This document shows, in pieces, positions 1 through 64,000 of a DNA stretch of 64,000 nucleotides. This DNA is from an uncultured bacterium. Its GTDB lineage: Bacteria; Acidobacteriota; HRBIN11; JAKEFK01. The position numbers and the translations under genes were made by a program. Under the pieces are notes generated by a model that was not told the origin of the DNA, did not search any database, and was given only the letters and a program-made list of their open reading frames with translations. The stretch lies in contig CAVYSN010000004.1 in NCBI GenBank assembly GCA_963771165.1, positions 30,114 to 94,113 of the forward strand, given 5' to 3'. Position 1 is the stretch's first letter, and every line of letters begins with the position of its first letter.

Positions 1-2
1 TG

Positions 3-277
3 AACCCTGCCAAACCGATTCCAATGGCTCTTTTAATGCTTCAAAACAGTAGGTTTTTCTTCACAGAAGAGAGCAAAGGAAGCAAAGGACTTAATGAGCC
101 TGGTTGGAGTATGAAGTTGAACGCCTTGTTCCGGCGCAAGCAAGATTGATTCAAACGGCAAAATACTACCCGAAAGGGCTCAGCGGATTGCTCTACTGGT
201 TTCAGCTCTACCCGATCCACCACATTATGTTTCGTGGACTCGCAAAAGCCATCGCGAACCGCGCAAGCGCAGCGTAA
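3..277 (+). CDS. 3' end of a DUF2867-like (NAD(P)H-binding family C-terminal domain) gene entering from upstream; apparent frame change near 98
   Basis: The frame opening at 98 reads AWLEYEVERLVPAQARLIQTAKYYPKGLSGLLYWFQLYPIHHIMFRGLAKAIANRASAA*. From memory this matches the conserved DUF2867 C-terminus. The upstream part is open only in another frame. The piece is under 60 aa, so it is not in the ORF track. Confidence 0.35.
59..88. repeat. Solo 5' arm of the AGCAAAG-word hairpin family (F3); no partner arm
   Basis: ttcacagaagagagcaaaggaagcaaagg matches the left arms at 9112, 12213 and 57411. No reverse-complement arm follows. Confidence 0.5.
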
Positions 278-338
278 ACCGCCAAGTATGCAAAAAAACC
301 AATCAAAGTTCTTGGCGATTTTGGCGCTCTTGGCGGTT
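277..338. repeat. Word-hairpin element, CGCCAAG family (F8)
   Basis: aaccgccaag (277..286) pairs perfectly with cttggcggtt (329..338). The inner arms are degenerate words. It lies between the convergent stops of the DUF2867-like gene and rpsT. Confidence 0.7.
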
Positions 339-386
339 ACAAAGCAGATGAAGACGCAGAATTTCGATATATACAGGAATGGATAA

Positions 387-650
387 TTATGCGTTTTTGT
401 TGGCGAGTTTGGTGAGGCGGGATTTATGACGCGCTGCGCCATTCTTGCTGAGCACGCCTTTGCGGACCGACTTATCAATGATGGAATAAGCTTCAGGCAA
501 AATCTTTGCGGCATCTTCTCCGCTCGCCGCCATTAACCTGACCTTCTTCAGCTCGGACTTCAACCGCGTTTTGTTCGCTTTATTCCGGGCTTGTAACTTC
601 TTCGACTCGCGCAATCTCTTCTTTGTCGATAATGAACTGGCTCTACCCAT
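387..650 (-). CDS. rpsT: 30S ribosomal protein S20
   Basis: An 87-aa basic ORF (KKRLRESKKLQARNKANKTRLKSELKK...) of typical S20 length and composition. A GGAGG sits about 7 nt upstream of the ATG. Confidence 0.9.
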   Translation of the reverse strand: MGRASSLSTKKRLRESKKLQARNKANKTRLKSELKKVRLMAASGEDAAKILPEAYSIIDKSVRKGVLSKNGAARHKSRLTKLANKNA

Positions 651-675
651 AGTACTTCCTCCAAAAATAACAACT

Positions 676-692
676 GCCGGCGAGCCGCCGGC
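676..692 (-). promoter_or_regulatory. Perfect 7-bp GC hairpin in the rpsT 5' leader
   Basis: GCCGGCG-AGC-CGCCGGC lies 26-42 nt upstream of the rpsT start. Its function is not established. Confidence 0.3.
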
Positions 693-753
693 GCCACATT
701 GGGACTAAGAATTATGCATAAATGAGAACAAGAAAGCAAATAGAACAATGGAG

Positions 754-820
754 ATCACGGAGGACACGAAGACAACAGAGGACAAAATTCTTTCTCCGTG
801 CTCTCCGTGACTCCGTGGTT
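754..820. repeat. Word-hairpin element, CACGGAG family (F1)
   Basis: The 5' arm is tcacggaggacacgaagacaacagagg. The 3' arm ctccgtgctctccgtgactccgtggtt (794..820) is identical to 52107..52133. The element abuts the holA stop. Confidence 0.8.
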
Positions 821-822
821 TA

Positions 823-1866
823 TTACGCCATCAGAGGGACGTCGAAAACAGGAGGAGCCGGCTCTTTCAATGTGCATAGCTGAATCGTCATCAGCTCCAG
901 AATCGTGCGATCCGAGGCTTGACCTGATTTTAAGGCCCGGTCTGCAAACGACAGCACTTCAATCGCCTTGGTCAAATCGGCCATCTGGAATCGGGCCAGC
1001 TGCGTGAGATATTTTTGCAGGAAGTAAACCGGCTTATTGATCTTTTGAGCAATCGTAGCCTGCGGCATTTTCTGGATCACCATCTCCTTCGCGAGAATCA
1101 TCTTTTCGTACTGCTTTGCCAGCAGTGCGATGCAATACACAGGCTGCTCCCCTTGTTCGAGCAGTTCTTGAAGCATGTGTACAGCCTTTCCCGCATCCTG
1201 ATCGAGCAAAGCCTCCGTCCAGTCCCAAATTTTTGCAGTGGGTGTGTAACCGACTCCATCCACCACATCCTGCAAAGCAATTTTCCTTTCGGACGCCCGG
1301 AAAAGCATGAGTTTTTCAAGCTCCGATGAGATCTTTTGCAAGTCTGTGCCCAATCGTTCTGTCAGTGCTTGAATGGCCGGCATTTCAATTTGAAAATTCA
1401 AGCTGCGGAGATGGCCAGTGATCCAGCTTGGAATTTCTTTTTCGCTGAGCGGCTGAAACTCAACCACCATCGTCTTTTTGGAAAGGATTCCCTTCAGCTT
1501 CGAGCTTCCTTCCCATTTCTCCAGATCAAAAATCAACAAAGTACCCGAAGACGGCTGTTCGACATACTGCTCCAGATAGTCTTTAATCCGCCCGATACTT
1601 TTCTCGAGAGCGGAAGCATGTCTGACATACACAACCTTCCAATCGCCGAACATCGGCATTGTGCTGGCTTCATCCAGAAATGACGTATCCTTGATCTCTT
1701 CGCCTAGTAAGGATCTGTAATTAAAAGCGCGCGAATCCTGATCGAGAAAACGGTTTAAAACCGTTTCCAGTGCACGCTCCTTCAGAAAAATTTCTTCGCC
1801 AAGAAAAGTGACGACGGGTGAGATCTTGCGCTCCTGGACCCCTTTGAGAAATTCGGAATAACGCAA
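823..1866 (-). CDS. holA: DNA polymerase III subunit delta
   Basis: A 347-aa ORF of delta-subunit length with the N-terminal pattern PVVTFLGEEIFLKERALE. It follows the leuS-lptE-holA synteny. Confidence 0.8.
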   Translation of the reverse strand: MRYSEFLKGVQERKISPVVTFLGEEIFLKERALETVLNRFLDQDSRAFNYRSLLGEEIKDTSFLDEASTMPMFGDWKVVYVRHASALEKSIGRIKDYLEQYVEQPSSGTLLIFDLEKWEGSSKLKGILSKKTMVVEFQPLSEKEIPSWITGHLRSLNFQIEMPAIQALTERLGTDLQKISSELEKLMLFRASERKIALQDVVDGVGYTPTAKIWDWTEALLDQDAGKAVHMLQELLEQGEQPVYCIALLAKQYEKMILAKEMVIQKMPQATIAQKINKPVYFLQKYLTQLARFQMADLTKAIEVLSFADRALKSGQASDRTILELMTIQLCTLKEPAPPVFDVPLMA

Positions 1867-1869
1867 CTT

Positions 1870-2421
1870 TTAGAATCCTTCGAGAATCGCGGACACAACA
1901 GATTCAGCGAAATCCTTCGCAATTTGATCGATGGCTTCCGATTGCCGGTCAAAGAAGAGAACTTCGTCCTGATCGATTTGATATTGACCCCGGAAAATAA
2001 AACTCGGGTTCTGGAATAAAACCTTCTTCTCCTGCAAATCCGTGAAAGTCACTTTTGCATTGATCACGACGTTGTATTCACTTGCGCGTCCTTCTGTGCT
2101 GAAACTGACCGGATACAGCGAAACGGAAAGGATTGTCCCTTTGAGCACGGCATCCACACCCTGAGCATCCGGTACCACTTTGTACTTGCCGCGTTGCAAG
2201 AGAACTGTTTGAATTCCGGCCGTGATCTTTTGCTCCACCTGATATCCCTGCGTGTTGTTCACAAAAATGGGAAGCCCGATCGTTTTGATATGCGCAGGCA
2301 AGCTGGATCCGGTACCGGCAAGATGGTATCCGCAAGAAAACTGAACAAACAACAGGAAAAGCAAACAGATGACGCGGGCGCGATAAATCGCGCCCCTACA
2401 ATAAGAAAATACAATCTTCAA
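1870..2421 (-). CDS. lptE: LPS-assembly lipoprotein LptE (RlpB-like)
   Basis: 183 aa with a lipoprotein signal ending FSC-GYHLAG. It lies between leuS and holA. The start is TTG with GAGG 7 nt upstream. Codons 8-16 are encoded by a REP copy. Confidence 0.7.
   Translation of the reverse strand: MKIVFSYCRGAIYRARVICLLFLLFVQFSCGYHLAGTGSSLPAHIKTIGLPIFVNNTQGYQVEQKITAGIQTVLLQRGKYKVVPDAQGVDAVLKGTILSVSLYPVSFSTEGRASEYNVVINAKVTFTDLQEKKVLFQNPSFIFRGQYQIDQDEVLFFDRQSEAIDQIAKDFAESVVSAILEGF
2374..2400. repeat. REP-A copy (GTAG head plus GGGCGCGA/TCGCGCCC palindrome) inside the lptE 5' coding region
   Basis: gcgggcgcgataaatcgcgcccctaca has an 8-bp stem and a 4-nt loop. The same element occurs at 19559, 39247 and 57489. 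Confidence 0.8.
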
Positions 2422-2425
2422 ATGA

Positions 2426-4847
2426 TTACCTCACAACAATATTGATCAGTTTATCCGGAACGAACACGATCTTGACAATCTGCTTCCCTTCCAGCTGTCT
2501 TTGAACTTTTTCATCCTTTGTCGCCAGATCCAGGATCTGTTCCTGAGAAAAACCGCGCGGAGCAGGCATGGAAGCGCGCAGTTTTCCATTCACCTGCACC
2601 ACAATCGTCGCCTGTTCCTCCTGGGCCAGGCCGGCATTGAATTCCGGCCATGGATGCGAAGACAGAAGCCGGTCATGGCCCATAGCCGCCCAGAGAGCTT
2701 CGGTCATGTGAGGAGCAAACGGGTTCAACAAATGCAGGATGGTTTGGAGTGATTGATGCACCGTTCTTGCGGAAGGTGGATTCGATTGCTGGATCGCATC
2801 TGTGGTGGCATTCACAAGTTCCATGATCGCACTGATCGCCGTATTTTGATGCATGCGTTCATCTATATCTTGAGTCACTTTGCGCACGGTCTGATGAATC
2901 TTTCGTTCCAGCGCGCGATCCGATTCTGCATTTCCTTCCGATTTGTACTGCATGTTCTGGGAAATCAGCTTCCACACGCGATGCAAGAAACGATGCGAGC
3001 CTTCCACACCCTGATCGCTCCATTCCAGTTCCTTTTCAGGTGGGGCGGCGAAGAGGCTGAACAGCCTTACGGTGTCCGCTCCATAACGCGCGATCAGATC
3101 ATCCGGATCCACCACGTTCCCTTTCGACTTCGACATTTTGGCGCCGTCTTTGATGACCATGCCCTGCGTGAACAAACGTTGGACCGGTTCATCGAAATTA
3201 ACCATTCCCATATCGTAAAAAATTTTCGTGAAAAACCGGCAATAGATCAAATGAAGAATCGCATGCTCAACTCCACCGATGTACATATCAATCGGCATCC
3301 AGTAGCTGACAGCATCTTGATTAAACATCGCGCGATCTTCGTGAGGCGAACAGTACCGGAAAAAGTACCAGCTCGAATCCATGAAGGTATCCATCGTATC
3401 GGTGTCACGGACAGCCGGTCCGCCGCATCTGGGACACGTTACATTCACGAACTCCGGCACACGCGCCAGAGGTGATCCTTTTTCCCCGCTCAGCTCAACA
3501 TGGAGCGGCAGAAGCACAGGCAAATCTTGATCGGGAACAGGAACGATTCCATCCTTTTCACAATGAATCATCGGAATGGGAGTACCCCAGTAACGCTGCC
3601 TCGATATGCCCCAATCCTTGATTTTGAAAGTAACGGCCCCTTCGCCGAATCCCTCGCTCTCAGCAAATGCCGTCATCTGTTTCTGCGCTTCCTCACTGGT
3701 CAGTCCGCTATAAGGAGCCGCTGTTGATGAGTGTGCCGTATTCTTCTTTCGCAGCTTCACCCGCTTCGGTCGCGATCACCGGTCGCTCCGGAATTCCGTA
3801 CTTGCGCGCAAATTCCCCATCGCGAACATCGTGCGCCGGTACAGCCATAATGGCCCCTGTCCCGTAATCCATCAACACGTAATTGGCCACCCAGATCGGA
3901 ATTTTTTCCTGACTGAATGGATTGATTGCGTACACTCCTGTGAAGAAACCCTTCTTTTCAAGGTCCTCTTTGCTGTGGAGCATCTGTTCTTCTTTCAACG
4001 CCCTTGCCTGGACGAATCGCTTCCGAGTCCGGTCCGGCAATCACCGAAAGCAATGGATGCTCCGGAGCTAGTACTACAAATGTAGCACCATAAATCGTAT
4101 CGATTCGTGTTGTAAAGACGCGGATTTTCTCACGCCTGCGTTCCACGCCGAAGTCAACGTAGGCGCCGCGGCTCTTTCCGATCCAGTTCCGCTGCATCGT
4201 TAAAACTTTTTCCGGCCAGGTGGAAAGCCTGTCGAGCCCCTCCAGCAAGCGGTCCGCGTATTCTGTGATTTTGAAATACCACTGCTCCAGCTGCCGGATG
4301 GTTACTTCTGTATCGCAGCGCCAGCATCGTCCGGCAACGACCTGTTCATTTGCAAGAACGGTCTGGCAGCTCGGACACCAGTTCACATTTCCTTTCTTGC
4401 GGTAGGCAAGGCCCTTTTCGAACATGCGAATGAAAAACCACTGGTTCCACTTGTAGTATTCGCGGCTCGCAAGTCGAGACTTCCCTTTTCCAATCATAAG
4501 AAATGCCGAGAGATTTCATCTGATTGCGCATCGCCGGGATGTTTTCGATGGTCCATTTGTAGGGCTGAACTTTGTTTTTGATGGCGGCATTTTCGGCCGG
4601 CATCCCGAGCGCATCCCATCCGATCGGATGGAGCACGTTATGCCCCCGGCGTCTTTTGTAGCGCGCGATCACATCACAGATGGCGTAATTGCGCACGTGA
4701 CCCATGTGAATTTTGCCGGATGGATACGGCAGCATCGCGAGAATGTAAAACTTCGACTTCCCGGACTCTTCGCGAGCTTCAAAACGTGGCTTCCGCTTCC
4801 CAGCGCTTTTGCCACTTCCCTTCGATGTTTCTGAAATCGTAATTCAT
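2426..4847 (-). CDS. leuS: Leucine--tRNA ligase, reading frame broken at least 4 times
   Basis: The HIGH region reads [15 protein letters not shown] and KMSKS reads [14 protein letters not shown]. The N-terminus [22 protein letters not shown] starts at 4847. It appears as five ORF pieces in the track, with breaks near 4786, 4500, 4000 and 3740. Confidence 0.95.
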
Positions 4848-4852
4848 AGGAT

Positions 4853-4920
4853 TTAACGCAATGACGCAAAGTCGCAAAGATGATTATTTTTTCTTAGCGT
4901 CTTTGCGCCTTTGCGTTGAG
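4853..4920. repeat. Word-hairpin element, CGCAAAG family (F2)
   Basis: The 5' arm ACGCAATG ACGCAAAG TCGCAAAG has an 8-nt period. The 3' arm is cttagcgtctttgcgcctttgcgttgag. It fills the DUF374-leuS spacer. Confidence 0.8.
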
Positions 4921-4939
4921 ATAAGAACATTATATTCGT

Positions 4940-5620
4940 TCAGGCGTTTTTCGCCCAGTGTTCGGCAGACTCACGCAATTGATTGAGTGCGTTTTCCAAT
5001 TCCACGCGTTTTGCTTCGAGCGTTTCTTCCGGGAGGTCCTTCTCCAGAAGGATGGGCGGAGCTATATCGACACGCACGCGTGAAAAGGGGAGCGGAATTT
5101 GAAAACGATCCCAGGAAGAGAGGTTTTTTGCGCGTTTTGCTTCAATATGGAAGGGTAGAATCGGATGCCGGGAATAGCTTGCAAGCCAGGTAACACCCTG
5201 TTGCACCTGATGCCGTGGACCGCGGGGTCCATCGACAGTAAAGGCAACGGGCGCTCCATGCTTTAACGTTCGAATCAAACCGATTGTGCCTTTCACGGCC
5301 CCTTTGGATGAGGAACCGCGGCTGCTGCCGTAACCAAAGCGGTGAATCACGTGAGCAATGTACTCACCATCTTTGTTTTCGCTTGTCAGCACAACGATTC
5401 CGCGATTTCGCCAGAAGAAAGTTGCCGCAAGAATGCGTCCATGCCAGAAAGCATAGATGATGGAACGGCTTTTTTCATGCAGTGTTTTGAAATGCTCATA
5501 ACCATGGATTTCCCACCGCCACGTCCGCGCAAGCAGCTGGATCAAGCTCCAACCGATCCAGCTCAGCAAATAGAAATAAAAAGATCGCAAGCGTTTCACC
5601 GCGGAGTACACAGAGAACAC
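4940..5620 (-). CDS. DUF374 / lysophospholipid acyltransferase-like protein
   Basis: 226 aa with YAFWHGRIL ... TVDGPRGPRHQVQQG, typical of DUF374. The first codons overlap a degenerate CACAGAG-word stretch (5600..5667), so the start is uncertain. Confidence 0.7.
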   Translation of the reverse strand: MFSVYSAVKRLRSFYFYLLSWIGWSLIQLLARTWRWEIHGYEHFKTLHEKSRSIIYAFWHGRILAATFFWRNRGIVVLTSENKDGEYIAHVIHRFGYGSSRGSSSKGAVKGTIGLIRTLKHGAPVAFTVDGPRGPRHQVQQGVTWLASYSRHPILPFHIEAKRAKNLSSWDRFQIPLPFSRVRVDIAPPILLEKDLPEETLEAKRVELENALNQLRESAEHWAKNA

Positions 5621-5665
5621 GGAGATAAAGAATCTCTCAGCTCAGCTCCGCTGAACTTGTGACTC

Positions 5666-6728
5666 CTAGTATGATTTTCGAATCACCTGGCAGAGATAAT
5701 CGCCGACCGCTCTTGTTCCCAGCGATCCGCCGAGGTCAGGAGTGGTCTGATTTTCGCGAATCGCGGATCTCACAGCATTTTCAACAAGCTGCGCTTCATC
5801 GTTCATTTGAAGGTGTTGATAAAGTAGCTGCGCTGTTAACACCGCGCCAAAAGGATTCGCAACATCCTTGCCGGCATACTTCGGAGCCGAACCGTGGACC
5901 GGTTCAAACATCGCAGCGCCCTTCGGATTGATGTTGGCGGATGCAGCCATTCCAAGCCCCCCCTGCAACTGCGCCCCCAGGTCCGTAATGATGTCTCCAA
6001 ACATGTTGTTGGTCACAATCACATCAAATGCCCTGGGATCCTTGATCAGTTGCATCGAGAGCGCATCGACGTACATGTGAGTGCATTGCATTTGCGGATA
6101 CTTTGATCCGACTTCCTTGAATACCCGCTGCCATAGATCATGTCCAAATGTCAGAACGTTGCTTTTATCTGTCATGCAAACTTTTTTACGTCCGTGTTTT
6201 ACAGCAAATTCAAATGCATATTCAATGATTCGCTGCACACCTTTTCGCGTGTTCACATCTTCCTGAATTGCAATTTCATCCGGAGTATTCTTTTTGAAAT
6301 TGCCTCCCATTCCAACATACAGACCTTCCGTATTCTCTCGAAAAATCGCGATATCGACATCACCTGGTTTGATTCCTTTGAGTGGACAGAGCCGTTCATC
6401 GAACAGCACAACAGGCCGGTAGTTTACGTAGAGGTCAAGCACGAAACGAGTTCCAAGCAAAATATCGGCGGCGTGACGCATATCGGGTATCCTCGGATCG
6501 CCGAACGCGCCCATGAAGATCGCATCGTAACTCGCCAGATCGTCATAACCGCCGGGCGGCATGCTGATGCCTGTCTTTAAATATTTCTCCGCCCCGTAGT
6601 CGTAGTGCGTCATTTCGACAGTTCTGTCCCGTGACTTCATTACAGGTCTGGATTACTTTGACCACCTCGGCGGTTACGTCTACGCCGATTCCATCGCCTG
6701 GAACCACGGCAATTCTTTTGTGTGCCAT
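5666..6728 (-). CDS. Isopropylmalate/tartrate dehydrogenase family enzyme, one frame break near 6640
   Basis: The N-terminus MAHKRIAVVPGDGIGVDVTAEV (frame of ORF 6543..6848) joins ORF 5666..6640 (NMFGDIITDLGAQLQGGLGMAASAN). Confidence 0.8.
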
Positions 6729-6738
6729 GACCAGAATA

Positions 6739-6921
6739 TTAACGCAATGACGCAAAGACATAAAGCGCCATAACCGCAAGTGTAAGAAGGGGGATCCAGG
6801 AGATTTGGCGATCAGGAGATTGCTCTTTAAATTTCTAACTGGGAACATCCCCTTATCTCAAATATCCCCACATCCCCATTCTTACACGTTCTAACTTTGC
6901 TCCTTCCCGCCTTTGCGTTAC
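6739..6921. repeat. F2 (CGCAAAG) word-hairpin split in its loop by an inserted F4 element
   Basis: The left arm is 6739..6779, and its first 19 nt match copy 4853. The right arm is 6888..6921 (cgcctttgcgttac). The interior 6780..6887 is a complete F4 element. Confidence 0.65.
6780..6887. repeat. GGGGATGTGG-family hairpin element (F4), nested copy
   Basis: gtgtaagaaggggga ... atatccccacatccccattcttacac is homologous across both arms and the loop motif gctctttaa to 19385..19475. Confidence 0.8.
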
Positions 6922-7045
6922 TATTTCCGTTAAGAATGGGAAGAGCTTCTCGTAAAAAGAAAACCGCACCGCAGGAGATTAAAGCTGAAGAAAGGCAACT
7001 CTGCAGTAGCTCCGATCTATCACAGGTTTAGATACGACAGATTGG

Positions 7046-9097
7046 TTGGTGTTGTGTTTGATTACGATCGCGTCACTGGCCGTTTATGCCAAAACGCTTT
7101 GTCCCACCATATTTACTACAGGAGCCGGCGAAAACGTGACCGCTGTTGTCACATTAGGGATTCCACACCCGCCTGGTTTCCCATTGTTTGTTCTCCTTGG
7201 CAAGATTTTTACTTACGTGATCCCCTTCGGAACAGCTGCTTTCCGAGTGAACTTCTTTTCAGCGGTCTGCGGCGCCGCGGCTGCTGCCATGTTTTACGTT
7301 TTATGCAGAACTCTAGTCGGTCCGGATCGTCGGTTTGCCGCTGCGGCAGCGGCTTTGTTATTTGCATTTTCACAAACGTTCTGGTCGCAGGCAGTCATTG
7401 CCGAAGTTTACACACTGAATGCGTTGATCCTGATTTGCGTCTTTTACATGCTGCGGCGATGGGAACGTGGTGGACCATTGTGGCCTGCGGCTTTATTTGC
7501 AGGCCTGGGCTTAACGGTGCACCCAATGCAAGCATTGTTCTTCCCGGGATGGATGTATTTTATTCTGCGATCCCATAAGCGATCTCAGATTGATTCCGAA
7601 GAGGTAAAAAAGAGTATTGCGGTTTTTGCCGGCGCTTTGTGTTTGCATTTGTATCCGCTCATTCGATCCAGGGCCAATCCACCGCTGGACTGGGGCAATC
7701 CTGAAAACGGGAAAAACCTGATCGCCTACCTGACGGCATCTCAATACCGGGATCGCATGTTTACGCTTCCTTTTTCGGTCGTGCTTGAGAACGCCGGTAA
7801 GGGATTTCAATTACTGTTTGAGCAATTTACGCCCTTTCTTTTTATCCTGCCTCTTGCTGGCGCCGTGTTGCTTTTCAAAAAACAAAGACGTTTGTTCATG
7901 GTAACGTTCCTCTCCGTTGTGCTGACTTTTTTATACGCCATCAATTACAACATTCCGTGGGAAATCGATGTGTACTACATTCCAATTGTGTTTGTGGCGG
8001 CGTTCTGGACCTTTTCGTTACTGTCGTTGGCTCCCGCAAAATATTCTTATGTGTTGCCTTTGCTGGCTGTTCTTCCTTTGATTTTGAACTTTCAACACAA
8101 TGACCGGTCAAAAAATAGAATTGCTCTTGATTATGGAATCGATCTTTTGAACACGGCTCCGGAGAACTCCACACTTCTTTTGCCGCAAACAGACGCTGCG
8201 TTTACGGTGCTCTATTTGACCGGCGCTGAAAAGAAACGAAATGATTTGAGCTTGTGGGTGTACAACGAAGATGGTGTGAGCACTTTGCGGGACGGAGTGA
8301 ATCCGAATGTTCCTCCGATTCCAATGGAGCGATTTCTGGCGGATCGAAAGAATATCTTTTTAACCCAGCGAGTCACGGATGAAACCGTACCGGGATACAA
8401 CCAGCTTCCATATGGCGTGCTCTATCTTCTGGCGCGAAAAGATAGTCAGCCGGGACACGCACCGATTGACTTCACAAAATATCGATTGGAGGAGAACATC
8501 TCTTCGCCACCTTCTTTCTTTCTGGATGACAGGAACCGGGCGGTGCTTGCCTCGTATTATCTGTCGCGCGGGGATCAGGCTCTTTCAGCCGGCAAGAGAG
8601 GGCTTGCGATGGAAGGATATTTAAACGCCGAAAAGTTGGGTGAGGATCTGGCGGAGATTCGGAGCCAGCTTGCACTGCGCTTCGCGGATCTCGGGAACAC
8701 CGCGGCGGCCATTGCTCAGCTTCGTGCGAGCATTCAGCTGAATGAAAGCGCGGGGGATCAGAATCGTCTGGGGCGACTTCTTGCTGAGTCCGGCCGAACG
8801 GATGAAGCCATGACCGCTTTTGTGCGCGCTATTGAACTGGATCCAAAGATGGCCATCGCTCATTCGAATCTCGGAGCCACTCTGGGCATGAAGGGTGATA
8901 TGAAACGGGCCATTCAAGCGTTGGAAACAGCAGTGAGACTCGATCCAAACGATCCGAAATCGCATAACAACCTTGCGATTGCATATATGAAAACGGGACG
9001 CCGTGAGGCGGCGGTTGCGCACTGGAAAACATCCTTGAATCTCGATCCGAGTCAGAAGCAAGTCAGAACGCAGCTGGAAGAATTGAATGTACAATGA
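7046..9097 (+). CDS. DUF2723 (PMT-like membrane glycosyltransferase) with C-terminal TPR repeats
   Basis: 683 aa with multiple TM segments, the motif GIPHPPGFPLFVLLGK, and TPR repeats in the last ~170 aa. An N-terminal extension from ATG 6937 may exist in another frame. Confidence 0.75.
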   Translation: MVLCLITIASLAVYAKTLCPTIFTTGAGENVTAVVTLGIPHPPGFPLFVLLGKIFTYVIPFGTAAFRVNFFSAVCGAAAAAMFYVLCRTLVGPDRRFAAAAAALLFAFSQTFWSQAVIAEVYTLNALILICVFYMLRRWERGGPLWPAALFAGLGLTVHPMQALFFPGWMYFILRSHKRSQIDSEEVKKSIAVFAGALCLHLYPLIRSRANPPLDWGNPENGKNLIAYLTASQYRDRMFTLPFSVVLENAGKGFQLLFEQFTPFLFILPLAGAVLLFKKQRRLFMVTFLSVVLTFLYAINYNIPWEIDVYYIPIVFVAAFWTFSLLSLAPAKYSYVLPLLAVLPLILNFQHNDRSKNRIALDYGIDLLNTAPENSTLLLPQTDAAFTVLYLTGAEKKRNDLSLWVYNEDGVSTLRDGVNPNVPPIPMERFLADRKNIFLTQRVTDETVPGYNQLPYGVLYLLARKDSQPGHAPIDFTKYRLEENISSPPSFFLDDRNRAVLASYYLSRGDQALSAGKRGLAMEGYLNAEKLGEDLAEIRSQLALRFADLGNTAAAIAQLRASIQLNESAGDQNRLGRLLAESGRTDEAMTAFVRAIELDPKMAIAHSNLGATLGMKGDMKRAIQALETAVRLDPNDPKSHNNLAIAYMKTGRREAAVAHWKTSLNLDPSQKQVRTQLEELNVQ

Positions 9098-9111
9098 ACA
9101 TGGAAGTATTT

Positions 9112-9178
9112 TTAACAGAAGGAAGCAAAGAAAGCACAGTTTTTTATTTCTTTGCTCCCTTCGCTATCTTCTGTTGAA
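9112..9178. repeat. Word-hairpin element, AGCAAAG family (F3)
   Basis: ttaacagaaggaagcaaagaaagcacag / ctttgctcccttcgctatcttctgttgaa. The 5' arm contains no T. The element ends 3 nt before the SDR ATG. Confidence 0.85.
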
Positions 9179-9181
9179 AAA

Positions 9182-9874
9182 ATGAAAAAGGTTTTAGTCA
9201 CGGGCGGTACAAAAGGAATTGGAGAGGCAATCGCTTCACATTTACGCGCCTGCGGTTACGGCGTTATCACCTGTGCTCGTGAGGGGGCTGACATCCGTTG
9301 CGACGTCACCGACAGAACGCAGGTTGAGGCAATGCATACTGAAGTCGGTCCGGTTGAAATTTTGATCAATAATGCTGGGGGAGTTCACACTTCAGCGTTT
9401 TTGAAGACCACTGAAGAAGATTGGGACTGGCACTTTAACATAAACCTCAAAAGCATTTTTTACTGTACACAGACTTTTCTTCCTCCCATGCTGGAAAACA
9501 AATGGGGCCGAATCATCAATGTCGCGTCTACTGCCGGAAAAATCGGGGGCCGCTACATTTCCACATATGTCGCCGCAAAACATGCTGTGATCGGACTTAC
9601 ACGATCCCTCGCGCTGGAATATGCGGATAAAGGGATTACGGTGAATGCAGTTTGTCCCTCTTTCGTCGACACACCGATGCTGCGTGACGAAGCGAAACGT
9701 GTTTCGGAAAGGTCAGGAAAAAGTTTGGAATTTGTGATGGAGCGATTCCTCATGATGAACCCCCAAAAACGGTTTGTAACACCGCAGGAAGTGGCAACAG
9801 CCGTTCAATTTTTGATAGAAAACGGTGCCATCAACGGCCAGGCGCTTTCGATTTGTGGAGGCGAAACCAACTGA
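9182..9874 (+). CDS. Short-chain dehydrogenase/reductase (FabG / 3-hydroxyacyl-CoA dehydrogenase-like)
   Basis: MKKVLVTGGTKGIGEAIA is a Rossmann motif, and YVAAKHAV matches the catalytic YxxxK. The start is trimmed to ATG 9182 because the upstream part of the ORF is repeat sequence. Confidence 0.85.
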   Translation: MKKVLVTGGTKGIGEAIASHLRACGYGVITCAREGADIRCDVTDRTQVEAMHTEVGPVEILINNAGGVHTSAFLKTTEEDWDWHFNINLKSIFYCTQTFLPPMLENKWGRIINVASTAGKIGGRYISTYVAAKHAVIGLTRSLALEYADKGITVNAVCPSFVDTPMLRDEAKRVSERSGKSLEFVMERFLMMNPQKRFVTPQEVATAVQFLIENGAINGQALSICGGETN

Positions 9875-10317
9875 TGCGTATCTTGAATCCAAAAACCCTT
9901 GCCACTCCTCGCGGGTACAATCACGGAATCCAGGCAATCGGAAATCTCGTTTTCGTTTCGGGCCAGATCGGATGGGACAAAGAGGGTAAGGTTGCAGAAG
10001 GCCTTGTGAATCAATTCGAGCTGGCTCTGAAAAACATTCTTGTTGTTGTAGAAGATGCAGGCGGAAAAGCAGAAAATATTGCACGTCTCACAATTTTCAT
10101 CAAAGACAAGCAACAATATCTGGACCGGCGTAAGGAGATCGGCGAGCGCTACCGGTCCCTGATGGGCAAGCACTACCCTGCCATGAGCTTGCTGATCATT
10201 CAAGACTTGCTGGAAGAGAAAGCGCTCGTTGAAATTGAAGCCACAGCAGTGCTTGGCAAAACCTCCGGGCGCGGTCGCAGAGTTCGGCGGGCGAGCCGGC
10301 AGCGGTACAACCCATGA
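9874..10317 (+). CDS. RidA/YjgF family protein
   Basis: PRGYNHGIQAIGNLVFVSGQIGWD ... VEIEATAVL. The ATG overlaps the SDR stop (TGATG). Confidence 0.8.
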   Translation: MRILNPKTLATPRGYNHGIQAIGNLVFVSGQIGWDKEGKVAEGLVNQFELALKNILVVVEDAGGKAENIARLTIFIKDKQQYLDRRKEIGERYRSLMGKHYPAMSLLIIQDLLEEKALVEIEATAVLGKTSGRGRRVRRASRQRYNP

Positions 10318-11107
10318 ATGTACCGGAAAGTTTTGAGCTGCATATCGCGGACGGAATTGCGCAAATCGTTTTAAGCCGTCCTGAAGCATACAATGCCTTG
10401 ACTTTTGAAGTCTACAGAGAGCTTACGCAATGCTTCATCGAGCTTGAGGCGGAGGATCGTGTGCGAGTGGTGATTTTGACCGGACGCGGAAAAGCCTTTT
10501 GCAGTGGCGGCGATGTAAAGGACATCATCGGCGCGCTTTTGCATGCGGAGGAAGCCAGACTGCTGCAATTCACTCGAATGACATGCGAACTTGTTTGGAG
10601 CATGCGAACCTGTTCCAAACCAATCATTGCATGCCTGAACGGTGTAACAGCAGGTGCAGGGGCGATTCTTGCGATGGCATCCGATTTTCGTATCGCGGCA
10701 GATACTGCACGAATCGCGTTCCTGTTTGTCCGGGTCGGCCTTTCCGGCGCTGACATGGGCGCCTGTTACGTGCTTCCGAAAATTGTCGGTCTTGACAAAG
10801 GCAACAGAATTGTTGATGACAGGCGACTTCATTTCGGCAGAAGAAGCCCACCGAATCGGCCTTTACAATCGAGTCGTTCGGGCAGAAGAGTTATCCGATG
10901 TCGCGGCAGAACTGGCCACCAAACTCGCGACAGGACCGGCAAACGGGCTCGCCATCACCAAACAGCAGATCAATGCCGAAACGTCTGCCGCGTCTGAAAG
11001 AAGTTCTGGACGCAGAAGCAACCGTGCAAGCACAATGCATGCGACATCCCGACTTTGAAGAAGGTTATAACGCATTCATCGAAAAACGGAATCCGAAATT
11101 TCAATGA
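10314..11107 (+). CDS. Enoyl-CoA hydratase/isomerase family protein, 2 frame breaks
   Basis: VVILTGRGKAFCSGGDVKD ... ACLNGVTAGAGAILAMASDFRIA. The C-terminus continues in ORFs 10654..11058 and 10898..11107. It has an ATGA overlap with RidA. Confidence 0.85.
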
Positions 11108-12210
11108 TTCAACCTTTGCAGCCGGAATTTCAGCAATTGGAAAGCAAGGTCCAGGCTCTTTTTCAGGACAAAAAATGGGCTGTGGAAGAACGAAACGTTT
11201 TCATTTTGCAGAAGTCTCATTCAAGCATTCGGAAAAAACGGATTGCTTCAATTCGTCACGCCTGCGCCATCCGTTCGCAATCTTTGTTTTTTACGTTATG
11301 CGATCGCGCAAAGATCGGCCCTTGGAGATTTGCTTTTTGCCATGCAGGGTCTTGGAAGTTATCCGATCACTCTTGCCGGCAGTGATGAACAAAAGGAGAA
11401 AGTATTTAAGCGGGGTCGCGAATGGGAGACCTGGTTGCGGCATTTGCGATGACAGAGCCGCAAGCAGGTTCTGATGCAGGCTCCATGACAATGAGGGCGG
11501 AAGCACAAGATGGCGGTTACCTGTCTTGAACGGCACTAAAACTTTGATCAGCAATGCAGGACTCGCTGACTTTTATACACTGTTTGCCAGAACTTCGGAA
11601 GGTTCGCGTGGAGTAACCGCTTTTATCCTGGAAGCTTCTTCGCAAGGAGTGCAAACCAAACAGCAGGAGCTTGTTGCGGCCCATCCGATCGGCCAATTGG
11701 AATTGCAGGGATTGCTTCATTCCTGCGAACCTGCGTCTGGGCAACGAGGGGGAAGGGTTGAAGATCGCGTACAGCACGCTCGATGTGTTTCGTCCGAGTG
11801 TCGCAGCGGCAGCAGTCGGAATGGCGGAACGCGCATTTCAAGAAGCTGTCAACTTTGCGAAACAGCGGAAACAGTTTGGTAAAACGATTGCCGAGTTTCA
11901 AGGGATTCAATTCAAGATCGCTGAAATGGCCCAGTTGCTGCAAGCGTCGAAATTACTTGTCTGGGACGCTGCATCAAAAAAGGATACGGGAGCCGCGCGA
12001 ATCACGTTGGAAGCAGCGCTGGCGAAATCCTATGCTACAGAAGCGGCTCAGCAGATCATTGACCAGGCATTGCAAATTCATGGTGGCGTCGGATTGCTTC
12101 GAGGTTCCATCACGGAACGGCTTTACCGCGACATTCGCGCATTGCGCATCTATGAAGGAACCACCGAAGTGCTGAAGACCTTGATCGCGCAGCAATATTT
12201 GAACGCTTGA
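11104..12210 (+). CDS. Acyl-CoA dehydrogenase, at least 4 frame breaks
   Basis: The pieces read ...AFGKNGLLQF..., FAMQGLGSYPITLAGSDEQKEK, AAFAMTEPQAGSDAGS, LNGTKTLISNAG, and the C-terminus QIHGGVGLLRGSITERLYRDIRALRIYEGTTEV. Confidence 0.85.
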
Positions 12211-12212
12211 TT

Positions 12213-12281
12213 TTTACAAAAGGAAGCAAAGAAAGCGAAGAACAAAGAATTCTCTTTGCTACCTTCGCTATCTTCTGTAAA
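12213..12281. repeat. Word-hairpin element, AGCAAAG family (F3)
   Basis: tttacaaaaggaagcaaagaaagcgaagaacaaag / ctctttgctaccttcgctatcttctgtaaa. It fills the whole 73-nt spacer and ends 2 nt before ATG 12284. Confidence 0.85.
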
Positions 12282-12283
12282 AA

Positions 12284-13739
12284 ATGAGCGGCATGCTGTT
12301 TTCACCCTTCGAAATCAACGGGATGATCCTTTCGAACCGGCTCGTTTTGCCGGCTATGGTCACGCGTCTTTCCGGTGAAGATGGATTTGTGAACAAAGAT
12401 ATTCGCGATCGATATTTGCGTTTTGCGCGCGGCGAAGTGGGGATGATCGTTATCGAAGCGATGGGGGTGCATGATACACGAAGCGGTCCATTGTTGCGCT
12501 TAAGCCGCGACGAGTTCATCCCTGGACTGTCAGACATGGCAAAAGCGATTCACGACTCGAGTCCAAGCAAAGTGGTTCCGCAGATCATTCACTTTCTGAA
12601 AGTTGCGCGAAGCGGATGGCGTCAAAAGATTAAGGATTTAACAAAGGATGAAATCCGTTCGATTGTGGATGCTTACGCTGCTGCAGCAGGCAGGGCGCGG
12701 CAAGCCGGATTTGATGGTGTTGAGCTTCACATGGCTCACGCATATACCATTTCTTCTTTTTTGTCCTTACGAAATTTGCGCAATGATGAGTATGGCCGTT
12801 CGCTTGAAAATCGGATGCGGCATGATGAGCGAAATCATTGTGCGGGTGCGGAAAATGATTGGCAATGATTTTCCTTTAGGCATCCGGTTTGACGGCGAAG
12901 AGTGCATCAAGAATGGTTATACATTGAACGATTCGCGTCAGATGGCTTTGAGAATGGCTCAGCTTGGTGTCGATTGGATCAGTGTTTCCGCGGGCGGAAA
13001 ATTTGAAGATGCCGTCCATAAACCGGGAACTCCGTTGTATCCGTACACCGGTTACAGCGGCGATAGATGCATGCCAAGCGCACATTACCCGGATATGGCC
13101 AATGTCCCTGTTACGGAAGGAATTCGCGCGTACATCCGCGAACATGGTTTCACAGTGCCTTTGATTGCAACAGGCAAGATTCGAACCCCGGAACAGGCGG
13201 AAATTCTTTTGAAGCAGGAACGAGCCGATCTCATCGGAATGGCAAGGGCGTTGCTGGCCGATCCGGATCTGCCGAAGAAAGCGCGTGAAGGAAGAACGGA
13301 TAAAATCATTCGATGCACGTACGGGAATGTTTGCAAAAATCTCGATGAGAACTTTCACAAAGTGACGTGCGTTCTTTGGCCCAAAGGTAGCTTGCAAGCG
13401 CCTGACAGTTCCGATGCAGAGGCTCCTCTCTGGCCCAACGAAGGGGCCAGTCTGCAAGCATCCTGCGAAAACGGACAGATCTTTCTTCGATGGAACCATG
13501 CTTTCGATAGGGACCAGTTGTATGGTTATGAAATCTACAGATCGATAGACGGAAAGAGTTTCGATCACGTCACCTCTGTAAAACGAACAACTTTCTATGA
13601 TCTGGATGTTGTGGCATCCAAAACTTATTCGTATTACGTTGTGGCTTACGATCTGGCCGGGAATCATTCGGAATACTCGAATACAGTAAAAATGGGCCTG
13701 CGACCCGCCATCGCGGCGAATCATCCCTGTGAAATCTAA
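12284..13739 (+). CDS. Old Yellow Enzyme family NADH:flavin oxidoreductase with a C-terminal FN3-like domain; one frame break near 12830
   Basis: The N-terminus reads FSPFEINGMILSNRLVLPAM ... GFDGVELHMAHAYTISSFLS. The C-terminus (~13425..13700) reads IFLRWNHAFDRDQLYGYEIYRSIDG ... YSYYVVAYDLAGNHSEYSN, an FN3 pattern. Confidence 0.8.
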
Positions 13740-15438
13740 AATCTGGAACTCTCTGAAAAATTATGAATGGCCGATCCTATGGCTCGCCGCGGTTACCGCT
13801 CTGATTCTGGGCATTTTAGGGTTCAAACAATATTTTGGAAACACACGAACGGAGTGGGACGTACTTTATCTGGCGCTCCAGCTTTTTACGATGGAATCGG
13901 GGTTTCAATCAGGCACAATCGGACCAGTGCTGAATATTGCGAGGTTCCTGGCGCCTCTGGTGACCGTTTATACGGCAACCAAGGCGTTGACTGTCATTTT
14001 TCGAAACCAGTTGCAGCTTGTCCGGCTCAAAACGCAGCAAGGGCATGTTGTGATTGCAGGACTTGGCCGCTCGGGAGTGCTGTTTGCGGAAGCATTTCGA
14101 AAAGCCGGGGAATCCGTGGTTGTCATCGAGAAAAATGAAGACAACGATCAGCTCGAAAATTGCCGCGATGTGGGGGCACTCACACTGGTGGGGGATGCGC
14201 GTACACCGGAGGTTCTGGCCAAAGCCAGAGTAGATCAGGCGCGCGTGCTGATCTGCGTTGCGGGAGAGGATGGTGTAAATGCGGAAATTGCAGTTCAAAC
14301 CAGAGGAATGCTCATTGAGCAAAACGGCAGGCTTACATCGGTCGTTCACATCGTGGATTCGCAACTACGTCAACTCCTCCGAAAACAAGAGCTGATGACC
14401 CTGAAAAACAATCGTATGCGAGTGGAATTTTTCAATGTTTATGAAAGCGCAATCCGCGATCTTCTGGTTCGTTATCCGGCGTTTCAGCAGAGTGGTTCTC
14501 CCAATCTCCTGATCATCGGGTTAGGCCAGATGGGAGAAACTCTTTTGCTTGCGACTGCCCGGAACTGGATCCAAAAAAGATCAAGCCCGTCGGAACGGCT
14601 GGCGGTAACTGTCGTGGATCGATCGGCAAAGAAAAAAGTCGAGGCCCTGAGCGCTCGTTATCCGTATCTAGCAGGAAATTGTTCGATCATAACCTCGGAA
14701 ATGGAAGTTGCCTCTCCTCAATTCTATGAAAGAACGTTTCTAAAAAATCCAGATACGTCGGACGTTTACGTTTGTCTGGACAACGATTCGCTCGTGCTTT
14801 CAACAGCGCTTTTGCTGCGTCAATGGCTCCCTGCTACAACGCCCATTTATGTGCGCATGTCTCAGACAGGCGGATTGTCGACGCTTCTGGAACATCCAGC
14901 CGGGATGCAGGAGAAATCGAAGTTGATTCCGTTTGGGAGCGTGGAGCGCTTCTGTACGCCGGAACTGTTGTCCCGCGGAATGAAAGAAATTCTGGCGCGA
15001 GTCATCCATGAAGAATATGTGAAAGATCTCAAACAGGAAGGTGCTTCTCCGGAACACAATCCATCCCTGTCCTCATGGGAGGAACTCCCTGAATGGTTGA
15101 AAGAATCAAACAGAACTCAGGCGGATCACATTGGTGAAAAACTGAAATCCGTTCAGTGTGATCTGATCTCGTTCTCCAATGAAGAAGCAGAAACATTTCA
15201 ATTCTCCGATCCAGAAATTGAGTCGTTGGCGAAAATGGAACATGAACGGTGGGTCGAGGAACGAAAGAAGGACGGATGGAAGTATGCGCCGGGCGAAAAA
15301 GACATAAAGAACAAGACGAGTCCTTATCTCCTGCCTTACGAAGAGATTTCTGAACAGGTCAAAGAGTACAATCGGAATACTGTCCGTGAGCTGCCGCGCT
15401 TCCTCGCAAGGGCGGGGTATCAGATTTATAGAATTTAA
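13729..15438 (+). CDS. Membrane-anchored RCK/TrkA-N protein with C-terminal RyR-domain repeats
   Basis: There are 2-3 N-terminal TM helices. GHVVIAGLGRSGVLFAEAF is a Rossmann motif. The C-terminus MEHERWVEERKKDGWKYAPGEKDIKNKTSPYLLPYEEISEQVKEYNRNTV matches the bacterial RyR-domain pattern, with a weaker upstream repeat. Confidence 0.7.
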   Translation: MKSKIWNSLKNYEWPILWLAAVTALILGILGFKQYFGNTRTEWDVLYLALQLFTMESGFQSGTIGPVLNIARFLAPLVTVYTATKALTVIFRNQLQLVRLKTQQGHVVIAGLGRSGVLFAEAFRKAGESVVVIEKNEDNDQLENCRDVGALTLVGDARTPEVLAKARVDQARVLICVAGEDGVNAEIAVQTRGMLIEQNGRLTSVVHIVDSQLRQLLRKQELMTLKNNRMRVEFFNVYESAIRDLLVRYPAFQQSGSPNLLIIGLGQMGETLLLATARNWIQKRSSPSERLAVTVVDRSAKKKVEALSARYPYLAGNCSIITSEMEVASPQFYERTFLKNPDTSDVYVCLDNDSLVLSTALLLRQWLPATTPIYVRMSQTGGLSTLLEHPAGMQEKSKLIPFGSVERFCTPELLSRGMKEILARVIHEEYVKDLKQEGASPEHNPSLSSWEELPEWLKESNRTQADHIGEKLKSVQCDLISFSNEEAETFQFSDPEIESLAKMEHERWVEERKKDGWKYAPGEKDIKNKTSPYLLPYEEISEQVKEYNRNTVRELPRFLARAGYQIYRI

Positions 15439-15540
15439 TCCCCATACCGTGGCCGAGCCTGTTGAAAAATTCGAAGAAGGAGTATTTTCTAGAAGGAGCG
15501 CGGGCCCACGTCACAGAATAGTTAAGACTATAATGAACCT

Positions 15541-16728
15541 ATGGATGATTTAGCACGATATCGTTCGGAGTTTCCGATTCTGGAATCCACCACATACATG
15601 ATCAGTCATTCGCTTGGCGCGATGCCGCGAAAGGTTTACGACAAGCTTCGTTCGTATGCAGATATGTGGGCAACGCGCGGAATCCGGGCATGGGCCGAAG
15701 GCTGGTGGGACATGCCGGTGACAACAGGCAATCTGATTGCGTCGTTGATTGGCGCCAGCCCGGGCGAAGTTGTGATGCACCAGAATGTTTCGGTTGCTGT
15801 TTCAATCATTCTCTCTTCGTTTGTCTATCAAACGCCACGAAACAAGATTCTTTATTTTGAAGTCGATTTTCCAACAGTGATCTACGTATTGGAGGCGCAA
15901 AAACGGCGCGGCGCAGAAGTTGTGGGAATTCCTTCCTCAGAAGGATTAAAAGTACCGGTCGATGCGATGCTCCATGCAATTGATGAACGAACTTTGATCG
16001 TCTCGCTCTCTTATGTCTTTTTCAAGAACTCTGAAAAGATCGATATAGCAAAGATCGTTAAAAAAGCGCATGAACAAGGGGCCATGGTTTTGCTGGATGT
16101 CTATCAAGCAACCGGGACAGTGCCTGTCAATGTGCAGCAAATGAACATCGATTTCCTTGTTGGCGGGTCTGTGAAATGGCTCTGCGGCGGACCGGGAGCC
16201 GGTTATTTGTACGTGAACCCGAAACTGTACGACAAGATTGAACCGGCCGTAACAGGCTGGATGGCACACGAACATCCGTTTGCTTTTGAAACAGGCCCGA
16301 TCAAGTATGCTCATAACAGCATGCGTTTTCTGCACGGTTCACCCCAAATCCCCGCTCTCTACGGGGCACAGGCAGGATACGAAATCATCAACGAAATCGG
16401 CGTTGATAAAATTCGACAGAAATCCTTGCGACAAACGGATCTCATCTTCAAACTTTGCGATCAACACGGTTACAAAACCCGAACGCCACGACAGCCGGGG
16501 CAACGCGGTGGAACAGTGGTTGTGGATGTGCCGTATGGAGATGCAGTGCTCAAAGAGATGACGGCGCAAAACGTGCTGGCCGATTACAGGCCGGATGCCG
16601 GAATCCGAATCTCGCCTCACTTCTATACGCTGGATTCTGAAATTGAAACGACGTTTCAAGTCATGGAACGGATTTTCGAAACGCGATCGTATGAAAAACA
16701 CATACAACAAAAAGGAAGTTTGTACTGA
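15541..16728 (+). CDS. kynU: Kynureninase
   Basis: 395 aa of the class V aminotransferase fold with a kynureninase-type N-terminus (YRSEFPILESTTYMISHSLGAMP...WATRGIRAW). It is immediately followed by TDO. Confidence 0.8.
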   Translation: MDDLARYRSEFPILESTTYMISHSLGAMPRKVYDKLRSYADMWATRGIRAWAEGWWDMPVTTGNLIASLIGASPGEVVMHQNVSVAVSIILSSFVYQTPRNKILYFEVDFPTVIYVLEAQKRRGAEVVGIPSSEGLKVPVDAMLHAIDERTLIVSLSYVFFKNSEKIDIAKIVKKAHEQGAMVLLDVYQATGTVPVNVQQMNIDFLVGGSVKWLCGGPGAGYLYVNPKLYDKIEPAVTGWMAHEHPFAFETGPIKYAHNSMRFLHGSPQIPALYGAQAGYEIINEIGVDKIRQKSLRQTDLIFKLCDQHGYKTRTPRQPGQRGGTVVVDVPYGDAVLKEMTAQNVLADYRPDAGIRISPHFYTLDSEIETTFQVMERIFETRSYEKHIQQKGSLY

Positions 16729-16729
16729 A

Positions 16730-17518
16730 ATGGATTACGGTGAATCTAAGCTTACATACGGCGAGTACTTAAAAGTTCCCGACCTGCTGAAACTGCAGCA
16801 TTGCCTCAGCGATCCTGAGAGCCATGATGAGCTGCAGTTCATCATCGTCCATCAAGCATACGAGCTGTGGTTTAAGCTCGTTCTATTTGAGCTCGACTCG
16901 ATCGTCAAAGCAATGAACGAAGGAAACGCGAAATATGCAGTCTGGCTTTTTCAACGGGTTATTTCTATTGAACGGCTTTTGAATCAACAGATCCACATAC
17001 TGGAAACGATGAGCCCTTTGGATTTCCTGCGTTTCCGTGGAAAATTAAACCCTGCCAGTGGATTTCAGTCGGTTCAATTTCGCGAAATTGAATTCATTTC
17101 GAATTTGAAAGAACCTGAGCTGATAAAACGTTTAGAATCGGACCCTGAGAGTCTGGCGAAATTGCAAAAACGTTTGAACGAACCCTCTCTCTGGGACGCT
17201 TTTCTCGGAGTTCTCGAACGAAATGGATTTGAAATTCCTCCAGACCGCGACAGCACAAAGCTGAAGCAGCAGCTTGTCCGGCTGTATGAGAACTCCGATC
17301 AGCACTACGACCTATTTTTACTGGCTGAATCCCTGATCGAACATGATGAGCTTCTTGGATTGTGGAGAGTTCACCATGTCCGCATGGTGGAGAGGATGAT
17401 CGGAAATAAGATCGGAACCGGAGGAAGTGAAGGGGTTCGATATCTCACAAGCACCCTGATGAAAAAATGCTTCCCGGAACTCTGGGACATGCGAACGATG
17501 CTTGGAAACGAGCAATGA
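16730..17518 (+). CDS. kynA: Tryptophan 2,3-dioxygenase
   Basis: LTYGEYLKVPDLLKLQH...HDELQFIIVHQAYELWFKLVLFEL. The ATG is 1 nt after the kynU stop. Confidence 0.9.
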   Translation: MDYGESKLTYGEYLKVPDLLKLQHCLSDPESHDELQFIIVHQAYELWFKLVLFELDSIVKAMNEGNAKYAVWLFQRVISIERLLNQQIHILETMSPLDFLRFRGKLNPASGFQSVQFREIEFISNLKEPELIKRLESDPESLAKLQKRLNEPSLWDAFLGVLERNGFEIPPDRDSTKLKQQLVRLYENSDQHYDLFLLAESLIEHDELLGLWRVHHVRMVERMIGNKIGTGGSEGVRYLTSTLMKKCFPELWDMRTMLGNEQ

Positions 17519-17528
17519 GTCACGGGTT

Positions 17529-18266
17529 ATGAGTTTTGAATGGCAGGAGAAAACCTGGACGGATCTCGAAAAGCATAGGCCGGACGTTGCTTTGCTGCCG
17601 GTCGGCTCCACAGAAGCTCACGGACCTCATCTGCCGCTCGCAACAGATTCGATCATTTCAACAGAAATGGCGAGACGCGCGGCGGCCGAATTGGCAAAGC
17701 AGAACGTTCATGCTCTCATACTCCCCTGTCTTGATTATGCAATCACAGAGTTCAGCAAAGATTTTTACGGGACGATCAGCGTTCGCAAGGATACTTTTCA
17801 AAACCTTCTTCGTGATATTGCGGATAACCTGGCAGCTCAATCGACAGGCCTGCTTTGCATTGTGAATTCGCACCTGGAACCAGACCATATTCAAGCTATT
17901 CAGGAATTTTGCAATTCATACAAGAAGCTGCCGGTTCTTTTCCCGGATAAAACAAAAAAGCCGTGGGGAGCACTATTGACATCCGAATTCAAACAGGGAG
18001 CGTGTCACGCCGGCTGTTATGAAACATCACTCATTCTTCCAGTTCGTGAAGATCTGGTGCGTCCGGAACGAAGTGAACTACGGTCCAATCCGGTCAATCT
18101 TGCGAGACTTATGAAGGAAGGTGTGAAATCCTTTCGAGAAGCGGGAGCCGAGCAGGCATATTTTGGAGATCCCGCAAACGCGACGAAAGAAGAAGGGGAA
18201 CAGACTTACGGCATTTTGACTCGTATGATCGTGGAAACTGTTTTGGATCATCTGCGGAAACCATGA
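17529..18266 (+). CDS. Creatininase-family amidohydrolase
   Basis: LPVGSTEAHGPHLPLATD is the creatininase-family metal-site signature. The gene starts 10 nt after the kynA stop. Confidence 0.8.
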   Translation: MSFEWQEKTWTDLEKHRPDVALLPVGSTEAHGPHLPLATDSIISTEMARRAAAELAKQNVHALILPCLDYAITEFSKDFYGTISVRKDTFQNLLRDIADNLAAQSTGLLCIVNSHLEPDHIQAIQEFCNSYKKLPVLFPDKTKKPWGALLTSEFKQGACHAGCYETSLILPVREDLVRPERSELRSNPVNLARLMKEGVKSFREAGAEQAYFGDPANATKEEGEQTYGILTRMIVETVLDHLRKP

Positions 18267-18991
18267 ACCAGGGAATCGAAATCGGGTCCTGTCTTGTCAG
18301 AAGCTGGACCCTCTACAAGAGTGAATTCGGTCTAATCTTCTTTACCACTCTGGTTGTTACGATTGCCGCTTCAGCTGCGAGCGGTTTTCCCTATATAGGC
18401 CCGGTGATAGGGCTCGCACTAAACGGTGTATTGTATGGAGGACTGTATTCGTTCTATCTGAAACTCATTCGTGGACAGAAGGCGGAGTTGCCGGATGCTT
18501 TTGCAGGCTTCCAGACAGCACTTGTTCCATTGATTCTGGGGAGCTTGCTTACAAATGTGTTGTTTGCTGCCCTCATCATCATTGCTTCTCTTCCCATGCT
18601 CATTCCTCTGGTTCCGCTGCTCATTAAATACTCCAAGGATCCTGCTCTTGCGCCCGATATCCTGCTTCCTGCCCTGGGGGCCGGCGCGATCGTAAACATT
18701 GTTTTGGCAGCTGCTCTTGCGATGTTGCTCTATCTCCTGTGGATCTTCACATTCCCGCTGATCATAGACAAACGGATGGAAGTCTGGCAGGCAATGGAAA
18801 CCAGCCGCAAGACTGTGATGAATAACTTTGGCGCAATGCTAGGCCTTTTTTTCGTGGGCATTCTGTTGACCCTTCTCGGTGTGCTCGCCTGTTGCATCGG
18901 TATGTTTTTTACGTTACCAGTGTTTTTCGGAGCGATAGCTTACGCTTACGAGGACCTATTCGCCGGGAGCGATCGATCCCCGTCCATCTAA
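18263..18991 (+). CDS. Integral membrane protein, unknown function
   Basis: 242 aa with 5-6 hydrophobic helices. It has an ATGA overlap with the preceding gene. Confidence 0.55.
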   Translation: MNQGIEIGSCLVRSWTLYKSEFGLIFFTTLVVTIAASAASGFPYIGPVIGLALNGVLYGGLYSFYLKLIRGQKAELPDAFAGFQTALVPLILGSLLTNVLFAALIIIASLPMLIPLVPLLIKYSKDPALAPDILLPALGAGAIVNIVLAAALAMLLYLLWIFTFPLIIDKRMEVWQAMETSRKTVMNNFGAMLGLFFVGILLTLLGVLACCIGMFFTLPVFFGAIAYAYEDLFAGSDRSPSI

Positions 18992-19103
18992 GAATCCAAC
19001 ACCTGTCATCAAAAAAAAGGACATTCTCCCCCGTTTTCAAAACTCCCTCCTCGAATAGAACTATTGGTATCGAACTTGCATCTAATAGTAGTGGAGGGCG
19101 AAA

Positions 19104-19379
19104 ATGAACGGACAAACAGGCAAAAATAGTTTCAAATTGGGAGATTTGATCGCTGCTTTATTTGAGGAAGCCCGGGTTCTCACATCAGATCGCGGTGAAC
19201 AGACTGTACTTGTGTACGCTGCACTCAAAGATCTATTGCGCGGAAAGGTTCGTCCTGCTCATCCCATCGCTTTGAAGGTCGGCGCCCGGATGACCGACTG
19301 GACACTGAACATTATTACGGGCCTACACGGCCGAGTCGCAGTGACGCAAAAGCAGCGAGGCCGCAGCTTGACAGTTTAA
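19104..19379 (+). CDS. Hypothetical small protein
   Basis: A 91-aa ORF with GGAGGG 6 nt upstream. I recognise no family. Confidence 0.3.
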   Translation: MNGQTGKNSFKLGDLIAALFEEARVLTSDRGEQTVLVYAALKDLLRGKVRPAHPIALKVGARMTDWTLNIITGLHGRVAVTQKQRGRSLTV

Positions 19380-19384
19380 GGGTC

Positions 19385-19475
19385 GTGTAAGAAAGGGGAT
19401 GTGGAGATGAGCTCTTTAATTTTTTACTGGAATCATTTCCTCATCTCAATTATCCCCACATCCCCCTTCTTACAC
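19385..19475. repeat. GGGGATGTGG-family hairpin element (F4)
   Basis: gtgtaagaaaggggatgtggagatgag ... ctcatctcaattatccccacatcccccttcttacac. The 5' arm contains no C. Confidence 0.85.
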
Positions 19476-19492
19476 AGAAAAGCAAACTCTTG

Positions 19493-19521
19493 AGCAGGGC
19501 ATTGGCCCACAATGCCCTGCT
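19493..19521. repeat. Perfect 11-bp hairpin (unique in the window)
   Basis: AGCAGGGCATT-ggcccac-AATGCCCTGCT. Confidence 0.6.
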
Positions 19522-19526
19522 TTCAG

Positions 19527-19583
19527 TAGGGGCGCAATTCATTGCGCTCGCACACGTCGGGCGCGATGAATCGCGCCCCTACT
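19527..19583. repeat. REPIN-like inverted doublet of REP-A
   Basis: gtaggggcgcaattcattgcgc ... gggcgcgatgaatcgcgcccctac. The outer 10-nt arms GTAGGGGCGC/GCGCCCCTAC are perfect complements. Confidence 0.8.
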
Positions 19584-19626
19584 AACTTCCTTTTTACCGA
19601 TTCCCCAGATTAATATTCTTCTTGTC

Positions 19627-21580
19627 ATGACCAAGTACTATGTAACAACTCCCATTTACTACATCAACGGACTACCACACATAGGGCATGCCTTTACGAC
19701 TGTGCTGTCCGATGCCATCGCCAGATATCACCGTTTACTGGGTCATGATGTTTTTTTCCTTACGGGAACAGACGAACATGGCCAGAAAGCCGAGAAAGCC
19801 GCCAGGGAACTGGAAATTTCACCGCAAGAATTGACCGACCGAATCGTTCCGACCTTCCGAGATTTATGGAAGCTTTTGAACATTTCAAACACGGACTTTA
19901 TTCGAACGACTGAAAAGAGACATCGCGAGGGTGTGGAAGAAATATTCCGGCGTTCTCATACCAACGGCGACATTTATCTTGGATCGTATGAAGGCTGGTA
20001 TTGCACTTACGATGAAAATTTTCTGACGGATGGACAACTGGTGGACGGAAAATGTCCCGACTGCCGGCGACCGGTGGAACGCATCCAAGAAGAAAGTTAC
20101 TTTTTCCGTCTCTCAAAATTCCAAGAACCTCTGCTGAACTTCTACAGAAAGAATCCTGATTTTGTCGTTCCCCGTTCCCGTTTCAATGAGGTCATCAGTT
20201 TCGTGCAAGGCGGCTTGCGCGATTTAAGCATTAGCCGCGTGAAGTTGAAATGGGGTATTCCGGTGCCGATCAATCCGGAACATGTGATCTATGTTTGGTT
20301 TGATGCCCTTTCCAACTACGTTACAGCCACGGGATTCCCAACCGACCAGGAAAAATACAAACGTTACTGGCCTGCTGACCTGCATGTGATCGGAAAAGAT
20401 ATTCTGCGATTTCATTGCGTCTACTGGCCGGCCTTTTTGCTATCTGCCGGCCTCCCGTTGCCGAAGCAAGCTCTGGTTCATGGATGGTGGCTGAAAGAAG
20501 ATGAAAAAATCTCCAAATCGCGCGGCAATGTTGTGGATCCGCATTCTTTGGTCAGCAATTTTGGAGTGGATGGACTTCGTTATTTCCTGATCCGCGAAGC
20601 GCCACTGGAAGGGGACAGCAATTATTCCTTCAACACAATTTTGAAACGGGTGAACAGCGATCTTGCAAACGATCTTGGAAATCTTGCCAGCAGAATCCTC
20701 ACAATGGTGGAACGCTATTCGGCAGGAAAAATTCCCGGTGTGGCTGCAACTCGTGCCCCTTTTCAAGATTCTCTCGAAAACATTGTGTCGCGAGTGCCTC
20801 AATATATCGCCGAGTTCACTCTGTCTCGTCTGCTCGCTGACATCTGGAGCATCGTAACAGCGATGAACAGATACATCGTTGAGGAACAACCGTGGAATCT
20901 CGCAAAAACGCCTGAGACCCGCGGGCGTCTGGAAGAGGTATTGTACAACAGCTGCGAAGGCCTGCGCATCATATGCAGGGTTGATCGCACCCGTCATTCC
21001 CGATTCCTCGGACTCGATCTGGGAACAGATCGGGTTGGGACGAACAGCTGCAAAAGCACGGATCGAGGATTTACAATGGGGCAGATTGCAGCCCGGAACC
21101 ACCATCGGCAAGATCACACCAATCTTTCCGCGCATCGAATTTAACCACCAAGACGCCAAAGTCACCAAGATCACACAGAAAAATCATTTAATCCCTGGCG
21201 AAAATGGCGATCTTGGCGCCATGGCGGTGAAAGAACCGGCAAAAGAAGAAAGTTCGGCGGATGCGACGATTGAAGACTTTCAAAAACTCGGATTGAAAGT
21301 GGGCGAGATTAAAAGCGCTGAAAAAATTAAAGGATCGAAGAAACTATTGAAGTTGAGCGTGGATCTCGGTTCGGAGACCCGGCAGCTTGTAGCCGGCATC
21401 GCGGAAGCTTACGCGGCGGAAGAATTGATCGGCAAACAGGTGATCGTTGTTTCCAATTTGAAGCCGACAAAAATCATGGGGGTTGAATCCAATGGAATGG
21501 TTCTGGCCGCCTCCATCGATGGAAAACCGGTACTCGCTTCCGTAACAGCAAAAGTCCCGAACGGAACGATTGTAAAATAA
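19627..21580 (+). CDS. metG: Methionine--tRNA ligase with C-terminal tRNA-binding domain; one frame break near 20972
   Basis: PIYYINGLPHIGHAFT is the HIGH region and KISKSRGNVVDP is KMSKS. The C-terminus reads KLLKLSVDLGSETRQLVAGIAEAY...VVSNLKPTKIMGVESNGMVLAA. Removing one nt at ~20972 gives ...LRIIAGLIAPVIP. Confidence 0.95.
21141..21230. repeat. CGCCAAG-family word-hairpin (F8) embedded in frame in the metG linker
   Basis: ttaaccaccaagacgccaaagtcaccaagatcacacag / ctggcgaaaatggcgatcttggcgccatggcggtga is translated as NHQDAKVTKITQKNHLIPGENGDLGAMAV. It has the same grammar as 277..338. Confidence 0.6.
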
Positions 21581-21583
21581 CGC

Positions 21584-22586
21584 ATGCGAGAGCCGAAGTA
21601 CGCGCTTGTGCTTTCAGACCTGCACTTCGGCGACTCGAGATGTTCTCTCCACTCGATGCAAATCGCACACGCTCTCGTTCAGCGGTTGAAGAATTATCAG
21701 CCCCTTGAAGAAATCTTTCTGCTGGGTGACATTCTGGATCTTCAGCTTGCCACCTGGTCACAGGCGATCGAAGGACGAATTCTGGATGGACCGGCTAAAC
21801 GGACCGTCGGCTTCCGCTACTTCTTGAATTTTCTAATTCGTGAAACCAACGCAAAGCTCATCACATACATTCCAGGCAATCATGATTATAAAATCTTTGA
21901 TTACCATTCCATTGACCGACATCTGATTCTGCCGTTGAAGCACGGCAAGAAACTTTCAGGAAAAGTTTCCTTCTTCCGAAACTTTACTCCCAGCTTTTTG
22001 CAAGGACTACTGGAATCAACAGACGCTCAATTTCGTGTCATTTATCCGCACCATATTCTGCGCGTTTCCGGCGCTCGAATTCTTCTTACACACGGCCACT
22101 ATTTCGACTCCTCTCAATCTTTTTATCAGGAAATCGCAAAGGCCTTTCCGCCTCCGGTCGAAAAAGAACAAATTCCAAAACTCACGAAAAACGTTCTTCA
22201 GCCGCGCATCCGCTTATCAAAATCTTGTCAGTGGACTCTCGATTCAGCCGCGGCTCCGAACGATTTTCAATTCCATTTACCAACCGGTCACTTCGATGAA
22301 ACAAAAGCTGGGGCACCGAAACCGGAAAACATTTCTGACCCGGGTCATGCGCCGCAACATCGAATCCTACGTGGCTTTTTGCTGTCGAGGTAAAGTGGAT
22401 GGAGTCATATTCGGCCACACACATCATCCCGGCAAAGCTTCTTTTCACGATAGTCCGATCCGCCATGTTTGGAATTCCGGAACCTTTCTGCGGGAATCAC
22501 CGAACTCACCCCCGGGAAGTTTCTTGACTCTGAATTTGAATGGATCCTCCGGGATGGAGGATGCGGTAAAAGTTCACCTGCTATAA
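21584..22586 (+). CDS. Metallophosphoesterase (calcineurin-like), one frame break near 22190
   Basis: LVLSDLHFGD, LLGDILD, IPGNHD, LLTHGH, and GVIFGHTHHPG in the second piece. Confidence 0.75.
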
Positions 22587-22593
22587 TTGCAAT

Positions 22594-23211
22594 ATGTCTT
22601 ACGTCCGGCAGATGCTCGGTCCCGATGAAACGATTCTGTTTGTATCACGAAGACATGCCTTCGTGTTAATGGGGCAATTCTTCAAAGAACTTCTTGTTCT
22701 CGCAGTGTTGATTGCCGGATGGATTGTGATCCGGAATGACGCTGACCTGTTCTGGTTGCAAGTTGCCCTGGGCCTTCTTGCGTTACTGGTTCTTGGTTCC
22801 ATGCTGATGGACTGGATCCGCTGGAACAGTGAAGCGTTCTACATAACCAACCGCCGCGTAATCCATACAAGTGGCGTGTTCAGCAAAAAAATTCTGGACT
22901 CTTCCATCTCCAAAATCAATGATGTGATTCTGGAACAATCATTTCTTGGACGAATTTTTGACTACGGGACGATCAAAATCCTGACTGCCACAGAAGAAGT
23001 CATCAACCGGGTGGATAAAATCGCCCGGCCTCTCGACTTCAAGAAAGCCATGCTGGGAGCCAAAGCCAATCTCGAGCCGATGGCGGGGACTCCGGTCTTG
23101 AACACATCACCCACGCAGCTTCTGGAAGAACTGGCTCAGCTGAAAGCAAAAAACCTGATCTCAGAAGAAGAATATAACGAAAAAAGAAAAGAGATCCTGA
23201 AAAGGATGTAG
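22594..23211 (+). CDS. Membrane bPH_2 (DUF304/YdbT-like) protein with C-terminal SHOCT motif
   Basis: Two TM helices are followed by FYITNRRVIHTSGVFSKKILDSSISKINDV. The C-terminus is LISEEEYNEKRKEILKRM. Confidence 0.7.
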   Translation: MSYVRQMLGPDETILFVSRRHAFVLMGQFFKELLVLAVLIAGWIVIRNDADLFWLQVALGLLALLVLGSMLMDWIRWNSEAFYITNRRVIHTSGVFSKKILDSSISKINDVILEQSFLGRIFDYGTIKILTATEEVINRVDKIARPLDFKKAMLGAKANLEPMAGTPVLNTSPTQLLEELAQLKAKNLISEEEYNEKRKEILKRM

Positions 23212-23233
23212 TGTCATTTGCAAGAGAGTTTCT

Positions 23234-23756
23234 ATGGTTTACCGAATTCTTATAACATTTCTTCTAATACCAGCTCTCGCTTTTTCCTACACTGTTGTGC
23301 GAAAAGACGGAAAAGTTTTTTCAGGCAAGCTTGTCGTTGAAACTTCGTCGGAAATCACACTGAAGGATCAGGAAGGAGTGACAATTAAGTTCAAAAAAGA
23401 ACAAATCGATTGGGATAAGACAACGATTGAACGTCAAAAAGTGGATGAAAAGGACAGAGTACTGGACCTTTCAAGACCTCAGTCAAAGGTGGTCGAAGTC
23501 CGGCGCGTGGAGGAAGAGAAGCAAAAATGGACCGGTGATCCGATCAGCATCGATTTTAAAGACATCGACATTCGTGATCTTTTCCGCTTTCTTGCCGAAA
23601 CAGGAGAATTTGAATCTGGTCGTGGACCCTGGTGTAAAAGGAACCGTTACGATCAAGATGACCGATGTTCCGTGGGACCAAGTCCTCGATGTTATTTGCA
23701 AAATGCATGGTCTGGGTTACACAATCGATGGGAATGTTGTGAGCATCAGCAAATAA
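23234..23756 (+). CDS. Small secreted protein carrying a PilQ-type N0 domain; one frame break near 23600
   Basis: A signal peptide is followed by ISIDFKDIDIRDLFRFLAETGEF|NLVVDPGVKGTVTIKMTDVPWDQVLDVICKMHGLGYTIDGNVVSI, which resembles the secretin N0 region. Confidence 0.55.
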
Positions 23757-23767
23757 GGAGTGAAAAG

Positions 23768-24131
23768 ATGGCAAAAAAAGCTAACGTTTACTGGCGCGCC
23801 ACTTGAACGACCTGCCAGAAGGCGGTTGCTTTCTTAAAAGGTGAGCTGGGTTACAAAGATGTAAAGTTTCGAGACCTCAAAGATCAACCACTCAAGAAAA
23901 CGGAACTGCAACAGCTCGCAAAAAAAGCCGGGTGGCGTGGACAAAATTTTTTCACGAAGAGCCATAAAATACCGGACACTTGGATTGGCGGACAAGAATC
24001 TCACGGATGACCAGAAGCTGGATTGGATGTCAAAAGAATATACGTTGATCGCGCGTCCGGTCATCGACGCGGACGGGAAGGTCGTCGCCGGCTTCTCCAA
24101 ACGCAACTACACGGAGATTTTAGGATCTTAA
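23768..24131 (+). CDS. ArsC/Spx/YffB-family thioredoxin-fold protein with in-frame TGA (UxxC) and one frame break near 23930
   Basis: MAKKANVYWRAT-TGA-TTCQKAVAFLKGELGYKDVKFRDL... stays in the same frame across TGA 23804..23806. The C-terminus reads YRTLGL...LIARPVIDADGKVVAGFSKRNY. Dropping one G from GGG near 23930 restores the frame. Confidence 0.7.
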
Positions 24132-24146
24132 CGCAGAGGCACAGAG
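24128..24146. repeat. Solo 5' arm of the CACAGAG family (F1); contains the ArsC-like stop codon
   Basis: ttaacgcagaggcacagag has no complementary arm downstream. Confidence 0.5.
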
Positions 24147-24163
24147 ATTTTCTATTCCTTTCA

Positions 24164-24198
24164 ATCTGAAATCTAGGATCTGAAATCCGAAATCTTAT
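24164..24198. repeat. Five tandem degenerate 7-mers
   Basis: ATCTGAA ATCTAGG ATCTGAA ATCCGAA ATCTTAT. Confidence 0.7.
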
Positions 24199-24482
24199 CT
24201 GGGGGCTTTGCCAAGAACGTTCAGTTCTTCTTCGTAGTAACGGCGGTAAAGAACCGACCATTCCTGACCACCTTCGGGGATTTTTCTCTTAAATGAAGCA
24301 ATCCTGTCGCGCACTTTTTGATCCAGCGCTTCATCCACCTTTAATCGCGCATTGATCAGCTTCATTACTTCCAGCCGGATCTCATTGAGATCTGTCTTCA
24401 AAATGACTTCCGGATCCACGCGCAAGGCTTCCGCAACTTGATGGGAAATCCTGGTAACTTTTTCTCTGCTTAAACGTAACAT
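24195..24482 (-). CDS. DUF507 family protein
   Basis: 95 aa; LSREKVTRISHQVAEAL...EIRLEVMKLINARLKVDEALDQKVRDRI is the typical DUF507 pattern. Confidence 0.7.
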   Translation of the reverse strand: MLRLSREKVTRISHQVAEALRVDPEVILKTDLNEIRLEVMKLINARLKVDEALDQKVRDRIASFKRKIPEGGQEWSVLYRRYYEEELNVLGKAPR

Positions 24483-24760
24483 TAGAAAATCAAATTCCTT
24501 TCCCGCTGCAATTTTGCTTTCACGCGCTTAAACATCTCGTGATACTGCACATTGGCTGCCTGAATTTCGTCGTTATGGTCGGTCAGAATTTGACGGACCT
24601 CCTCATCGATCCGGTCCTCTACCATCAGCTCCTCGAGGATGACGTTTTGAATCAACTGTACCAACTTATCTCTCTCAGGATAGGAAATGAAATCTCTCGA
24701 GAAGAGATCGGCCACGATTTGAGACGCTATGTCCTCGACCATTCTCTTTGGCACACGCAT
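24482..24760 (-). CDS. DUF507 family protein (paralogous partner)
   Basis: MRVPKRMVEDIASQIVADLFSRDFI...VEDRIDEEVRQIL. The start is trimmed to ATG 24760, which has GGAG upstream. Confidence 0.7.
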   Translation of the reverse strand: MRVPKRMVEDIASQIVADLFSRDFISYPERDKLVQLIQNVILEELMVEDRIDEEVRQILTDHNDEIQAANVQYHEMFKRVKAKLQRERNLIF

Positions 24761-24877
24761 TACACATACTCCACTTAAGACAAATATATATCTTAGCAAA
24801 TCCGCATCCACCTTACAACGAATGCTCTAACGCGTAGCGTCTCATTGTGCTGCAGTGGTAGAAATGTTGCGTGAATT

Positions 24878-24904
24878 TTTGTAGCGCCCGCGTCTCGCTG
24901 GCAG
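24878..24904. repeat. REP-B copy (GTAGCGCCCGCGTCTCGC...)
   Basis: tttgtagcgcccgcgtctcgctggcag is the reverse-orientation match to 40955 and 44982. Confidence 0.7.
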
Positions 24905-25369
24905 ACCATTCGATGCTGATGGTAAGGGCACAAGTGATCTGGATGTCACGCTGGTGAGCGCTGAAGTTCATGAAAAACTGATCAGGAGGCGTTTTACATC
25001 CCCAAGCTTCACACGAAACCGTTGGGGGATAAGGATCCGAACATTGCCCCTTCTTACGCTTCACACGGATGAAAAAGGCTACACTTTTCCGACCTGGGAT
25101 CCTCATGTGCGATTGGATTATATTATTCGTCCCTTCACCTTTCTTGCATCAATTGCATCAGAGTCAGGTTATTTCGCAGCCTCCTGCCGGGACGGCATCG
25201 GATCACTTCCCTCTTCTGTCACGGTTAGACATTCCGGATTTGTAGGCTTTCTCGGCGGGAGGGACGCCCGCACCACCTTGATTCGGGTGTCTTTCGCATT
25301 ACAAAACGTTGTGGATAGGCGCCAAAAAAAGTACTCTTAATAATAGAACCAATTCAGGGGTGTACAAAA

Positions 25370-26471
25370 ATGGGATTATTTTCGCGTAAAGAGGAGTCTG
25401 TCGTGAACGAAACGGCGGTCCTGAATGAGCTCAGAAAAATACAGGATCCGGACCTTCATAAAGATGTTGTTTCACTTGGTTTCATCAAGAATATTGAGAT
25501 CAAAGGCTCCGAAGTCAGTTTTGATTTTGTTTTAACCACTCCCGCATGTCCGGCGAAAGATGTCATGCGCGATGATGCAATCAGACTCGTGGGAATGCTC
25601 CCCGGAGTAAGCTCTGTGAACGTCAACATGCAGGCTGAGGTTAAGACAACAGCCCGCGTTCAGTAAGAACTCCATAGCCGGCGTCAAAAACATTATTGCA
25701 GTTTGCAGCGGAAAAGGTGGAGTCGGCAAATCGACCGTCAGCGCCAATTTAGCAGCCGCGATGGCGAAAGCCGGCGCCAAGGTTGGTTTGCTCGATGCAG
25801 ACATTTACGGCCCCACGATTCCAATCATGATGGGGAAAGTGGGAAGCAATATCGAGACCCACGGAAATCTTCTTCTTCCGATCGAGGCACACGGACTGAA
25901 ATTCATGTCGATGGGATTGATGGCGCCCGGGGACAAGCCTTTGATCTGGCGCGGACCCATGGCACACAAAGCGCTTCAACAAACATTGTTGGGAGTCGAA
26001 TGGGGTGAACTCGATTACATGTTCGTAGATTTGCCGCCGGGAACAGGCGATGTTCATTTAACTCTGGTCCAATCCATATCACTGACAGGCGCGGTGCTCG
26101 TTTCCACCCCGCAGGATGTGGGCCTTACAATCTCCATGAAAACCTACCGTATGTTCGTTGAAACCAAAGTTCCCATTCTTGGAATCATCGAAAACATGAG
26201 CTATTACGTCTGTTCGCACTGCGGAAACAAAGAAGATATTTTCGGACATGGAATCGTTCGAGAGGCGGCGGAAAAATTGGAAATTCCTTTTCTGGGAGAA
26301 ATTCCCCTGGATCGAGCGATCCGGGAAATGTCTGATCGCGGTTCACCGGTTGTTCTCTCCCGGCCCGAATCGTCTTCTGCAAAAGCATTTGACAATATTA
26401 TCGGCAAGCTGGCTGCTCAAATCAGTATTGCGAATTACAGCGCGCAACCGTTGGAAATCATTGACGAATAA
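25370..26471 (+). CDS. apbC: Fe-S cluster carrier ATPase Mrp/ApbC (DUF59 plus ParA-like P-loop); frame break near 25665
   Basis: The N-terminal DUF59 reads DPDLHKDVVSLGFIKNIEI...TTPACPAKD. It is followed by NIIAVCSGKGGVGKSTVSANLA and CSHCGNKEDIFG. Confidence 0.9.
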
Positions 26472-26507
26472 ACAATACCGGCTAGCCGCCGGTGGTACAT
26501 CGAAAGA

Positions 26508-26828
26508 ATGAAAACGGATCCTACCAAACCGGTTGAGCTGAAGAAACAGGGGCAGGACCATTTCAAGATCCGATGGGAAGATGATCATCTCAGCACTTAC
26601 ACCTTCCGTTATATCCGGCAGAACTGCGGGTGCGCCGGATGCAAAAATGAATTGACCGGCGAAGCTCTTCTGGATCCTGAATCGATCGCACAGGATTTGA
26701 AAGGTTTGAAAGTTGATCTCGTTGGAAACTATGCACTGCACTTCAGTTTTTCCGATCATCATTCCACAGGCATCTATCCATTTAAGGTTTTAAGAGAACT
26801 TTGCCCGTGCGATGAATGTGTATCGTAA
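26508..26828 (+). CDS. DUF971 family protein
   Basis: 106 aa; FKIRWEDDHLSTYTFRYIRQNCGCAGC ... YALHFSFSDHHSTGIYPF. DUF971 is commonly adjacent to mrp/apbC. Confidence 0.8.
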   Translation: MKTDPTKPVELKKQGQDHFKIRWEDDHLSTYTFRYIRQNCGCAGCKNELTGEALLDPESIAQDLKGLKVDLVGNYALHFSFSDHHSTGIYPFKVLRELCPCDECVS

Positions 26829-26901
26829 TTGTAGATCTCGTAGCTGTAGGGGCGTGTCTGAGACCCACCTTCTGTAAAACTGATACAATCACTTTAGCTT
26901 C

Positions 26902-27957
26902 ATGGTCGATCAAATAGATCCGTCAAAGATCAAGAAAATTGCCATCAACACGGGTGGTGGTGACGCTCCCGGTCTCAATGCGGTCATTCGCGCAGCAACG
27001 CTTGCCAGTTTACGACAAGGTTGGGAAGTCTGGGGTATCGGCCACGGATATCGCGGATTGTTTGATATGCAGGGCTTGATTCCCTTAACGCGCGACCGTG
27101 TGCGAGGTATTACGCATCTGGGAGGAACGATTCTGGGAACAGCCAATCGAGGCAATCCGTTTGAATTCCCGGTTAAGACAGAGCAAGGAACAACGGTGGT
27201 CGACATCTCCGATCACATCGTCGAAAACTTTCACCGCGCCGGTTTTGATGTCCTGATCTGCATCGGCGGCGATGGTTCACTCCGCATCGCCCAGAAGTTT
27301 ATTGAGAAAGGAATTCCCATCATCGGCGTCCCAAAAACAATCGATAACGATCTCGCTGGAACGATCATTACATTTGGTTTTGATACAGCGGTAACGACCG
27401 CAACGGACGCCATCGACAAAGTCCATTCCACGGCAGAATCTCATGAACGGGTCATGGTGGTTGAAGTGATGGGCCGTTACGCAGGCTGGATCGCTTTGCA
27501 TTCCGGCTTGTCCGGCTCTGCCGATGTCATCTTGATTCCCGAAATACCATTTGATATGAAAAAGGTATGTGAAAAAATCTGGGAACGGGAAAATTCAGGG
27601 AAACATTTTACAATCATTGTCTGTGCGGAAGGAGCACATCCGTTGGGTCAGGGAATCATCACAAAAGGAGATAAGGAAGCCGGAAGTGAGGTTTTACTGG
27701 GCGGTATCGCCGAATGTGTAGCCAAAGAAGTCTCACGTTTGACCGGGAAAGAAACCCGTTCGCTTGTTCTGGGACACTTGCAACGAGGCGGTAGTCCGAC
27801 TACATTTGATCGATTGTTGGGACTTCGTTTTGGCGCCGCCGCCGTCCGGTGTATTCTAGAGGGTCAGTGCAACGTGATGGTTGCGCTGGATCCTCCAGGT
27901 GTGAAAACGATTCCAATCAACGATGCCATCAAGGAAATGAAACTGCGTCCCTCTTGA
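26902..27957 (+). CDS. pfk: 6-phosphofructokinase (ATP- or PPi-dependent)
   Basis: IAINTGGGDAPGLNAVIRA, ICIGGDGSLRIA, GVPKTIDNDL, MGRYAGWIAL. Confidence 0.9.
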   Translation: MVDQIDPSKIKKIAINTGGGDAPGLNAVIRAATLASLRQGWEVWGIGHGYRGLFDMQGLIPLTRDRVRGITHLGGTILGTANRGNPFEFPVKTEQGTTVVDISDHIVENFHRAGFDVLICIGGDGSLRIAQKFIEKGIPIIGVPKTIDNDLAGTIITFGFDTAVTTATDAIDKVHSTAESHERVMVVEVMGRYAGWIALHSGLSGSADVILIPEIPFDMKKVCEKIWERENSGKHFTIIVCAEGAHPLGQGIITKGDKEAGSEVLLGGIAECVAKEVSRLTGKETRSLVLGHLQRGGSPTTFDRLLGLRFGAAAVRCILEGQCNVMVALDPPGVKTIPINDAIKEMKLRPS

Positions 27958-28018
27958 TTGTGATACGGTCCTGACGGCACGCTCGCTAGGTATATCTTTC
28001 GGCGATTGACGATCCTGA

Positions 28019-30570
28019 ATGACGGGCAAAACGAAAACTAGCTCAGCTTCAAAGAAAACAAAAAACGGACGGATCAAAGAACACGTACAAAAACAAACAG
28101 AAAACGATCGTGTCAATGCGATTCGAACATCATTACAAAATCATTTACTTTATACTATGGCCAAAGATCAATACTCCGCCACCAAATTAGACCTGTATAA
28201 AAGCCTTGCCGCCACGGTCAAGGACCGGCTGGTGAAACGCTGGATACAGACTCAGCAAACTTATTACAAAGTCGATGCCAAACGCATTTACTATCTCTCC
28301 CTCGAATTTCTGATGGGACGTGCTCTAGGCAACAATCTGGTGAATCTGAAAATGGTGAAGGAAGCCTACGAAGCTTTGCATCAAGCAGGACTCGATCTGG
28401 AGGAATTGCAGGAGTTGGAATGGGACGCCGGTCTTGGGAATGGCGGTCTGGGGCGACTGGCAGCCTGTTTTCTGGATTCCATGGCAACTTTGGAATTACC
28501 CGGATACGGTTATGGAATTCGCTATGAATATGGAATCTTTTATCAGCACATCCGGGATGGCCATCAAGTGGAAACGCCCGACAACTGGCTTCGTCACGGA
28601 AATGTCTGGGAGATTGAACGGCCGGAATACCTTTACACTGTAAAATTCAACGGACGGGTCGTTGAGTTTAAGGATAAAGAAGGAGTCCTGCGCTCCGAAT
28701 GGGTGGATACACAGGACGTTATGGCAATGGCGTACGACACACCCATTGCAGGCTACGGGAACAATACTGTAAATAATTTGCGTTTGTGGGCCGCAAAATC
28801 CACGCGCGAGTTTGACTTCGAATACTTTAATCACGGCGATTACATCAAAGCAGTTCAGGATAAACAAAAAACCGAGACAATCTCGAAAGTTCTCTATCCT
28901 AACGACAACGTCATTCAAGGCAAGGAACTACGTTTAAAACAGGAATACTTTTTTCAGTTCTGCGACGTTGCAAGACATCGTTCGACGATACCTAAAAACT
29001 CATGATGATTTTTCGGAGTTTTCAAGTAAGGTCGCGATTCAGTTAAACGACACTCATCCCGCCATCGCAATTCCGGAGTTGATGCGGCTCCTGGTCGATG
29101 TTTATGAAGTGCCCTGGGAGAAAGCATGGAAAATTACAATCGACACGTTCGGATATACAAACCATACGATCCTTCCCGAAGCGTTGGAAAAGTGGCCGGT
29201 TTCCATGATGGAAGCAACCTTGCCCCGCCATATGGATATCATTTACGAAATCAACAGGCGTTTTCTGGACGAAGTCAGCAAACGTTTTCCGGACGATCCT
29301 GCACGCATGGCCCGGATGTCACTGATCGAGGAAGGTGGCGACAAGCAGGTCCGCATGGCACACCTCGCCATCGTTGGCAGCCATTCGATCAACGGCGTAG
29401 CGGCGCTCCATACGGAGATTACTAAAAAAGGAACTTTTTAAGGACTTCTACGAAATGACGCCGGAAAAATTCAATAACAAAACCAACGGCATTACACAAC
29501 GCCGCTGGTTGTTGAAATGCAATCCACGGTTGTCCGATCTGATTTCAAGCGAAATCGGCGAGAAATGGGCTACGGATTTGTATGAGATGAGACAGCTGCG
29601 CCCTCTTGCATCGGATCACGCGTTTCAAGAAAAGTGGCGTGAAATCAAACGCCACAACAAAGAGGTTTTCGCCGATTATGTCGCCAGATTAACGGGCGTA
29701 AAAGCCAATCTGGATTCCATTTTCGATATTCAGGTGAAACGCATCCATGAATATAAGCGCCAGCTGATGAATGCGCTCCATGTGATCTACCTTTACAACA
29801 AGATCAAAAACAACCCGAACGATCCATTCGTACCCCGAACCAAAATCTTTGCAGGAAAAGCAGCTCCCGGTTATTTTCTGGCCAAACTCATCATTAAGCT
29901 CATCAACTCGATCGCGGATGTTGTGAACCGGGATCCGGATATCGGGGACAAATTGCGTGTTGTGTTTTTGCCGAACTATTGCGTATCCATGGCGGAAAAA
30001 ATCATGCCCGCGGCTGATTTGTCCGAACAAATATCGACTGCGGGAATGGAAGCTTCCGGAACCGGAAATATGAAATTTGCACTCAACGGAGCGCTTACAA
30101 TCGGCACTCTGGACGGCGCCAACATCGAAATCATGGAAGAAGTCGGTGAAGAAAACATTTTCATTTTTGGGCTGAACGCTGACGAAGTGAAGGGGCTAAA
30201 GAATAGCGGATACAAACCATCGGATTACTACGACAGGAATCCCGATTTGAAGAAGATTATCGACATGATCGCTTCCGGCTATTTTTCGCCGTCCAATACG
30301 GAACTGTTCAAACCGATCGTGCAATCACTTCTCAGTTTGGATCCATTTATGGTGCTTGCCGATTTCGAATCGTACGTGCGCTGCCAATCGAAAGTCTGGA
30401 AAGAATTCTTGATCCCCGATGAATGGACACGGAAAAGTATTCTTAACGTGGCAGGCATGGGAAAATTTTCCAGCGATCGCAGTATTAGTGAATACGCTCA
30501 GGAAATCTGGCACGCCAAACCCGTACCGATTGTCATGCCCGAACCCGAAGCCATTGACATTAAGCTTTAA
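28019..30570 (+). CDS. glgP: Glycogen/alpha-glucan phosphorylase, 2 frame breaks (~28975, ~29428)
   Basis: [56 protein letters not shown], and [20 protein letters not shown] (the PLP lysine region). The second break is an A6 run at 29424..29429; removing one A gives [13 protein letters not shown]. Confidence 0.95.
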
Positions 30571-30637
30571 CACAGAGGCACGGAGACACAGAGGATTTAG
30601 AATTTTGTTTCTCTGTGCCTCCGTGTCTCTATGTTAA
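30567..30637. repeat. Word-hairpin element, CACGGAG/CACAGAG family (F1)
   Basis: ttaacacagaggcacggagacacagagg / ctctgtgcctccgtgtctctatgttaa. The 5' arm has no T after the TTAAC terminus. The glgP TAA lies in the left terminus, and an extra word extends to 30651. Confidence 0.85.
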
Positions 30638-30671
30638 GAACTCTGTATTTTAGCTTTAAGCGAGGTTTTCC

Positions 30672-32015
30672 ATGCAACGTTATTTCATGATTGTTTTGTC
30701 TTTATTGGCGGTTCTGTGCCAACCGGCATGGAGCGAAACATTGTTTCCGTACAAGTATCTGGAAACCAAACTGGACAACGGGTTAAAGATCATTCTCATC
30801 CCGATCGACAATGCAGGTCTGGTTTCGTACATGACGCTGGTGAACGTGGGCAGTCGTCATGAAATTGAACCGGGGCACACAGGCTTTGCTCATTTCTTTG
30901 AACACATGATGTTCCGGGGAACCAAGAAATATCCTGCGGAAAAGTACGGCGAAATTCTTCTGGAAATCGGAGCGGACCGGAATGCGTTTACAGGAGAAGA
31001 TTTCACTTTTTACTACATGCATTTCCCCGGCCGTTATCTGGAAAAAGTTGTGGATGTGGAATCCGATCGCTTCATGAATCTGGAATACTCACTTCCCGTT
31101 TTTCAAACAGAAGCAAAAGCAGTTCTGGGGGAATATAACAAGAATTTTGCGAATCCATTCTTTCAAATCGATGAAAAGCTGAACGACATCGCCTTTGACA
31201 AAAGCACATACAAACATACTGCTATGGGCTTTCTAAAAGATATTGAAGACATGCCGAACCAATACGAATACAGTCGCACATTCTTCAGCCGGTTTTACCG
31301 CCCGGAAAACTCTACTGTGATGATCGCAGGAAAATTCAATCCCGATGAGGCCCTTGAGCTCATCAAGAAATACTATTCTCCGTGGAAACCGGCAAACTAT
31401 AACGCGGAAATGCCAAAAGAACCGGAACAAACACAGGAGAAAAGAGCATCTGTAAAATACGAAGGTGACACGCTCCCGCTCCTTGCTGTGGCATTCAAAG
31501 CTCCTGCCTTCGATCCTGCGAGCAAAGAATTTGCGTCCCTGAGTTTGTTGTCTGAACTCGCCTTCGGAGAAACATCACCGCTTTATGAAAAGCTGGTGCT
31601 CCAGGAACAAAAGGCTGATTTTGTGAGCGGTGACTACGTTCCACACATGGCCGACTATTTGTTCACGATTTATGTGCGTTTGAAGAGTCCGGAGAACCTC
31701 ACAACTGTGGAGCAGGCAATCACGGATACGCTGGAACAAATGAAATGGAAACCGGTTGAACCCGGTAGACTTTCCAATTTGAAATCCAACAGAAAATATT
31801 CTTTTTTGATGAGCTTTGATACCAGCAAAAGCATCACGAACGGCTTTTATCGATCGATGGCCCCCTATCTCTCCATGGTCCATGGTGTCATGGCTGTAGA
31901 CCGGCTTTTTGAAACCTACGATAGCGTCACACCCGAGGACATCCAGAACAGCGCAAAACGATATTTTTTGAAAGAGAAAAAAACCGTTGTCACTTTGACA
32001 GGAGCGAAATCATGA
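30672..32015 (+). CDS. M16 family zinc peptidase (catalytic HxxEH subunit)
   Basis: A signal peptide and the motif GFAHFFEHMMFRGT (HxxEH). Confidence 0.85.
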   Translation: MQRYFMIVLSLLAVLCQPAWSETLFPYKYLETKLDNGLKIILIPIDNAGLVSYMTLVNVGSRHEIEPGHTGFAHFFEHMMFRGTKKYPAEKYGEILLEIGADRNAFTGEDFTFYYMHFPGRYLEKVVDVESDRFMNLEYSLPVFQTEAKAVLGEYNKNFANPFFQIDEKLNDIAFDKSTYKHTAMGFLKDIEDMPNQYEYSRTFFSRFYRPENSTVMIAGKFNPDEALELIKKYYSPWKPANYNAEMPKEPEQTQEKRASVKYEGDTLPLLAVAFKAPAFDPASKEFASLSLLSELAFGETSPLYEKLVLQEQKADFVSGDYVPHMADYLFTIYVRLKSPENLTTVEQAITDTLEQMKWKPVEPGRLSNLKSNRKYSFLMSFDTSKSITNGFYRSMAPYLSMVHGVMAVDRLFETYDSVTPEDIQNSAKRYFLKEKKTVVTLTGAKS

Positions 32016-33505
32016 AGGGCCTGATTTTATTCATTTGTACATTACTCTCCTTCCCTTTGTGGGGCGCAGATGGGATTCTGGATTCACAATTTGTATTGCG
32101 AAAGAGCGAATCTCCGCTGATCGCTTTTCGGATCGCATTTTTAACTGGTTCCGCCTATGATCCTGCCGGAAAAGAAGGAGTCGCAGCTTTAACGGCGTCC
32201 ATTCTTGCGGAAGGAGGCACAGCAAAGAACGATTACCAGCAAATTCTGCAATTACTCTTCCCGATGGCCGCGGGATATTCTTCCCAGGTCGATAAAGAGA
32301 TGACTGTGTTTATCGGTGTTGTTCATAAAGATCACCTGAATAGTTATTACGAATTACTGCGGGACGCGATTCTGACACCCGGATTCAAACAAGACGATTT
32401 TGACCGGCTCAAAACCGATCAGTTGAACTATGTAGCGAAAACCCTGCGCTTCAATAATGATGAAGAACTCGGCAAAGAAACGTTGAACTGGGCAATTTTT
32501 CAAGGACATCCATACGGGCGGCCGAATGAAGGTACGGCCGGTGGAGTTCAAGCGTTGACACTCAAGGACGTAAAAGACTTTTATCAGAGTCAATACACCC
32601 GGCGCAATCTTGTGATCGGAGTCGCAGGCAATTATCCCGATGAACTTTTGGCGAAGCTGCGACAGGATTTTGGAAAATTGCCGGAAGGCACCGCCGAAAG
32701 AAAAGTATTGCCATCCGCGCCCAAAGTGGATGGTGTTCGAGTGGTTATCGTTCAAAAGAAAACTCCGGCCACTGCTTTCAGTTTCGGTTATCCGATTCCT
32801 TTCACGCGATCTGATGATGATTACTTTCCGATGATGGTGATGAATTCCTGGCTCGGCCAGCACCGCACACAGGTGGGGCGTTTATATAACGTGATGCGTG
32901 AACAGCGCGGAATGAACTATGGAGATTACAGCTATATTGAGCATTTCGCTTTTGGCGGTAGTTTTATGCAACCACCGCCGAATTTTCCAAGACAACAGCA
33001 GATCTTTCAGGTCTGGATTCGCCCGGTTCCTAACGCTGTGCGCCATTTCGCATTGCGTCAGGCGATACGGGAAGTCCAAATGCTCGGAGATAAGGGACTC
33101 ACTCAACAGGATGTTCAAACGATTCGCGATTTTCTGCTGAACTACATGGTCAGTCTTGCACAATCCAACTCAGAAATGCTGGGGTATGCACTGGATGATC
33201 ATTTTTATAAGTTGCCTGGTTCCTACTTCGATCTAACGAAATCGAATCTCACAGCCCTAACGCAAAATCGGGTGAACGCCACGATCCGCAAACATGTTTC
33301 TACAAAAAATATGGTGATCGCGGTGGTTACAGAGGATGCGGAGAGTTTTAAGAAAGCACTCCTGGAAAATACGCCAAGTCCGATCACCTATGAGTCCCCT
33401 AAACCAGAAGCAATTCTTGCGGAAGATAAGATAATCATGAGTTACCCGGTGAGCATCAAAGCAGAAAATATTACGATCATCCCAGCAGAAAAAATATTTG
33501 AATAG
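32012..33505 (+). CDS. M16 family peptidase-like protein lacking HxxEH (probable non-catalytic partner)
   Basis: 497 aa of M16-like fold by length and pattern. It has an ATGA overlap with the upstream M16 gene, and I see no HxxEH. Confidence 0.7.
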   Translation: MKGLILFICTLLSFPLWGADGILDSQFVLRKSESPLIAFRIAFLTGSAYDPAGKEGVAALTASILAEGGTAKNDYQQILQLLFPMAAGYSSQVDKEMTVFIGVVHKDHLNSYYELLRDAILTPGFKQDDFDRLKTDQLNYVAKTLRFNNDEELGKETLNWAIFQGHPYGRPNEGTAGGVQALTLKDVKDFYQSQYTRRNLVIGVAGNYPDELLAKLRQDFGKLPEGTAERKVLPSAPKVDGVRVVIVQKKTPATAFSFGYPIPFTRSDDDYFPMMVMNSWLGQHRTQVGRLYNVMREQRGMNYGDYSYIEHFAFGGSFMQPPPNFPRQQQIFQVWIRPVPNAVRHFALRQAIREVQMLGDKGLTQQDVQTIRDFLLNYMVSLAQSNSEMLGYALDDHFYKLPGSYFDLTKSNLTALTQNRVNATIRKHVSTKNMVIAVVTEDAESFKKALLENTPSPITYESPKPEAILAEDKIIMSYPVSIKAENITIIPAEKIFE

Positions 33506-33509
33506 CTCT

Positions 33510-33592
33510 TTAACGCAAAGACGCCAGGACACAAAGGATTTTAACCATAAATTCTTTAAAGGCCTTTGCGGCTTAGCGTCTTTGCGTTGAGA
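33510..33592. repeat. Word-hairpin element, CGCAAAG family (F2)
   Basis: ACGCAAAG ACGCCAGG ACACAAAG / cctttgcggcttagcgtctttgcgttgag. It has a 12-bp perfect basal stem and ends 5 nt before the cbiM ATG. Confidence 0.85.
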
Positions 33593-33597
33593 TAGAA

Positions 33598-34599
33598 ATG
33601 CATATTCCTGATGGTTATTTAGGTCCTGCTACGGCGGGAGCTCTGTACGCAGCGGCTGCCCCGTTCTGGTACATCGCTTCCCGCAAAACAAAAGCGATAT
33701 TGTCCGGCCGGCTTGTTCCGTTGATGGCATTGCTCTCCGCATTTTGCTTTGTGATTCAAATGATTAACGTCCCCTTACCGGGGGGCACAACGGGTCATGC
33801 GGTTGGAGCAAGTCTGGCGGCGATTGTTTTGACTCCGTGGCCTGCGGTGATTGCCGTATCGATTGCGTTAATCATTCAGGCATTCTTTTTCGGTGATGGC
33901 GGAATCACAGCGATCGGAGCGAACTGCCTGAACATGGCGGTCGTGCAGGTGTTTGTCGCGTACTATATATATAATACTATCAATGCTCAATCCGCCGGTG
34001 GGCGCCGCCTGGCTGCGGCTGTTGCCGGTTATGTATCACTGAATATCTCCGGATTGCTGGCGGGAATCGAGCTGGGGATTCAGCCGTTGATTTCACGTGC
34101 CGCAGATGGTACGCCTTTGTACGCGCCATATCCATTGTCCGTTACTGTACCGGCGGTGGTCGGCGGGCATCTTTTGGCCGGCTTCATTGAAGCAATTCTC
34201 ACCGGAGGGACGATCGCTTTTCTCGAACGTTCTGCGCCCGAATTGCTTGCTGTGTCTGGAAAGCCGGAAGTCCCTTTGCCCCGATTCTGGGCGCGCATGC
34301 GATTGGCCTGGGTTGTCCTGGCATTTCTCGTATTCATCACACCACTTGGCTTGCTCGCTCCGGGCACCGCATGGGGGGAGTGGAGCTCGGAGCAATTGCA
34401 CGATGCCGGGCTCGGTTTTGTACCACAGGGCATGAAGAAGTGGGAATCTTTCTGGCATGCTGCCTTTGCTGATTATACGATTGCCGGCCTCGGAGAGATG
34501 ACCGGGTACGTCCTTTCGGCCGTTCTTGGTATCGCGTTCATTGTTCTTGGATCTTACCTGCTGACTTTTCTCGGCAAGCGTTCCGCAACCAGGTCATGA
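33598..34599 (+). CDS. cbiM: ECF transporter substrate component CbiM/NikM with a C-terminal PDGLE-type extension
   Basis: MHIPDGYL..., INVPLPGGTTGHAVG, FGDGGITAIGAN. The C-terminus contains GTAWGEW plus a TM helix. Confidence 0.85.
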   Translation: MHIPDGYLGPATAGALYAAAAPFWYIASRKTKAILSGRLVPLMALLSAFCFVIQMINVPLPGGTTGHAVGASLAAIVLTPWPAVIAVSIALIIQAFFFGDGGITAIGANCLNMAVVQVFVAYYIYNTINAQSAGGRRLAAAVAGYVSLNISGLLAGIELGIQPLISRAADGTPLYAPYPLSVTVPAVVGGHLLAGFIEAILTGGTIAFLERSAPELLAVSGKPEVPLPRFWARMRLAWVVLAFLVFITPLGLLAPGTAWGEWSSEQLHDAGLGFVPQGMKKWESFWHAAFADYTIAGLGEMTGYVLSAVLGIAFIVLGSYLLTFLGKRSATRS

Positions 34600-35423
34600 G
34601 TCAGTATCGGACTTACCTGGAGAAAAATCTTTTTCTTCTCTCTCAAGCCATCCAGGAAAGTATGTTTGCTGAAGAAGCGGCCGTTCGCCCCGGATGGCTG
34701 CAAAAGATCGACCCTCGAATCAAACTGTCCGGTATTTTATTGTTGATCCTTGCATGTTCTTTTGCGCAAGAGATTGCTCCGATCCTGTTGCTCTTTTTGT
34801 TTTCGCTACTGCTTGTTTACGGATCCTTGCTTCTTTCAATGAGCTTTTTCAGGCGCCTTTGGATTTTTATTCCTCTGTACACTGCTTTGATCGCGTTACC
34901 TGCCCTGTTTCTCACCCCTGGAGAAGTTATTGCGAGAACTCCTTTGACTGGTTGGAGTATTACTGAACAGGGTTTACGCACCGGGCTAATGCTGGTCAGT
35001 CGGGTCACGACAACTGTTTCCTTTCTTCTCTTGTTGGTTTTGACTACGAAATGGTCCGTGCTGTTAAAGGCGCTCCGTTCGATGGGAGTTCCGCAGCTGC
35101 TTGTCTTTATGCTAGCCATGACGTACAGATACATTTATGTTCTTTTACAGTCCACAAGCGCATTATTCCTTGCAAGGCAGAGTAGAAGAGTCGGTCCGGA
35201 AGCCTGGCATAGCGCCAAGGAATGGATTGGAACAATTTCCGGAGCTCTGCTCGGCAAATCCTATTCGCTCAGCAGCGAGATTTATCTCGCAATGGTATCG
35301 CGGGGCTTTAGAGGCGAGCCGGTTCTGCTCAACGATTTCAAAACAGAACCGCGGGATTGGCTCTGGTTCACTCTATTTTCGATGCTTGCGGGTGTAACAT
35401 TCTTTTGGAAATATCTCACTTGA
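34596..35423 (+). CDS. cbiQ: ECF transporter T component (CbiQ)
   Basis: 275 aa with 5-6 TM segments, positioned between CbiM and the ATPase. It has an ATGA overlap. Confidence 0.75.
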   Translation: MSQYRTYLEKNLFLLSQAIQESMFAEEAAVRPGWLQKIDPRIKLSGILLLILACSFAQEIAPILLLFLFSLLLVYGSLLLSMSFFRRLWIFIPLYTALIALPALFLTPGEVIARTPLTGWSITEQGLRTGLMLVSRVTTTVSFLLLLVLTTKWSVLLKALRSMGVPQLLVFMLAMTYRYIYVLLQSTSALFLARQSRRVGPEAWHSAKEWIGTISGALLGKSYSLSSEIYLAMVSRGFRGEPVLLNDFKTEPRDWLWFTLFSMLAGVTFFWKYLT

Positions 35424-36235
35424 ACAATATATACAGACTTAAAAACATTCAGTACGCTTACCTGAACAGATTCTCAGCGGTCAACATCGACACGCTGGAG
35501 ATCACGCGTTCATCGCGTGTGGCCCTGATCGGCGCAAATGGTTCCGGCAAAAGCACACTATTAAAACTGCTCGACGCTCTATATTTCCCGCAAAAAGGGA
35601 CGCTGGAATTCGATGGAGTGGAACTGACGGAAGAAAAATTTCGTGAGGAATCATTTCACTATTCGTTTCGCAGACGTGTGGGTTTTCTATTTCAGGATCC
35701 GGAAGTTCAATTGTTTTCACCAACAGTCTGGGACGAGATTTGCTTCGGTCCGTTACAACTAGGATGGGAAAAGGAAAAGGTTCGAACGCAGGCGGAACGT
35801 ACGATCGAACAATTCGGACTTCAGTCATTGCGTGATCGACCCCCTTACCGTCTTTCCATTGGTGAAAAAAAGAAGGTAGCGCTTGCATCCGTTTTGGTCA
35901 TCGATCCTGATGTTCTGTTGCTCGATGAACCTACCGCTGCGCTCGATCCCCGCACGCAGAGCGTGCTGCTCGAACTACTGCATCAATGGGGTGAAAACCA
36001 CAAAACGATCGTCACATCCACCCATGACCTGAGTATCCTTAAAGAAATATGCGACAGGGTTTTCGTGATGGAACATGGCTCGATTGTTCACCAGGGAACT
36101 CCTGAAGAGGTGTTGGACAATCACGCTTTGCTCGAAGAGACGAACCTGATTCATGCACACACGCATCGCCACGAAAAAGTTGTGCATTTACACCCCCATA
36201 CACACGACTTTCATGGACATAGCCATGAAGAGTGA
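35420..36235 (+). CDS. cbiO: ECF transporter ATPase (CbiO) with a His-rich C-terminal tail
   Basis: GANGSGKSTLLKLL is Walker A, LSIGEKKKVALA is the ABC signature, and LLLDEPTAALD is Walker B. The tail is HAHTHRHEKVVHLHPHTHDFHGHSHEE. A TTG start overlaps the cbiQ stop. Confidence 0.85.
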   Translation: MNNIYRLKNIQYAYLNRFSAVNIDTLEITRSSRVALIGANGSGKSTLLKLLDALYFPQKGTLEFDGVELTEEKFREESFHYSFRRRVGFLFQDPEVQLFSPTVWDEICFGPLQLGWEKEKVRTQAERTIEQFGLQSLRDRPPYRLSIGEKKKVALASVLVIDPDVLLLDEPTAALDPRTQSVLLELLHQWGENHKTIVTSTHDLSILKEICDRVFVMEHGSIVHQGTPEEVLDNHALLEETNLIHAHTHRHEKVVHLHPHTHDFHGHSHEE

Positions 36236-36473
36236 TCCTGAGATTCACTCAGTCTTGCCGCTTGCAATCAGCCAAGAAGTCCGACAGCCATCTATGAAAA
36301 GTTCACAGTTTATTCTTTTTCTAGAAACCTTGCTCCTATTCACGCCAATCGCAACTGCCGGTGCAGGGTTGGTGATACTTGGGAGTGGGAAGGAAATGAA
36401 TGAGTTCAGGTGGACGCTGGAAAAGCCAAAAAGCGCATCGATAACAATCACTAAATATCATTCCATCAAGTGA
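36225..36473 (+). CDS. Hypothetical small single-TM protein
   Basis: An 82-aa ORF whose ATG overlaps the cbiO end. It has one hydrophobic helix and no family recognised. Confidence 0.2.
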   Translation: MKSDPEIHSVLPLAISQEVRQPSMKSSQFILFLETLLLFTPIATAGAGLVILGSGKEMNEFRWTLEKPKSASITITKYHSIK

Positions 36474-36664
36474 AGATAGTTTCTACAAACCATTCCGTAC
36501 TGCCGGTTGCTATCATGACTACGAGCGCAGAAATAGCAACGAGAAAGTTGTGAACTTACACTTCCCCTATGCTCATGGCCAGACATGAAGACAGTCCCGG
36601 AAGGGCATGATCTAGTTCTGGTTAGAAATTGGCGGACAAGAAACGACCGCCATCCTGAGGTGGC

Positions 36665-36925
36665 TTACTTACGTTTGCTGACACCCCGGGTTTTCTTAGA
36701 TAGAAATTGCAAGGGGGGTGGTGGAGCTACGTCTTTTGCTTTTTCGACTTTTGCCTGATGCTCGAGAATCAACAGGAGGTTGTCCCTATCCGAAACCTCA
36801 TGGTTCCAGATAAAGCCACAGGATTCACATTTTGCCATTCGAACGCTGATCGTCTCCAGACGATCAGACATACAGACCGGACAGGCAAGTCCCGGCCTTT
36901 CTTTTGCCTTGGTTGCTGCTTTCAT
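36665..36925 (-). CDS. Small zinc-ribbon protein
   Basis: MKAATKAKERPGLACPVCMSDRLE...AKCESCGF carries CPxC...CxxC. The start is trimmed from the 156-aa ORF. Confidence 0.4.
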   Translation of the reverse strand: MKAATKAKERPGLACPVCMSDRLETISVRMAKCESCGFIWNHEVSDRDNLLLILEHQAKVEKAKDVAPPPPLQFLSKKTRGVSKRK

Positions 36926-37003
36926 CACCTTAAAGATAGGTTCCGAGAGGGCTCTCGTCAATTTTTCAGGAACTGTGATATAGTCTCTCGAGGAGGTCTC
37001 CGA

Positions 37004-37627
37004 ATGGCTGAAACCCGATGGTACCTGTCTGTTGATGGTCAACAAGAGGGGGATTTCTCTCTCGATGATATTCGAGCGAAGATTCAAAAGAATCAAGGTC
37101 GCCGCGTTCTCGTCTGGACCCAAGGGATGTCGCAATGGGCTGATCCCGCCGATCTACCCCAATTCAAAGCTGCTCCTGCCCCTGCACCGGCTCCTGCGCC
37201 CGCGCCCGCTCCCATTCCTTCTCCGTCGCCCGCAGCGGTTTCTCCGGATGAACGGCCTGTATCAACAAAGATTGATAAGGATGCCATCAAGCAGCAGGCT
37301 GGTATTCTGAAAAGTCTGCTCGATTTTAAGTTTCAGCATTTTGTGACCGGAAAGATCATCCCTGTGATTTACATGATCTTAATCATCGTCATTGCACTTC
37401 TGGTTGTCGGCGCTGTCGTCGTTAGCGGTTTTTGGGGACTCATCACAGCCATCCGTTTCGAAAGCTTCACGATGGCGATGACCGCACTCGGCACGATCAT
37501 TCTTGCGCCACTCATTGGAATTCTGTACATTGCTTTGATTCGTCTCTGGTTTGAATTCATGATCATTATTTTCCGAATCAAAGAGGATCTGACAACTCTC
37601 GTAGATAGATCGGAAACAAAGAAGTAG
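37004..37627 (+). CDS. GYF_2 (DUF4339) plus DUF4282 membrane protein with a PA/PS-rich linker
   Basis: AGGAGG lies 8 nt upstream. WYLSVDGQQEGDFSLDDIRAKI...VLVWTQGMSQWADPADLPQF is followed by (AP)n and LLDFKFQHFVTGKIIPVIY. Confidence 0.7.
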   Translation: MAETRWYLSVDGQQEGDFSLDDIRAKIQKNQGRRVLVWTQGMSQWADPADLPQFKAAPAPAPAPAPAPAPIPSPSPAAVSPDERPVSTKIDKDAIKQQAGILKSLLDFKFQHFVTGKIIPVIYMILIIVIALLVVGAVVVSGFWGLITAIRFESFTMAMTALGTIILAPLIGILYIALIRLWFEFMIIIFRIKEDLTTLVDRSETKK

Positions 37628-37653
37628 CAACACGACGACCGCCCCACGAGCGT

Positions 37654-38604
37654 TTACGCGAGTAGAATTTCCCGTAACAATGCGGGGTCTAGATTTCCCC
37701 CGCTAACCACAACGGCGACTCGGGATCCTTTTGGTACAGATTCAACCTGGTCCAGCGCCGCCATTGTTGCGGCGCCTGAAGCTTCTACGATCAACTGTTC
37801 CCGTTCCACAAATTGCAGTACGGTTTCTTTGATTTTGACTTCCTCCACGTTGATAATCTCATCGATATAACGAGGGGCCAGATCATAAACGATCTTACCG
37901 ATGCCGCCTGCTATCCCTTCAGCGATCGAATGCGCAACCGGGTACTCTTCGTAACAGTGCTTTTCCTTTAGTGAAGCCGATAGAGAGGGTGAGTTTGCGC
38001 TTTGGACCCCGATGATTTTGATTTCAGGGTCCATCGATTTGAGAGCGATACAAATACCGCTGATCAAACCGCCTCCGCCCACAGGTACAAGCACAGCATC
38101 CAGTTCAGGCAGATGCTGTCGAATTTCGATTCCAATTGTTCCCTGGCCGGCTACGGTGCGCCAATCATCATAGGGATGAATCACCGTTACATTTTCAGTC
38201 TGTGCAAAAATACGCCCCTGTTTTTCACACTCTTCATACGTCGGAGCAAACAACAAGTCGACAGGATAATAGCGAAATTTTTCAATTTTTGAACGCGGAG
38301 TTTTTGCGGGAACGAAGATGGTTGCGGGCATCTCAAAAATCTTTGCGGCATAGGCAACGCCCAAACCGTGATTGCCTGCCGACCAGGCGACAACGCCCTG
38401 TAATCGTTCCCTTGGACTTAGAGTATGCGCGAAATGCAAAGCGCCTCGGATCTTGAACGAGCCTGTCGGCTGCCAATTCTCCAGCTTCATGTAAACGTCG
38501 AAACCGGACGCTTCAGAAAAGTAACCGGACGGGCGGAGCGGTGTTTTCAGGATGTACGGTTCTAAAATTGAAGCTGCCCGCTGAATTGCCTGCAGATCGA
38601 TCAT
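37654..38604 (-). CDS. PLP-dependent threonine/serine dehydratase
   Basis: KLENWQPTGSFKIRGALHF contains the PLP lysine. The glycine-rich loop reads PVGGGGLISG. Confidence 0.85.
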   Translation of the reverse strand: MIDLQAIQRAASILEPYILKTPLRPSGYFSEASGFDVYMKLENWQPTGSFKIRGALHFAHTLSPRERLQGVVAWSAGNHGLGVAYAAKIFEMPATIFVPAKTPRSKIEKFRYYPVDLLFAPTYEECEKQGRIFAQTENVTVIHPYDDWRTVAGQGTIGIEIRQHLPELDAVLVPVGGGGLISGICIALKSMDPEIKIIGVQSANSPSLSASLKEKHCYEEYPVAHSIAEGIAGGIGKIVYDLAPRYIDEIINVEEVKIKETVLQFVEREQLIVEASGAATMAALDQVESVPKGSRVAVVVSGGNLDPALLREILLA

Positions 38605-38761
38605 TCCATCATTCTAAATCAGCAACGACGTTTCCGGAATCAGCACCGATGTTGCTCCCTTTCCCGCCTTCTGGCGGCGCTTATACCAACCAGACCGTCC
38701 TGATCAACAATCAACCATCATGGTATTCTATTTGCAAGCGCGTTTTGTGAAGGAGGGAATC

Positions 38762-39229
38762 ATGAAGCGTCTGTGTGCGGCCATTGGTCTCTTATTTCTG
38801 ATCGGATGTCAGGGGGAAGAATACTACAAAACTCCGGAATCGACACTGGAGCGATACGTTGAAAACCGGAGGATGGGTTCGGCGATGCAGATCGAAGCTA
38901 CGATGAACTGTTTTCCAAAGGAAGATAAGGAGTGGTGGCTGAATAAATCCTTGCGCATTTGTGAATTGAAGTACGGAAAATTCAATCAGATGTGCGGAGA
39001 AAGCGCCACAAACAAATCTGCCCTTTGGAACGATCTTTTCGAAATACGCGGACCAAAGTCCACCAATGTATCTTCTTCTGATATTGACGAAAAAGAGGGT
39101 CTGGCAACTCTTGTTGTCGACGGACAGGAAGTCTATTTCGTAAAACTGAAAGGCAACTGGAAGCTGGACGGTTTCTTTGGAGTGAAGGAAGAGCTCGTCC
39201 AACAATATCCCGAACTCGCGGAGGAATAG
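38762..39229 (+). CDS. Hypothetical lipoprotein
   Basis: MKRLCAAIGLLFLIGC contains a lipobox. 155 aa. Confidence 0.5.
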   Translation: MKRLCAAIGLLFLIGCQGEEYYKTPESTLERYVENRRMGSAMQIEATMNCFPKEDKEWWLNKSLRICELKYGKFNQMCGESATNKSALWNDLFEIRGPKSTNVSSSDIDEKEGLATLVVDGQEVYFVKLKGNWKLDGFFGVKEELVQQYPELAEE

Positions 39230-39246
39230 TTCTTTTAGATACATGC

Positions 39247-39266
39247 GGGCGCGATGAATCGCGCCC
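39247..39266. repeat. REP-A copy
   Basis: GGGCGCGA-TGAA-TCGCGCCC. Confidence 0.8.
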
Positions 39267-39277
39267 AACGTTCTCGC

Positions 39278-39306
39278 TTGACCCACCATCGCCCGGCCTT
39301 TATGAT
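39278..39306 (+). promoter_or_regulatory. Sigma70-like promoter candidate
   Basis: TTGACC, a 17-nt spacer, then TATGAT. It lies 21 nt upstream of ATG 39328. Confidence 0.45.
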
Positions 39307-39327
39307 ACGCAGGATATTGAGAAGGCG

Positions 39328-40912
39328 ATGCTACAAATTCATGAATCCAGACTCGAGAAAAAGCTCTCCGAAATCTATGAGTTCTTAAACAGCAGCTCGT
39401 TTCCTTATCTTTTTGTCATTCTGTCCAGCGCCGTGATACTTTCCTGTATCAGCACCTGGCTTTTCGCAAGTCACAATTTACACATCGCACATTTCGATGC
39501 CAAGGGACACCTTCTCGTCCCGCGTCGAATCATCGATAATTTGAACCCCGGGCTACGTCAGATCGGGGCCTTCTGGCTACCGTTGCCTCATATCCTCTAC
39601 CTGCCTTTTGTGCAAAATGATTACCTCTATTTCAGCGGTCTGGCTGCTACTCCGCTATCAATGGCTTGTTTCGTCTGTACGATATGGGTTTTCTTCAGAT
39701 TTGTTGAAACGATATGTGACAGGTTTGCTGCATTTTGCGCTTCGATACTTTACGTAACCAACCCGAACATGCTGTACTCTGCAATCCACGCCGCTGACAG
39801 AAAATTTGTCTATCCTTTTTCTTATCGCCTCTGTTTACTCTTTCGTTCTATTTTTCAAGCGCAAACAGCGAAAACTACTGGTGGCAGCTTCCTTCGTCTC
39901 CGTGCTCGGAATCCTTACACGATATGAGAACTGGTTCGTCTTCGCATGTATGGGGCTCTTGTTAATCCTTTTGAGCTGGAAAGAACGCCGCGGATTCAAG
40001 AATTTTATTGGGGATTCATTGATTCTGGGTGTTCCGAACGTGGCTGCAATGGCGTTTACATTCTGGATCAACTGGTACACAACAGGCCATGCATACATGG
40101 ATCACAGCTTCAAACATACAGACTTCCAGCCGGCTGACGGCAGTTTTTTTCTGGCTTTTATTGTCATCCTTTATACGCTTGGAAATCTTATCAGTTACGA
40201 CTGGACTCTGTTCGCCTTAATTGCAGCAATTTTTTTGTTCCGGAATCGCTTCAAGGACACTCCGTTCTTAGCCTCTCTCGCGATCCTCGGTCCATTTCTT
40301 CTATACGCCTACGAGTACTGGGACAATCACCCCACGAGAATTCGATACGGATTGCCATTCGTTCCGATCGCGTTTTATTTTCTGTCTTACTGGCCCGGCA
40401 AATCCCGTCTTGTCACTTTTTTGTTTCTGATCTGGACCGGGCATGTCCTGCTCACAAGCCCTTTTTACAAGGTGGGCTCCAGCGAGCTCTTAAACGAATC
40501 CATGCGAGACTCGGACAATCTGGCTCTCCAGGCGGGGCTTCTTGCTTATCTCAAGGAGCACGATGATGGGAAACTCATTCTCGCAGCAATGGGGGACATA
40601 GCGCCGCTACTGTACGATTTAAAATTGCCGGTGAAGCGTTACGTTCATGAAGGAGCGAAACCATACTGGAATGATGCTTTAACTTATGCACATCCTGAAA
40701 AAGTTGTAGGGTGGGTTTTCATGACCCAGGATGACAGGGTCTGGAGAAAATTGCATGACGATCCTGAATTTCACAAACACTTCGCATTAATTGCTCGCAG
40801 CGGATTTCTTGAATTGTACAAGCTCAGTCCGGATGCTGAATACAATGTGAAATCGCACCGGCCTCATTCTACTCGTGACAAATATTCCATGCCAAAACTG
40901 CCCGGTATTTGA
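39328..40912 (+). CDS. PMT_2/ArnT-like polytopic membrane glycosyltransferase (inferred); one frame break near 39800
   Basis: About 11 TM segments. The first loop reads AHFDAKGHLLVPRR. ...NPNMLY|LQSTPLTENLSILFLI is the join between ORFs 39328..39927 and 39806..40912. Confidence 0.5.
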
Positions 40913-40954
40913 GTCTGTCGAAAATGCGGTGTATCGTGGGCTGCTATGCTCGAG

Positions 40955-40984
40955 CTCGGCCCGCGAGACGCGGGCGTTACAAAG
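40955..40984. repeat. REP-B copy
   Basis: ctcggCCCGCGagaCGCGGGcgttacaaag. Confidence 0.75.
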
Positions 40985-41010
40985 AAGCCCTGCTGTACTG
41001 AATGTTAACG

Positions 41011-41039
41011 TTGCTCCAACGGCCCACACTTTTTATAAT
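41011..41039 (+). promoter_or_regulatory. Sigma70-like promoter candidate upstream of hflX
   Basis: TTGCTC, a 17-nt spacer, then TATAAT. The -10 ends 14 nt before TTG 41054. Confidence 0.4.
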
Positions 41040-41053
41040 ACTAACTGGTACCA

Positions 41054-42341
41054 TTGCATAAAAAGACTCAATTAACCAATCTTCTACCCCCCAAAGAAAA
41101 GGCCGTTGCAGTCGGGATTTACTCGAAGCGCGCTCAAAAATGGAAAGAGGAACAATCACTTGAGGAGCTTGGCACACTGGCCGTGACAGCAGGCGCTGAC
41201 GTGCGGAAGATTTTTCTCCAGGAGAAACCAAGGATGGACCCGGCATACTATTGCGGAAAGGGAAAACTGGAGGAAGTTAAAGAATATTGCGATCGTTACG
41301 ATATCGATGTGGTTCTCTTTGACGATCCTTTATCATCCGCCCAGATGCGTAACATCGAAAAAGTATTGGACCGGAAAGTTCTGGACCGCACGCAACTGAT
41401 CCTAGACATATTCGCACAACGCGCCAAAACCGCGGAAGGCAAGCTGCAGGTAGAATTGGCACAAATCGATTATCTGTTGCCGCGCTTGACCGGAAAAGGA
41501 ATGGCTCTTTCCAGGTTGGGAGGCGGAATCGGCACAAGAGGCCCGGGCGAAACAAAACTGGAATTCGACAGAAGACGTCTGCGTGAACGAAGAACTCGTC
41601 TTTTAAAACAACTCCAACACGTGAAACAGATCCGGGAGCTTCAACGCAGCTCACGAAGCGAGATTCCTTTACCGATTGTTGCATTGATCGGATACACGAA
41701 TGCCGGCAAAACAACGCTGTTTAACAGAGCTTACAGGTTCCAAAGGTTTTGCATCACCAATCCTGTTTGCGACTCTGGACCCTGCGATGAAGAGCATGCG
41801 AGCCGCCAACAACCAGTTGATTCTGATTTCCGATACAGTCGGTTTTATTCAGAAAATTCCCCATGAACTGATTGCTGCATTTCGCGCAACGCTGGAAGAA
41901 GTCGTCCAGGCTCACGTGTTGTTGCATGTCATCGATATTTCCAATCAGAACGTGGATGAACAAATCGATGCCGTGCAGGAAACCCTTCGCGAACTCGGAG
42001 TCGATCACAAACCGGTGATTCACGTTTTGAACAAAATCGATCTACTAGAAAGCGATGCCACCATGCTACAATCTTTCCGCAATCGGCTTGGTGAAGCGGT
42101 AGGGATTTCGGCTGAGACCGGCCAAGGACTCGACGAACTCGTTGAGTTAATCGCAATTACGTTAAAAGCTTTCTGGCAGAGGGTGCAACTGTCTATTCCT
42201 TTGCAGGAGCAATCGTTGATTGCTCAGTTGCATCATCAGGGGAAAGTTTACGGCAAACATTATACGGATGGACATGTTGAACTCGATGTTGAGGTTCCGA
42301 AAAAGCTTGCTGAAAAATTGCGTCACTACGCTCATTCCTGA
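41054..42341 (+). CDS. hflX: GTPase HflX, one frame break near 41735
   Basis: LDRTQLILDIFAQRAKTAEGKLQVELAQ, GYTNAGKTTLFN (G1), DTVGFI (G3), NKID (G4). Confidence 0.9.
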
Positions 42342-43652
42342 TCTTCTCGTAGTTCTTTTCTCTGCATTCCTTCTCTACGCGTGCGCCGCCCCGAAACAAA
42401 GAATTGCCCCCCGACCGGATCTCGGGGACCCTTTGCGCGGAACCAATGTTGCAGCAAATCCGGATTACAGGGATGCATATCAGGACTATCTTCAAGGGAG
42501 ATCAAAAAGCAGCACGATCAGGATTCTTCGAGCTCATCAAGACATCCCCTGACTATTATCCGGCCTACCTGGCTCTCGCATACTCGTATCTTGCTGAAGA
42601 CAACACGGAATACGCAGAGAGCTATGTTCGTAAAGCCATAGAAATCAACCCGGATTATGGTCAGGCTCACTTCGTGCTTTCTAATATTTTAGAAGCTCGA
42701 CAGAATTATGCCGGCGGCTCTGGAGCAGTTAAACGAGGTTGCCCGGATCGACCCGCAATACCCTGCTCTCGGCCAGGCACAGAACGTTCTGAAATTGAAA
42801 GCCACCGAACAATACCTGAATACGGGTCGACAACTGGCGGACCAGAATCCGGAAGAAGCTCTAAAATACCTGAAGGCGGCGCACGACATGGCTCCGGAGG
42901 TTGCTCAAATTCCTGTTGAAATTGCCGACATTTTGCTGAAACAAAACAATTGTCGCGAAGCCATTAATTATCTGAGAATCGCAATCGAGAAATCTCCCGA
43001 TGATCTGGATGCAAGAACGCGACTTGCGGATTGTCTTTTGAATCTTCAAGAGTATCAGGAAGCAAAAGACATTTACGAGCATCTTGCACTTCAAATGCCG
43101 GGCAATCCCACGGTTCAACAGCGATTGGAAGAGATTAGAAAGCAGATCTTTGTGGATAGTTTGCCGCAAGAGTATCAGAGCATTCCGCACACAACGGAAA
43201 TCACTCGCGCTCAGCTCGCGGCATACATGGTAGTGAATCTGGAGATCCTGCAGAAATACAGATCGGATAATCAACAGATTGTTGTGGATATCATCCAGCA
43301 CTGGGCACAGAGCTACATCCAAAAAGTTGTAAGTCTCGGCATTATGGATGTCTACCCCAACAGGACCTTTCAACCGAATCAACCGGCGACAAAACTGGAG
43401 CTTGCCAAAGCGATATCCCGAATCCTTGAGATCGTAGAAATGAGCGGCCAGGGTAAGTTCCCCGCGGATCCGAGACTAGTGATACCGGACATACCACCCG
43501 GCCATTTGTACTACGATCTGGTGGTAAAACCTCTTTCTGCAAGAATCATCGGCCTGGACGCAGATGGACGTTTTCACGCTTCTCGCAGAGTGAACGGCGC
43601 TGAAGCCATCACGGTCGTCAATCAACTCAAAGCATTAATGGAGCCTTTATGA
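42286..43652 (+). CDS. TPR-repeat lipoprotein with a C-terminal SLH-like domain; 2 frame breaks (~42500, ~42715)
   Basis: The signal/lipobox is LLVVLFSAFLLYAC. TPR-like repeats follow. The C-terminus reads ITRAQLAAYMVVNL...YPNRTFQPNQPATKLELAKAISRIL. Confidence 0.6.
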
Positions 43653-44893
43653 AGTATTCGATTGCTTTTTTGCTTTTCCTCTTTCAAGTCACGTTTGCGT
43701 TTGCACAAAACGGAAGAATGGTCGCCGTTACGGCGGAAGAAGAAGTCTCAATCGAAAACAACGATATTGCCGCCACGCGAACGATTGCTCTTTCCTTAGC
43801 AACACGGAAAGCCGTAGAGAAAGCCTACGGCACATACATTCGCATTGAAGAATTACCTGAAGCCAGGAGGATCATCGCAACGGCAGCCGCCAAACTGAAA
43901 TTTCAGATTCTTGCGGAGCAACAAAGAAAGAAGAAATACTGGGTAAAGATTCAGGCTGAAGTTGAGGTTCCGGCCGAGTATGTAAAAAATGAAGAACAGC
44001 AGCGGGAAAGGCTCGGTGATTCGATGAACAGCTTCGTTCAAAAATATCCTCAGGGTGAAATCAACTGGGGTGATGGATTCGTCGTTGCCTATGGAAAGGG
44101 CGAAATCACAGATTCAGAAGCAAACGCCGAAGAAAGGGCCACTCGTTCAGCCGAAGTGGATGCAAAGGCTCATCTTCTGGAAATCATCAAAGATATTCCG
44201 CTCGACGATCGATCCAAGACAGGACAGGAACAGCGAATCAGCTTCGCCCTGGACGGCTTTGTGGAGGGATCCGAAGTGGTCGCGAAATCCAAAACCGGAA
44301 CGACCATTCACGTTACAGTTCAAGCTCCGATTCGTGGTGTGAAAGGCTTAACAATGGCAGTGCTCGGCTTTTATACTCCGCCGCCCCCGCCCCCGCCACC
44401 GTCTGTTGAAGAAAAACCGGAAGAACAGGCCACCGTGGCTCAGGCAGAAAAGAAGGAACCTCCGCTGCCGGATCCGCGTCTGTTTACAGGTGTTGTCATC
44501 GATGCGCGCAAGGTTCAGGCGAATGCATCCTTATTTCCGAAAGTTCAGGATACGAAAAAGCAGCAGATTTATGCGGTCGGCCAGGTGAATAAAGAAGACC
44601 TTCAGAAAAGGGGTATGGCCTCCTATGCAGTTGTGTCCCGCGACGCAATTATTTCAAAAATGTTCCCCAAAGCTCTTGTCATTCCCGTGCGTTACCAGGC
44701 CCAAAGCGCACCGGCCCAATCGCAAAAAAGACAGGGAGAGAATCCGCTCATTCTGGCCACCGATGAGGCAGAAGGAGATCTGCAAACAAATATTGTGCTC
44801 AGTGAAGATGATGCTGCCAGGCTGCAGCAACTCGCAGAACAGACGAACGTCCTGAAAGAATGCAGGGTTGTGATCGTCCTGAGCAAAAAGTAA
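43649..44893 (+). CDS. Secreted protein with FlgT-N/LPP20-like domains and a poly-Pro linker
   Basis: A signal peptide is followed by DIAATRTIALSLATRKAVEKAYG and AEERATRSAEVDAKAHLLEIIKDI. There is a PPPPPPPP run. It has an ATGA overlap with the TPR-SLH gene. Confidence 0.5.
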   Translation: MKYSIAFLLFLFQVTFAFAQNGRMVAVTAEEEVSIENNDIAATRTIALSLATRKAVEKAYGTYIRIEELPEARRIIATAAAKLKFQILAEQQRKKKYWVKIQAEVEVPAEYVKNEEQQRERLGDSMNSFVQKYPQGEINWGDGFVVAYGKGEITDSEANAEERATRSAEVDAKAHLLEIIKDIPLDDRSKTGQEQRISFALDGFVEGSEVVAKSKTGTTIHVTVQAPIRGVKGLTMAVLGFYTPPPPPPPPSVEEKPEEQATVAQAEKKEPPLPDPRLFTGVVIDARKVQANASLFPKVQDTKKQQIYAVGQVNKEDLQKRGMASYAVVSRDAIISKMFPKALVIPVRYQAQSAPAQSQKRQGENPLILATDEAEGDLQTNIVLSEDDAARLQQLAEQTNVLKECRVVIVLSKK

Positions 44894-44946
44894 TTTTCAA
44901 AAATCGTAGTGAACGCCTGTCAAAATAAGCGGATTGTACGATTCGC

Positions 44947-45011
44947 TTGTAACGCCTGCCTCCGCGGGCTCCTTAGGCAAGCTCTGCCCGCGAGACGCGG
45001 GCGCTACAAAG
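44947..45011. repeat. REP-B inverted doublet (REPIN-like)
   Basis: cttgtaacgcctgcctccgcgggc ... gcccgcgagacgcgggcgctacaaag. Confidence 0.7.
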
Positions 45012-45073
45012 ACAGAACAAAATTCCGTGCATGACGTAGGTAATTTATATATTTTATGAAGTAGGAGTATCCA

Positions 45074-45595
45074 ATGAATTCAGCCGAATACGAAGCCATT
45101 AGCAGTGCAAATGCGGACGAACAATCCGCTAAAACAGAAGATGCCGAGCCCTTGAGGGCGAGATTGATCCGTTATACCCGAACCGTCACACAATTTGCTC
45201 GTCTTCTGATCGGGCTGATGCTGGATTCGCGCGTGGACAAAAAGGTGAAAATTTTTGTCGGAGCTGTGCTTGCTTACATTATTGCTCCCGTTGATTTCAT
45301 TCCGGAGCTTTTCAGCGGATTATTTGGAATGATGGATGATTTTGTTCTAAGCGCCTTTGCTCTAAATGTGATTCTGAATTGGGTGGATCCCGCAATCGTT
45401 CGGTCTCACTGGACAGGCGAAAAGGATCTGCTGGAGACTGTGCAAAAGGGAATCCGGACCGCGGAAGTACTTGTGCCCGAACCAATCGTGAAAAAAATTC
45501 AAATGTGGATTGGTAGACATGTAGAAAAAGCGCTTGTACCGATAGAGAAACCGAAAAGCAAAGCGCGAAGAAAAAAGACGGATACTCTTCAGTAA
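45074..45595 (+). CDS. DUF1232 (YkvA-like) membrane protein
   Basis: AGGAG lies upstream. The conserved core is VLAYIIAPVDFIPELFSGLFGMMDDFVL. Confidence 0.8.
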   Translation: MNSAEYEAISSANADEQSAKTEDAEPLRARLIRYTRTVTQFARLLIGLMLDSRVDKKVKIFVGAVLAYIIAPVDFIPELFSGLFGMMDDFVLSAFALNVILNWVDPAIVRSHWTGEKDLLETVQKGIRTAEVLVPEPIVKKIQMWIGRHVEKALVPIEKPKSKARRKKTDTLQ

Positions 45596-45637
45596 ATAAA
45601 ATGATTCGGGCGTCCCGCATGTAGAGATCCGCCGACA

Positions 45638-46129
45638 TCAAATGGAAAAAATCGTGCAGCCCCCATTGCTCGAAGCGCGAAAAGCTTTTTTGAAAAGCTG
45701 GTAGATATCCATAAAAAACTGAAACTCTTTCGATTCTTGTTTTTCAGAAACTTTCCGTTCCACCAACTCTTCCCATTTTCTGAAGTCTTCTGCGAGTCTT
45801 AAGACTTGTTTGTGGGCCAAACAAATTCCGCTTTTCACATTGAATCAGATCGAAGAAAGGCTCCTCGGTAAACGCGTCGGGACTGCTCCACACGTTTTCA
45901 ACTTCATAATCCAAGGCAGCGCGGCATAACAATCTTCTCCAGCGATCAAACGTGGGAAAATCAAGCGCAAAACTCCCCTGCAGCGGGCCGGCCAGATAGC
46001 GGCCGCAGGAATTCCGTCCGATTTGGAAGTAATCAACTCAGGCTCAATCGTAAAATCCGCATTCAGTCCTTCTTCGGGCATAATTTCCTGGTAGTACGTT
46101 ACACGAAGCATTTCATTCGACCCAGTCAT
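45638..46129 (-). CDS. Hypothetical protein, 2 compensating frame breaks
   Basis: Three ORF pieces (45845..46129, 45744..45932, 45638..45838) give a continuous plausible sequence. It has an ATGA overlap with the upstream aminotransferase. No family is recognised. Confidence 0.35.
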
Positions 46130-46996
46130 GAAGCAGACTCCTGATGTTTTAGAAAATTTCTATACGCATGCATCAGTTTCTTCGTCACTGTCCCGGGCAC
46201 CGTCAAAAATTGCTTTTGATCCACCTGCCTGACGGGCAGAATTTCCTTCGTTGTGCTGGTGATAAAACATTCGTCAGCATCCAGAAGCTGCTGCGGTGTA
46301 AACTGGATCTCTTCGGTCGAAATTCCTTCTTGATCGGCAAGTTCCAGGGCGAGGGCGCGCGTGACACCTTCCAGCAGGCCTGCTTCCGGAGGAGGCGTTT
46401 TTAGTTTGCCTTCTGCAACGATAAAAATATTGCTGCCTGTTCCTTCTGCTACGTAACCCGCCATGTTGCACAGAATTCCTTCAAACGCGCCCGTCTTCTT
46501 GGCTTCCACATAACCCAGAACATTGTTCAATAAATTACTACTTTTTATTTTGGGGTTTAAGGTTGTGATGTCATTCCGCCGAACCGACACGAGCGAAACT
46601 TTCACACCTTTTTCGTAATACTCCGCCGGCGGAGGTTCCAGCGCTACAACAATAATCACCAGGCTGGGACGTTTGCTGAGGTTCACATCCAGGCCAATTC
46701 TGCCGGCGCCTCGTGTGACTATGATCCTGATGTAACATTCCCGGTTGGACGTTGCTAGCACGGTCCGGCTCACCTGATGCGCAATCTCCTCCAGCGGCAT
46801 CGGCAATTCCATGTAAAGCATGCCTGGCGGAGGTCTGCAACCGCTGCAAATGGCGGTCGATCAGGAAAGGCTGCCGGTTATAGGTTCGAAGGGTTTCATA
46901 AATACTGTCTCCAAAAAGAAACCCACGATCAAAAACCGAAATTGTTGCTTCAGCAGCTGGAACGATTTTCCCATCAATGTTTACAACCTGTTCCAT
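46126..46996 (-). CDS. Class IV (branched-chain/D-amino acid) aminotransferase, one frame break near 46815
   Basis: The N-terminus reads ISVFDRGFLFGDSIYETLRTY. RIIVTRGAG and NLLNNVLGYVEAKKTGAFEGILCN follow. The C-terminus reads ECFITSTTKEILPV. Confidence 0.85.
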
Positions 46997-47031
46997 AGGA
47001 TCTCAGTATAATCGTTTCCAAAGAATCGCAC

Positions 47032-47058
47032 GGGCGCGATTGAAGTCGTCTGCGCCCC
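47032..47058. repeat. REP-A-like degenerate hairpin
   Basis: GGGCGC-gattgaagtcgtct-GCGCCC. Confidence 0.4.
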
Positions 47059-47067
47059 GATTTCCTT

Positions 47068-48468
47068 CTAAATCTTGCGTAGCTTCCACGTCCCCTTTTA
47101 AAAATCCAGGCGCTGACAACTGCAAGTGTGGAGAAAGCGATCATGATCGCCAGAAACACTCCAGTCGGTCCAAACCCGAGTTTTCTTGCCAGGAGCCAGC
47201 CAAGGGGAACTTCCCATAACCAGAAAGCAGAAAAAATTGATTTTTGTTGGCGTTGCCGTGTCTCCGGCACCGTTAAAAGCATTCGTCAGCACCATTCCGT
47301 AGGCATAAAATATGAATCCGATGCTCACAATCCGCAGGCATTTTACTGCATAAGGCATCGCCCCCGGATCTGTTGTAAAAATGGAAACAATCGGTTCAGC
47401 AAGCAACACGAAAATCAGCCCGATTATTCCAAGAAAATAAAAATTATAACGACAGGTGATCCAAACCGACTCCTCGGCACGATCCGGTTTGTTGGCGCCG
47501 AGATTTTGTCCCACCAATGTGGCCGCAGCATTGCTCATTCCCCAGGATGGAAGGAGAGCAAAAACAATGATTCGAATTCCAACCGTATAGCCCGCGACAA
47601 CCACACTCCCAAAACCGGAAAGGATCCTGATAAGCCCCAGCCAGCTGGTGGTCCCCACGAGAGATTGGATGATTCCATTTCCGGAGATGCGGATCATAGA
47701 CCGGATTACAGGGAGATCCAGTTTTAAATGCTCCCTGCGGATTTGAACTCGTCCGTGCCCGCGTATGAGCTTGGTCAATTGATAAATGACACCGCTTCCA
47801 CGACCGATATTTGTGGCGACTGCGGCGCCCGTGACTCCGAGCTCTGGAAACGGACCGAGTCCGAAAATAAAACAAGGCCCCAGCAGGATGTTGATCGCGT
47901 TTGCAAACCACAAAACGCGCATGGCGATTGCCGCATCGCCGGCGCCCCGAAAAATGGCATTGATCAGAAACAAAAAAATGATTGTTGCATTGCCTGCAAA
48001 CATCATCCGTGTGAATCCTGTTCCTTCGCGGATCACATCTTCCGAAGCACCCATCAACATTAAAAATTTCGGTGCCAGTAAACCTCCGGCAATTGCTACC
48101 GGAATCGATACAGCCAGCCCTAAAACCATGGCTTGAACGGCGGCCACCGCCGCCCCGTCAGGGTTCTTTTCACCGATGCGACGCGCAACGGTTGCCGCGG
48201 CCCCCATAGAAAGTCCGATAGCAACGGAATAGAGCAGCGTTAACATGGCTTCGGTTAAACCGACTGTCGCCATTGCTGCTGGACCTCGCCGGGAAACGAA
48301 GAAAATGTCCATGACGGCGAAGATGGATTCCATGCAGACTTCCAGCACCATTGGTACTGCCAGCAAGAGCACGGCCTTGCCAATCGGTGTCTCTGTGTAA
48401 TCATGCGAATGGCTTCCGCGAACTGCTTCGCGCAAGTCAGACCACAACTTCGACTTCCCCGTAACCAT
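47068..48468 (-). CDS. MATE family efflux transporter, 2 frame breaks near the 3' end (~47225, ~47098)
   Basis: A 12-TM protein. The C-terminus is restored as ...FCFWLWEVPLGWLLARKLGFGPTGVFLAIMIAFSTLAVVSAWIFKRGTWKLRKI* if a G4 run is read as G5. Confidence 0.85.
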
Positions 48469-48491
48469 ATTTTTGAATCCCCTATGATAGA

Positions 48492-48578
48492 AGCTAAAAC
48501 TTAAATGTTAAAGGATAAAAGTTAAAAGTGCGTGCTGACAAAACCCTTTTAACCTTAAACTCTTAATTTTTAACTGAG
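48492..48578. repeat. Word-hairpin element, TAAAAG/TAAAGG family (F5), flanked by a 10-bp direct repeat
   Basis: TTAAATG TTAAAGG ATAAAAG TTAAAAG / cccttttaaccttaaactcttaatttttaac. CTATGATAGA occurs at 48482..48491 and 48579..48588. Confidence 0.8.
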
Positions 48579-48580
48579 CT

Positions 48581-50062
48581 ATGATAGATTGCGGAATGAA
48601 GCTTGTTTTAATGGTGCAGGACGGATCCTTAGCAGGATCTCAAATCGAGCTGGAACAAGGTTACATTCTTTTAGGCAGGGGATCGGATTGCAATCTACGC
48701 TTTCATTCCGATGGGGATAACGGCGTCTCCACGCACCACGCGATCATTCAGGCAGCACATGATGGCTTTTACCTGACAGACCAGAAAAGTACCAACGGCA
48801 CGTACGTGAACGGACATCCTATTCAGGACAAATGGCTCCAGCCGGGGGACGTCATTCAGCTGGGCCGTAGCGGACCCAAAATCAATGTGAACGTCCAGGC
48901 CCCTGCCGTCGAACCAGAGCAATCCAAAATCAAGACCTTCCAGACACTCGGTGAGCGCACATTCTACAATCCCGAAAAACCGAGAAAAGAATCACATTAC
49001 TGGAAAATGGCAATCGCCATTGTTTTCACCTTCATCATGATTTTCATTGTAACGATCTTGATGGTGACAAATATGGGTTTTGAAGGAACCTTTGTTGGCA
49101 GCTTCATGGCTTTTCTGCCTGCTCCTTTTTATTTGTTCCTGTATTTATGGATGGATCGCTACGATCCCGAGCCTCCCTGGGCGATTGCCGGCGCTTTCGC
49201 ATGGGGAGCATTGTTCTGTATCTTCATCTCCTTTATCGTGAATACGCTATTTGGTTCGGTCGCGGCCAGTTTTATGGGTGAACCGGCCGGACAAACTTTA
49301 TCGGCTGTGATCTCGGCTCCTTTTATCGAAGAACTTACAAAAGGGGCAGGCGTTGTATTTATCGCCCTTTTTCTAAGAAAGGAATTTGATGGAGTGCTCG
49401 ATGGGATTGTTTACGCGGGAGTTGTAGGACTCGGCTTTGCCACCGTAGAGAACATCCTCTATTACGGCGGTACGTTTGTGAAAGATGGTCCGGGAGGACT
49501 CCTCTTCATCGGTTTTTTACGCGGAGTACTTTCTCCGTTTATTCACTCGTTCTTCACAGCCATGACCGGAATTGGCTGCGGTTTGGCGCGGGAATCGCAC
49601 AATAAGCTGGTTCAAATTTCAGCCCCTGTGCTCGGTTTCTTTGGTGCGATGACGCTTCATGCTCTCTGGAACTTTTCCGCTTCTTTGTTGGGCGGCTTCT
49701 TCTTTCTTGCGTACTTCGTCATATGGGTCCCCTTCTTTTTAGCATTTATTGGGTTCATCTTCTTTATCGCAAGACGCGAAAAGAAGATCATGAAACGGGT
49801 CCTCGCCGTCGAACAAGGGGGGTTGTTAACGCGGGAAGAAATCGATCTGGCCGGATCGATGATGGGCAGAATCCGTTGGCTACTATCTTCCAGTGGCTGG
49901 AAGACATTTCAGGCGCGAAGAAAGTTCCTGCGCGCCATTACAAGACTTGCCTTCTGTTACTGGCATGTCGAAAGAGCCCTTTCTGCGAAAAGCGAAACGC
50001 TCAGCATGCAACAAATTCCACAATTTCGTTCGGAAATATCGCAGATCAAGGCCGTTCTGTGA
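48581..50062 (+). CDS. FHA domain fused to a PrsW-family intramembrane protease
   Basis: The N-terminus reads ILLGRGSDCNLRF...HAIIQAAHDGFYLTDQKSTNGTYVNG. The PrsW motifs are PFIEELTKGAG and GLGFATVENILY. The start may instead be 48596. Confidence 0.8.
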   Translation: MIDCGMKLVLMVQDGSLAGSQIELEQGYILLGRGSDCNLRFHSDGDNGVSTHHAIIQAAHDGFYLTDQKSTNGTYVNGHPIQDKWLQPGDVIQLGRSGPKINVNVQAPAVEPEQSKIKTFQTLGERTFYNPEKPRKESHYWKMAIAIVFTFIMIFIVTILMVTNMGFEGTFVGSFMAFLPAPFYLFLYLWMDRYDPEPPWAIAGAFAWGALFCIFISFIVNTLFGSVAASFMGEPAGQTLSAVISAPFIEELTKGAGVVFIALFLRKEFDGVLDGIVYAGVVGLGFATVENILYYGGTFVKDGPGGLLFIGFLRGVLSPFIHSFFTAMTGIGCGLARESHNKLVQISAPVLGFFGAMTLHALWNFSASLLGGFFFLAYFVIWVPFFLAFIGFIFFIARREKKIMKRVLAVEQGGLLTREEIDLAGSMMGRIRWLLSSSGWKTFQARRKFLRAITRLAFCYWHVERALSAKSETLSMQQIPQFRSEISQIKAVL

Positions 50063-50107
50063 GATTTGCTTTTTGGGAGTCCTCTCGCTATATTAAGTTG
50101 AATATTT

Positions 50108-51166
50108 TTGGAGCCATTCTTTCCTCCCATGTCTCAATTATCTGATCTGTCGTTCTCCCAGGATTGGGAAACAATTCGCGAAATTGTTCAGAAGGGCCGG
50201 CGCTTTCTAATTACGACTCATGTAAATGCCGATCCTGACGGTCTGGGTTCCGAACTGGCTCTTGCGGAAGCACTCCGCGCAATCAACAAAGAACCACACA
50301 TCGTGAATCCAACACAGATTTCAAAGAATTTTTCATTTCTTGATCCGAAACGCGAGATTCAGGAGTACACAAAAGAGATCGGTGACCTGGCCGTTGGCTT
50401 TGATGCAGTCTTCATTCTGGACATCAGCCGCTGGGAGCGTTTGGCGCTCTTGCGGACCCGATCCGCTATTGCGGCAAACCCAAAATCTGCATTGATCACC
50501 ATCCTTATTCAGGAGGATTTTCCGACCATCATCTCGTCAATGTAAATGCGTGCGCTAGTGCTGAGATTGTTTATGACTTATTGCAGTACATCGGCATTCC
50601 GATCTCCCGGCGAATTGCAGAGAGCATTTATGTTTCGATTCTTGCCGACACGGGAGCATTCACTTTCTCAAACACAAACACGCGCACTCATCAGATCGCT
50701 GCCGATCTTGCTTTCTTATGGAATTTGTCCCCGTACCTTGTATGAAAATCTCTATCAAAATCACACACCCGAAAGATTGAAGTTTCTCGGCGCTGTCCTC
50801 GATCGTCTGCAATTTGACTGTGAACAGAGGCTTGCATGGGTGACAGTGTCCCAACAAATGCTGAAGGAAAATGGCATGACGCCGGATGATCTGGAAGGAT
50901 TTGTTGATTTGCCGAGAAATTGCCGCTCTGTACTGCTTTCGATGTTATTTGCTGAAGTGGAAACGGACGATGTAAAGATCAGTTTGCGCAGCAAAGGTGA
51001 TTTTCATTCGAATAAGATAGCCGCTCAGTTTGGAGGCGGCGGTCACAGCCACGCTTCAGGGATTCGTTTGTCCGGCAATCTGCAGAGCGTCGAAGAAACC
51101 GTTCTGTCCGAAGCTCGAACCGCTCTTCGATCATTCTTGAAAGACAACATTCCCCTCGGCGCTTAA
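50108..51166 (+). CDS. nrnA: DHH/DHHA1 phosphoesterase (NrnA-like), at least 2 frame breaks (~50490, ~50700)
   Basis: ITTHVNADPDGLGS; an alternative frame gives IDHHPY...; the DHHA1 motif is GGGGHSHASG. Confidence 0.8.
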
Positions 51167-51179
51167 GACACATTGAATA

Positions 51180-51213
51180 CCTTTAACTTTTAATCTTTAT
51201 CTTTTATCTTTAC
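51180..51213. repeat. Solo 3' arm of the F5 family abutting the nfo start
   Basis: cctttaacttttaatctttatcttttatctttac has no 5' arm upstream, where the nrnA coding sequence lies. Confidence 0.6.
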
Positions 51214-51216
51214 TTG

Positions 51217-52106
51217 ATGCTTTTAGGCGCTCACATGTCCATCGAAGGAGGGCTCCATCGGGCCCTGGAGAGAGGACACTCGATCGGATGCACGACAATT
51301 CAGATTTTTACAAGGAACAATGCAAGGTGGGCGGCTCGCGATCTTTACGAGGAAGAAATCGAGCAGTTTCGGACAATTCGGGAACATGTATTCGATTCAT
51401 TCTGTTTTTGTGCATTGCAGTTATCTCATCAATCTTGCTGCGGAAAATTTCTACGAGAAATCGATTGAAGGATTAAAAGTCGAAGTGTTGCGCGCAGAGA
51501 GTCTGGGGCTGCCGTTCGTGGTTTTGCATCCAGGAGCTCACATGGGTCAAGGTGAAGAAGAAGGACTCATCCGCGTGGCCGCTGCGATCGATCGTGTGAT
51601 GGATGCAACGTCCAGGGCACGTTGCAAAATCGTGATTGAGAATACGGCGGGCCAGGGATCCTGTATAGGCTGCAAAATCGAACATCTTGAGTTTCTGTGG
51701 AATCATGTTGCCGATCGTAGCCGATTGGGGTTCTGTCTGGACACGTGCCATTTATTCGCAGCAGGTTACGACATTCGCACGGAGAAAGCTTACGAAAAAA
51801 CATTTGACTGAGCTGCTCAACCACGTTCCATTGGAAGCAATTCTTGCTTTTCATTTGAACGATTCGAAAAAACCGTTGGGCTCTCGTGTCGACCGGCATG
51901 AACACATTGGAAAAGGAGAAATTGGTCGAATCGCGTTCCGCTGCCTGTTGAATGACTCGCGATTCTTTCATGTTCCTAAAGTCCTTGAGACTCCAAAAGG
52001 AAAAGATCTGGCGGAAGATATCGTGAACTTGAAATGCTTGCGACGCATGATCAGGACTACCACGGAGTCACGGAATTCACGAGAGATAAAAACAATTGGT
52101 AGCTAG
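51217..52106 (+). CDS. nfo: Endonuclease IV, 2 frame breaks (~51395, ~51810)
   Basis: LLGAHMSIEGG, VHCSYLINLA, VLHPGAH, IENTAGQGS, CLDTCHLFAAGYD, FHLNDSKKPLGSRVDRHEHIG. The last ~15 codons read into the F1 repeat. Confidence 0.9.
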
Positions 52107-52133
52107 CTCCGTGCTCTCCGTGACTCCGTGGTT
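52059..52133. repeat. Word-hairpin element, CACGGAG family (F1)
   Basis: CCACGGAG TCACGGAA TTCACGAGAG / ctccgtgctctccgtgactccgtggtt. It lies between the convergent nfo and receiver genes. Confidence 0.85.
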
Positions 52134-52141
52134 ACGCGGTT

Positions 52142-52499
52142 TTAAGGAATTTCAGTATCGCGTTCCAGAAGTTTTTGCGTCTTGAGCGGTTTGTAGTAGA
52201 TTCCGATGATCCCGGGATGTCTTGTCATCCGTAATTGCGTTGAATCTCCGGCTGAATTCAAGAATCACATAAGAAGGAAGCTTGCGAATCTCAAATGCCT
52301 TTTCGGCAAATTGATACGCCGTCATCCCATCAAACTGACCCGCGGCGATCAACAAGTGAGGCGCCTCGATTTCGATTTCAGCAAGAGCATGCTGCGGATT
52401 GAAACACACACGCACTTTCAGCTGGGCCTCGGACAGTTTCTTGATCAACTCACCGAGAGTTTCAGAAGTGTCATCCAGAATGAGAACGCTTTTGTTCAT
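52142..52499 (-). CDS. Stand-alone receiver-like domain lacking the phospho-acceptor Asp; frame break near 52215
   Basis: The N-terminus contains VLILDDTSE. The expected acceptor position reads LLIAAGQFDGM (Ala instead of Asp). The C-terminus is restored as PGIIGIYYKPLKTQKLLERDTEIP*. Confidence 0.55.
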
Positions 52500-52507
52500 C
52501 TTACTGA

Positions 52508-52578
52508 AGATTGTAGATTGTAGACGTCAAAATGCAAAATGCTCCTTTGCAATCTAGAATATGCCATATGCCATATGC
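52508..52578. repeat. Three adjacent tandem 7-mer duplications
   Basis: AGATTGT x2 (52508..52521), AAAATGC x2 (52529..52542), ATATGCC x2.9 (52559..52578). Confidence 0.75.
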
Positions 52579-52610
52579 AATAGAAAGAGCGGTATAATAC
52601 TTCGTCTTCC

Positions 52611-53219
52611 ATGAAGATTTTAACTAGAAACAAGATTGTCGAGGCATTCCATTTCCCTTTTACGGAAGCTTTAGTCTTTTCCATACTGCTCTGGACATCC
52701 TGGGGACTTGCGGAAGCGTTCTACTGGGATCGCCTTTCAGGGATTCTACATGGCGACGATCAGCATCTCGGATCCTACATCTATTTACAGGCCTTTTTTA
52801 TCTACGTTGGAGTTGCAGCTTTTCTTGCAACGCTTCTTTACGTTGGAATGCGAATTGTGCTTGCGATCTTTCATTTGCACAATACCCGCACATTCCGGGC
52901 CTACACGCTTTGCAGTATGCTTGCAACTTTTTTTATCGCGACTCTGTTTCATTGTTCGAGAATAATTCTCCAGCAAAACCATACTGCAAATACTCGCTAC
53001 GTTGTGCTCGGTGTAATGGTTGTATTTGCGATCGGTCTCATCGTCTTGCTTTATCGTTGGGCAATGGGCGAAGACTTCAGGATTCGCAGGTCGGGCACCA
53101 TGATGCTCAGTATTCTTGTGATTTCTGTTGTGTTATCCTTCGTCCCTTTTCCGATTTTTTCATACGAATCCGGCATCAACACGTGCAAAAACCAGTGCAT
53201 CAGGGTTATCGTAATCTGA
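52611..53219 (+). CDS. Integral membrane protein, unknown function
   Basis: 202 aa with ~6 hydrophobic helices. A TATAAT box at 52593..52598 ends 12 nt upstream of the start. Confidence 0.5.
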   Translation: MKILTRNKIVEAFHFPFTEALVFSILLWTSWGLAEAFYWDRLSGILHGDDQHLGSYIYLQAFFIYVGVAAFLATLLYVGMRIVLAIFHLHNTRTFRAYTLCSMLATFFIATLFHCSRIILQQNHTANTRYVVLGVMVVFAIGLIVLLYRWAMGEDFRIRRSGTMMLSILVISVVLSFVPFPIFSYESGINTCKNQCIRVIVI

Positions 53220-53269
53220 TGGCCTATCAATACCTGGCGCCCCTGTTGAATCCATAAAGGAGCTTAAAC

Positions 53270-54437
53270 ATGCGTGAGTTTTTGGCTGAAGAACATCGCC
53301 GTCGGCTGATCGATTGGCGCCGGGATTTTCATTCTCATCCGGAGCTCGCGTATCAAGAGAACCGTACAGCAGGAATTGTTGCTCAACATCTGCAGCAATG
53401 TGGTTATCACGTTGGAGAAGGAATCGGTGGAACAGGTGTCACGGGTTTGATCCAGGGAGAATCGCCTGGTAAGACGTTGATGCTTCGAGCCGACATGGAT
53501 TGTTTGCCTGTGCAGGAAGAGAATGAGGTCTCTTATGCATCCGTATTTCCGGGCCGCATGCATGCCTGTGGCCACGATGGGCATACGGCGATCTTGATGG
53601 CCGTTGCAGAACAACTGCAAGAACGGCGCCAGAATCTTCGCGGAACAGCGAAACTTGTCTTTCAGCCCGCAGAAGAAGGCGGAAACGGAGCTGAAAAAAT
53701 GATTCAGGACGGCGTACTGGACAATCCGAAAGTAGACGTTGCGTTCGGATTGCACTTGTGGAATGACAAACCTGTTGGAAAAGTTGCTCTGAACCGGACC
53801 GCCTTGATGGCTGGCGTTCATTCGTTTGATTTGACCATTGTCGGGAAAGCTGGCCATGGCGCGGCACCTCACCAGACGATTGATCCAATCGTAACTGCAT
53901 CCCAAATCATCAATAATCTGCAAACCATTGTCAGTCGTAATGTGGATCCGCTTGAAACTGCTGTTGTAACAGTTGCTTCGATTCATGCAGGTTCTGCCTT
54001 CAACGTGATCGCAGAGTCTGCTGCTTTGAAGGGCACAGTGCGCTATTTCAGTCCGGTGCTCGGAGAGCGTCTGCCACAATTGTTTGAACGAATTGTTGCC
54101 GGGACAACGCAATCGATGGGAGCAACCTACACATTGGATTATCAAAAGCTCACGCCACCCACGATCAACGACCCAGCCTGGGCCGAATTCATCCGGGAAG
54201 TGGCTGCGCAAGTCGTGGGCAGTGAGAATGTGTTGATGGATGCCCGCACAATGGGCGGTGAGGATATGTCCTTTTTCTTAAATGAAGTTCCTGGGCTGTT
54301 TCTTCTTCGTTGGTTCCCGGAACGAGGAAAAGAATTTTGTTTATCCACACCACTCGCCAAAATTTGATTTCGATGAAGCTGCGCTGGAAATCGGAGTGGA
54401 AATTCTGTGCAGGGCCACAGAAAAGTTTCTGAGGTAG
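53270..54437 (+). CDS. M20 family amidohydrolase (N-acyl-amino acid amidohydrolase/hippuricase-like); frame break near 54295
   Basis: [34 protein letters not shown]. The C-terminus is restored as [30 protein letters not shown] by dropping one G from a GGG run. Confidence 0.85.
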
Positions 54438-54584
54438 AACTATAATCTAAGTGGTGCGAACGTCCCACTCGCAAGTTAAGCGGCCTGGATTAATACTGTT
54501 ACCCTACCATAACCTCCCAGGCGGGATGCCCGTACGACATGGTTAAGAATGTGTTGAGACTACGACTTACCAGGAGGTTGCAAC

Positions 54585-55245
54585 TTGAAAAGCAGTCAGT
54601 TTGTGAAAGAGCTTTACGAGCTCCAGCAGCAGATGTTATCGGGTCTGGACAATATGGAGCTTGTTCAGGCGGAATCCCAAAACAATCTTGAAATGGCAAA
54701 TCTGCTAAAAATTGCGTTGAAAAATGAAATAGAAGCGAGCGAGCTTGCCGCTTACTGGATCAGTTCCACGCCTGAGATCGATGTAAAGCTCGGTTTTGCC
54801 AGACAAGCCGGTGACGAAGCAAAACATTACAGGCTGATTGAAAAACGACTGGCCGAAATGGGGATCGACATCACGGGATTCGATCCCCTTTCCACAGGAT
54901 ATTCGAAAATGTTTGAATACTTAAAAAAGATGGAAGACACGGTCAGCCGGCTCGCTTGCGGACAATTTATGCGTGAAGGAATCGCTGTGAAACGGAACGA
55001 GCAATTCATCAAACTCTGCGAGATTCGCGGGGATCAGGAGACAGCAAAACTTTACAGAGAAATCATTCAACCGGATGAGCTGTTCCATCACCAGCTTGGA
55101 AAAACAATGCTGGAAAAATATGCAACCGATCCTCAAAAACAGCAAGCGGCGCGGGAGGCAGTGCTTCAAACGCTTATCGATCGCAGAAGAGTTACGAGGA
55201 CTCGCAGAAAAGAAGCTCGGCGTCTGCCAGATTCCGGGGTGCTGA
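54585..55245 (+). CDS. Ferritin-like di-iron carboxylate protein, frame break near 55175
   Basis: There are two ExxH motifs (GDEAKHY, PDELFHH). AGGAGG lies upstream of the TTG start. The C-terminus is restored as ...IAEELRGLAEKKLGVCQIPGC*. Confidence 0.55.
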
Positions 55246-55246
55246 C

Positions 55247-56110
55247 ATGGAAATCAAGAAAATCACAGTTCTGGGCGCGGGGATCATGGGTTCCGGAATT
55301 GCTCATGTTGCCGCAGCTGCCGGATTCAAGACAATCTCTACGATATTAGTAAGGAAATGCTAGCCGGCGCTCTCTGCTCAGATCCGGAAGAATCTGGAAA
55401 AGGGAGTTGAGCTCAAAAAAATCACGGCAGAACAAATGCAAGAGGCAATCTCGAATATCAATTGCTGCGACAATCTGGATGAGGTCTGCGCAGATTCTGA
55501 TTTCATCATTGAAGCCGTGCCTGAGAATATGGAGCTGAAGCTGAAAATCTTCTCCTCACTTGATCGAACGGCTCCGGCGCATGCCTGTTTTGCAAGCAAC
55601 ACTTCCGGCTTAAGCATCACAGAAATGGCAGCGGCGACCTCCCGACCGAAGCGATTGATCGGAATGCATTTTTTCAATCCGGTTCACAAAATGAAACTTG
55701 TCGAAATCATCCGGGGCCTCGAAACGGATGATGAAACTTATCGTCTGACCGATGAGATTGCGCGAAAAATGGGAAAAGAGACAGTATCGATCCGCGAATC
55801 TCCAGGCTTTGTTACAAGCCGGATCAATGCCTTAATCGGAAACGAGGCGTTCTACATGCTGCAAGAAGGAATCGCAACCGCCGAGGACATTGATAAGGCG
55901 TTAAAACTCGGATTGAATCATCCGATGGGTCCTTTCGAGCTTGTGGATCTCGTTGGCCTCGACACTCGATTGAGCATCTTAACTCATTTGCATCAAACCC
56001 TCGGTGAAAAATACCGGCCCTGTCCGTTGCTCGTAAAATATGTGAAGGCCGGCCGTTTAGGTCGAAAAACGGGCAAAGGTGTTTACGATTATCCGGAGAA
56101 AAAATCATGA
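55247..56110 (+). CDS. 3-hydroxyacyl/3-hydroxybutyryl-CoA dehydrogenase, at least 2 frame breaks (~55320-55400)
   Basis: MEIKKITVLGAGIMGSGIAHVAA is a Rossmann motif. NTSGLSITEMA, IGMHFFNPVHKMKLVEI and ESPGFVTSRI follow. Confidence 0.85.
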
Positions 56111-56886
56111 TGGATTTGAAGAATGTGAAGTTTGAAGCTCGCGACAGGATCGCATGGATCACAATCCACCGTCCGGAAGTCAGAAATGCTCTGGATTTGC
56201 AAACCGTGAATGAGTTGCATGCTATTTTTTCAGAATTCAATCAATCGGAAGACGTGGGTGTTGTTGTTTTGACCGGGGCAGGCGAAAAAGTCTTTGTTTC
56301 CGGAGCCGATATTCGCGATATTCAGGCGCGTAAAACAATGGATGCTTTAAAGGGAATCAATTCACGGTTATTTAAAGTCGTGGAAGATTGTGAAAAACCT
56401 GTGATTGCAGCGGTCAACGGATTTGCTTTCGGCGGCGGATGCGAGCTTGCGTTGTCCTGCGACATTCGAATCTGCAGTGATCATGCGAAGTTCGGGTTGC
56501 CTGAAGCCTCGCTCGGTATCATTCCTGCAGCCGGTGGGATGTACCGTCTGGCGCGCGTGGCCGGAATCGGGATAACGAAAGAACTGGTTCTAACCGGAGA
56601 ACCAATGGACGCGCAGCGGGCATACCAGGTCGGGCTCGTTTCGCGTGTTGTACCGCAAAATGAGCTGCTGAAAACGGCTGAACAACTTTGCCAGAAGATT
56701 CTTTCGCGCGGACCACTCGCGATCCGCTTAGCCAAACGGTCGCTGAATCTGATCACTCAGATGCCGACAGAAGCCGCCATGGCTCTGGAATCTTTCGTTC
56801 AGGGCATTCTCTTTGAATCGGAAGATAAGCAAGAAGGGACGAGCGCCTTTTTAGAAAAAAGACATCCGCATTTCAAAGGCAAATAA
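56107..56886 (+). CDS. Enoyl-CoA hydratase (crotonase)
   Basis: VVVLTGAGEKVFVSGADI, AAVNGFAFGGGCELALSCDIRI, EGTSAFLEKRHPHFKGK. Confidence 0.9.
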   Translation: MMDLKNVKFEARDRIAWITIHRPEVRNALDLQTVNELHAIFSEFNQSEDVGVVVLTGAGEKVFVSGADIRDIQARKTMDALKGINSRLFKVVEDCEKPVIAAVNGFAFGGGCELALSCDIRICSDHAKFGLPEASLGIIPAAGGMYRLARVAGIGITKELVLTGEPMDAQRAYQVGLVSRVVPQNELLKTAEQLCQKILSRGPLAIRLAKRSLNLITQMPTEAAMALESFVQGILFESEDKQEGTSAFLEKRHPHFKGK

Positions 56887-57320
56887 TGGGCTTTTCGGTT
56901 GCCCTCCTGCTCATTGGAATTGCATTCGGCAGCGCATTGACTCTTCAACTCTTCGTGATTCCGCCGTTGATGGCTCGTGTACAGGATCGCTCCACTGTTT
57001 CGCGGGTGTCGAATGAATCATTGAAGCGACATCACACTCTGTGTGCGTTGCTCCTCGCTCCGGCGGCGGTTCTTTTCTACGCCACCGGTCACTTCCCTGC
57101 TTTCATCCTGACTGCAATTCTATGGATCTTAAACCTGTATCAACGGTTCTGGATTTTTACAAAATTGCATCTTGTGAAGCAGCCGATCGGAGTACAGGAT
57201 ATGATCCAGCCGGATAATGTTTTGCGCGAAGAATTCAATCGTTTGCAGCAACGCGTCTACCTCCTGTTTCGAATCCATCTGTTGTTCCTTTTGATTGACC
57301 TGCTTGTAACCATCATTTGA
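56886..57320 (+). CDS. Small integral membrane protein, unknown function
   Basis: 144 aa with 4 hydrophobic helices. The start is adjacent to the crotonase stop. Confidence 0.45.
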   Translation: MGFSVALLLIGIAFGSALTLQLFVIPPLMARVQDRSTVSRVSNESLKRHHTLCALLLAPAAVLFYATGHFPAFILTAILWILNLYQRFWIFTKLHLVKQPIGVQDMIQPDNVLREEFNRLQQRVYLLFRIHLLFLLIDLLVTII

Positions 57321-57356
57321 ACCAACAGTTCACGCGGTCTACAAACCGAATCATCA

Positions 57357-57386
57357 TTGTAGGGCGACGTGTATGGCGCCCGCGGG
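57357..57386. repeat. REP-like variant (GTAG head)
   Basis: ttGTAGggcgacgtgtatggcgcccgcggg. Confidence 0.4.
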
Positions 57387-57410
57387 CCTCCGACTCAGCG
57401 GCCGGGTTTT

Positions 57411-57480
57411 TTTACAGAAGATAGCAAAGGGAACAAAGAATAAAGATTTACCCTTCGCTTACTTTGCTTGCTTCTATAAA
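57411..57480. repeat. Word-hairpin element, AGCAAAG family (F3)
   Basis: tttacagaagatagcaaagggaacaaag / cccttcgcttactttgcttgcttctataaa. It is preceded by a T7 run. Confidence 0.85.
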
Positions 57481-57486
57481 AGCTCA

Positions 57487-57514
57487 CGCGGGCGCGATGA
57501 ATCGCGCCCCTACA
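57487..57514. repeat. REP-A copy
   Basis: cgcGGGCGCGAtgaaTCGCGCCCctaca. Confidence 0.8.
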
Positions 57515-57517
57515 TCC

Positions 57518-57546
57518 TTGAACCTTCCGTTGCATGGCACTAGAAT
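57518..57546 (+). promoter_or_regulatory. Sigma70-like promoter candidate giving a near-leaderless proline dehydrogenase mRNA
   Basis: TTGAAC, a 17-nt spacer, then TAGAAT. The -10 ends 8 nt before ATG 57555, and there is no SD. Confidence 0.45.
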
Positions 57547-57554
57547 AGGCACGC

Positions 57555-58466
57555 ATGATCAAGTCCCTTCTCCTTTACATGAGCGAACAACCGCGGATAC
57601 AGCGTCTGGCTACCAATCTCAAAGTTTCCCGTCGCGTGGCTCTACGGTTTGTTGCAGGCGAAAAGATCACCGAAGCCGTTGAAGCGGTTCGAGTATTGAA
57701 TACCAGAGGCTTCAACGCCACTGTCGATTATCTGGGAGAAATGATTACAAGGCGTGAAGAGGCCGGTCATGCCACCCGGGAATATCTGGAGGCGTTGCAA
57801 CAGATCCATCACAACAATCTGAATTCCAACGTTTCCTTGAAGCTGACGCAATTCGGTCTGGGCCTCGATGAAACTTTTTGCAAAAGTAATGTGGAAGAGG
57901 TTGTTATACTGGCCGGTGAATTGAAAAATTTCGTACGAATCGACATGGAAGGCTCTGCTTATACGGATTCTACGCTGCGAATTTTCACTACGCTCAGGCG
58001 ACAATATGAAAATGTCGGTATTGTGATTCAGGCGTATCTATTTCGTTCCGAAAAGGATATTCATGATGTGTTGCAAATTGGCGGAAGAATCCGCCTTTGT
58101 AAAGGGGCTTACAAGGAACCGCCCGAAATTTCGTTTAAAGAGAAAAGCGGTACGGATGCAAATTTCATAAAGCTGATGAAGATACTTCTGGAAAGCGGAA
58201 TCTACCACGGGATTGCCACGCACGATCCTGCCATGATCCTTGCAACCAAACATTTCGCGCAACAACAAAAGATTGCAAAAGACCGATTTGAATTTCAAAT
58301 GCTTTACGGCGTAAGACGCGACTTACAAGAAAACTTGCTGAAGGAAGGATACAACGTACGTATTTATGTGCCTTATGGTGGGGAATGGTATTCTTATTTG
58401 ATGCGTCGAATGGCCGAACGCCCGGCCAACCTCCTCTTCGTTCTGAGAAATCTAATGCGGGGATGA
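57555..58466 (+). CDS. Proline dehydrogenase (monofunctional)
   Basis: 303 aa; FVAGEKITEAVEAV, ATVDYLGE, RLCKGAY, MLYGVRRDL, YVPYGGEWYSYLMRRMAERP. Confidence 0.85.
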   Translation: MIKSLLLYMSEQPRIQRLATNLKVSRRVALRFVAGEKITEAVEAVRVLNTRGFNATVDYLGEMITRREEAGHATREYLEALQQIHHNNLNSNVSLKLTQFGLGLDETFCKSNVEEVVILAGELKNFVRIDMEGSAYTDSTLRIFTTLRRQYENVGIVIQAYLFRSEKDIHDVLQIGGRIRLCKGAYKEPPEISFKEKSGTDANFIKLMKILLESGIYHGIATHDPAMILATKHFAQQQKIAKDRFEFQMLYGVRRDLQENLLKEGYNVRIYVPYGGEWYSYLMRRMAERPANLLFVLRNLMRG

Positions 58467-58543
58467 ATAAAGATAAAAGCTAAAGGTTAAAAGTGTTTGT
58501 GAGCGGATTTTTGACCTTTATCTTTTAACCTTTATCTTTTAAC
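58467..58543. repeat. Word-hairpin element, TAAAAG/TAAAGG family (F5)
   Basis: AATAAAG ATAAAAG CTAAAGG TTAAAAG / gacctttatcttttaacctttatcttttaac. Confidence 0.85.
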
Positions 58544-58559
58544 TCTATAATAGATCGTC

Positions 58560-58961
58560 ATGACCGAAAGACATTTCACACCTGAAGAAGCAGATCATTT
58601 GATTCCAAAATTGGAGCAGATCGTTTCCAATATGCTGGATCAGCGAAAGTCAGCATTGGCTCTTGGGGAAGAACTGCAGGCAATGCAGGATCGAATTCAA
58701 TCGGGTGAAAACGTCATCGCCTCGGATCTGATGAATAAAAGAACGGAGCTCGATTTCATCGTTGAAATCATTCAGGAAGGGCTGAATCAAATCGAAGATC
58801 TGGGTGGACATCCTAAAGATCTGGATCTTGGATTGGTGGATTTTCCAGCGGAGCTTGATGGCGAAGAAATATTATTGTGCTGGCGATATGGGGAGAAGTC
58901 GATCCGCTTTTATCATGGTCCCGAGGACGGTTACTCCGGCCGAAAGCCGTTAAGACGGTAA
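58560..58961 (+). CDS. DUF2203 family protein
   Basis: 133 aa; FTPEEADHLIPKLEQIV ... LVDFPAELDGEEILLCWRYGE. A TATAAT box at 58546..58551 ends 8 nt upstream of the ATG. Confidence 0.7.
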   Translation: MTERHFTPEEADHLIPKLEQIVSNMLDQRKSALALGEELQAMQDRIQSGENVIASDLMNKRTELDFIVEIIQEGLNQIEDLGGHPKDLDLGLVDFPAELDGEEILLCWRYGEKSIRFYHGPEDGYSGRKPLRR

Positions 58962-58965
58962 TTCC

Positions 58966-59928
58966 GTGGAATTGCTGGACAAGTACGGTTACAGTCTAGT
59001 TTTTGTAGTTGCACTACTGGAACAATTAGGATTACCGCTCCCAGTTGCGCCGGTGCTTCTTTTAGGTGGCGCTGTTGCCGCAAGTGGTAAATTATCGTTT
59101 ACAACCCTTGTCGTTTTTGCCGTTCTTGCCGCATTGATCGGAGACATTGTCTGGTACCATCTCGGCAGGCAGAAGGGGCGCAGTGTCCTCAAAATACTGT
59201 GCCATCTATCGTTGAGTCCTGAGACATGCGTTAAGAAGACAGAAGAAAGTTTTTTAAAGCACGGGATGAATTCGTTGCTGTTTGCGAAATTTGTTCCGGG
59301 GTTGAATACAATTGCTCCCCCAATGGCCGGTTTGGTTGGATCCCGTTTCGTTTCCTTTCTGTGGCGCGATCTGATCGGCGCCCTGGTATACGTTCTCGCC
59401 TTTCTGATCCCCGGTTATTTTCTTGAAAAAAGTATTTTTCACATTACAACTCTCTTCGAACAGCTGGGACGAACCTTTTTCTGGCTGCTTGTAGTATCAC
59501 TGATTGGTTACTTATTCATCAAATACATCAAGCTGAAACTGTTGCAGAAGCTTCTTTACAAGGAACGAATCACTCCGGAAGAACTTCATGAACGAATCCA
59601 CGCAGGAGAAGCTGTCATCATTGTGGATATTCGCTCAAACATCCCGACCGATTTGGATGCCGGATTTATTCCCGGGGCGATCCGCATTCCACCGGACGAG
59701 ATCGATGAGCATATGCATCGTCTGGATAAGGAACGATGGATTGTCATGTATTGTACGTGACCCAACGAATTCACAAGTGCCCGTGTGGCAAAGCTACTGT
59801 TCGATCGAGGTTATCAGAAAGTAAGACCTTTGCTGGGTGGATACGACGCGTGGGTGAACGCAGGATTCCCTGTTGAACCTTATCAACCTTCGTTGAAATC
59901 ACATGAAGAAACCAAAAACGCCTCCTGA
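58966..59928 (+). CDS. DedA (VTT/SNARE-associated) membrane domain fused to a rhodanese domain; in-frame TGA in the rhodanese active-site loop
   Basis: The DedA motifs are LEQLGLPLPV, GDIVWYHLGR and LFAKFVPGLNTIAPP. The rhodanese reads IIVDIRS...WIVMYCT-TGA-PNEFTSARVAKLLFDRGYQKVRPLLGGYDAWVNAGFPVE and stays in the same frame on both sides of 59758..59760. Confidence 0.8.
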
Positions 59929-60550
59929 ACAGCGGATTGGTGAAATTCTCAAACTGCTAAAAAAGGAATATCCCGATGCGACCTGTTCTTTGAATTACAC
60001 AACTCCATTTGAGCTGTTGATTGCAACAATTCTGTCCGCGCAATGCACAGATGTAAGAGTAAACCTGGTTACGAAAGAGCTCTTTCGCAAGTACGCCGGA
60101 CCAAAAGACTATCTCGCTGTTCCGGAAGAAGAATTACAAAACGATATACGCACAACCGGTTTTTTTCGTAATAAAACAAAAAGTATTCGCGGAGCCAGTG
60201 CAAAGATGATTGAGGAATTTGGAGGAGAAGTCCCCGCGACTATGGAAAAACTGTTAACCTTGCCTGGAGTGGCCCGAAAGACGGCAAATGTGGTTCTTGG
60301 AAATGCTTTTCGCATCACATCCGGCGTTGTTGTGGACACTCACGTCAGTCGGGTAAGCCAAAGGTTAGGGCTAACGAAAGAGACTCATCCTGAAAAAATC
60401 GAACAGGCCTTGATGAAACTCATCCCGAAGAAAGATTGGATTTCTTTCAGCCACCGGCTGATTCTGCACGGCCGCTATGTTTGCAAAGCGCCGAAACCGG
60501 ATTGTCCCAATTGTGTGCTGAATCACCTCTGCCCTTCCTCAACGGTATGA
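59903..60550 (+). CDS. nth: Endonuclease III
   Basis: LIATILSAQCTDVRVN, LPGVARKTANVVLG (HhH), and the Fe-S cluster motif CKAPKPDCPNCVLNHLC. Confidence 0.95.
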   Translation: MKKPKTPPEQRIGEILKLLKKEYPDATCSLNYTTPFELLIATILSAQCTDVRVNLVTKELFRKYAGPKDYLAVPEEELQNDIRTTGFFRNKTKSIRGASAKMIEEFGGEVPATMEKLLTLPGVARKTANVVLGNAFRITSGVVVDTHVSRVSQRLGLTKETHPEKIEQALMKLIPKKDWISFSHRLILHGRYVCKAPKPDCPNCVLNHLCPSSTV

Positions 60551-60551
60551 T

Positions 60552-60612
60552 CTAACACAGAGACACGAGAGAGAGAATAAAAATAATTCCAAAACTCCGT
60601 GTCTATGCGTTA
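60552..60612. repeat. Word-hairpin element, CACAGAG family (F1)
   Basis: ctaacacagagacacgagagagag / ctccgtgtctatgcgttaa. It lies between the convergent nth and methyltransferase stops, and its right terminus contains the minus-strand TAA. Confidence 0.75.
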
Positions 60613-61236
60613 AATTTTTAACGTCACGGCGACGCCGTCCCGGATTGGAAGGATCGTTGAAAATGCATCTGGACTATTAAAGATCATCTCATTGTACTGA
60701 ACGATAGCGCGGGTGGAAGCATCCTGCTGTGATTCAACTACTTTTCCGGACCATAGCACGTTATCAGTAATAAACAGCCCACCCTTGCGAAGGCGGGGAA
60801 ATCCTTTCCGGAAACCGGAAGGATACTGATGTTTATCGATATCCATAAAGATGATATCGAATTCACCTTCTTGCTGATCCAGAGTCTGTAGCGCTTCCCC
60901 GCGAAAATACGTGATTTTGTTCCAAAGTCCGGCGCGACTCAGAAAATCCTCAGCCTTTTTCACGTTCTCTTCCGAATTTTCTGTGCAGAAGATGACTGCA
61001 TCATCCGGAGTAGCCAGAGCAAACCAGAACGCAGAGTAACCGTAGCCGGAACCGAGTTCCAGAATCCTGCGGGCACCCAGCAACCGGGTCATCACGAAAA
61101 GAGATCGGCCCACAAGCGGACCGATAATAGGAAAATCCAACATTTGAGCCAGCGTCTCCATTTCCTTCAAGATCGGATGATGCGTCGGACAAATTCGGTG
61201 AAGATACTCTTCCACTACAGGATTCACAATGTTCAT
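60610..61236 (-). CDS. Class I SAM-dependent O-methyltransferase (caffeoyl-CoA OMT-like)
   Basis: ILELGSGYGYSAFW, FDIIFMDIDKHQY, GGLFITDNVLWSG. The start is trimmed to ATG 61236, which has an ATGA overlap with the upstream gene. Confidence 0.85.
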   Translation of the reverse strand: MNIVNPVVEEYLHRICPTHHPILKEMETLAQMLDFPIIGPLVGRSLFVMTRLLGARRILELGSGYGYSAFWFALATPDDAVIFCTENSEENVKKAEDFLSRAGLWNKITYFRGEALQTLDQQEGEFDIIFMDIDKHQYPSGFRKGFPRLRKGGLFITDNVLWSGKVVESQQDASTRAIVQYNEMIFNSPDAFSTILPIRDGVAVTLKI

Positions 61237-62135
61237 GAATGATCTTCTCCTTCTGCTCTCGGATGAACACCTACAAGACGGTCCGGAAAGTCGGTAATAA
61301 TTCCGTCCACACCAAAATCGATAAGTTGTTTCATTTCCTCGATATCGTTCACGGTCCAAACATGAATTACAATCCCCTTCTTTTTTGCGGTCTCACAAAA
61401 CGCTTTCGTAACAACCTGATCTCCGCGAAATCGGGGAGGAATTTGAAGAGCGTCTCCGGATCCTTTGTAAAAATTTGCGAGATGGAGGCGAAAAGAATTG
61501 TAAAAAGCAATCGATTCCTGCGCGGAGAAGTTCGTCGGAATGGCCGGCGCCAGGCTCCGGAATCGCGTGAGCGGTTCCGTGTGCTCTGAAGCGACCACAA
61601 CCTTGTCTTCCATCTTATACTTCTTTATCAGACGGTAAACGGGTTCTTCTATCGCCGGTAAGGTCTGTTTGATTTCGATGATGAAATTCATATTTGGAAA
61701 CGCTTTAAAGCTGTCTTCCAGTAAAGGGATCCCGATCCCTTTTCCACGAAAAGGGAAAGAGGAATTCTGATCCGGGTCGAACATGAATCCTGCATCAGCC
61801 TGCTTCAACGTGGCCCAGTTCTCATCGAACACGCGGCCCGTGCGGTCTGTTGTGCGATCCAGAGCCGAATCATGAATGACAACGATGCGTCCGTCACGGG
61901 TGGAGTGAACATCCAGTTCCAGAGCATCGATGGGCAATTTTGCAGCAGCTTCAAAAGCAGCCATTGTATTTTCTGGATATCGTCCCGAAAATCCCCGATG
62001 CGCGATGACCCAGAAGCGGCCATCTTTGAAAAGCTTCTTTTTTTCACGATGACTTGCGATTTCTGCAGAGAAATTCGCTACAGAGAAGAGTCCGAATCCT
62101 GAGACCAGCAAAAGAGCAGCCTTCTTGAAATTCAT
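61233..62135 (-). CDS. Glycerophosphodiester phosphodiesterase, secreted
   Basis: A signal peptide, then VIAHRGFSGRYPENTMAAFEAA...ALELDVHSTRDGRIVVIHD. Confidence 0.85.
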   Translation of the reverse strand: MNFKKAALLLVSGFGLFSVANFSAEIASHREKKKLFKDGRFWVIAHRGFSGRYPENTMAAFEAAAKLPIDALELDVHSTRDGRIVVIHDSALDRTTDRTGRVFDENWATLKQADAGFMFDPDQNSSFPFRGKGIGIPLLEDSFKAFPNMNFIIEIKQTLPAIEEPVYRLIKKYKMEDKVVVASEHTEPLTRFRSLAPAIPTNFSAQESIAFYNSFRLHLANFYKGSGDALQIPPRFRGDQVVTKAFCETAKKKGIVIHVWTVNDIEEMKQLIDFGVDGIITDFPDRLVGVHPRAEGEDHS

Positions 62136-62234
62136 TACGCGCCATTGTACTACGATTGACAGAGCTCAAGGCCTATAGAGGCTGCTAACCCTCAGGGTTG
62201 AAGTTTTTGGCTGTTCCGTGGACAATGGTAGGTT

Positions 62235-63947
62235 ATGACTGGAAAACAAAAAACCGCGTTAGCCGTTTGTGTTTTCCTTTTTGTATCCCAGGTTTTCGGT
62301 GAAACAAAGAGGCGTTGCATCTCCCCTGCTGCTGCAAAGAGGTTCGTCGAAACCAATCGAAAAGAAGTTCAAAACCGAAGAGAGATCCGTTCCCGGGCAA
62401 CCCGCAACGGAAACATCATTTGGCTGGAAGCGGATTCCGAGCTGCTCATCCTCTCTAATACATTCGATTTACAGGATCTGGCAGTACGTTTCCATCCCGC
62501 ATCCAAAGGCCGCTATACGCATACCCTGGAGCCGGCCAGTTTTGACGGTGAAACGTCGCAAACATTGGATCTCGGTGATGATGATTCTTTTGAGCTTGTG
62601 TTCAAGGACTTTCAATTCCCCTTCGGACGCAAAACTTACGACAGATGTTATATCAATTCAAACGGAAGCATTACTTTTGAAAACGCGGATCCTGAACCCC
62701 CCTCAGTCAATGTTATTTCGCAAGACCTCCCAAGGATTGCCGGGTTTTTTGCCGATTTAAATCCGCAAAATTCGGGCGCCATTCTGCTCCATGAAACCTC
62801 TGATCGGGTCTTGATCAGCTGGCTGAGAGTACCCGAATTTTTTAATCAGAATCAGTTTGACTTCGGGCAAAACACTTTCCAGATTGTACTGTATAAAACG
62901 GGAGTCATAGATATTGTGTTTACGAATGAATTTACCGCAACACAAGGAATTGTAGGGTTGATTCCTGGATTTGACAGTATTCCGGTTCACCTGGTCGATT
63001 TCAGCTCCCGCCTGTCAACAGGCCGGCAGTTCCATTCACTTGTCGAAAATTTTCATAACTACGAAAGCATCGACATTCCAAGCCTCATGAAAGCACTTTA
63101 TAGCAGCGAGCCGGACCGGTTTGATTTTGTCAGTATTTTCAGCAATTTTGATTTAACTCCTGTTCCCGGAGCTCAAGCGTTTGCAATCAATGTTCGAAAC
63201 AACGTACTTGGGATCGGAAATCCATCCGACAGAAAACCGATTTTCAAAGATACGGAGAAATATGGAAGCTCAGGACAGCTTCAAAACATTACCTTCCTCG
63301 GAAATATTCATCAATATCCTGATGATCCAGGCAAAAACATTCCAGAAGAGGATGTTTCGCTGCTTGAAATTCTGGCTCACGAATTAGGACACCGGTGGCT
63401 GTCGTACATAAAAACCTCAAGGGACGGAGAACTGAACGATACACTGCTCGGTCGCGATAAAAGTCACTGGAGTTTCTTCCTGGATAGTGATGGATCGTTT
63501 CTCGAAGGCAATCAAATTCAGCTTCGAAGCTCAAACTCTTTTGAAACAGGAACGCCATTTCAACAGTATTCCGATCTGGATTTGTATCTGATGGGTTTCA
63601 AATCGCCGGAAGAAGTGAGCGACACTTTCTACGTGGAGGGAGCGAATAACTTTTCCCCTGACTTCCCCTTTAGCACCGAATCCAGCCCGGAAAGTGATAT
63701 CCGTTTCAAAGGCACTCCTGTGCGGATCAGTATCGCGGATATTATTGATGCTAATGGTCCCAGAAAACCAGAATCAAACGAGTCCCAGAGAGAGTTCAAG
63801 CATCTGTTCCTCTTGATTGCAAAGAGCACTCAGCAGCCTACAGCTGAAGAAATCGCATACATGGAAATGGTGCGAGCTTCATGGACAGATTATTTTTACA
63901 ACGCCACGTCCGGCGCGGCCACAATTGATACTGTTTTAGACCAGTGA
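62235..63947 (+). CDS. Secreted protein with an HExxH zinc-metalloprotease motif
   Basis: A signal peptide and LEILAHELGHRW at ~63365..63400. 570 aa. The family is not recognised. Confidence 0.55.
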   Translation: MTGKQKTALAVCVFLFVSQVFGETKRRCISPAAAKRFVETNRKEVQNRREIRSRATRNGNIIWLEADSELLILSNTFDLQDLAVRFHPASKGRYTHTLEPASFDGETSQTLDLGDDDSFELVFKDFQFPFGRKTYDRCYINSNGSITFENADPEPPSVNVISQDLPRIAGFFADLNPQNSGAILLHETSDRVLISWLRVPEFFNQNQFDFGQNTFQIVLYKTGVIDIVFTNEFTATQGIVGLIPGFDSIPVHLVDFSSRLSTGRQFHSLVENFHNYESIDIPSLMKALYSSEPDRFDFVSIFSNFDLTPVPGAQAFAINVRNNVLGIGNPSDRKPIFKDTEKYGSSGQLQNITFLGNIHQYPDDPGKNIPEEDVSLLEILAHELGHRWLSYIKTSRDGELNDTLLGRDKSHWSFFLDSDGSFLEGNQIQLRSSNSFETGTPFQQYSDLDLYLMGFKSPEEVSDTFYVEGANNFSPDFPFSTESSPESDIRFKGTPVRISIADIIDANGPRKPESNESQREFKHLFLLIAKSTQQPTAEEIAYMEMVRASWTDYFYNATSGAATIDTVLDQ

Positions 63948-64000
63948 TAAAGAAACTAGCATTCATCCTTCTGCTTTTCGCCTGGGCTACAGCGAACGCT
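63944..64000 (+). CDS. 5' end of a secreted protein gene (partial, runs off the window)
   Basis: A GTG start overlaps the previous stop (GTGA). (M)IKKLAFILLLFAWATANA is signal-peptide-like. Confidence 0.3.
   Translation, partial: MIKKLAFILLLFAWATANA

Follow-up and report, generated by a model that had tools for sequence, protein, structure and literature searches.

Tandem-word hairpins in a 64-kb bacterial sequence look like gene-less members of a widespread, barely described palindromic superfamily

What are the hairpins, with arms of tandem 7–9-nt purine words, that recur along a 64-kb stretch of DNA from an uncultured, Acidobacteriota-like bacterium (the whole stretch is called the window here)? 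All 16 hairpins of an initial annotation were found again, at the same positions or within a few bases of them. They have stems of 18–32 Watson–Crick pairs per element and AT-rich loops of mostly 10–39 nt (range 4–39), which are unrelated to one another between copies. A single-stem scan gave 34 sliding windows scoring at least 30 (maximum 47), compared with 0–3 (maximum 32) in five dinucleotide shuffles, and arrays of at least two [CA]RCNRAG words occurred 16 times versus 1.1 ± 1.0 in shuffles. The hairpins are real and far beyond chance. Four additional copies or solo arms were identified (59–90, 5595–5655, 24120–24197 and 51179–51208). On the other hand, the suggestion that such hairpins occupy most intergenic spacers was too generous, as 17 of 47 crude spacers of at least 40 nt, about a third, contain any repeat element. 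A search of the window against Rfam gave no match at the gathering threshold; in E-value mode the sole match was 30561–30644 to a miRNA hairpin model (31 bits versus a 100-bit threshold). Rfam found no rRNA in the window, and the hairpin copies sit in spacers and in metG.

Four hairpins belong to the CACGGAG/CACAGAG family: 739–824, directly after holA (minus strand), with a degenerate 5' arm and a 3' arm that contains an exact 27-mer, CTCCGTGCTCTCCGTGACTCCGTGGTT, common to the copy at 52059; 30563–30642, the best in the window (28 Watson–Crick pairs), with the glgP stop codon within its TTAAC foot; 52059–52132, between convergent genes, where a plus-strand AP_endonuc_2 ORF crosses the 5' arm, its stop codon being in the loop; and 60550–60615, a degenerate CACAGAG hairpin, also between convergent genes, with a stop TAA within its CTAAC foot. 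The additional degenerate hairpin at 5595–5655 is of CACGGAG/CGCGGAG type, starts with TTCACCGCGGAG and reads TTCACCGCGGAGTACACAGAGAACACGGAG ... CTCCGCTGAA. The ACGCAAAG family is represented by 4853–4919 (foot TTAAC...GTTGA, ∼20 nt past the stop of a minus-strand DUF374 gene), by 33510–33590 (which starts 5 nt past the second M16 peptidase gene, with cbiM 8 nt beyond its end) and by 6739–6921 in a divergent promoter region, whose 3' arm, ending in CGCCTTTGCGTTAC, lies at ∼6895–6921 and whose loop contains a 108-nt GGGGAT element as a nested insertion. This inner, MITE-like element (6780–6887) has inverted ends starting with GTGTAAGAAGGGGGAT, 9-nt words of GGAGAT type and 35 Watson–Crick pairs in its best stem; a second copy of the GTGTAAGAA(A/G)GGGGAT element lies upstream of metG (19385–19475). 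Among AGCAAAG hairpins, 9109–9180 fills the spacer between a TPR/glycosyltransferase gene and a short-chain dehydrogenase gene, its paralogue at 12204–12290 has a 3' arm that is near-identical by eye, and 57411–57480 is followed by a REP half-site; a solo 5' arm of this family, TTCACAGAAGAGAGCAAAGGAAGCAAAGGAC, lies at 59–90 without a clear partner. The CGCCAAG hairpin at 257–338 (first placed at 277) has 24 pairs and a loop of 24 nt, and a CACCAAG/CGCCAAG hairpin lies within metG (21140–21232), where the reading frame runs on through it (frame +2) in the linker that precedes the C-terminal tRNA-binding domain. TAAAAG/TAAAGG elements comprise 48482–48587 in the divergent MatE / FHA-PrsW promoter region, 58467–58548, which begins 1 nt past the proline dehydrogenase gene and ends 12 nt before the next gene, and a solo pyrimidine arm, ACCTTTAACTTTTAATCTTTATCTTTTATC, at 51179–51208. 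In the composite element at 24120–24197, a CGCAGAG/CACAGAG arm is joined to an array of five GAAATCT copies.

The proposed common grammar, in which the 5' arm consists of purine words and the 3' arm of their complement between TTAAC/TTCAC...GTTAA/GTGAA feet, was borne out, and the view of the elements as one superfamily is supported. However, it had also been stated that the families share no sequence, whereas four of the six are variants of a single word, C-R-C-N-R-A-G, which fits CACGGAG, CACAGAG, CGCAAAG and CGCCAAG/CACCAAG and is nearly matched by AGCAAAG. Arrays with mixed words were observed at other loci (L036, L074, L147 and L202). The 5' arm is poor in T and the 3' arm in A, which is true on both strands; thus, stop codons are absent from the arms in all frames, and the arms are translatable. 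Translated arms were found in the metG linker, in C-terminal tails of neighbouring genes and at the N-termini of some GxxExxY proteins (see below).

To examine the distribution of these words, GTDB genomes were searched for the pattern CTCCGTGNNCTCCGTGNCTCCGTGG, which was present in at least 120 stretches and also in 54 stretches of IMG/VR. Identical 22-base patterns would be expected by chance ∼0.07 times by simple arithmetic. Among the matches listed, the sources included Acidobacteriota (including the isolate Geothrix limicola), Planctomycetota, Verrucomicrobiota, Gemmatimonadota, Chloroflexota, Armatimonadota, Bacteroidota, Alpha- and Gammaproteobacteria and Geobacter, and most of the listed sites formed plus/minus pairs, 50–150 nt apart, with unrelated loops. 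At least ten phyla have word arms with a TTCAC/TTAAC foot, and the ACGCAAAG, CGCCAAG and AGCAAAG families were seen again in Planctomycetota, Ca. Moduliflexus and Opitutales. Paired arrays in other genomes are separated by 4 to more than 600 nt, and these distances are bimodally distributed.

Arrays that lie ∼500 nt apart enclose genes of the TIGR04256 GxxExxY family (E about 1e-43). Approximately 70 of 76 sampled metagenome GxxExxY loci were bracketed, within ∼100 nt or less, by inverted CACNGAG, CGCNGAG or CACGAAG arrays. The gene is ∼370 nt long, and its product resembles PD-(D/E)XK nucleases, its conserved acidic and lysine residues fitting a D...E-x-K motif; the family comprises 21,710 clusters at 50% identity (E ≤ 1e-3). 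The AF2 model of the protein was mediocre (pLDDT 71) and had no significant neighbour in the PDB, where no sequence relative was found either. The peptides TEGTEDTE, NAKGAKE and TKGTKDE, encoded by the arrays, appear at the ends of GxxExxY proteins. One locus (L153) has instead, between GGAACAAG arrays, a TIGR02436 gene for a four-helix-bundle (23S IVS) protein, and at another (L119) the repeat on either side of a RAYT-like gene is a different one, palindromic in itself. In the loci examined, the TAAAAG family showed no link to cargo, and AGCAAAG was linked to it only at L059. The words have been retained around enclosed proteins that are now about 60% identical, which points to sequence-specific recognition beyond pairing. 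No connection between word arrays and GxxExxY was found in the literature searched.

Gene-less and gene-carrying forms have the same arms. Tblastn found no GxxExxY or TIGR02436 gene within the window; because its arms are those found across phyla and longer versions enclose a nuclease-like gene, the ∼20 hairpins look like the gene-less form. Our preferred reading, which we hold with about even confidence, is that they are ORF-less short members of a phylum-spanning, IVS-like and REP/MITE-like superfamily of selfish palindromes. A full member would consist of a conserved TTCAC/TTAAC foot, 2–5 tandem words of 7–10 nt (most often C-R-C-N-R-A-G plus one or two purines), a variable centre and the inverted array; the centre would be a GxxExxY gene or, less often, a gene for the four-helix-bundle '23S rRNA IVS' protein in long members, and an AT-rich loop of 10–40 nt in short ones. 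The elements probably spread as DNA, and the word arrays may work like terminal inverted repeats recognised by a protein that the element encodes. The candidate for this role is GxxExxY, which could act in trans on ORF-less copies, as RAYT does on REPs; as the mobilising enzyme it is a purely inferred candidate. Copies might survive mainly just 3' of genes, where a transcribed stem of 20–30 bp could be cut by RNase III or act as a hairpin at the transcript's 3' end, by analogy with the Coxiella 23S IVS, whose stem is likewise built of repeated heptamers. A bolder version, possible but offered tentatively, is that the hairpins are non-autonomous copies of an unrecognised cross-phylum mobile class with GxxExxY as its mobilising nuclease and a modular code of 7–10-nt words in inverted tandem arrays; the words would differ by protein lineage, and ORF-bearing rRNA IVSs and the Geobacter sites described below would be special cases.

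The earlier view of a repeated and probably mobile element agrees with several observations, namely paralogous copies, family swaps in syntenic relatives, the metG linker insertion and nesting. In two syntenic relatives (L121 and L123, with MetRS 79% and 77% identical), most other hairpins of the window are absent and unrelated word hairpins follow glgP. The metG linker has 52 aa in the window versus 28–45 aa in 31 homologues (as extracted by pattern match), and the insertion was absent from every homologue with a readable linker; its ends are undefinable because the linker is too variable. Nested insertions were present at 6739–6921 and at L065. Thus, related genomes differ in the word family at a given spot, and elements nest. 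It should be noted that neither a transposition intermediate nor a target-site duplication turned up, and likewise no clean pair of filled and empty sites. The hairpins have terminal inverted repeats; the flanks of the copies carry no consistent duplication, the TTAA-like ends lengthen the stem and are common to copies, and no empty site could be aligned.

The position of the copies suggests a different explanation, namely that they are host-selected RNA 3'-end elements whose stems end or process transcripts (by U-tract-independent termination, as an RNase III site or by protection from 3' exonucleases), the repeat families being only raw material. Indeed, the start of 10 of 13 word hairpins lies no more than ∼20 nt beyond a stop codon, in tandem or convergent spacers; glgP has a hairpin behind it in the window, L121 and L123 alike, despite unrelated sequences; and 85 hairpins from other genomes lie at a median of 22 nt from a gene 3' end, with 19 in convergent versus 11 in divergent spacers. 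The complete class 2 pairs of Geobacter metallireducens on one supplement page all (13 of 13) sit 3' of at least one gene (PMC2700814). Moreover, terminator-like sites are not enriched in positions 1–20000 (27 versus 24.3 expected), so something else may end transcripts there; the consensus scan used missed the hairpins, except for an inner piece of one at 805–818. However, the hairpins are not canonical intrinsic terminators, as had been noted before, since no T-tract lies downstream; in the AGCAAAG family a T-run precedes the hairpin and an A-run follows. Copies also lie in divergent promoter regions (6739 and 48482) and within metG, arm spacer positions are complementary in only 23–67% of elements, and a stem needs no word identity across phyla. 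For the copy at 9112, a hand count of 21 Watson–Crick, 1 G.T and 3 A.C oppositions came close to our recount (24, 2 and 3, plus 2 other), but the idea drawn from it, that the minus-strand transcript folds better, did not generalise, as pooled counts were without strand preference. G.U did not exceed A.C on the transcribed strand of the window (16 versus 24) or in 64 gene-carrying cassettes (69 versus 75), and the wobble-pair counts give no support for selection of the stem at the RNA level. Taken together, we consider this explanation somewhat unlikely.

Less probable still, the arrays could be binding sites for a host DNA-binding protein, in which the word is the contact, the pairing of arrays serves looping or bending and the hairpin is incidental. 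Such a role would agree with words conserved as sequence beyond pairing, with spacers that are purine in both arms instead of complementary and with the varying distance between arrays, and ribbon-helix-helix proteins, such as MetJ and omega, are known to have tandem operator words of 7–8 bp. On the other hand, identical words turn up in more than ten phyla, yet several unrelated families coexist within one genome; the arrays surround a particular gene family that looks mobile; copies decay, as in the degenerate arms at 754, 52059 and 60552; and the position is mostly 3' of genes, not in promoters. A binding-site role, which is the 'global regulator / IHF-HU site' proposal of Aklujkar et al. 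(2009), is thus improbable. Local origin without mobility, by slipped-strand duplication of words on small palindromes with convergent resemblance, is very unlikely: the number of words per arm does vary (2–5), and heptamers are gained and lost between strains in the Coxiella IVS (PMC4990558), but exact 19–27-mers common to distant paralogous copies, the 22-base identities across phyla and the conserved feet all stand against it.

We then compared the superfamily, read as selfish palindromes, with known systems. The elements are not CRISPR, because copies are dispersed singly over 60 kb without regular repeat-spacer periodicity, and not the GTAG-headed REPs, which occur separately at 19523–19585 and 44947–45009; both distinctions had been drawn correctly. 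They resemble REP/BIME/REPIN and RAYT systems as high-copy intergenic palindromes in families that may lie at gene 3' ends, with repeats flanking a single-gene 'master' and a likeness in being an IS110-family target (ISGme8 at Geobacter class 1). In contrast, word hairpins lack a GTAG/CGTC head and have TTAAC/TTCAC feet and tandem-word arms, and the bracketed gene is the PD-(D/E)XK-like GxxExxY, not an HUH Y1 transposase. Rickettsia palindromic elements, Correia and Nezha are MITEs, short palindromes that insert in frame in genes and are translatable. The metG copy and the nested insertions are similar to these, but target-site duplications were not seen, the loops of different copies are unrelated, and a parent that has the same ends and carries a transposase did not turn up; the parent-like long form encodes a predicted PD-(D/E)XK-like protein.

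It had been suggested that no described element has such a multi-family word architecture, which does not hold in view of two reports. First, in the Coxiella 23S IVS, tandem GACAGAT heptamers precede an S23p ORF and contribute to a terminal stem of 28 bp; this IVS is cleaved or excised by RNase III and is regarded as selfish (PMC4990558). rRNA IVSs of Coxiella/Leptospira type share with the window elements terminal inverted repeats and a long stem (∼28 bp in the IVSs) and carry a small S23p ORF (PF05635/TIGR02436), whereas the window copies are outside rRNA (not in 23S helix 25/45), ORF-less, 60–110 nt long and made of other words. Second, four classes of paired tandem hepta- or octanucleotide sites, on opposite strands at variable distance and with 3–5 tandem words each, were described in Geobacter metallireducens (Aklujkar et al., 2009; PMC2700814), which, like the window, has several word classes in one genome. 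Three tandem repeats of TCTCCGTS[Y] define class 2, whose word is the CTCCGTG seen in the copies at 754, 30567 and 52059: positions 793–818 and 52106–52131 read TCTCCGTGCTCTCCGTGACTCCGTGG, 30611–30633 is a variant, and all three have a partner on the opposite strand 13–20 nt away. The insertion point of ISGme8 (IS110 family) keeps a constant distance to class 1 sites, and the sites of all four classes were interpreted as IHF/HU-type 'global regulator' sites unique to that species, in supplementary figures only and with no tie to hairpins, GxxExxY genes or other phyla (PMC2700814). Therefore, the word grammar is already noted once, in Geobacter metallireducens in 2009 as 'global regulator sites', and the superfamily to which it belongs looks widespread and barely described.

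All of the word hairpins (60–110 nt intergenic repeats with arms of tandem 7–9 nt purine words) listed in the initial annotation were found in the window by a single-stem scan and inspection. Thirty-four sliding windows scored at least 30 (maximum 47), compared with 0–3 in five dinucleotide shuffles (maximum 32), and the high scorers were exactly the listed hairpins, two GTAG-headed REPs (19523-19585 and 44947-45009) and a few weaker items. This single-stem DP scan replaced a sliding MFE scan, which mostly picked up GC-rich stems in coding sequence and overlooked the AT-richer hairpins; an exact 6-mer criterion of two plus two words was also too strict (two elements only). The G+C content of the window is 48%. 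On both strands, 16 arrays of at least two [CA]-R-C-N-R-A-G words were present versus 1.1 ± 1.0 in shuffles. No Rfam match reached the gathering score anywhere in the window, and the sole match in E-value mode was a sub-threshold miRNA-hairpin model. Additional members could also be identified: a degenerate hairpin (5595-5655), two solo arms (59-90 and 51179-51208) and a composite array (24120-24197). A minus-strand ORF at 41-514 (157 aa, no Pfam match), which contains the solo arm 59-90 and the whole hairpin 257-338, is probably spurious and held open by the stop-free arms.

Several copies (named by their start) are paralogous: 754 and 52059 have an exact 27-mer in common, 4853 and 6739 an exact 19-mer, and the 3' arms of 9112 and 12213 are nearly identical. 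Elements also nest within one another, as a 108-nt GGGGAT element sits in the loop of element 6739-6921 and, at a locus from another genome (L065), a CACGGAG hairpin lies within a ACGCAAAG hairpin. The original view that the families share no sequence was too strong, because they are largely variants of a single word (CACGGAG, CACAGAG, CGCAAAG, CGCCAAG and CACCAAG all fit C-R-C-N-R-A-G) and mixed arrays occur in other genomes. Likewise, the hairpins do not occupy most intergenic spacers: any repeat was present in only 17 of 47 crude spacers of at least 40 nt, and several of those spacers were artefacts of frameshifted genes. The separation of word hairpins from GTAG-headed REPs was borne out, the latter being elements of their own. 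Such GTAG/CTAC-footed palindromes (AGTAGGGGCGCAATTCATTGCGC...GCGCGATGAATCGCGCCCCTACT) were located at 19523-19585, 44947-45009 and ~57481-57515, the last a half-site only that adjoins the 57411 hairpin; we saw no RAYT gene in the window. Upstream of metG, a near-perfect 12-bp hairpin (19493-19521, AGCAGGGCATTGGCCCACAATGCCCTGCT) lies between the GGGGAT element and a REP, so that three different palindromes are stacked within 200 nt. A divergent spacer (52505-52582) contains two short tandem arrays, one of repeated GATTGTA and one with ATATGCC repeated three times, neither with an inverted partner.

We then scanned one genome per GTDB species with an exact pattern of three CTCCGTG words spaced as in the window. 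At least 120 stretches matched, whereas our arithmetic gave ~0.07 by chance. The matches listed, all from genomes other than that of the window, came from Acidobacteriota (including the isolate Geothrix limicola), Planctomycetota, Verrucomicrobiota, Gemmatimonadota, Chloroflexota, Armatimonadota, Bacteroidota, Alpha- and Gammaproteobacteria, Geobacter, Ca. Auribacterota and Ca. Moduliflexus; the distribution of the superfamily crosses phyla. Most of these listed matches formed a plus/minus pair 50–150 nt apart, that is, the same hairpin, and among them the foot (TTCACC...GGTGAA or TTAACC...GGTTAA) was kept and the loops were unrelated. Planctomycetota, Moduliflexus and Opitutales also had the ACGCAAAG, CGCCAAG and AGCAAAG families, the other-genome loci searched showed no TAAAAG family, and many more families with the same grammar exist elsewhere (for example, CACGGAT, GACAGGAT, GGAATG, GTTGAAAGG and CACCGATGAA). 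Hairpin words were also present in IMG/VR contigs; the AGCAAAG pattern gave only coding-sequence look-alikes in viral contigs, and no cargo genes were found in viral loci. One locus (L263, ~9409-9530) was chimeric, with ACGCAAAG words in the 5' arm, a AACAATTT-word array in the middle and AATTCGTG words of a different family in the 3' arm. Another repeat, distinct and very widespread, is found within or beside word hairpins: in L114 (1378-1675) its translated form is ...RFAQDDN / RFARDDK..., and in L009 (~730-860), L013 and L105 it takes the form of related DNA strings (GTCATCCCGAGG.GAAGCGAAGGATC, CTTCGCTCAGGGCAGG).

At loci with arrays ~500 nt apart, the 'loop' was a gene for GxxExxY, a small PD-(D/E)XK-like protein (TIGR04256 / PF13366 PDDEXK_3, E ~1e-43), and the arm-to-arm distance across all loci was bimodal (0–150 nt and 300–600 nt). 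We also fetched 80 metagenome loci via the GxxExxY protein alone (588 relatives confirmed; 76 loci with both flanks). In ~70 of these 76, inverted arrays of CACGGAG, CACAGAG, CACGAAG, CGCAGAG or CGCGGAG words with a TTCAC foot bracketed the gene at ~100 nt or less. Other GxxExxY genes had CGCAGAG or CACCGATGAA arrays on both sides, and one had ACGCAAAG words in front. Short and long forms share the same arms. The cassette proteins were 57–69% identical to the query and the arm words were unchanged; thus, the words are under sequence-specific constraint and not merely a pairing constraint. In the cassette proteins, conserved acidic residues and lysines would fit a D...E-x-K motif. A Foldseek search with the GxxExxY AlphaFold2 model (pLDDT 71) gave no PDB match below E = 0.8; its weak matches to RNA-splicing endonucleases and restriction enzymes were not significant, and a PDB sequence search was empty. 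The family comprises 21 710 clusters at 50% identity (E<=1e-3), and array-encoded tails (TEGTEDTE, NAKGAKE, TKGTKDE) were seen on many database proteins. The top-scoring representatives (P0241-P0258) are proteins of 260–295 aa with two tandem domains, the second having GPGLL(R/P)SAY in place of GxxExxY, and may constitute a fused, possibly heterodimer-like subfamily. We considered whether the GxxExxY gene uses the last GGAG word as its Shine-Dalgarno sequence; this is not general, since the spacing to the start codon varies from −11 to 87 nt and one subfamily translates the arm from an ATG at the foot (M-I-H-H-G-D-T-E...). A different cargo was found in L153, where GGAACAAG arrays bracket a four-helix-bundle gene (TIGR02436, '23S rRNA intervening sequence protein'). 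In L119, inverted copies of the self-palindromic array AGACTTCCGAAGTCTTGAAGACTTCGGAAGTCT flank a REP-associated tyrosine-transposase-like gene (4924-5631; NF047646, 78.6 bits, just below the cut-off of 80 bits), and the adjoining interval (5598-6554), which has the same arrays at its ends, contains a 307-aa ORF without family.

Word families turn over between relatives. The window itself looks acidobacterial, as its MetRS shares 84% identity with an entry titled 'MAG: Acidobacteriota bacterium'. This MetRS is 79% and 77% identical to those of two syntenic loci, L121 and L123, which have the gene order kynureninase-TDO-creatininase-...-metG-...-pfk-glgP in common with the window. Both loci have very few hairpins, all of other word families. 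In the window, glgP and cbiM are separated by two M16 peptidase genes (30672-33505) with a hairpin on either side, each of a different family, whereas in L123 (14173-14314) glgP is the direct neighbour of cbiM and one hairpin lies in between; the hairpins here mark a difference in gene order.

Genes can accommodate the arms as translated sequence. One example is metG, in which the copy at 21140-21232 separates the catalytic/anticodon part from the C-terminal tRNA-binding domain and is read through in frame +2 (tblastn). The resulting linker is 52 aa long, compared with 28–45 aa and no word-encoded stretch in the 31 homologues from which a pattern match could extract the linker; homologues unmatched by the pattern had ordinary linkers where the sequence was readable. 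No target-site duplication or empty site could be defined; in metG, the linker is too variable for a duplication or exact insertion ends to be recognised. Translated arms also occur at the C-terminus of an AP_endonuc_2 ORF running into 52059 and in the GxxExxY subfamily with an ATG at the foot. The rule that is kept, on either strand, is purine words without T on the 5' arm, which leaves both arms stop-free in all six frames. It should be noted that several conserved genes in the window are broken by frameshifts: metG (~20973; one extra T, ATATGCAGG versus ATAGCAGG expected from homologues), glgP (28019-30570, three ORFs), leuS (2426-4756, ~4 ORFs) and AP_endonuc_2 (51320-52106, two ORFs). We attribute these most probably to indel errors in the assembly, not to pseudogenes; if so, small hairpin bulges may be errors as well.

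The main rival explanation is a 3'-end or processing hairpin selected by the host. One argument for it is location, as 10 of 13 word hairpins in the window start 0–20 nt 3' of a stop codon, and in two of them the stop lies inside the TTAAC foot. A hairpin also persists 3' of glgP, although its words differ (CACAGAG in the window, AATTGTACGAT in L123 and yet another palindrome in L121). Hairpins in other genomes were placed similarly, with 43 in tandem, 19 in convergent and 11 in divergent spacers and 12 apparently intragenic by crude gene calls. However, the remaining window copies lie in divergent promoter regions (two) or within a gene (one). The conservation of the words also argues against this explanation. 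The initial annotation had already set the hairpins apart from canonical terminators, and we agree: no T-tract lies 3' of them and consensus terminators were not enriched (27 versus 24.3). Furthermore, it had suggested that G.U versus A.C oppositions would reveal the folding strand. Selection for the stem in the transcript predicts more G.U than A.C on the sense strand, and this is not seen: we counted 69 G.U versus 75 A.C in 64 ORF-oriented cassettes and 16 versus 24 in the nine window copies whose transcribed strand is unambiguous. The counts thus give no support to selection of the stem at the RNA level. The arms are nevertheless correlated, because their variable positions agree at a higher rate than after permutation of the pairs; even so, only 23–67% of elements have complementary bases in the inter-word spacers, and these spacers are purine in both 5' arms. 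On balance, we consider a host-selected hairpin unlikely. Host DNA-binding sites appear less probable still, and an origin by local slippage highly improbable. Telomerase-like break healing, in which both 3' ends of a break would be extended with words, was rejected because the outermost foot is conserved.

We give about an even chance to the reading that the window hairpins are ORF-less members of an IVS-like, REP/MITE-like selfish superfamily, whose long members carry GxxExxY and sometimes four-helix-bundle genes. Such elements would move as DNA, and their word arrays might be recognition sites of an element-encoded protein, for which GxxExxY is a candidate. By analogy with the Coxiella intervening sequence (IVS), RNase III might cut their transcripts in the stem. 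If the link holds, it would tie together three loose ends: the small proteins of the GxxExxY and 'four helix bundle' kinds, which are very abundant and of unknown function, the origin of ORF-bearing rRNA intervening sequences, and the spacer-filling tandem-word palindromes of Acidobacteriota, Planctomycetota, Verrucomicrobiota, Geobacter and others. The stop-free arms also lead to spurious ORF extensions and low-complexity tails in databases (HHGDTEDTE, NAKGAKE, SVSSVPPW). In addition, the elements can sit inside real genes such as metG, mark rearrangement junctions and are candidate RNase III or 3'-end sites, which would shape operon expression in phyla with poorly defined intrinsic terminators.

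The suggestion that no such element family has been described is not supported, given the two precedents described below. A literature search by sequence string found nothing, no paper was found tying GxxExxY genes to word arrays, and the superfamily and its GxxExxY link have no description in Rfam or the searchable literature; the listing for PF13366 gives an unknown function and 'multiple transfers'. Proteins of PF05635 are similar to Avd, an accessory protein of DGRs (PMC10053308). On the other hand, the word grammar has been noticed once before, in one species, and interpreted differently. Aklujkar et al. (PMC2700814) describe opposite-strand pairs of sites in Geobacter metallireducens at variable distance, each with 3–5 tandem hepta- or octanucleotides (GTTGCTYN, TCTCCGTS[Y], MTYCTGA, CCYTC), which were proposed to be IHF/HU sites; insertions of the IS110-family element ISGme8 keep a fixed distance to class 1 sites, and on one supplement page all 13 complete class 2 pairs are 3' of at least one gene. 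Class 2 corresponds to the CTCCGTG word of the window hairpins. The IVS literature also holds one known instance with heptamers: the 23S rRNA intervening sequence of Coxiella has a 28-bp terminal stem, within which RNase III cuts, and a variable number of tandem GACAGAT heptamers before its S23p (four-helix-bundle) ORF (Warrier et al., 2016; PMC4990558).

What the first reader, a model, noticed from the sequence alone, without database searches (positions are those of the whole stretch)
15541..18266. A creatininase-family hydrolase sits where kynurenine formamidase should be in a kynU-kynA operon
The genes are tightly packed. kynU (15541..16728) is followed by kynA (16730..17518, 1-nt gap). 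A creatininase-family gene follows (17529..18266, 10-nt gap), and then a membrane protein (ATGA overlap).

Tryptophan-to-anthranilate catabolism needs a third enzyme, N-formylkynurenine formamidase. The canonical bacterial KynB is a cyclase-fold enzyme, and none is present here.

The creatininase fold (signature GSTEAHGPHLPLATD present) is a metal-dependent amide hydrolase fold. It includes a known formamide hydrolase, the archaeal riboflavin-pathway deformylase ArfB. A non-orthologous formamidase is therefore chemically plausible.
Basis: inference. Interest (0 to 1): 0.6.

Follow-up and report, generated by a model that had tools for sequence, protein, structure and literature searches.

The report
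Candidate creatininase-fold kynurenine formamidase
A metal-dependent hydrolase of the creatininase family sits directly after the tryptophan-cleaving genes in a soil-bacterial tryptophan breakdown cluster; comparative genomics makes it the best, still untested, candidate for the de-formylation step that canonical KynB normally performs.

Summary
kynU-like (15541-16728), kynA (16730-17518), a creatininase-family gene (17529-18266) and a membrane protein (18263-18991) are packed as described.

They form the end of a larger cluster: SDR, RidA, enoyl-CoA hydratase, acyl-CoA dehydrogenase, OYE reductase, kynU, kynA, creatininase. This is a tryptophan to anthranilate to anthraniloyl-CoA route.

The creatininase subfamily has more than 570 relatives in at least 6 phyla, always in such clusters. 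Its commonest neighbour is a distinct aryl-CoA ligase, not kynA.

For the formamidase idea:
- 49/50, 41/43 and 17/19 carrier genomes have kynA.
- In unbiased samples of two phyla, no kynA+ carrier has a high-scoring (canonical-type) KynB (0/58), against 32/73 kynA+ non-carriers.
- Complete anthraniloyl-CoA clusters exist without this gene, and those genomes have KynB.
- Two family members (ArfB, BrbF) are proven aryl-formamide hydrolases.

Against:
- This genome does carry an unlinked KynB-like cyclase, of a separate 1R61-like clade.
- The ligase and kynureninase types co-vary with the creatininase.
- Nothing has been assayed.

Verdict: first reading partly supported; formamidase role about 55% likely. 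The scan had noted the same gene family in at least 8 other genomes.

The parts
17529..18266 (+). Creatininase-family (PF02633) metal hydrolase, 245 aa. It is the candidate aryl-formamidase.
   Evidence: PF02633 scores 171.6 bits, full length. It falls below the cut-offs of MftE (105/172) and creatininase (76/235). The residues aligned to creatininase's metal and catalytic positions are conserved in 10 orthologues: E29, H31, D40, H115, E/D117, H160, E165. Orthologues are 65-80% identical within the family and 40-53% identical in other phyla.
16730..17518 (+). kynA, tryptophan 2,3-dioxygenase, 262 aa
   Evidence: PF03301 scores 202.6 bits. TIGR03036 matches full length at 246 bits, below its cut-off of 391.
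15541..16728 (+). Kynureninase-like PLP enzyme (kynU, divergent type), 395 aa
   Evidence: Aminotran_5 + KYNU_C domains. TIGR01814 scores 144 bits against a cut-off of 246. The best PDB match is kynureninase 1QZ9 at 172 bits; cysteine desulfurases score 65 bits or less.
18263..18991 (+). DUF975/BPSS1780-like membrane protein. Its start overlaps the creatininase stop (ATGA).
   Evidence: NF041043 scores 66.5 bits and PF06161 27 bits, both under their cut-offs. It is conserved next to the creatininase gene only in the same genus (L005, L024), not in the rest of the family. It is probably not a core part.
12284..13739 (+). OYE-family flavin reductase, resembling the reductase half of 2-aminobenzoyl-CoA monooxygenase/reductase. 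It is read in two frames in this assembly.
   Evidence: PF00724 and NF006101 give partial matches. tblastn gives 25-33% identity to the OYE half of ABMOR. In relatives it lies directly upstream of kynU.
11270..12210 (+). Acyl-CoA dehydrogenase, fragmented by frame changes in this assembly
   Evidence: tblastn pieces are 40-54% identical to the cluster ACAD. The C-terminal ORF matches acyl-CoA dehydrogenase families.
10311..11101 (+). Enoyl-CoA hydratase family protein, fragmented by frame changes in this assembly
   Evidence: tblastn pieces are 56-61% identical. NF006107 scores 237 bits on the first piece.
9853..10317 (+). RidA/YjgF family protein
   Evidence: PF01042 scores 73.6 bits. It is 41% identical to the cluster RidA.
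9152..9874 (+). Short-chain dehydrogenase (AbmB-like)
   Evidence: adh_short scores 171 bits. It is 42% identical to the cluster SDR.
13729..15438 (+). TrkA_N + RyR domain protein inserted between the OYE gene and kynU. It is not part of the conserved cluster.
   Evidence: Pfam domains. The gene is absent from the syntenic loci of all family relatives, where OYE abuts kynU.

Best explanation
The gene at 17529-18266 most likely encodes a metal-dependent aryl-formamide hydrolase. It would carry out the de-formylation step of tryptophan catabolism: TDO (kynA) opens the indole ring to N-formylkynurenine; this enzyme removes the formyl group, either from N-formylkynurenine or, after side-chain cleavage, from N-formylanthranilate; and the kynureninase-like enzyme yields anthranilate. 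In this cluster type anthranilate is then burned through anthraniloyl-CoA, using an aryl-CoA ligase encoded elsewhere in this family, the OYE reductase, SDR, RidA, ECH and ACAD. The enzyme would thus be a non-orthologous replacement of the canonical cyclase-fold KynB.

Shown: gene order, family membership, conserved catalytic residues, conserved clustering, and a distribution complementary to canonical KynB.

Inferred: the substrate and the reaction.
For: 1. Clustering with kynA/kynU recurs in different gene orders.
- kynU-kynA-creatininase in all 6 family relatives.
- creatininase-kynA with an ATGA overlap, then kynU, in G014.
- creatininase first and kynA-kynU last in the operons of Gemmatimonadota and Eisenbacteria.
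- 37 of 80 loci hold kynA or kynU within 10 kb; none holds a cyclase-type kynB.

2. Carrier genomes almost always have TDO: 49/50. In unbiased samples 41/43 carriers in Gemmatimonadota and 17/19 in the window's own phylum have TDO. Put the other way, carriers make up 41/83 and 17/48 of the kynA+ genomes but only 2/68 and 2/103 of the kynA- genomes.

3. Complementarity with KynB. High-scoring KynB (170 bits or more on TIGR03035, often adjacent to kynA) occurs in 0/41 and 0/17 kynA+ carriers. It occurs in 19/42 and 13/31 kynA+ non-carriers. Fisher's test gives p = 1.7e-10, not corrected for phylogeny.

4. The gene is not a core step of the anthraniloyl-CoA pathway.
- 240 plasmid or megaplasmid records have full-length ABMOR, and none has this subfamily.
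- The Ralstonia and Roseivivax clusters lack it.
- 12 Gemmatimonadota genomes are ABMOR+, kynA+ and non-carriers, and all 12 have a KynB-like gene. The six of these clusters examined are complete Ralstonia-type clusters.

5. In this window's family the ligase is unlinked, on another contig or more than 200 kb away, while the creatininase stays next to kynA.

6. There is precedent in the family. ArfB and BrbF (annotated as a creatininase) were shown experimentally to deformylate an N-formyl-aminopyrimidine (PMC9478397).

7. All residues aligned to creatininase's metal and catalytic positions are conserved.
Against: 1. The genome has an unlinked KynB-like cyclase: 150 bits on TIGR03035, 131 bits to 1R61, and 84-100 bits to validated KynBs. 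About a third of carrier genomes have one of this clade. In one Acidobacteriota family it is the only KynB-like gene of kynA+ non-carriers, so it may already cover the step.

2. The commonest neighbour is a distinct aryl-CoA ligase (58/80 loci, 45 within 400 bp), not kynA (2).
- Blastocatellia have a ligase-creatininase-thioesterase triad far from kynA/kynU.
- A cultured Sphingomonas has the ligase-creatininase pair among unrelated genes.

3. The complementarity may reflect only two cluster lineages. The ligase type (35% identity), ABMOR type (58-65% vs 50-55% identity) and kynureninase type all co-vary with it. Independent events may therefore be few.

4. One carrier genome (G070) has a clade I KynB.

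5. Two rare creatininase-SDR fusions point towards the CoA part of the pathway.

6. No enzyme assay exists.
Confidence: 0.55

Rival explanations
1. The enzyme serves the CoA-dependent half of the pathway, not de-formylation. Working with the distinct aryl-CoA ligase, it would hydrolyse a pathway intermediate or side product. [quoted passage not shown] Another is cleavage of a lactam or amide formed from the amino-acyl-CoA.
For: - The ligase is the most constant neighbour (45/80 within 400 bp), followed by the SDR (31/80).
- The ligase-creatininase(-thioesterase) module stands alone in Blastocatellia and in a Sphingomonas.
- Two creatininase-SDR fusion proteins exist.
- 41/43 Gemmatimonadota carriers have ABMOR.
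- The known pathway has an unassigned hydrolytic deamination step (PMC3534580).
- The family includes a ring-opening hydrolase, IolN (NCBIfam hit).
Against: - Complete anthraniloyl-CoA clusters lack the gene in Proteobacteria and in non-carrier Gemmatimonadota, so no universal step needs it.
- RidA and ECH in the cluster already fit deamination and ring cleavage.
- In the window's family the gene stays beside kynA while the ligase is elsewhere.
- This reading does not explain why carriers lack canonical KynB.
Confidence: 0.25
2. In this particular genome the creatininase-family gene is redundant or has another amide substrate. De-formylation would then be done by the unlinked KynB-like cyclase (clade II, 1R61-like) or by an unspecific esterase or amidase.
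For: - The cyclase aligns full length with validated KynBs at 84-100 bits.
- Clade II is enriched in kynA+ genomes of the window's phylum: 20/48 vs 16/103.
- In family f31 it is the only KynB-like gene beside kynA.
Against: - Clade II was not next to kynA or kynU in any of the 16 clade II loci examined.
- It shows no association with kynA in Gemmatimonadota: 16/83 vs 18/68.
- It occurs in at least 9 kynA- genomes, confirmed by the tree.
- The creatininase gene is intact and tightly packed with kynA in an assembly full of indel errors.
- It is conserved at 65-80% identity across the family.
Confidence: 0.12
3. It is an MftE-like peptidase or a true creatininase placed here by chance.
For: The best NCBIfam hits are MftE (105.5 bits) and creatininase (76.5 bits).
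Against: - Both scores are far below their cut-offs (172 and 235).
- No mycofactocin or creatinine genes are nearby.
- The clustering with tryptophan and anthranilate genes is conserved in at least 6 phyla.
Confidence: 0.03

Closest known systems
KynB, the cyclase-fold kynurenine formamidase (PDB 4COB, 4COG, 4CO9/4CZ1; NCBIfam TIGR03035)
   Same: It catalyses the reaction proposed here and has the same pathway position, often adjacent to kynA. It is a metal-dependent amide hydrolase.
   Different: The fold and family are unrelated (PF04199 vs PF02633). The two are mutually exclusive in kynA+ genomes of two phylum samples: 0/58 carriers have a high-scoring (canonical-type) KynB.
ArfB (archaeal) and BrbF (S. 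meliloti SMc02977): creatininase-type formamide hydrolases of riboflavin biosynthesis
   Same: Both hydrolyse an N-formyl group on an aromatic (pyrimidine) amine, which is the chemistry proposed here (PMC9478397).
   Different: The substrate and pathway differ. No riboflavin genes lie nearby. Sequence-level relatedness to ArfB and BrbF was not measured, because no reference sequences were on hand.
Creatininase of Pseudomonas putida (PDB 1J2T, 1V7Z, 1Q3K; TIGR04448)
   Same: The fold is the same, and the residues aligned to the binuclear metal site and catalytic His are conserved.
   Different: The match is only 36-38 bits to the solved enzymes, and 76 bits against a cut-off of 235 on the equivalog model. 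The genomic context is different, and creatininase's substrate is a cyclic amide.
abm clusters for aerobic 2-aminobenzoyl-CoA metabolism (Azoarcus evansii; Ralstonia megaplasmid and Roseivivax plasmid seen here)
   Same: SDR, RidA, ECH, ACAD and an OYE/ABMOR reductase are shared, and the proposed downstream route is the same.
   Different: Those clusters have no creatininase-family gene, a different ligase type (35% identity), and usually no kynA/kynU inside. The window's family has a stand-alone OYE instead of the fused monooxygenase/reductase.
MftE, the mycofactocin peptidase (TIGR03964)
   Same: It is the best-scoring NCBIfam model (105.5 bits) and belongs to the same superfamily.
   Different: The score is under the cut-off of 172, and no mft genes are nearby.

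Membership tests
Creatininase family (Pfam PF02633) | Full-length match to the family HMM above the gathering score | tested here: met
   171.6 bits against a cut-off of 31.3; positions 2-237 of 238.
Creatininase family (Pfam PF02633) | Conserved metal-binding and catalytic residues (Glu/His/Asp, His/Glu, catalytic His) | tested here: met
   E29, H31, D40, H115, E/D117, H160 and E165 align with the corresponding creatininase residues. They are invariant or conservative in 10 orthologues. The identity of the creatininase residues rests on published structures recalled from memory.
Creatininase proper (TIGR04448 equivalog) | Score at or above the curated cut-off | tested here: not met
   76.5 bits against 235.
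MftE (TIGR03964 equivalog) | Score at or above the cut-off, and a mycofactocin gene neighbourhood | tested here: not met
   105.5 bits against 172. The neighbours are kyn and acyl-CoA genes, not mftABC.
KynB, cyclase-type kynurenine formamidase (TIGR03035 / PF04199) | Cyclase fold and family HMM match | tested here: not met
   The protein has no PF04199 or TIGR03035 match. The genome's only such gene is on contig C21.
Kynurenine/aryl-formamidase by function (EC 3.5.1.9) | Hydrolysis of N-formyl-L-kynurenine or other aromatic formylamines | not testable with these tools
   Only genomic inference is available: clustering with kynA/kynU and complementarity with KynB.
ArfB/BrbF AFRPP deformylases | Association with riboflavin or GTP cyclohydrolase III genes; orthology to MJ0116 or SMc02977 | tested here: inconclusive
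   No riboflavin genes were seen in the part of the window annotated here (about 1-24 kb), so the context criterion is not met.
Tryptophan-to-anthraniloyl-CoA (abm-type) catabolic cluster | Co-located SDR, RidA, ECH, ACAD and ring reductase, with an aryl-CoA ligase | tested here: inconclusive
   SDR, RidA, ECH, ACAD and OYE are present upstream. No orthologous ligase was found in this assembly, which is 73% complete (best 29-32% identity). Relatives G002-G006 have the ligase at an unlinked site. The fused FAD-monooxygenase half is absent from the locus.

The most novel reading that the evidence does not exclude
The creatininase-fold enzyme, the distinct aryl-CoA ligase and the divergent kynureninase-like enzymes form an alternative tryptophan route in which the order of steps is changed. 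The side chain would be cleaved first, converting N-formylkynurenine to N-formylanthranilate plus alanine. The creatininase-fold enzyme would then deformylate N-formylanthranilate, or its CoA ester, immediately before or at ligation. This would explain why the enzyme travels with the ligase rather than with kynA, and why carrier clusters also have non-canonical kynureninases.
Probability: 0.15. Interest if true: 0.7.

Novelty: new variant of a known kind. Interest (0 to 1): 0.55.

Why it matters
N-formylkynurenine de-formylation is known from two unrelated enzyme types: the cyclase-fold KynB of bacteria and the alpha/beta-hydrolase formamidases of eukaryotes. A creatininase-fold formamidase would be a third, independent solution.

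It would also fill a missing-gene hole in the tryptophan catabolism of many uncultured soil lineages (Acidobacteriota, Gemmatimonadota, Myxococcota, Planctomycetota, Eisenbacteria). In these lineages 39 of 61 carrier genomes show no convincing KynB. Pathway reconstruction from metagenomes would then stop calling the kynurenine route incomplete there.

No paper in the searched library links the creatininase family to the kynurenine pathway. The claim can be tested directly with one recombinant protein and a spectrophotometric assay.

Tried and rejected
- **Promoter and terminator scan of 9000-19700.** It found fewer sites than shuffled sequence and was uninformative.
- **Search for fused forms of the protein.** It found only two creatininase-SDR proteins, and none fused to TDO, kynureninase or the ligase.
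- **ESM Atlas look-up.** It returned only 'creatininase family protein' clusters.
- **Plasmid collection.** It holds no orthologue; the best match is 31% identical.
- **Literature searches** for creatininase with formylkynurenine, kynurenine formamidase, kynureninase or anthranilate returned only unrelated papers.
- **Thioesterase replacement idea.** I considered that the creatininase replaces the 4HBT thioesterase of proteobacterial abm clusters. I rejected this because both occur side by side in Blastocatellia and Planctomycetota loci.
- **Pseudogene reading of the frame-shifted ECH, ACAD and OYE genes.** This is probably wrong, because essential leuS in the same window is split into four ORFs, which points to assembly indel errors.
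- **The 170-bit threshold on TIGR03035.** It is only a heuristic for clade I. Three Blastocatellia clade II proteins score 172-175 bits.
- **Alpha/beta-hydrolase-type formamidases.** I did not search for them, because no specific model was available.
Full report
**Observation.**
- The kynureninase-like gene (15541-16728) has Aminotran_5 plus the kynureninase C-terminal domain. Its best solved relative is P. fluorescens kynureninase 1QZ9 at 172 bits, and cysteine desulfurases score 65 bits or less. It scores only 144 bits against the 246-bit cut-off of TIGR01814.
- kynA (16730-17518) is a clear TDO: PF03301 at 202.6 bits.
- The third gene (17529-18266) matches Pfam Creatininase end to end at 171.6 bits and carries the quoted motif.
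- No cyclase-family gene lies in the window.

**Wider anatomy.** The trio is the tail of a same-strand cluster: SDR (9152-9874), RidA (9853-10317), enoyl-CoA hydratase, acyl-CoA dehydrogenase, an OYE-family reductase (to 13739), then kynU, kynA and the creatininase-family gene.
- A TrkA_N/RyR-domain gene (13729-15438) is inserted before kynU in this genome only.
- ECH, ACAD and OYE are read in several frames. Essential leuS (2426-4735, minus strand) is also split into four ORFs, so these breaks are most likely assembly indel errors. The genome scores only 73% complete despite having just 22 contigs.
- In other phyla the same gene set includes a fused FAD-monooxygenase/OYE protein, like 2-aminobenzoyl-CoA monooxygenase/reductase, and an AMP-forming ligase.
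- The cluster is therefore a tryptophan to anthranilate to anthraniloyl-CoA catabolic unit, following the Azoarcus evansii route described in PMC4539516 and PMC3534580.

**Distribution of the subfamily.** An alignment of 10 orthologues (A1) retrieved more than 570 relatives among species-representative genomes. They come from Blastocatellia and other Acidobacteriota, Gemmatimonadota, Polyangia/Myxococcota, Planctomycetota, Eisenbacteria and some Pseudomonadota. The counts below are lower bounds, because many contigs are short.

| Feature in the 80 best loci | Loci | Within 400 bp of the creatininase gene |
|---|---|---|
| Aryl-CoA ligase | 58 | 45 |
| SDR | 46 | 31 |
| kynA or kynU | 37 (both in 32) | kynA in 2 |
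| Cyclase-type kynB | 0 | 0 |

The window's family is one of the two arrangements in which the gene directly follows kynA. In its relatives the orthologous ligase lies on another contig or more than 200 kb away.

**Is there a KynB elsewhere?** Yes, of a kind. G000:C21:299185-299631 encodes a 209-aa cyclase-family protein next to sucD, ndk and an IS110 transposase.
- It matches TIGR03035 end to end at 150 bits (cut-off 223).
- Its best solved relatives are the uncharacterised 1R61/3KRV and 8HMO hydrolases (131 and 128 bits), ahead of validated KynBs (84-100 bits).
- A kynA-adjacent KynB from a Gemmatimonadota genome behaves the opposite way: 174, 153 and 116 bits to the KynBs, and 64 bits to 1R61.
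- A maximum-likelihood tree of 38 such proteins splits them into two clades with 100/98 support.
  - Clade I holds all seven kynA-adjacent genes and the high scorers.
  - Clade II holds this genome's protein, the Blastocatellia ones, and nine proteins from genomes without kynA.
- Clade II was not next to kynA or kynU in any of the 16 clade II loci examined.

There is no canonical, kynA-linked KynB, but there is a related cyclase whose function is open.

**Tests between the readings.**

(a) Carriers nearly always have TDO. In the locus-derived set the figure is 49/50. In unbiased samples of 151 genomes each:
- Gemmatimonadota: 41/43 carriers have TDO; carriers make up 41/83 kynA+ genomes against 2/68 kynA- genomes.
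- The window's own phylum: 17/19 carriers have TDO; carriers make up 17/48 kynA+ genomes against 2/103 kynA- genomes.

These counts come, and the tallies were recomputed.

(b) Complementarity with high-scoring KynB (170 bits or more) among kynA+ genomes:

| Sample | Carriers | Non-carriers |
|---|---|---|
| Gemmatimonadota | 0/41 | 19/42 |
| Window's own phylum | 0/17 | 13/31 |
| Both | 0/58 | 32/73 |

- Fisher's test gives p = 1.7e-10. It is not corrected for relatedness, so it overstates the case.
- In at least 12 Gemmatimonadota and 4 Acidobacteriota non-carriers, kynB abuts kynA.
- Among the 61 carrier genomes examined directly, one (G070) has a clade I KynB, about 21 have a clade II type, and 39 have nothing above about 110 bits.

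(c) The gene is not a general step of the anthraniloyl-CoA pathway.
- 240 plasmid or megaplasmid records hold a full-length ABMOR, but none holds this subfamily.
- The Ralstonia and Roseivivax clusters contain ABMOR, SDR, MarR, ECH, ACAD, ligase, thioesterase and RidA only.
- Twelve Gemmatimonadota genomes are ABMOR+, kynA+ and non-carriers, and 12/12 have a KynB-like gene.
- The six of these clusters examined are complete Ralstonia-type clusters.
- Forty Gemmatimonadota genomes are ABMOR+, kynA+ and carriers. None has a high-scoring KynB.

(d) Chemistry. BrbF of S. meliloti, annotated as a creatininase, and archaeal ArfB both deformylate an N-formyl-aminopyrimidine (PMC9478397). All residues aligned to creatininase's metal and catalytic positions are conserved here.

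**What weakens the formamidase reading.**
- The ligase, not kynA, is the constant partner.
  - Blastocatellia carry a ligase-creatininase-thioesterase triad, while kynU-kynA-ECH-RidA and the clade II cyclase lie elsewhere.
  - A cultured Sphingomonas has DUF885-ligase-creatininase beside a penicillin-amidase homologue and TonB receptors.
- The two cluster lineages differ in more than this gene.
  - Ligase: 35% identity between the two types.
  - ABMOR: 58-65% against 50-55% identity to the query.
  - Kynureninase: canonical at 388 bits in non-carrier clusters. Carrier clusters have either the window type (144 bits) or a second type with no NCBIfam match.
  - The complementarity with KynB may therefore rest on few evolutionary events.
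- In the window's phylum, clade II-like cyclases are enriched in kynA+ genomes (20/48 vs 16/103). In one family they are the only KynB-like gene beside kynA. They could be working formamidases, which would make the creatininase redundant in this genome.
- Two creatininase-SDR fusions exist.

A variant that reconciles most of this is de-formylation of N-formylanthranilate, which would feed the ligase directly. It rests on the textbook observation, recalled from memory and not tested here, that kynureninase and arylformamidase also accept the formylated compounds.

**Comparison with the known.** The protein is a member of the creatininase family by HMM and by catalytic residues. It is not creatininase proper (76 bits against 235), not MftE (105 against 172, with no mft genes nearby), and not KynB. 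It would work like KynB, and chemically like ArfB and BrbF. No paper in the searched library connects this family with the kynurenine pathway.

**Earlier notes from this scan.** Follow-up agents reached similar conclusions for the same gene family in at least 8 other genomes. Those notes gave me the BrbF lead, which I checked in the paper. I checked the 'distinct ligase' remark by alignment.

This report adds:
- the kynA-adjacent, ligase-unlinked arrangement of this family;
- the two-clade analysis of the cyclases;
- the quantified complementarity in two phylum samples.

**Data caveat.** The tallies for the window's phylum include one unpublished genome (G035). It is one of the 31 kynA+ non-carriers and has a lower-scoring (tier-ii) cyclase. 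Removing it changes no conclusion.

**Verdict.**
- Aryl-formamidase role: about 0.55.
- A role in the CoA-dependent half of the pathway: about 0.25.
- Redundancy with the clade II cyclase in this genome: about 0.12.

If confirmed, this would be a new variant of a known kind, namely a third fold for kynurenine/aryl-formamidase. It is of moderate interest and directly testable.

Noticed in passing
window 2426-4735 (-), 10311-13739 (+): Essential leuS is split into four consecutive ORFs that match profile positions 36-143, 125-270, 277-377 and 376-842. ECH, ACAD and OYE in the cluster are likewise read in several frames. This suggests frequent indel errors in the assembly (73% 'completeness' with only 22 contigs) rather than pseudogenes.
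   Followed up: partly
window 13729-15438 (+): A 569-aa TrkA_N + RyR-domain protein is inserted between the OYE gene and kynU. It is absent from the syntenic loci of all six family relatives. Its function and origin are unknown.
   Followed up: partly
window 19104-19379 (+): A small ORF of 91 aa has no family match. It is conserved (56-76% identity over about 59 aa) between the creatininase gene and metG in all family relatives, and is duplicated in two of them (L027, L028).
   Followed up: no
L029:8498-9800, L124:7097-8251, window 15541-16728: There are three kinds of kynureninase-like genes. Clusters with KynB have the canonical kind (TIGR01814, 388 bits). Carrier clusters have either the window type (144 bits) or a second type that is only 22-26% identical to it, with no NCBIfam match and a weak KYNU_C hit.
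   Followed up: partly
L130, L131, L132, L137 (Gemmatimonadota): Clade II cyclase domains lie inside open frames of 690-770 aa. This may be a fusion to another domain, or it may be an artefact of high G+C content.
   Followed up: no
L083:6376-13122 (Sphingomonas sp. HITSZ_GF, cultured): A DUF885 - aryl-CoA ligase - creatininase-subfamily string has a convergent penicillin-amidase homologue and flanking TonB-dependent receptors. The genome has kynA but no KynB-like match, so it could serve as an experimental system.
   Followed up: partly
G000:C21:53520-54269 (L003:1483-2373): A second, distant creatininase-family paralogue (296 aa, PF02633 at 139 bits) lies next to an acyltransferase gene. It is unrelated to the kyn cluster.
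   Followed up: no
G022, G272, G326, G331 (window's phylum): A further creatininase subgroup scores 110-119 bits on alignment A1 and lies in open frames of about 800-1100 aa. It is distinct from the orthologues studied here.
   Followed up: no
L122 (Roseivivax plasmid pTHAF197b_a): A proteobacterial abm cluster has kynA embedded between ACAD and the ligase, but has neither kynB nor the creatininase gene on the stretch examined.
   Followed up: no

What the first reader, a model, noticed from the sequence alone, without database searches (positions are those of the whole stretch)
21141..21230. A CGCCAAG-family hairpin element sits in frame inside the metG linker
This 90-nt stretch has the word grammar of the intergenic elements. 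The 5' arm is ttaACCACCAAG ACGCCAAAG TCACCAAG ATCACACAG, followed by an AT-rich loop. The 3' arm is ctggcga aaatggcga tcttggcg ccatggcggtga. The termini are of the TTAAC/GGCGGT type, as in copy 277..338.

It lies between the MetRS catalytic body (...IFPRIEF) and the C-terminal tRNA-binding domain (...IEDFQKLGLKVGEI). It is translated as 30 extra residues, NHQDAKVTKITQKNHLIPGENGDLGAMAVK, without a stop.

This implies either that the elements can insert into tolerant coding linkers and persist, or that such linkers are where they originate.
Basis: seen in the sequence. Interest (0 to 1): 0.65.

Follow-up and report, generated by a model that had tools for sequence, protein, structure and literature searches.

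The report
Selfish hairpin repeat inside metG linker
An 87-base copy of a hairpin-forming repeat that litters the spaces between genes in this soil bacterium (Acidobacteriota) sits in frame in the flexible linker of its only methionyl-tRNA synthetase gene and adds 29 amino acids, which resembles the "selfish DNA in coding genes" long known from Rickettsia.

Summary
Window 21143..21229 is a full-length member of a repeat family with about 70 copies (AACCGCCAAG...CTTGGCGGTT; four 8-9-nt words per arm; AT-rich loop). A covariance model built only from 37 other copies hits it end to end at 71.5 bits, E 8e-18, the best hit in the window.

It is 87 nt (29 codons) with no stop. It lies between the anticodon-binding domain and the C-terminal tRNA-binding domain of metG, in a stretch AlphaFold predicts as disordered. 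Two same-genus genomes carry the repeat family but lack it in metG. So do all other relatives examined, and no database protein shares the residues.

The reading "elements insert into tolerant linkers and persist" is supported. "Linkers are where they originate" is not.

Two further in-frame palindrome insertions occur in the same genome:
- a 66-nt sister-family hairpin (22 aa) in an alpha-2-macroglobulin-like gene;
- a REP doublet in a CheW-like gene.

In a same-genus genome the CGCCAAG arms enclose a GxxExxY nuclease gene, so the 87-nt copies look like gene-less derivatives of that cassette.

metG also shows a +1 frameshift at 20974-20976. Five of 12 genes checked are split in the same way, so this is almost certainly assembly error. 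Kind: RPE-like, new variant.

The parts
19627..21580 (+). metG (methionyl-tRNA synthetase). It is the only copy in the assembly. It is read in two frames because of one extra base at 20974-20976.
   Evidence: ORFs 19627..21144 and 20879..21580. tblastn with the same-genus MetRS gives frame +1 up to 20976 and frame +2 from 20975, at 81% and 66% identity. Pfam on the rebuilt 650-aa protein: tRNA-synt_1g, Anticodon_3 at 381-508, tRNA_bind at 556-647. No second metG was found by tblastn.
20974..20976 (+). Apparent +1 frameshift: one extra base in ATCATA[T]GCAGGG. Most likely an assembly indel error.
   Evidence: Relatives read LRIIAGL(I/V)APVIP straight across the junction. Five of 12 genes compared with same-genus orthologs are split between frames in this assembly.
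21143..21229 (+). 87-nt CGCCAAG-family word-hairpin element, in frame. It encodes NHQDAKVTKITQKNHLIPGENGDLGAMAV, residues 506-534 of the rebuilt MetRS.
   Evidence: R1 hit at 71.5 bits, E 8.4e-18, model positions 1-87 of 87, no indel. nhmmer E 1.6e-13. Nearest-neighbour identity is 78%, equal to the family median.
21143..21178 (+). 5' arm, four words: AACCACCAAG ACGCCAAAG TCACCAAG ATCACACAG.
   Evidence: Read directly and aligned to the model consensus AACCGCCAaGACGCCAAgaucGCCAAGuuCgCCAAg.
21179..21193 (+). AT-rich loop AAAAATCATTTAATC. Its TAA is out of frame.
21194..21229 (+). 3' arm, four words: CCTGGCGA AAATGGCGA TCTTGGCG CCATGGCGGTG.
21230..21292 (+). Remaining native linker (KEPAKEESSADAT...). 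It aligns with the distal half of the same-genus linkers (QKPAEKKQDDSSHAT).
21293..21568 (+). C-terminal Trbp111-like tRNA-binding (OB-fold) domain.
   Evidence: Pfam tRNA_bind E 1e-27. PDB matches 1pyb, 1mkh and 8vtz. AlphaFold pLDDT is about 90.
277..338 (.). Intergenic, shortened copy of the same family in the window.
   Evidence: R1 at 44.6 bits, E 2.5e-10.

Best explanation
Window 21143..21229 is a gene-less copy of a mobile palindromic repeat. It belongs to the CGCCAAG family of the CRCNRAG 'word-hairpin' superfamily that fills intergenic spacers in this Acidobacteriota genome. After this lineage split from its sequenced congeners, the copy landed in the linker that joins the MetRS anticodon-binding domain to its appended tRNA-binding domain.

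The copy is 87 nt (29 codons) and has no stop in the frame it landed in, so it is translated as 29 extra linker residues. The linker is disordered and naturally variable in length, so the enzyme tolerates it and the copy persists as a passenger.

Shown:
- family membership;
- in-frame, stop-free reading;
- position between the two domains;
- absence from all relatives found;
- recurrence of such insertions in this genome;
- identical arms around a GxxExxY nuclease gene in a congener.

Inferred:
- that it arrived by transposition-like spread, probably mobilised in trans by a GxxExxY PD-(D/E)XK nuclease cassette;
- that the protein is made and active;
- that the upstream frameshift is an assembly error.
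For: 1. Membership. R1, trained without this copy, scores it 71.5 bits, E 8.4e-18, full length with no indel. That falls within the range of bona fide copies. Divergence from its nearest copy is 78%, equal to the family median.

2. Lineage specificity. Same-genus MetRS linkers read APAAGSAAQKTDQKQAHEKQAETVH and APAAETVPQKPAEKKQDDSSH. The ten closest proteins among 5.8 billion have linkers of 19-28 aa, none with these residues. A 30-sequence alignment shows the same. R1 finds nothing in the metG linkers of 15 relatives' loci. The peptide patterns EFNHQDAK and MAVKEPAK pulled in no relative above 61% identity.

3. The family predates the insertion. There are at least 54 loci in same-genus G002, with weaker matches in family- and class-level relatives.

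4. A tolerant site. Anticodon_3 ends at residue 508 and tRNA_bind starts at 556. Residues 59-94 of the C-terminal fragment have pLDDT below 50 and are coil. Linker length varies from 21 to 43 aa in the phylum.

5. No special adaptation is needed. 22% of copy x orientation x frame combinations are multiples of 3 and stop-free. Intergenic copies would encode look-alike peptides, for example YRQDAKDTKFSKKNTYDLLGNIGGLGAMAV.

6. Recurrence. A 66-nt sister-family hairpin makes a clean 22-aa insertion in an alpha-2-macroglobulin-like gene, absent from 6 homologs. A REP doublet sits in a CheW-like domain and is absent from 3 orthologs.

7. Cassette link. In G002 the layout is AACCGCCAAG ACGCCAAG GCGCCAAG GCGCCAAG - RBS - GxxExxY ORF - CTTGGCG CCTTGGCG CCTTGGCGGTT. 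Two GxxExxY genes in this genome are bracketed by sister-family arms.

8. The gene is not decaying. It is the only metG. Both halves are well conserved. Frameshifts occur in 5 of 12 genes checked.
Against: - The insertion is therefore inferred from congeners at about 70-80% protein identity.
- Removing the element leaves a 12-aa linker, shorter than in any close relative (19-28 aa). The event was therefore not a simple clean insertion into a congener-like linker. A deletion accompanied or followed it, or the ancestral linker differed.
- The hairpin is weaker than most copies: -27.6 against a family median of -37.2 kcal/mol.
- No target-site duplication marks the event.
- metG is frameshifted in the assembly, so intactness of the gene is inferred, not seen.
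- The genome is only 73% complete, so a second metG cannot be excluded.
- Translation and activity are untested.
Confidence: 0.85

Rival explanations
1. This metG copy is a pseudogene. The frameshift at 20974-20976 is real, so the element sits in dead DNA and says nothing about tolerance in a working protein.
For: The assembly shows two overlapping frames. The genome is 73% complete, so another metG could be missing from it.
Against: - No other metG was found, and relatives carry one each.
- Both halves are conserved, at 81% and about 90% identity in the domains, with no stops or other lesions.
- The element itself is stop-free and a multiple of 3.
- Five of 12 genes checked, including the next gene downstream, have the same kind of single-base frame switch. 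That is the signature of indel errors in a long-read assembly.
Confidence: 0.07
2. The hairpin arose in situ: a repetitive linker sequence drifted into this shape, or linkers are the birthplace of the family.
For: Linkers are low-complexity and fast-evolving. The remaining native linker is unusually short.
Against: - A full-length, indel-free match to a model trained on other copies, E 8e-18.
- Termini and the four-word architecture are identical to about 70 dispersed copies.
- The family exists in congeners whose metG linkers lack it.
- The same arms bracket a nuclease gene in G002.
- The coded residues (N, H, I, L, G) are unlike the E/P/A/K/Q composition of related linkers.
Confidence: 0.03
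3. Assembly artefact: a repeat copy was spliced into metG by misassembly of an error-prone long-read MAG.
For: The assembly has a high indel rate, and the repeat is dispersed.
Against: - Both flanks belong to the same gene, in the right order and in the same frame.
- An 87-nt repeat is far shorter than long reads.
- This copy is unique in sequence (78% to its nearest relative), so it cannot have been copied in from another locus.
- The two other in-frame insertions are likewise unique.
Confidence: 0.02
4. The insert has been co-opted. It acts either as an mRNA hairpin that tunes translation of the C-terminal domain or as a functional spacer peptide.
For: It persists in an essential gene. The hairpin is retained at about -28 kcal/mol. 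The native linker is shortened, as if to compensate.
Against: - It is present in one species only.
- Nothing about the peptide is conserved beyond what the DNA words dictate.
- There is no Rfam match.
- The hairpin is weaker than most family members.
Confidence: 0.03

Closest known systems
Rickettsia palindromic elements (RPE; Ogata et al. 2000 Science 290:347; Ogata et al. 2002 Genome Res 12:808), as summarised in PMC10969869
   Same: - A dispersed palindromic repeat family found both between genes and in frame inside unrelated housekeeping genes.
- The inserts add a few dozen residues without stops.
- Orthologs lack the insert.
- Insertion sites are compatible with folding.
- Several families do this in one genome.
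   Different: - No sequence relationship.
- The element here is 87 nt against about 100-150 nt for RPEs.
- The arms here are tandem 8-9-nt words.
- The host is a free-living soil Acidobacteriota, not a reduced intracellular alphaproteobacterium.
- Only about 1 of 70 copies of this family is intragenic, against nearly half for some RPE families.
- A candidate partner gene (GxxExxY nuclease) is visible here.
Bacterial MITEs that make in-frame fusions (intragenic ERIC, BOX, Anabaena MITEs; review PMC10969869)
   Same: A small non-autonomous inverted-repeat element, AT-rich in the middle, that occasionally lies inside ORFs as an in-frame fusion.
   Different: There is no target-site duplication. 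No IS transposase shares its ends. The partner found is a PD-(D/E)XK-type GxxExxY gene.
REP / REPIN elements with RAYT transposases (Bertels & Rainey 2011; Di Nocera et al. 2013, PMC3733652)
   Same: Intergenic hairpin repeats without a target-site duplication. They are presumably mobilised in trans by a single-copy gene flanked by the same repeats.
   Different: The element has no GTAG or CGTC head. It is one 87-nt hairpin of tandem words, not a 20-40-nt REP or a doublet. The flanked gene is not a RAYT. A true GTAG-REP family coexists in this genome, and one of its doublets is itself in frame in a CheW-like gene.
GxxExxY (TIGR04256) cassettes bracketed by inverted CRCNRAG heptamer arrays. These are known only from earlier notes of this scan. 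I found no characterisation of the family in the library searched.
   Same: Identical termini and words. The G002 cassette has AACCGCCAAG x4 ... CTTGGCG x3 GGTT around the gene. Cassettes in this genome carry sister words.
   Different: The metG copy has a 15-nt loop where the roughly 370-nt gene would be.

Membership tests
CGCCAAG word-hairpin family of this genome (model R1) | Scores with a model built from other copies, full length | tested here: met
   71.5 bits, E 8.4e-18, positions 1-87 of 87, no indel. Training copies score 45-85 bits.
CGCCAAG word-hairpin family of this genome (model R1) | Termini AACCGCCAAG / CTTGGCGGTT, four 8-9-nt words per arm, AT-rich loop, 80-93 nt | tested here: met
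   Termini AACCACCAAG and CATGGCGGTG, with 1 and 2 mismatches. Four words on each arm, a 15-nt loop that is 80% A+T, and a length of 87 nt.
CGCCAAG word-hairpin family of this genome (model R1) | Arms complementary (stable hairpin) | tested here: met
   -27.6 kcal/mol. This is inside the family range of -22.6 to -49.1 but in the weakest quarter.
Gene-less derivative of a GxxExxY nuclease cassette | The same terminal words bracket a GxxExxY gene somewhere | tested here: met
   G002 locus L226 and G004 locus L225. Both genes are degraded or frameshifted. No CGCCAAG-armed cassette was found in this genome, which is 73% complete.
Gene-less derivative of a GxxExxY nuclease cassette | The nuclease recognises or mobilises the arms | not testable with these tools
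   No biochemical data. The library holds 3 papers with the term GxxExxY; none of those listed carries it in title or abstract, and I did not read them.
RPE-type in-frame palindromic insert (kind, not homology) | A copy of a dispersed palindromic repeat lies inside an ORF, in frame and without a stop | tested here: met
RPE-type in-frame palindromic insert (kind, not homology) | The insert is absent from orthologs | tested here: met
RPE-type in-frame palindromic insert (kind, not homology) | Sequence homology to Rickettsia RPE families | not tested
   No RPE sequences were compared. Rfam gave no hit on the element. The word architecture and the host phylum make homology very unlikely.
Classical MITE | Target-site duplication flanking terminal inverted repeats | tested here: not met
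   Direct-repeat flanks of 2, 3 and 4 nt occur in 2, 0 and 1 of 50 copies, which is chance level. The metG flanks are TTT and AAAGAA.
REP/REPIN-RAYT | GTAG or CGTC head, a 20-40-nt REP unit, and flanks a RAYT gene | tested here: not met
   The element has no GTAG or CGTC head and is a single 87-nt hairpin. The flanked gene found is GxxExxY. RAYT itself was not searched for.

The most novel reading that the evidence does not exclude
CRCNRAG word-hairpins, together with their GxxExxY nuclease cassettes, form an undescribed class of mobile elements. They insert without a target duplication at T-rich^A-rich sites. Both in-frame copies here sit at TTT | element | AAAGA and are read in the same frame, with AAC as the first codon. 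Like RPEs, they would repeatedly seed new surface or linker peptides in essential proteins, but in free-living soil bacteria. That would make protein-coding palindromes a general bacterial phenomenon rather than a Rickettsia peculiarity.
Probability: 0.35. Interest if true: 0.7.

Novelty: new variant of a known kind. Interest (0 to 1): 0.5.

Why it matters
In-frame colonisation of housekeeping genes by palindromic selfish DNA is textbook only for Rickettsia, where it was described as a unique feature. Here an unrelated repeat superfamily does the same in a free-living Acidobacteriota. It is found in an aminoacyl-tRNA synthetase linker and in an alpha-2-macroglobulin-like gene, and a REP doublet sits in a CheW-like domain.

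This gives:
- natural experiments on how much extra peptide such sites tolerate;
- a caution for annotators, because lineage-specific inserts in conserved proteins may be repeat copies;
- a concrete handle on the uncharacterised GxxExxY protein family, which is the likely mobilising nuclease because its gene is bracketed by the same arms.

Tried and rejected
I could not test the frameshift, the presence of the element in reads, or empty-site polymorphism.
- RNAalifold on the 37-copy alignment recovered only the 8 terminal pairs, because the inner words do not align column-wise. R1 is therefore largely a sequence model.
- An ungapped inverted-repeat scan of the genome missed the metG copy. It did reveal the CheW case.
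- Seven long stop-to-stop ORFs span other family copies. Five of them were scanned against Pfam and had no hit, so I judged them non-coding. One other copy lies in the tail of an MFS transporter ORF, after the MFS_1 domain. I did not resolve that case.
- Six word-scan hits inside real genes were chance word clusters without a hairpin or loop.
- No frame preference was seen: 47%, 45% and 53% of copies are open in frames 0, 1 and 2.
- Programmed frameshifting at 20974-20976 was considered and rejected. There is no slippery or stop context, and frame switches are common in this assembly.
- Genome and metagenome contig scans found no closer metG than about 61% identity in the C-terminal part.
- Ogata 2002 (PMC186582) is not held. 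RPE facts are taken from the review PMC10969869.

Full report
**What is there.** The element is AACCACCAAG ACGCCAAAG TCACCAAG ATCACACAG, then a 15-nt AT-rich loop, then CCTGGCGA AAATGGCGA TCTTGGCG CCATGGCGGTG, at 21143..21229. Taken alone it is an imperfect hairpin of -27.9 kcal/mol with z = -2.4 against dinucleotide shuffles; 3 of 200 shuffles fold as well. On folding alone the case would be weak.

**The family is real and this is a member.** The window lies in a 4.46-Mb, 22-contig genome with 48.8% G+C. A termini search (AACCGCCAAG ... CTTGGCGGTT, at most 1 mismatch each) found dozens of copies of 80-93 nt. Each has four 8-9-nt words per arm and an AT-rich loop.

I aligned 37 full-length copies. 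The metG copy was not picked up, because its right end has two mismatches. From that alignment I built covariance model R1. With filters off, R1's best hit in the whole 64-kb window is 21143..21229: 71.5 bits, E 8.4e-18, all 87 model positions, no indel.

Genome-wide, the metG copy ranks about 29th of roughly 70 loci, inside the score range of the training copies. nhmmer gives 73 loci and E 1.6e-13 for this one. Its identity to the nearest other copy is 78%, equal to the family's median nearest-neighbour identity. Its hairpin (-27.6 kcal/mol) is in the weakest quarter of the family, whose median is -37.2. Rfam has nothing for it.

**Where it sits in the protein.** The element is 87 nt (29 codons) and reads NHQDAKVTKITQKNHLIPGENGDLGAMAV. 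It is in frame with ...GKITPIFPRIEF before it and KEPAKEESSADATIEDFQKLGLKVGEI... after it.

On the rebuilt 650-aa MetRS, Pfam places Anticodon_3 at 381-508 and tRNA_bind at 556-647. The element encodes residues 506-534. The C-terminal domain matches Trbp111 (1pyb) and MetRS C-terminal domains (1mkh, 8vtz).

I ran AlphaFold2 on the C-terminal 201 residues with a 30-sequence alignment. It gives a confident OB-fold domain, and pLDDT below 50 with no secondary structure for residues 59-94. That stretch covers most of the element-coded residues (57-85) and the rest of the linker. From established knowledge of E. coli MetRS, the appended C-terminal domain can be removed with retention of activity, so a longer tether is plausibly harmless. 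I did not test this here.

**Lineage specificity.** The organism is an uncultured Acidobacteriota; the nearest named records are MFD MAGs and Vicinamibacteria or Thermoanaerobaculia MAGs.
- Both same-genus genomes have short, unrelated linkers: APAAGSAAQKTDQKQAHEKQAETVH and APAAETVPQKPAEKKQDDSSH.
- Family-level relatives likewise lack the insert.
- A search of 5.8 billion proteins found nothing closer than 71% identity in this region. The ten closest have linkers of 19-28 aa rich in E, P, A, K and Q, and none has the element's residues.
- A 30-sequence alignment shows a hypervariable linker with no shared insert.
- R1 finds no hit in the metG linkers of 15 relatives' loci.

The family itself is older than the insertion. 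There are at least 54 loci in same-genus G002, with weaker matches in family- and class-level relatives. An insertion in this lineage is therefore the parsimonious reading, and origin in the linker is not.

One wrinkle remains. Without the element the linker would be only 12 aa (F + KEPAKEESSAD), shorter than in any close relative. The distal part aligns with the congeners' ...QKPAEKKQDDSSH, while their proximal APAAETVP has no counterpart. A small deletion therefore accompanied or followed the insertion, or the ancestral linker differed.

**Is an in-frame landing surprising?** No. Arms made of CGCCAAG/CTTGGCG words have no stop in any frame, so only the loop can close a frame. Across 50 copies, 51% of the six frames are open, and 22% of copy x orientation x frame combinations are both open and a multiple of 3. 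No frame is favoured. Intergenic copies read in the same frame would give very similar peptides, for example YRQDAKDTKFSKKNTYDLLGNIGGLGAMAV. The peptide is thus a by-product of the DNA words. Flanks show no target-site duplication.

**Other copies in coding sequence.** Within this family, metG is the only copy inside a Pfam-supported gene interior. Seven other long spanning ORFs were found. Five of them were scanned and had no Pfam hit, and one copy lies in the tail of an MFS transporter ORF.

A scan for CRCNRAG words across the genome found a second clear case. C9:56692-56757 (minus strand) reads AACCACGGAG AGCACGGAG AACACGGAG ... CTCTGCG GTCTCTGCGTTA. It is 66 nt and encodes NHGEHGEHGEKISSSNSAVSAL inside a 1947-aa alpha-2-macroglobulin-like ORF. 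Six homologs, including the genome's own paralog, show a clean 22-aa gap exactly there.

A third case involves a different repeat. A GTAG-headed REP doublet (C11:85563-85627) is read through in a CheW-like domain (Pfam CheW, one stretch across it). Three orthologs lack about 17 residues at that loop.

Both word-hairpin insertions have the flanks TTT | element | AAAGA and the same reading frame. Family flanks are T-rich upstream and A-rich downstream. That hints at a target preference, but n = 2.

**Likely source of mobility.** I followed a lead from earlier notes of this scan and tested it here. TIGR04256 (GxxExxY, PD-(D/E)XK-like) genes in this genome are bracketed by inverted arrays of sister words: CACGGAG at C4:152173-152610, and CGCAGAG at C14:259950-260350.

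In same-genus G002 a cassette reads AACCGCCAAG ACGCCAAG GCGCCAAG GCGCCAAG AGGAGG..ATG [GxxExxY ORF, frameshifted] TAAATCTTGGCG CCTTGGCG CCTTGGCGGTT. G004 has the same arms around a decayed gene. These are exactly the termini of the 87-nt family.

The 87-nt copies therefore look like gene-less derivatives, MITE-like in logic, of that cassette. That the nuclease moves them is inference. The library holds 3 papers with the term GxxExxY; none of those listed carries it in title or abstract, and I did not read them.

**The frameshift.** metG is split. It runs in frame +1 up to 20976 and in frame +2 from 20975, consistent with one extra base in ATCATA[T]GCAGGG. Relatives read LRIIAGLIAPVIP straight through.
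- It is the only metG in the assembly, though the genome is 73% complete.
- Both halves are strongly conserved.
- The next gene (21584..22586) is split in the same way.
- Of 12 distinct genes compared with same-genus orthologs, 5 are split between frames, roughly one switch per 3 kb.

This is the pattern of indel errors in a long-read MAG, not of gene decay.

**Comparison with what is known.** The closest known phenomenon is the Rickettsia palindromic elements. These are dispersed palindromes inserted in frame in many unrelated genes. They add peptides at positions compatible with the fold and are absent from orthologs (Ogata 2000 and 2002, as summarised in PMC10969869). That review also notes that in-frame fusions by intragenic MITEs are not unusual.

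The present element works like an RPE but is not a member of that family. It has a different architecture, a different host and no sequence relationship. It fails the classical MITE test (no target-site duplication) and the REP test (no GTAG or CGTC head, not a 20-40-nt unit). I therefore file it as a new variant of a known kind.

**Verdict.** The insertion reading is supported and the origin reading is not. Interest is moderate. The individual event is an ordinary consequence of a very active repeat superfamily. The recurrence of three in-frame palindrome insertions in a free-living bacterium, and the link to an uncharacterised nuclease family, are worth follow-up.

Noticed in passing
genome contig C9:56692-56757, minus strand (outside the window): A 66-nt word-hairpin of the sister family (CACGGAG words on one arm, CTCTGCG on the other) lies in frame in a 1947-aa alpha-2-macroglobulin-like ORF. 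It adds NHGEHGEHGEKISSSNSAVSAL. Six homologs, including the genome's own paralog, show a clean 22-aa gap. This copy also reads YGSTEQ where the homologs have the thioester motif YGCTEQ.
   Followed up: yes
genome contig C11:85563-85627 (outside the window): A GTAG-headed REP doublet (ACGGGCGCGATGAATCGCGCCCCTAC ... GTAGGGGCGCCATTTATGGCGCCCGT) is read through inside a CheW-like domain. Orthologs in G001, G003 and G005 lack about 17 residues at that loop.
   Followed up: partly
window 20974-20976 and 22164-22201; genome C1:35859-35872, C12:229492-229498, C4:117128-117141: Single-base frame switches split 5 of 12 genes compared with same-genus orthologs. They include metG and the metallophosphoesterase-like gene right after it (21584..22586). 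The assembly seems to carry about one indel error per 3 kb, so any 'pseudogene' or 'frameshift' call in this genome needs reads.
   Followed up: partly
genome C4:152173-152610 and C14:259950-260350 (outside the window); loci L226 (G002) and L225 (G004): GxxExxY (TIGR04256) genes are bracketed by inverted arrays of CRCNRAG words. The last word and an AGGAGG-like stretch sit just before the ATG. Across relatives, most of the GxxExxY loci inspected show the same layout with private words such as CACGAAG, CACAGAT, CGCCGAG and CACAGAG.
   Followed up: partly
window 21140-21142 / 21230-21234 and C9:56689-56691 / 56758-56762: Both in-frame word-hairpin insertions have the same flanks (TTT before, AAAGA after) and the same reading frame (AAC as first codon). 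Family flanks are T-rich upstream and A-rich downstream. This may be a target preference, with n = 2.
   Followed up: partly
genome C19:90975-91037 (outside the window): A shortened CGCCAAG-family copy lies in the C-terminal tail of an MFS transporter ORF, after the MFS_1 domain, and the frame runs on for 49 more codons. It may have replaced the gene's original end.
   Followed up: no
genome C16:97183-97323 (outside the window): A perfect 64-bp-arm palindrome with a 13-nt loop lies inside a 403-aa membrane-protein ORF. It could be a real inverted duplication or a long-read assembly artefact.
   Followed up: no
window 19385-19476: The hairpin element upstream of metG draws sub-threshold Rfam hits to plant and animal microRNA precursor families (31 bits against a gathering score of 96). 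This is chance resemblance between long hairpins.
   Followed up: no

What the first reader, a model, noticed from the sequence alone, without database searches (positions are those of the whole stretch)
23804..23806. In-frame TGA at the first cysteine of the CxxC motif of an ArsC/Spx-family gene: a candidate UxxC selenoprotein
The ORF starts at ATG 23768 and reads MAKKANVYWRAT-TGA-TTCQKAVAFLKGELGYKDVKFRDL in a single frame.

In the ArsC/Spx/YffB family, the N-terminal beta-strand is followed by a CxxC motif; E. coli YffB has YGIKNCDTCKKA. Here the first Cys position is the TGA, giving U-T-T-C, the classical selenoprotein redox motif.

There is no alternative start downstream of the TGA. An interrupted 8-bp hairpin with an AGAA loop and a bulged C (23808..23828) begins 2 nt after the TGA, where a bacterial SECIS would be expected.

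The sequence errors I resolved in this window are indels, not substitutions. A second redox-site TGA occurs at 59758.
Basis: partly seen in the sequence, partly recalled or inferred. Interest (0 to 1): 0.75.

Follow-up and report, generated by a model that had tools for sequence, protein, structure and literature searches.

The report
Selenocysteine codon in an ArsC-like gene
The in-frame TGA in this small ArsC/Spx-family redox gene almost certainly encodes selenocysteine, but selenocysteine forms of this protein family are already catalogued, so it is a correct and fairly ordinary finding.

Summary
ATG 23768 opens an ArsC-family gene (PF03960) with an in-frame TGA at 23804-23806, giving U-T-T-C.

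Evidence for selenocysteine:
- Six distinct orthologues from independent assemblies carry TGA in the same codon. They include an Acidobacteriota MAG, a Tectomicrobia MAG and JGI/ENA metagenome contigs.
- The peptide upstream of the TGA is conserved, and codon differences there are often synonymous.
- 68 more distant homologues have TGC or TGT at this column.
- TGA is the commonest ordinary stop in the window.
- A second gene in the window, a DedA-rhodanese fusion with TGA at 59758, shows the same Sec/Cys pattern.

Its loop starts only 10 nt after the UGA, it is not conserved in orthologues, and Cys forms have it equally often. An overlapping hairpin at 23817-23834 (7 bp, GGUU loop, 17 nt after UGA) fits the bacterial SECIS model. 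It is kept with two covarying pairs in all Sec forms.

The gene also carries a one-base insertion within 23927-23933, which looks like an assembly error. No Sec machinery lies in the window.

UxxC ArsC-like selenoproteins are a known family (NF041106; the ocean-sampling selenoproteome). This clade scores below that model's cut-off, so I call it a new member of a known kind. Interest is about 0.3.

The parts
23755..23760 (+). Shine-Dalgarno AAGGAG, 7 nt upstream of the ATG
   Evidence: Read directly from the sequence. Orthologues L001 and L003 have AAGGAGG or GGAG at the same place.
23768..24131 (+). ArsC/Spx-family gene encoding about 120 residues, with an in-frame TGA and one frameshifting extra base
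   Evidence: Translations. PF03960 match E = 1.8e-15. Orthologues are 78-84% identical. Stop codon TAA at 24129-24131.
23804..23806 (+). TGA, inferred selenocysteine codon (residue 13, the U of U-T-T-C)
   Evidence: TGA is at the same codon in L001, L003, L004, L005, L008, L092 and L093. 68 homologues have TGC or TGT there. The column aligns with the first Cys of the CxxC in Spx 3L78 and in 2M46.
23813..23815 (+). TGC, Cys16, the inferred resolving cysteine of the UxxC motif
   Evidence: Invariant column C16 in alignment A1.
23817..23834 (+). Preferred SECIS candidate: stem AGAAGGC (23817-23823) with GCTTTCT (23828-23834), loop GGTT (23824-23827)
   Evidence: The loop starts 17 nt after the UGA. 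92.9% of cells pair in six distinct Sec forms, with two pairs changed on both sides. All six core pairs are present in 6/6 Sec forms and 1/68 Cys forms. Folding energy is -7.5 kcal/mol.
23808..23828 (+).
   Evidence: -10.5 kcal/mol in the window. Only 72.9% paired across Sec forms, no better than shuffles. Equally common in Cys forms.
23927..23933 (+). One extra base (GCCGGGT here, GCAGGC in orthologues) causing a +1 frameshift; probably an assembly error
   Evidence: Alignment A4. Other genes in the window are also split by frameshifts, for example glycogen phosphorylase in three pieces at 28019-30567.
58966..59928 (+). Second selenoprotein candidate: DedA plus rhodanese fusion, TGA at 59758-59760 in MYCT-U-PNEFTSAR, stop TGA at 59926-59928
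   Evidence: Homologues have Cys at this column or gene calls that end exactly there. In-frame TGA with conserved read-through in L094 and L096. Best NCBIfam hit is NF041203 rhodanese-related (seleno)protein.

Best explanation
The gene at 23768-24131 encodes a roughly 120-residue thioredoxin-fold protein of the ArsC/Spx/YffB family. Its redox motif is U-T-T-C.

**Decoding (inferred).** The TGA at 23804-23806 is decoded as selenocysteine. SelB carrying Sec-tRNA(Sec) would be recruited by an mRNA hairpin inside the coding sequence. The most likely hairpin is the 7-bp stem with a GGUU loop at 23817-23834, 17 nt after the UGA. It is encoded by the codons for Q-K-A-V-A-F-L at the start of helix alpha-1.

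**Chemistry (inferred by analogy).** By analogy with CxxC thioredoxin-fold proteins, Sec13 is the attacking nucleophile and Cys16 resolves it by forming a selenenylsulfide. The protein would then be a selenol/thiol oxidoreductase. Its substrate is unknown.

**What is shown.** Family membership, TGA conserved in orthologues, Cys in all other homologues, coding conservation upstream of the TGA, and a conserved, covarying hairpin restricted to the Sec forms.

**What is inferred.** That Sec is actually inserted, which hairpin binds SelB, and the redox chemistry.

**The frameshift.** The one-base frameshift near 23930 is taken to be an assembly error.
For: **Family**
- PF03960 match, E = 1.8e-15.
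- PDB alignments place the TGA column on the first Cys of the CxxC in Spx 3L78 and in 2M46.

**Orthologues**
- Close orthologues are called as 98-aa proteins that start just after the TGA.
- Their DNA shows an in-frame TGA preceded by KKANVYWR(S/A)x.
- In the 9 codons before the TGA, the close orthologues L001, L003 and L005 differ from the window by 3-4 synonymous and 2 non-synonymous changes. The more distant L008, L092 and L093 differ by 1-3 synonymous and 4-5 non-synonymous changes.
- Further TGA forms occur in a Tectomicrobia MAG (L008, 57% identical) and in JGI metagenome contigs L092 and L093.
- 68 other homologues have TGC or TGT.

**Hairpin 23817-23834**
- 92.9% of cells pair, and two pairs vary among G-C, G-U and A-U.
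- All six core pairs are present in 6/6 Sec forms against 1/68 Cys forms.
- A 4-nt loop with G in its first two positions, a 7-bp stem, 17-nt spacing and -7.5 kcal/mol meet the published bacterial SECIS constraints (PMC13188914).

**Genetic code and second gene**
- TGA is the commonest ordinary stop in the window (30 of 52 ORFs of at least 200 aa), so the code is not reassigned.
- A second gene in the window (TGA 59758) shows the same Sec/Cys pattern.

**Wider family**
- Other ArsC-subfamily genes have TGA at the same column (L087, L089, L097). L087 and L089 have strong downstream hairpins with AGUU or GGU loops.
Against: - No selA, selB, selD or tRNA-Sec was found in the 64-kb window, so Sec decoding by this organism is not shown directly. 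The ORF check was incomplete: part of the output was cut, and only 26.9-36.5 kb of the missing stretch was then scanned.
- The preferred hairpin is weak. It folds to -7.1 to -7.8 kcal/mol with z only -1.0 to -1.8.
- The motif K-A-V-A-F is self-complementary at the codon level, and one Cys form with the same peptide (L083) folds the same way.
- The Sec forms make a single clade in a rough NJ tree. The 6/6 against 1/68 contrast is therefore not six independent events.
- The gene in this window carries a frameshift. If the frameshift is real, this copy is a pseudogene.
- Rfam gave no match.
Confidence: 0.88

Rival explanations
1. The gene copy in this genome is a pseudogene. The frameshift near 23930 is real, so no full-length protein is made here, even though the orthologues are genuine selenoprotein genes.
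For: One extra base relative to three orthologues. Frame 1 runs into a TGA at 24008.
Against: Essential or housekeeping genes in the same window are also split by frameshifts. Glycogen phosphorylase is in three pieces, and leuS and metG are in overlapping ORFs. Apart from that base the sequence is conserved through to the stop codon.
Confidence: 0.06
2. The TGA is a true stop. The 12 codons upstream are a short leader or non-coding, and a truncated protein without the CxxC motif starts downstream, as gene callers annotated for the orthologues (98 aa, TTG start).
For: Gene callers produced 98-aa proteins for P0001-P0004.
Against: - The orthologues' TTG start is TTA in the window, and there is no in-frame start until GTG 23937.
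- The truncated product would lack strand beta-1 and the redox motif.
- The upstream peptide, its reading frame and its Shine-Dalgarno site are conserved, with synonymous changes among the close orthologues.
- Cys homologues read straight through the same column.
Confidence: 0.03
3. The TGA is a sequencing or assembly substitution error for TGC or TGT.
For: The window comes from an error-prone assembly.
Against: The errors seen are indels. The same TGA is present in at least six distinct sequences from independent projects, including k-mer assemblies named k127 and k141.
Confidence: 0.01
4. The TGA is decoded as Sec, but the SelB-binding element is the reader's hairpin at 23808-23828, or another structure, rather than 23817-23834.
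For: In the window this hairpin is the most stable local structure (-10.5 kcal/mol, z = -3.0). Its AGAA loop has a G at position 2.
Against: - The loop begins 10 nt after the UGA, outside the 16-37 nt range of the bacterial SECIS model (PMC13188914).
- Two outer pairs are broken in most orthologues, and 72.9% pairing equals the shuffled expectation.
- It is not enriched in Sec forms: 36 of 68 Cys forms pair it at least as well as the weakest Sec form.
Confidence: 0.15

Closest known systems
Arsenate reductase-like (ArsC family) UxxC selenoprotein: NCBIfam NF041106 'ArsC family (seleno)protein'; 'Arsenate reductase 2, cd03032, UxxC' of the ocean-sampling selenoproteome (PMC2398784); 'ArsC-like' selenoproteins of Desulfotalea and Desulfuromonas (PMC1794560)
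   Same: Same Pfam family (PF03960). Sec is at the first position of the UxxC motif after strand beta-1. Cys-containing homologues are the majority. The family was predicted by the same Sec/Cys-pair logic.
   Different: The window protein scores only 29.6 bits against NF041106, whose cut-off is 85. Its clade-mates score 22-38 bits. It therefore belongs to a different subfamily, with the motif C/U-[TS]-T-C-Q-K-A-V. The closest labelled genomes are Acidobacteriota and Tectomicrobia MAGs rather than marine or deltaproteobacterial sources.
Spx/MgsR family (TIGR01617) redox-sensing RNA-polymerase-binding regulators
   Same: This is the best-scoring curated model (65.6 bits). The CxxC sits at the same place, and the alignment to Spx structures 3L78 and 1Z3E runs over about 105 residues.
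   Different: The score is below the cut-off of 75.05. The protein is about 120 aa and lacks the Spx C-terminal extension (Spx is about 131 aa). RNA-polymerase binding was not tested.
Glutaredoxin-coupled arsenate reductase ArsC (R773 type, TIGR00014; PDB 1I9D)
   Same: Same fold and family. The catalytic Cys12 of ArsC corresponds to the Sec column.
   Different: 40.1 bits against a cut-off of 106. ArsC has C-x-x-S rather than C-x-x-C. No ars operon lies nearby. Arsenate reduction is not implied.
E. coli fdhF-type bacterial SECIS
   Same: A coding-region hairpin just 3' of the UGA. From my own memory of the fdhF sequence, not checked with a tool: its small apical loop is GGUC (GGUU here) and lies about 18 nt from the UGA (17 nt here).
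   Different: The stem is much shorter and weaker (7 bp, -7.5 kcal/mol). No bulged U is evident. Binding to SelB is untested.

Membership tests
ArsC/Spx/YffB family (Pfam PF03960) | Profile match above the gathering threshold over the whole domain | tested here: met
   57.5 bits against a cut-off of 24, residues 8-116 on profile positions 1-78 of 79.
ArsC/Spx/YffB family (Pfam PF03960) | Redox or catalytic Cys directly after strand beta-1, at the start of helix alpha-1 (CxxC or CxxS) | tested here: met
   The TGA column aligns with the first Cys of CTSC in Spx 3L78 and of CTTC in 2M46. C13 and C16 are invariant in A1.
NF041106 ArsC family (seleno)protein | Score at or above the curated cut-off (85 bits) | tested here: not met
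   29.6 bits. Clade-mates L092 and L093 score 38.4 and 22.1 bits.
Spx/MgsR family (TIGR01617) | Score at or above the curated cut-off (75.05 bits) | tested here: not met
   65.6 bits.
Glutaredoxin-dependent arsenate reductase (TIGR00014) | Score at or above the curated cut-off (106.05 bits) | tested here: not met
   40.1 bits.
Bacterial selenoprotein (generic) | In-frame UGA conserved among orthologues, with coding conservation on both sides | tested here: met
   Six distinct sequences carry it. Synonymous changes occur upstream of the TGA, most clearly in the close orthologues.
Bacterial selenoprotein (generic) | Homologues with Cys aligned to the UGA | tested here: met
   68 of 68 non-TGA homologues have TGC or TGT.
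Bacterial selenoprotein (generic) | Bacterial SECIS: loop of 3-9 nt, stem of 4-16 bp, G in the first two loop positions, 16-37 nt from the UGA, MFE at or below -7.5 kcal/mol (PMC13188914) | tested here: met
Hairpin 23817-23834 has a GGUU loop, a 7-bp stem, 17-nt spacing and -7.5 kcal/mol, which is borderline.
Bacterial selenoprotein (generic) | selA, selB, selC (tRNA-Sec) and selD in the same genome | not testable with these tools
   None was found in the 64-kb window, although the ORF check was incomplete. The rest of the genome is not available. A window protein was not found in the contig index.
Bacterial selenoprotein (generic) | Selenium shown in the protein (75Se labelling or mass spectrometry) | not testable with these tools
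   This needs an experiment.
NF041203 rhodanese-related (seleno)protein, CxU (second gene, 58966-59928) | Score at or above the cut-off (115 bits) and a C-x-U motif in the active-site loop | tested here: inconclusive
   It is the best hit, but at 91.2 bits it is below 115. The motif MYCT-U is present, and homologues show Cys/TGA pairs.

The most novel reading that the evidence does not exclude
The clade with the motif U-[TSNG]-T-C-Q-K-A-V-A-F-L may be a distinct Sec-containing subfamily of ArsC/Spx-like proteins that current curated models miss. It is found so far in Acidobacteriota and Tectomicrobia MAGs and in soil and sediment metagenomes. Its SECIS would be built from the codons of the first helix. 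It might act as an Spx-like redox sensor that uses a selenenylsulfide switch, rather than as a plain reductase.
Probability: 0.12. Interest if true: 0.5.

Novelty: new member of a known kind. Interest (0 to 1): 0.3.

Why it matters
**Annotation.** Gene callers truncated every orthologue to 98 aa, and no curated NCBIfam model reaches its cut-off for this clade. These genes are therefore likely to be annotated as short ArsC-family fragments or as pseudogenes. Recognising the Sec codon restores the redox motif.

**Organism.** Two Sec/Cys genes within 36 kb mark this organism as a Sec user. Its nearest labelled relative is an Acidobacteriota MAG.

**SECIS evolution.** The case is a clean small example of how a SECIS constrains protein sequence. 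A-F-L is invariant in Sec forms, while the same positions vary freely in Cys forms.

**Limits.** It does not change what is known about selenoproteins. The family and the motif are already listed in reviews of the prokaryotic selenoproteome.

Tried and rejected
- **tRNA scan of the window** found nothing.
- **Rfam** gave no match, either at gathering thresholds over the whole window or at E up to 10 on 23740-23900. I do not recall a general bacterial SECIS model in Rfam (my recollection, not checked), so this says little.
- **Search for selA, selB and selD** used stop-to-stop ORF translations and an NCBIfam scan of 26.9-36.5 kb. None was seen. Part of the output was cut, so not every ORF was read.
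P0001 was used instead.
- **Truncated gene calls as a proxy for Sec forms** proved unreliable. Of two sampled, L097 is a genuine TGA form, but L098 is a Cys form with a mis-called start.
- **Exact-protein lookup** of a window gene (nth), meant to identify the source record, found nothing.
- **Neighbouring genes** of the Sec forms in L008, L092, L093, L087 and L089 show no shared context that hints at a substrate.
- **Scan for further TGA-interrupted ORFs** with C/U motifs gave only the two known cases as credible.
- **Whole-region folding** of 57 nt after the TGA is not better than shuffles (z = -0.53).
- **Fisher test** on hairpin pairing (p = 2e-6) is not taken at face value, because the Sec forms are one clade.

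Full report
**1. What is in the sequence**

Frame 1 then degenerates and hits a TGA at 24008. The next frame carries a clean continuation, GVDKIFSRRAIKYRTLGLADKNLTDDQKLDWMSKEYTLIARPVIDADGKVVAGFSKRNYTEILGS, ending at TAA 24129-24131.

Alignment with three orthologues shows a single extra base within 23927-23933: GCCGGGT in the window against GCAGGC. The window contains other genes split by frameshifts. Glycogen phosphorylase is in three pieces at 28019-30567, and leuS and metG appear as overlapping ORFs. I therefore treat the frameshift as an assembly indel.

The repaired 120-residue protein matches Pfam ArsC (PF03960, E = 1.8e-15, 57.5 bits against a cut-off of 24). No ATG, GTG or TTG follows the TGA in frame until GTG 23937.

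**2. Comparative evidence for the TGA**

A search of 5.8 billion proteins returned two classes of homologue.
- Four close homologues (77-82% identical) are all called as 98-aa proteins beginning MKEELGY, just downstream of the TGA column.
- Six more distant homologues (42-47%) are full length and carry C-[ST]-T-C-Q-K-A-V.

The DNA upstream of the truncated calls shows an in-frame TGA at the same codon:
- MSKKANVYWRSG-TGA-STCQKAVAFL in L001, from the NCBI Acidobacteriota MAG GCA_046714535.1.
- VPKKANVYWRSS-TGA-TTCQKAVAFL in L003 and L004.
- MPKKANVYWRSS-TGA-STCQKAVAFL in L005.

In the nine codons before the TGA, these close orthologues differ from the window by 3-4 synonymous and 2 non-synonymous changes. 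This is what a translated region looks like. The more distant Sec forms L008, L092 and L093 differ by 1-3 synonymous and 4-5 non-synonymous changes.

A scan of one genome per species found 80 loci.
- The nearest is the same Acidobacteriota MAG.
- A Candidatus Tectomicrobia MAG (L008, 57% identical) also has TGA: VYWVPT-TGA-NTCQKAVAFL.
- All the rest have TGC (51) or TGT (16).

A pattern scan of metagenome contigs added more TGA forms.
- Two belong to the same clade (L092, L093).
- Two belong to other ArsC subfamilies (L087, L089).
- A sampled truncated representative (L097) is a further U-T-S-C form. It lies next to a peroxiredoxin gene that also has an in-frame TGA.

TGA terminates 30 of 52 long ORFs in the window. 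The organism therefore does not read TGA as a sense codon in general.

**3. The recoding signal**

Three results count against it as the SECIS.
- Its loop begins only 10 nt after the UGA.
- Across six distinct Sec forms only 72.9% of cells pair, which equals the shuffled expectation. The two outer pairs are broken in most sequences.
- It is formed by the codons for T-C-Q-K-A-V, and 36 of 68 Cys forms pair it at least as well as the weakest Sec form.

An overlapping hairpin at 23817-23834, AGAAGGC[GGUU]GCUUUCU, fits better.
- It starts its loop 17 nt after the UGA.
- 92.9% of its cells pair, and two pairs vary among G-C, G-U and A-U.
- All six core pairs are present in 6/6 Sec forms but in only 1/68 Cys forms.

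It meets the published bacterial SECIS constraints (PMC13188914): a loop of 3-9 nt, a stem of 4-16 bp, G in the first two loop positions, 16-37 nt spacing, and MFE at or below -7.5 kcal/mol. It only just reaches the energy limit, at -7.5 kcal/mol.

At the protein level, A-F-L after Q-K-A-V is invariant in the Sec forms. Cys forms show Y, H, R, F, W or L at the F column.

Three caveats apply.
- K-A-V-A-F is self-complementary at the codon level, and the one Cys form with that peptide (L083) folds alike.
- The Sec forms are a single clade in a rough NJ tree, so the contrast is not six independent events.
- Binding to SelB is untested.

L087 and L089 have much stronger hairpins downstream of their TGA, with AGUU or GGU loops.

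**4. Does the organism decode Sec?**

No tRNA, no Rfam family and no selA, selB or selD were found in the 64-kb window. The ORF check was incomplete, and the rest of the genome is not available to me.

There is independent support inside the window. The ORF at 58966 is a DedA membrane domain fused to a rhodanese domain. It reads ...RWIVMYCT-TGA-PNEFTSARVAKLLFDRGYQKVRPLLGGYDAWVNAGFPVEP, with a stop at 59926-59928.
- Homologues have Cys at that column (YCTCPNE, YCSCPNE), or their gene calls stop exactly at YCT.
- Two of the latter, L094 and L096, have an in-frame TGA with conserved read-through.
- The best curated model is NF041203 'rhodanese-related (seleno)protein', at 91.2 bits against a cut-off of 115.

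Two Sec/Cys genes in one window make a Sec-decoding organism the economical reading.

**5. Mechanism**

PDB alignments put the TGA column on the first Cys of the CxxC of Spx (3L78) and of the putative arsenate reductase 2M46. This is the nucleophilic position at the start of helix alpha-1 in thioredoxin-fold proteins. I infer a Sec13 nucleophile and a Cys16 resolving residue that form a selenenylsulfide.

The substrate is unknown. Gene neighbourhoods differ between lineages. The protein fails the curated cut-offs for arsenate reductase (40.1 against 106), Spx/MgsR (65.6 against 75.05) and NF041106 (29.6 against 85).

**6. Comparison with what is known**

ArsC-like selenoproteins have been described several times.
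- They were reported in Desulfotalea and Desulfuromonas (PMC1794560).
- The ocean-sampling selenoproteome lists 'Arsenate reductase (ArsC) 1, UxxS' and 'Arsenate reductase 2, cd03032, UxxC', the latter with 42 Sec and 238 Cys sequences (PMC2398784).
- Reviews from 2022 and 2026 list 'Arsenate reductase-like protein, UxxC'. The 2026 review assigns it NF041106, and the 2022 review gives COG1393.
- The same reviews list a CxU rhodanese form. The 2026 review gives NF041203, and the 2022 review gives COG0607 (PMC9312934, PMC13188914).
- Acidobacteria were already known to hold selenoproteins (PMC1794560).

The finding is therefore a correct identification of a new member, probably a separate subfamily, of a known kind of selenoprotein.

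**7. Verdict**

- The Sec interpretation is supported, with confidence about 0.88.
- The frameshift is probably an artefact.
- Novelty is a new member of a known kind, and interest is about 0.3.

Noticed in passing
window 58966-59928 (TGA 59758-59760): A DedA membrane domain is fused to a rhodanese domain, with an in-frame TGA in the loop MYCT-U-PNEFTSAR. Homologues have Cys there or carry a TGA with conserved read-through. The best model is NF041203 rhodanese-related (seleno)protein, below its cut-off. I did not check whether the DedA fusion has been described for that family.
   Followed up: yes
window 28019-30567; also 2429-4843, 19570-21577 and many other overlapping same-strand ORF pairs: Housekeeping genes are broken by frameshifts: glycogen phosphorylase in three pieces, and leuS and metG as overlapping ORFs. 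This indicates an indel-prone assembly. The upstream neighbour of the ArsC-like gene (23234-23756; its orthologues match an STN/GspD-N0 domain) is also split.
   Followed up: partly
L097 327-1178: A Logan contig carries an ArsC-like gene with U-T-S-C (VEFYWRST-TGA-TSCVKA). Immediately after it lies a peroxiredoxin gene with its own in-frame TGA (FYPFDWSPG-TGA-TKEMPAL). This is a pair of adjacent selenoprotein candidates.
   Followed up: partly
L087 269 and L089 1488 (oriented as): Two more divergent ArsC-family genes (26-40% identical to the window clade) have TGA at the same column. Strong GC-rich hairpins with AGUU or GGU loops lie about 20 nt downstream. None of the proteins I tested reaches the NF041106 cut-off.
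   Followed up: partly
L098 541-912: This Cys-form homologue (MKKIYYLSTCSTCRKIL...) was called by the gene finder from an internal start, losing its CxxC. N-terminally short gene calls in this family are therefore not a reliable proxy for Sec forms.
   Followed up: yes
window 36704-37624: This ORF has a proline/alanine repeat (APAPAPAPAPAPIPSPSP) between an N-terminal domain and C-terminal transmembrane-like segments. It was not examined.
   Followed up: no
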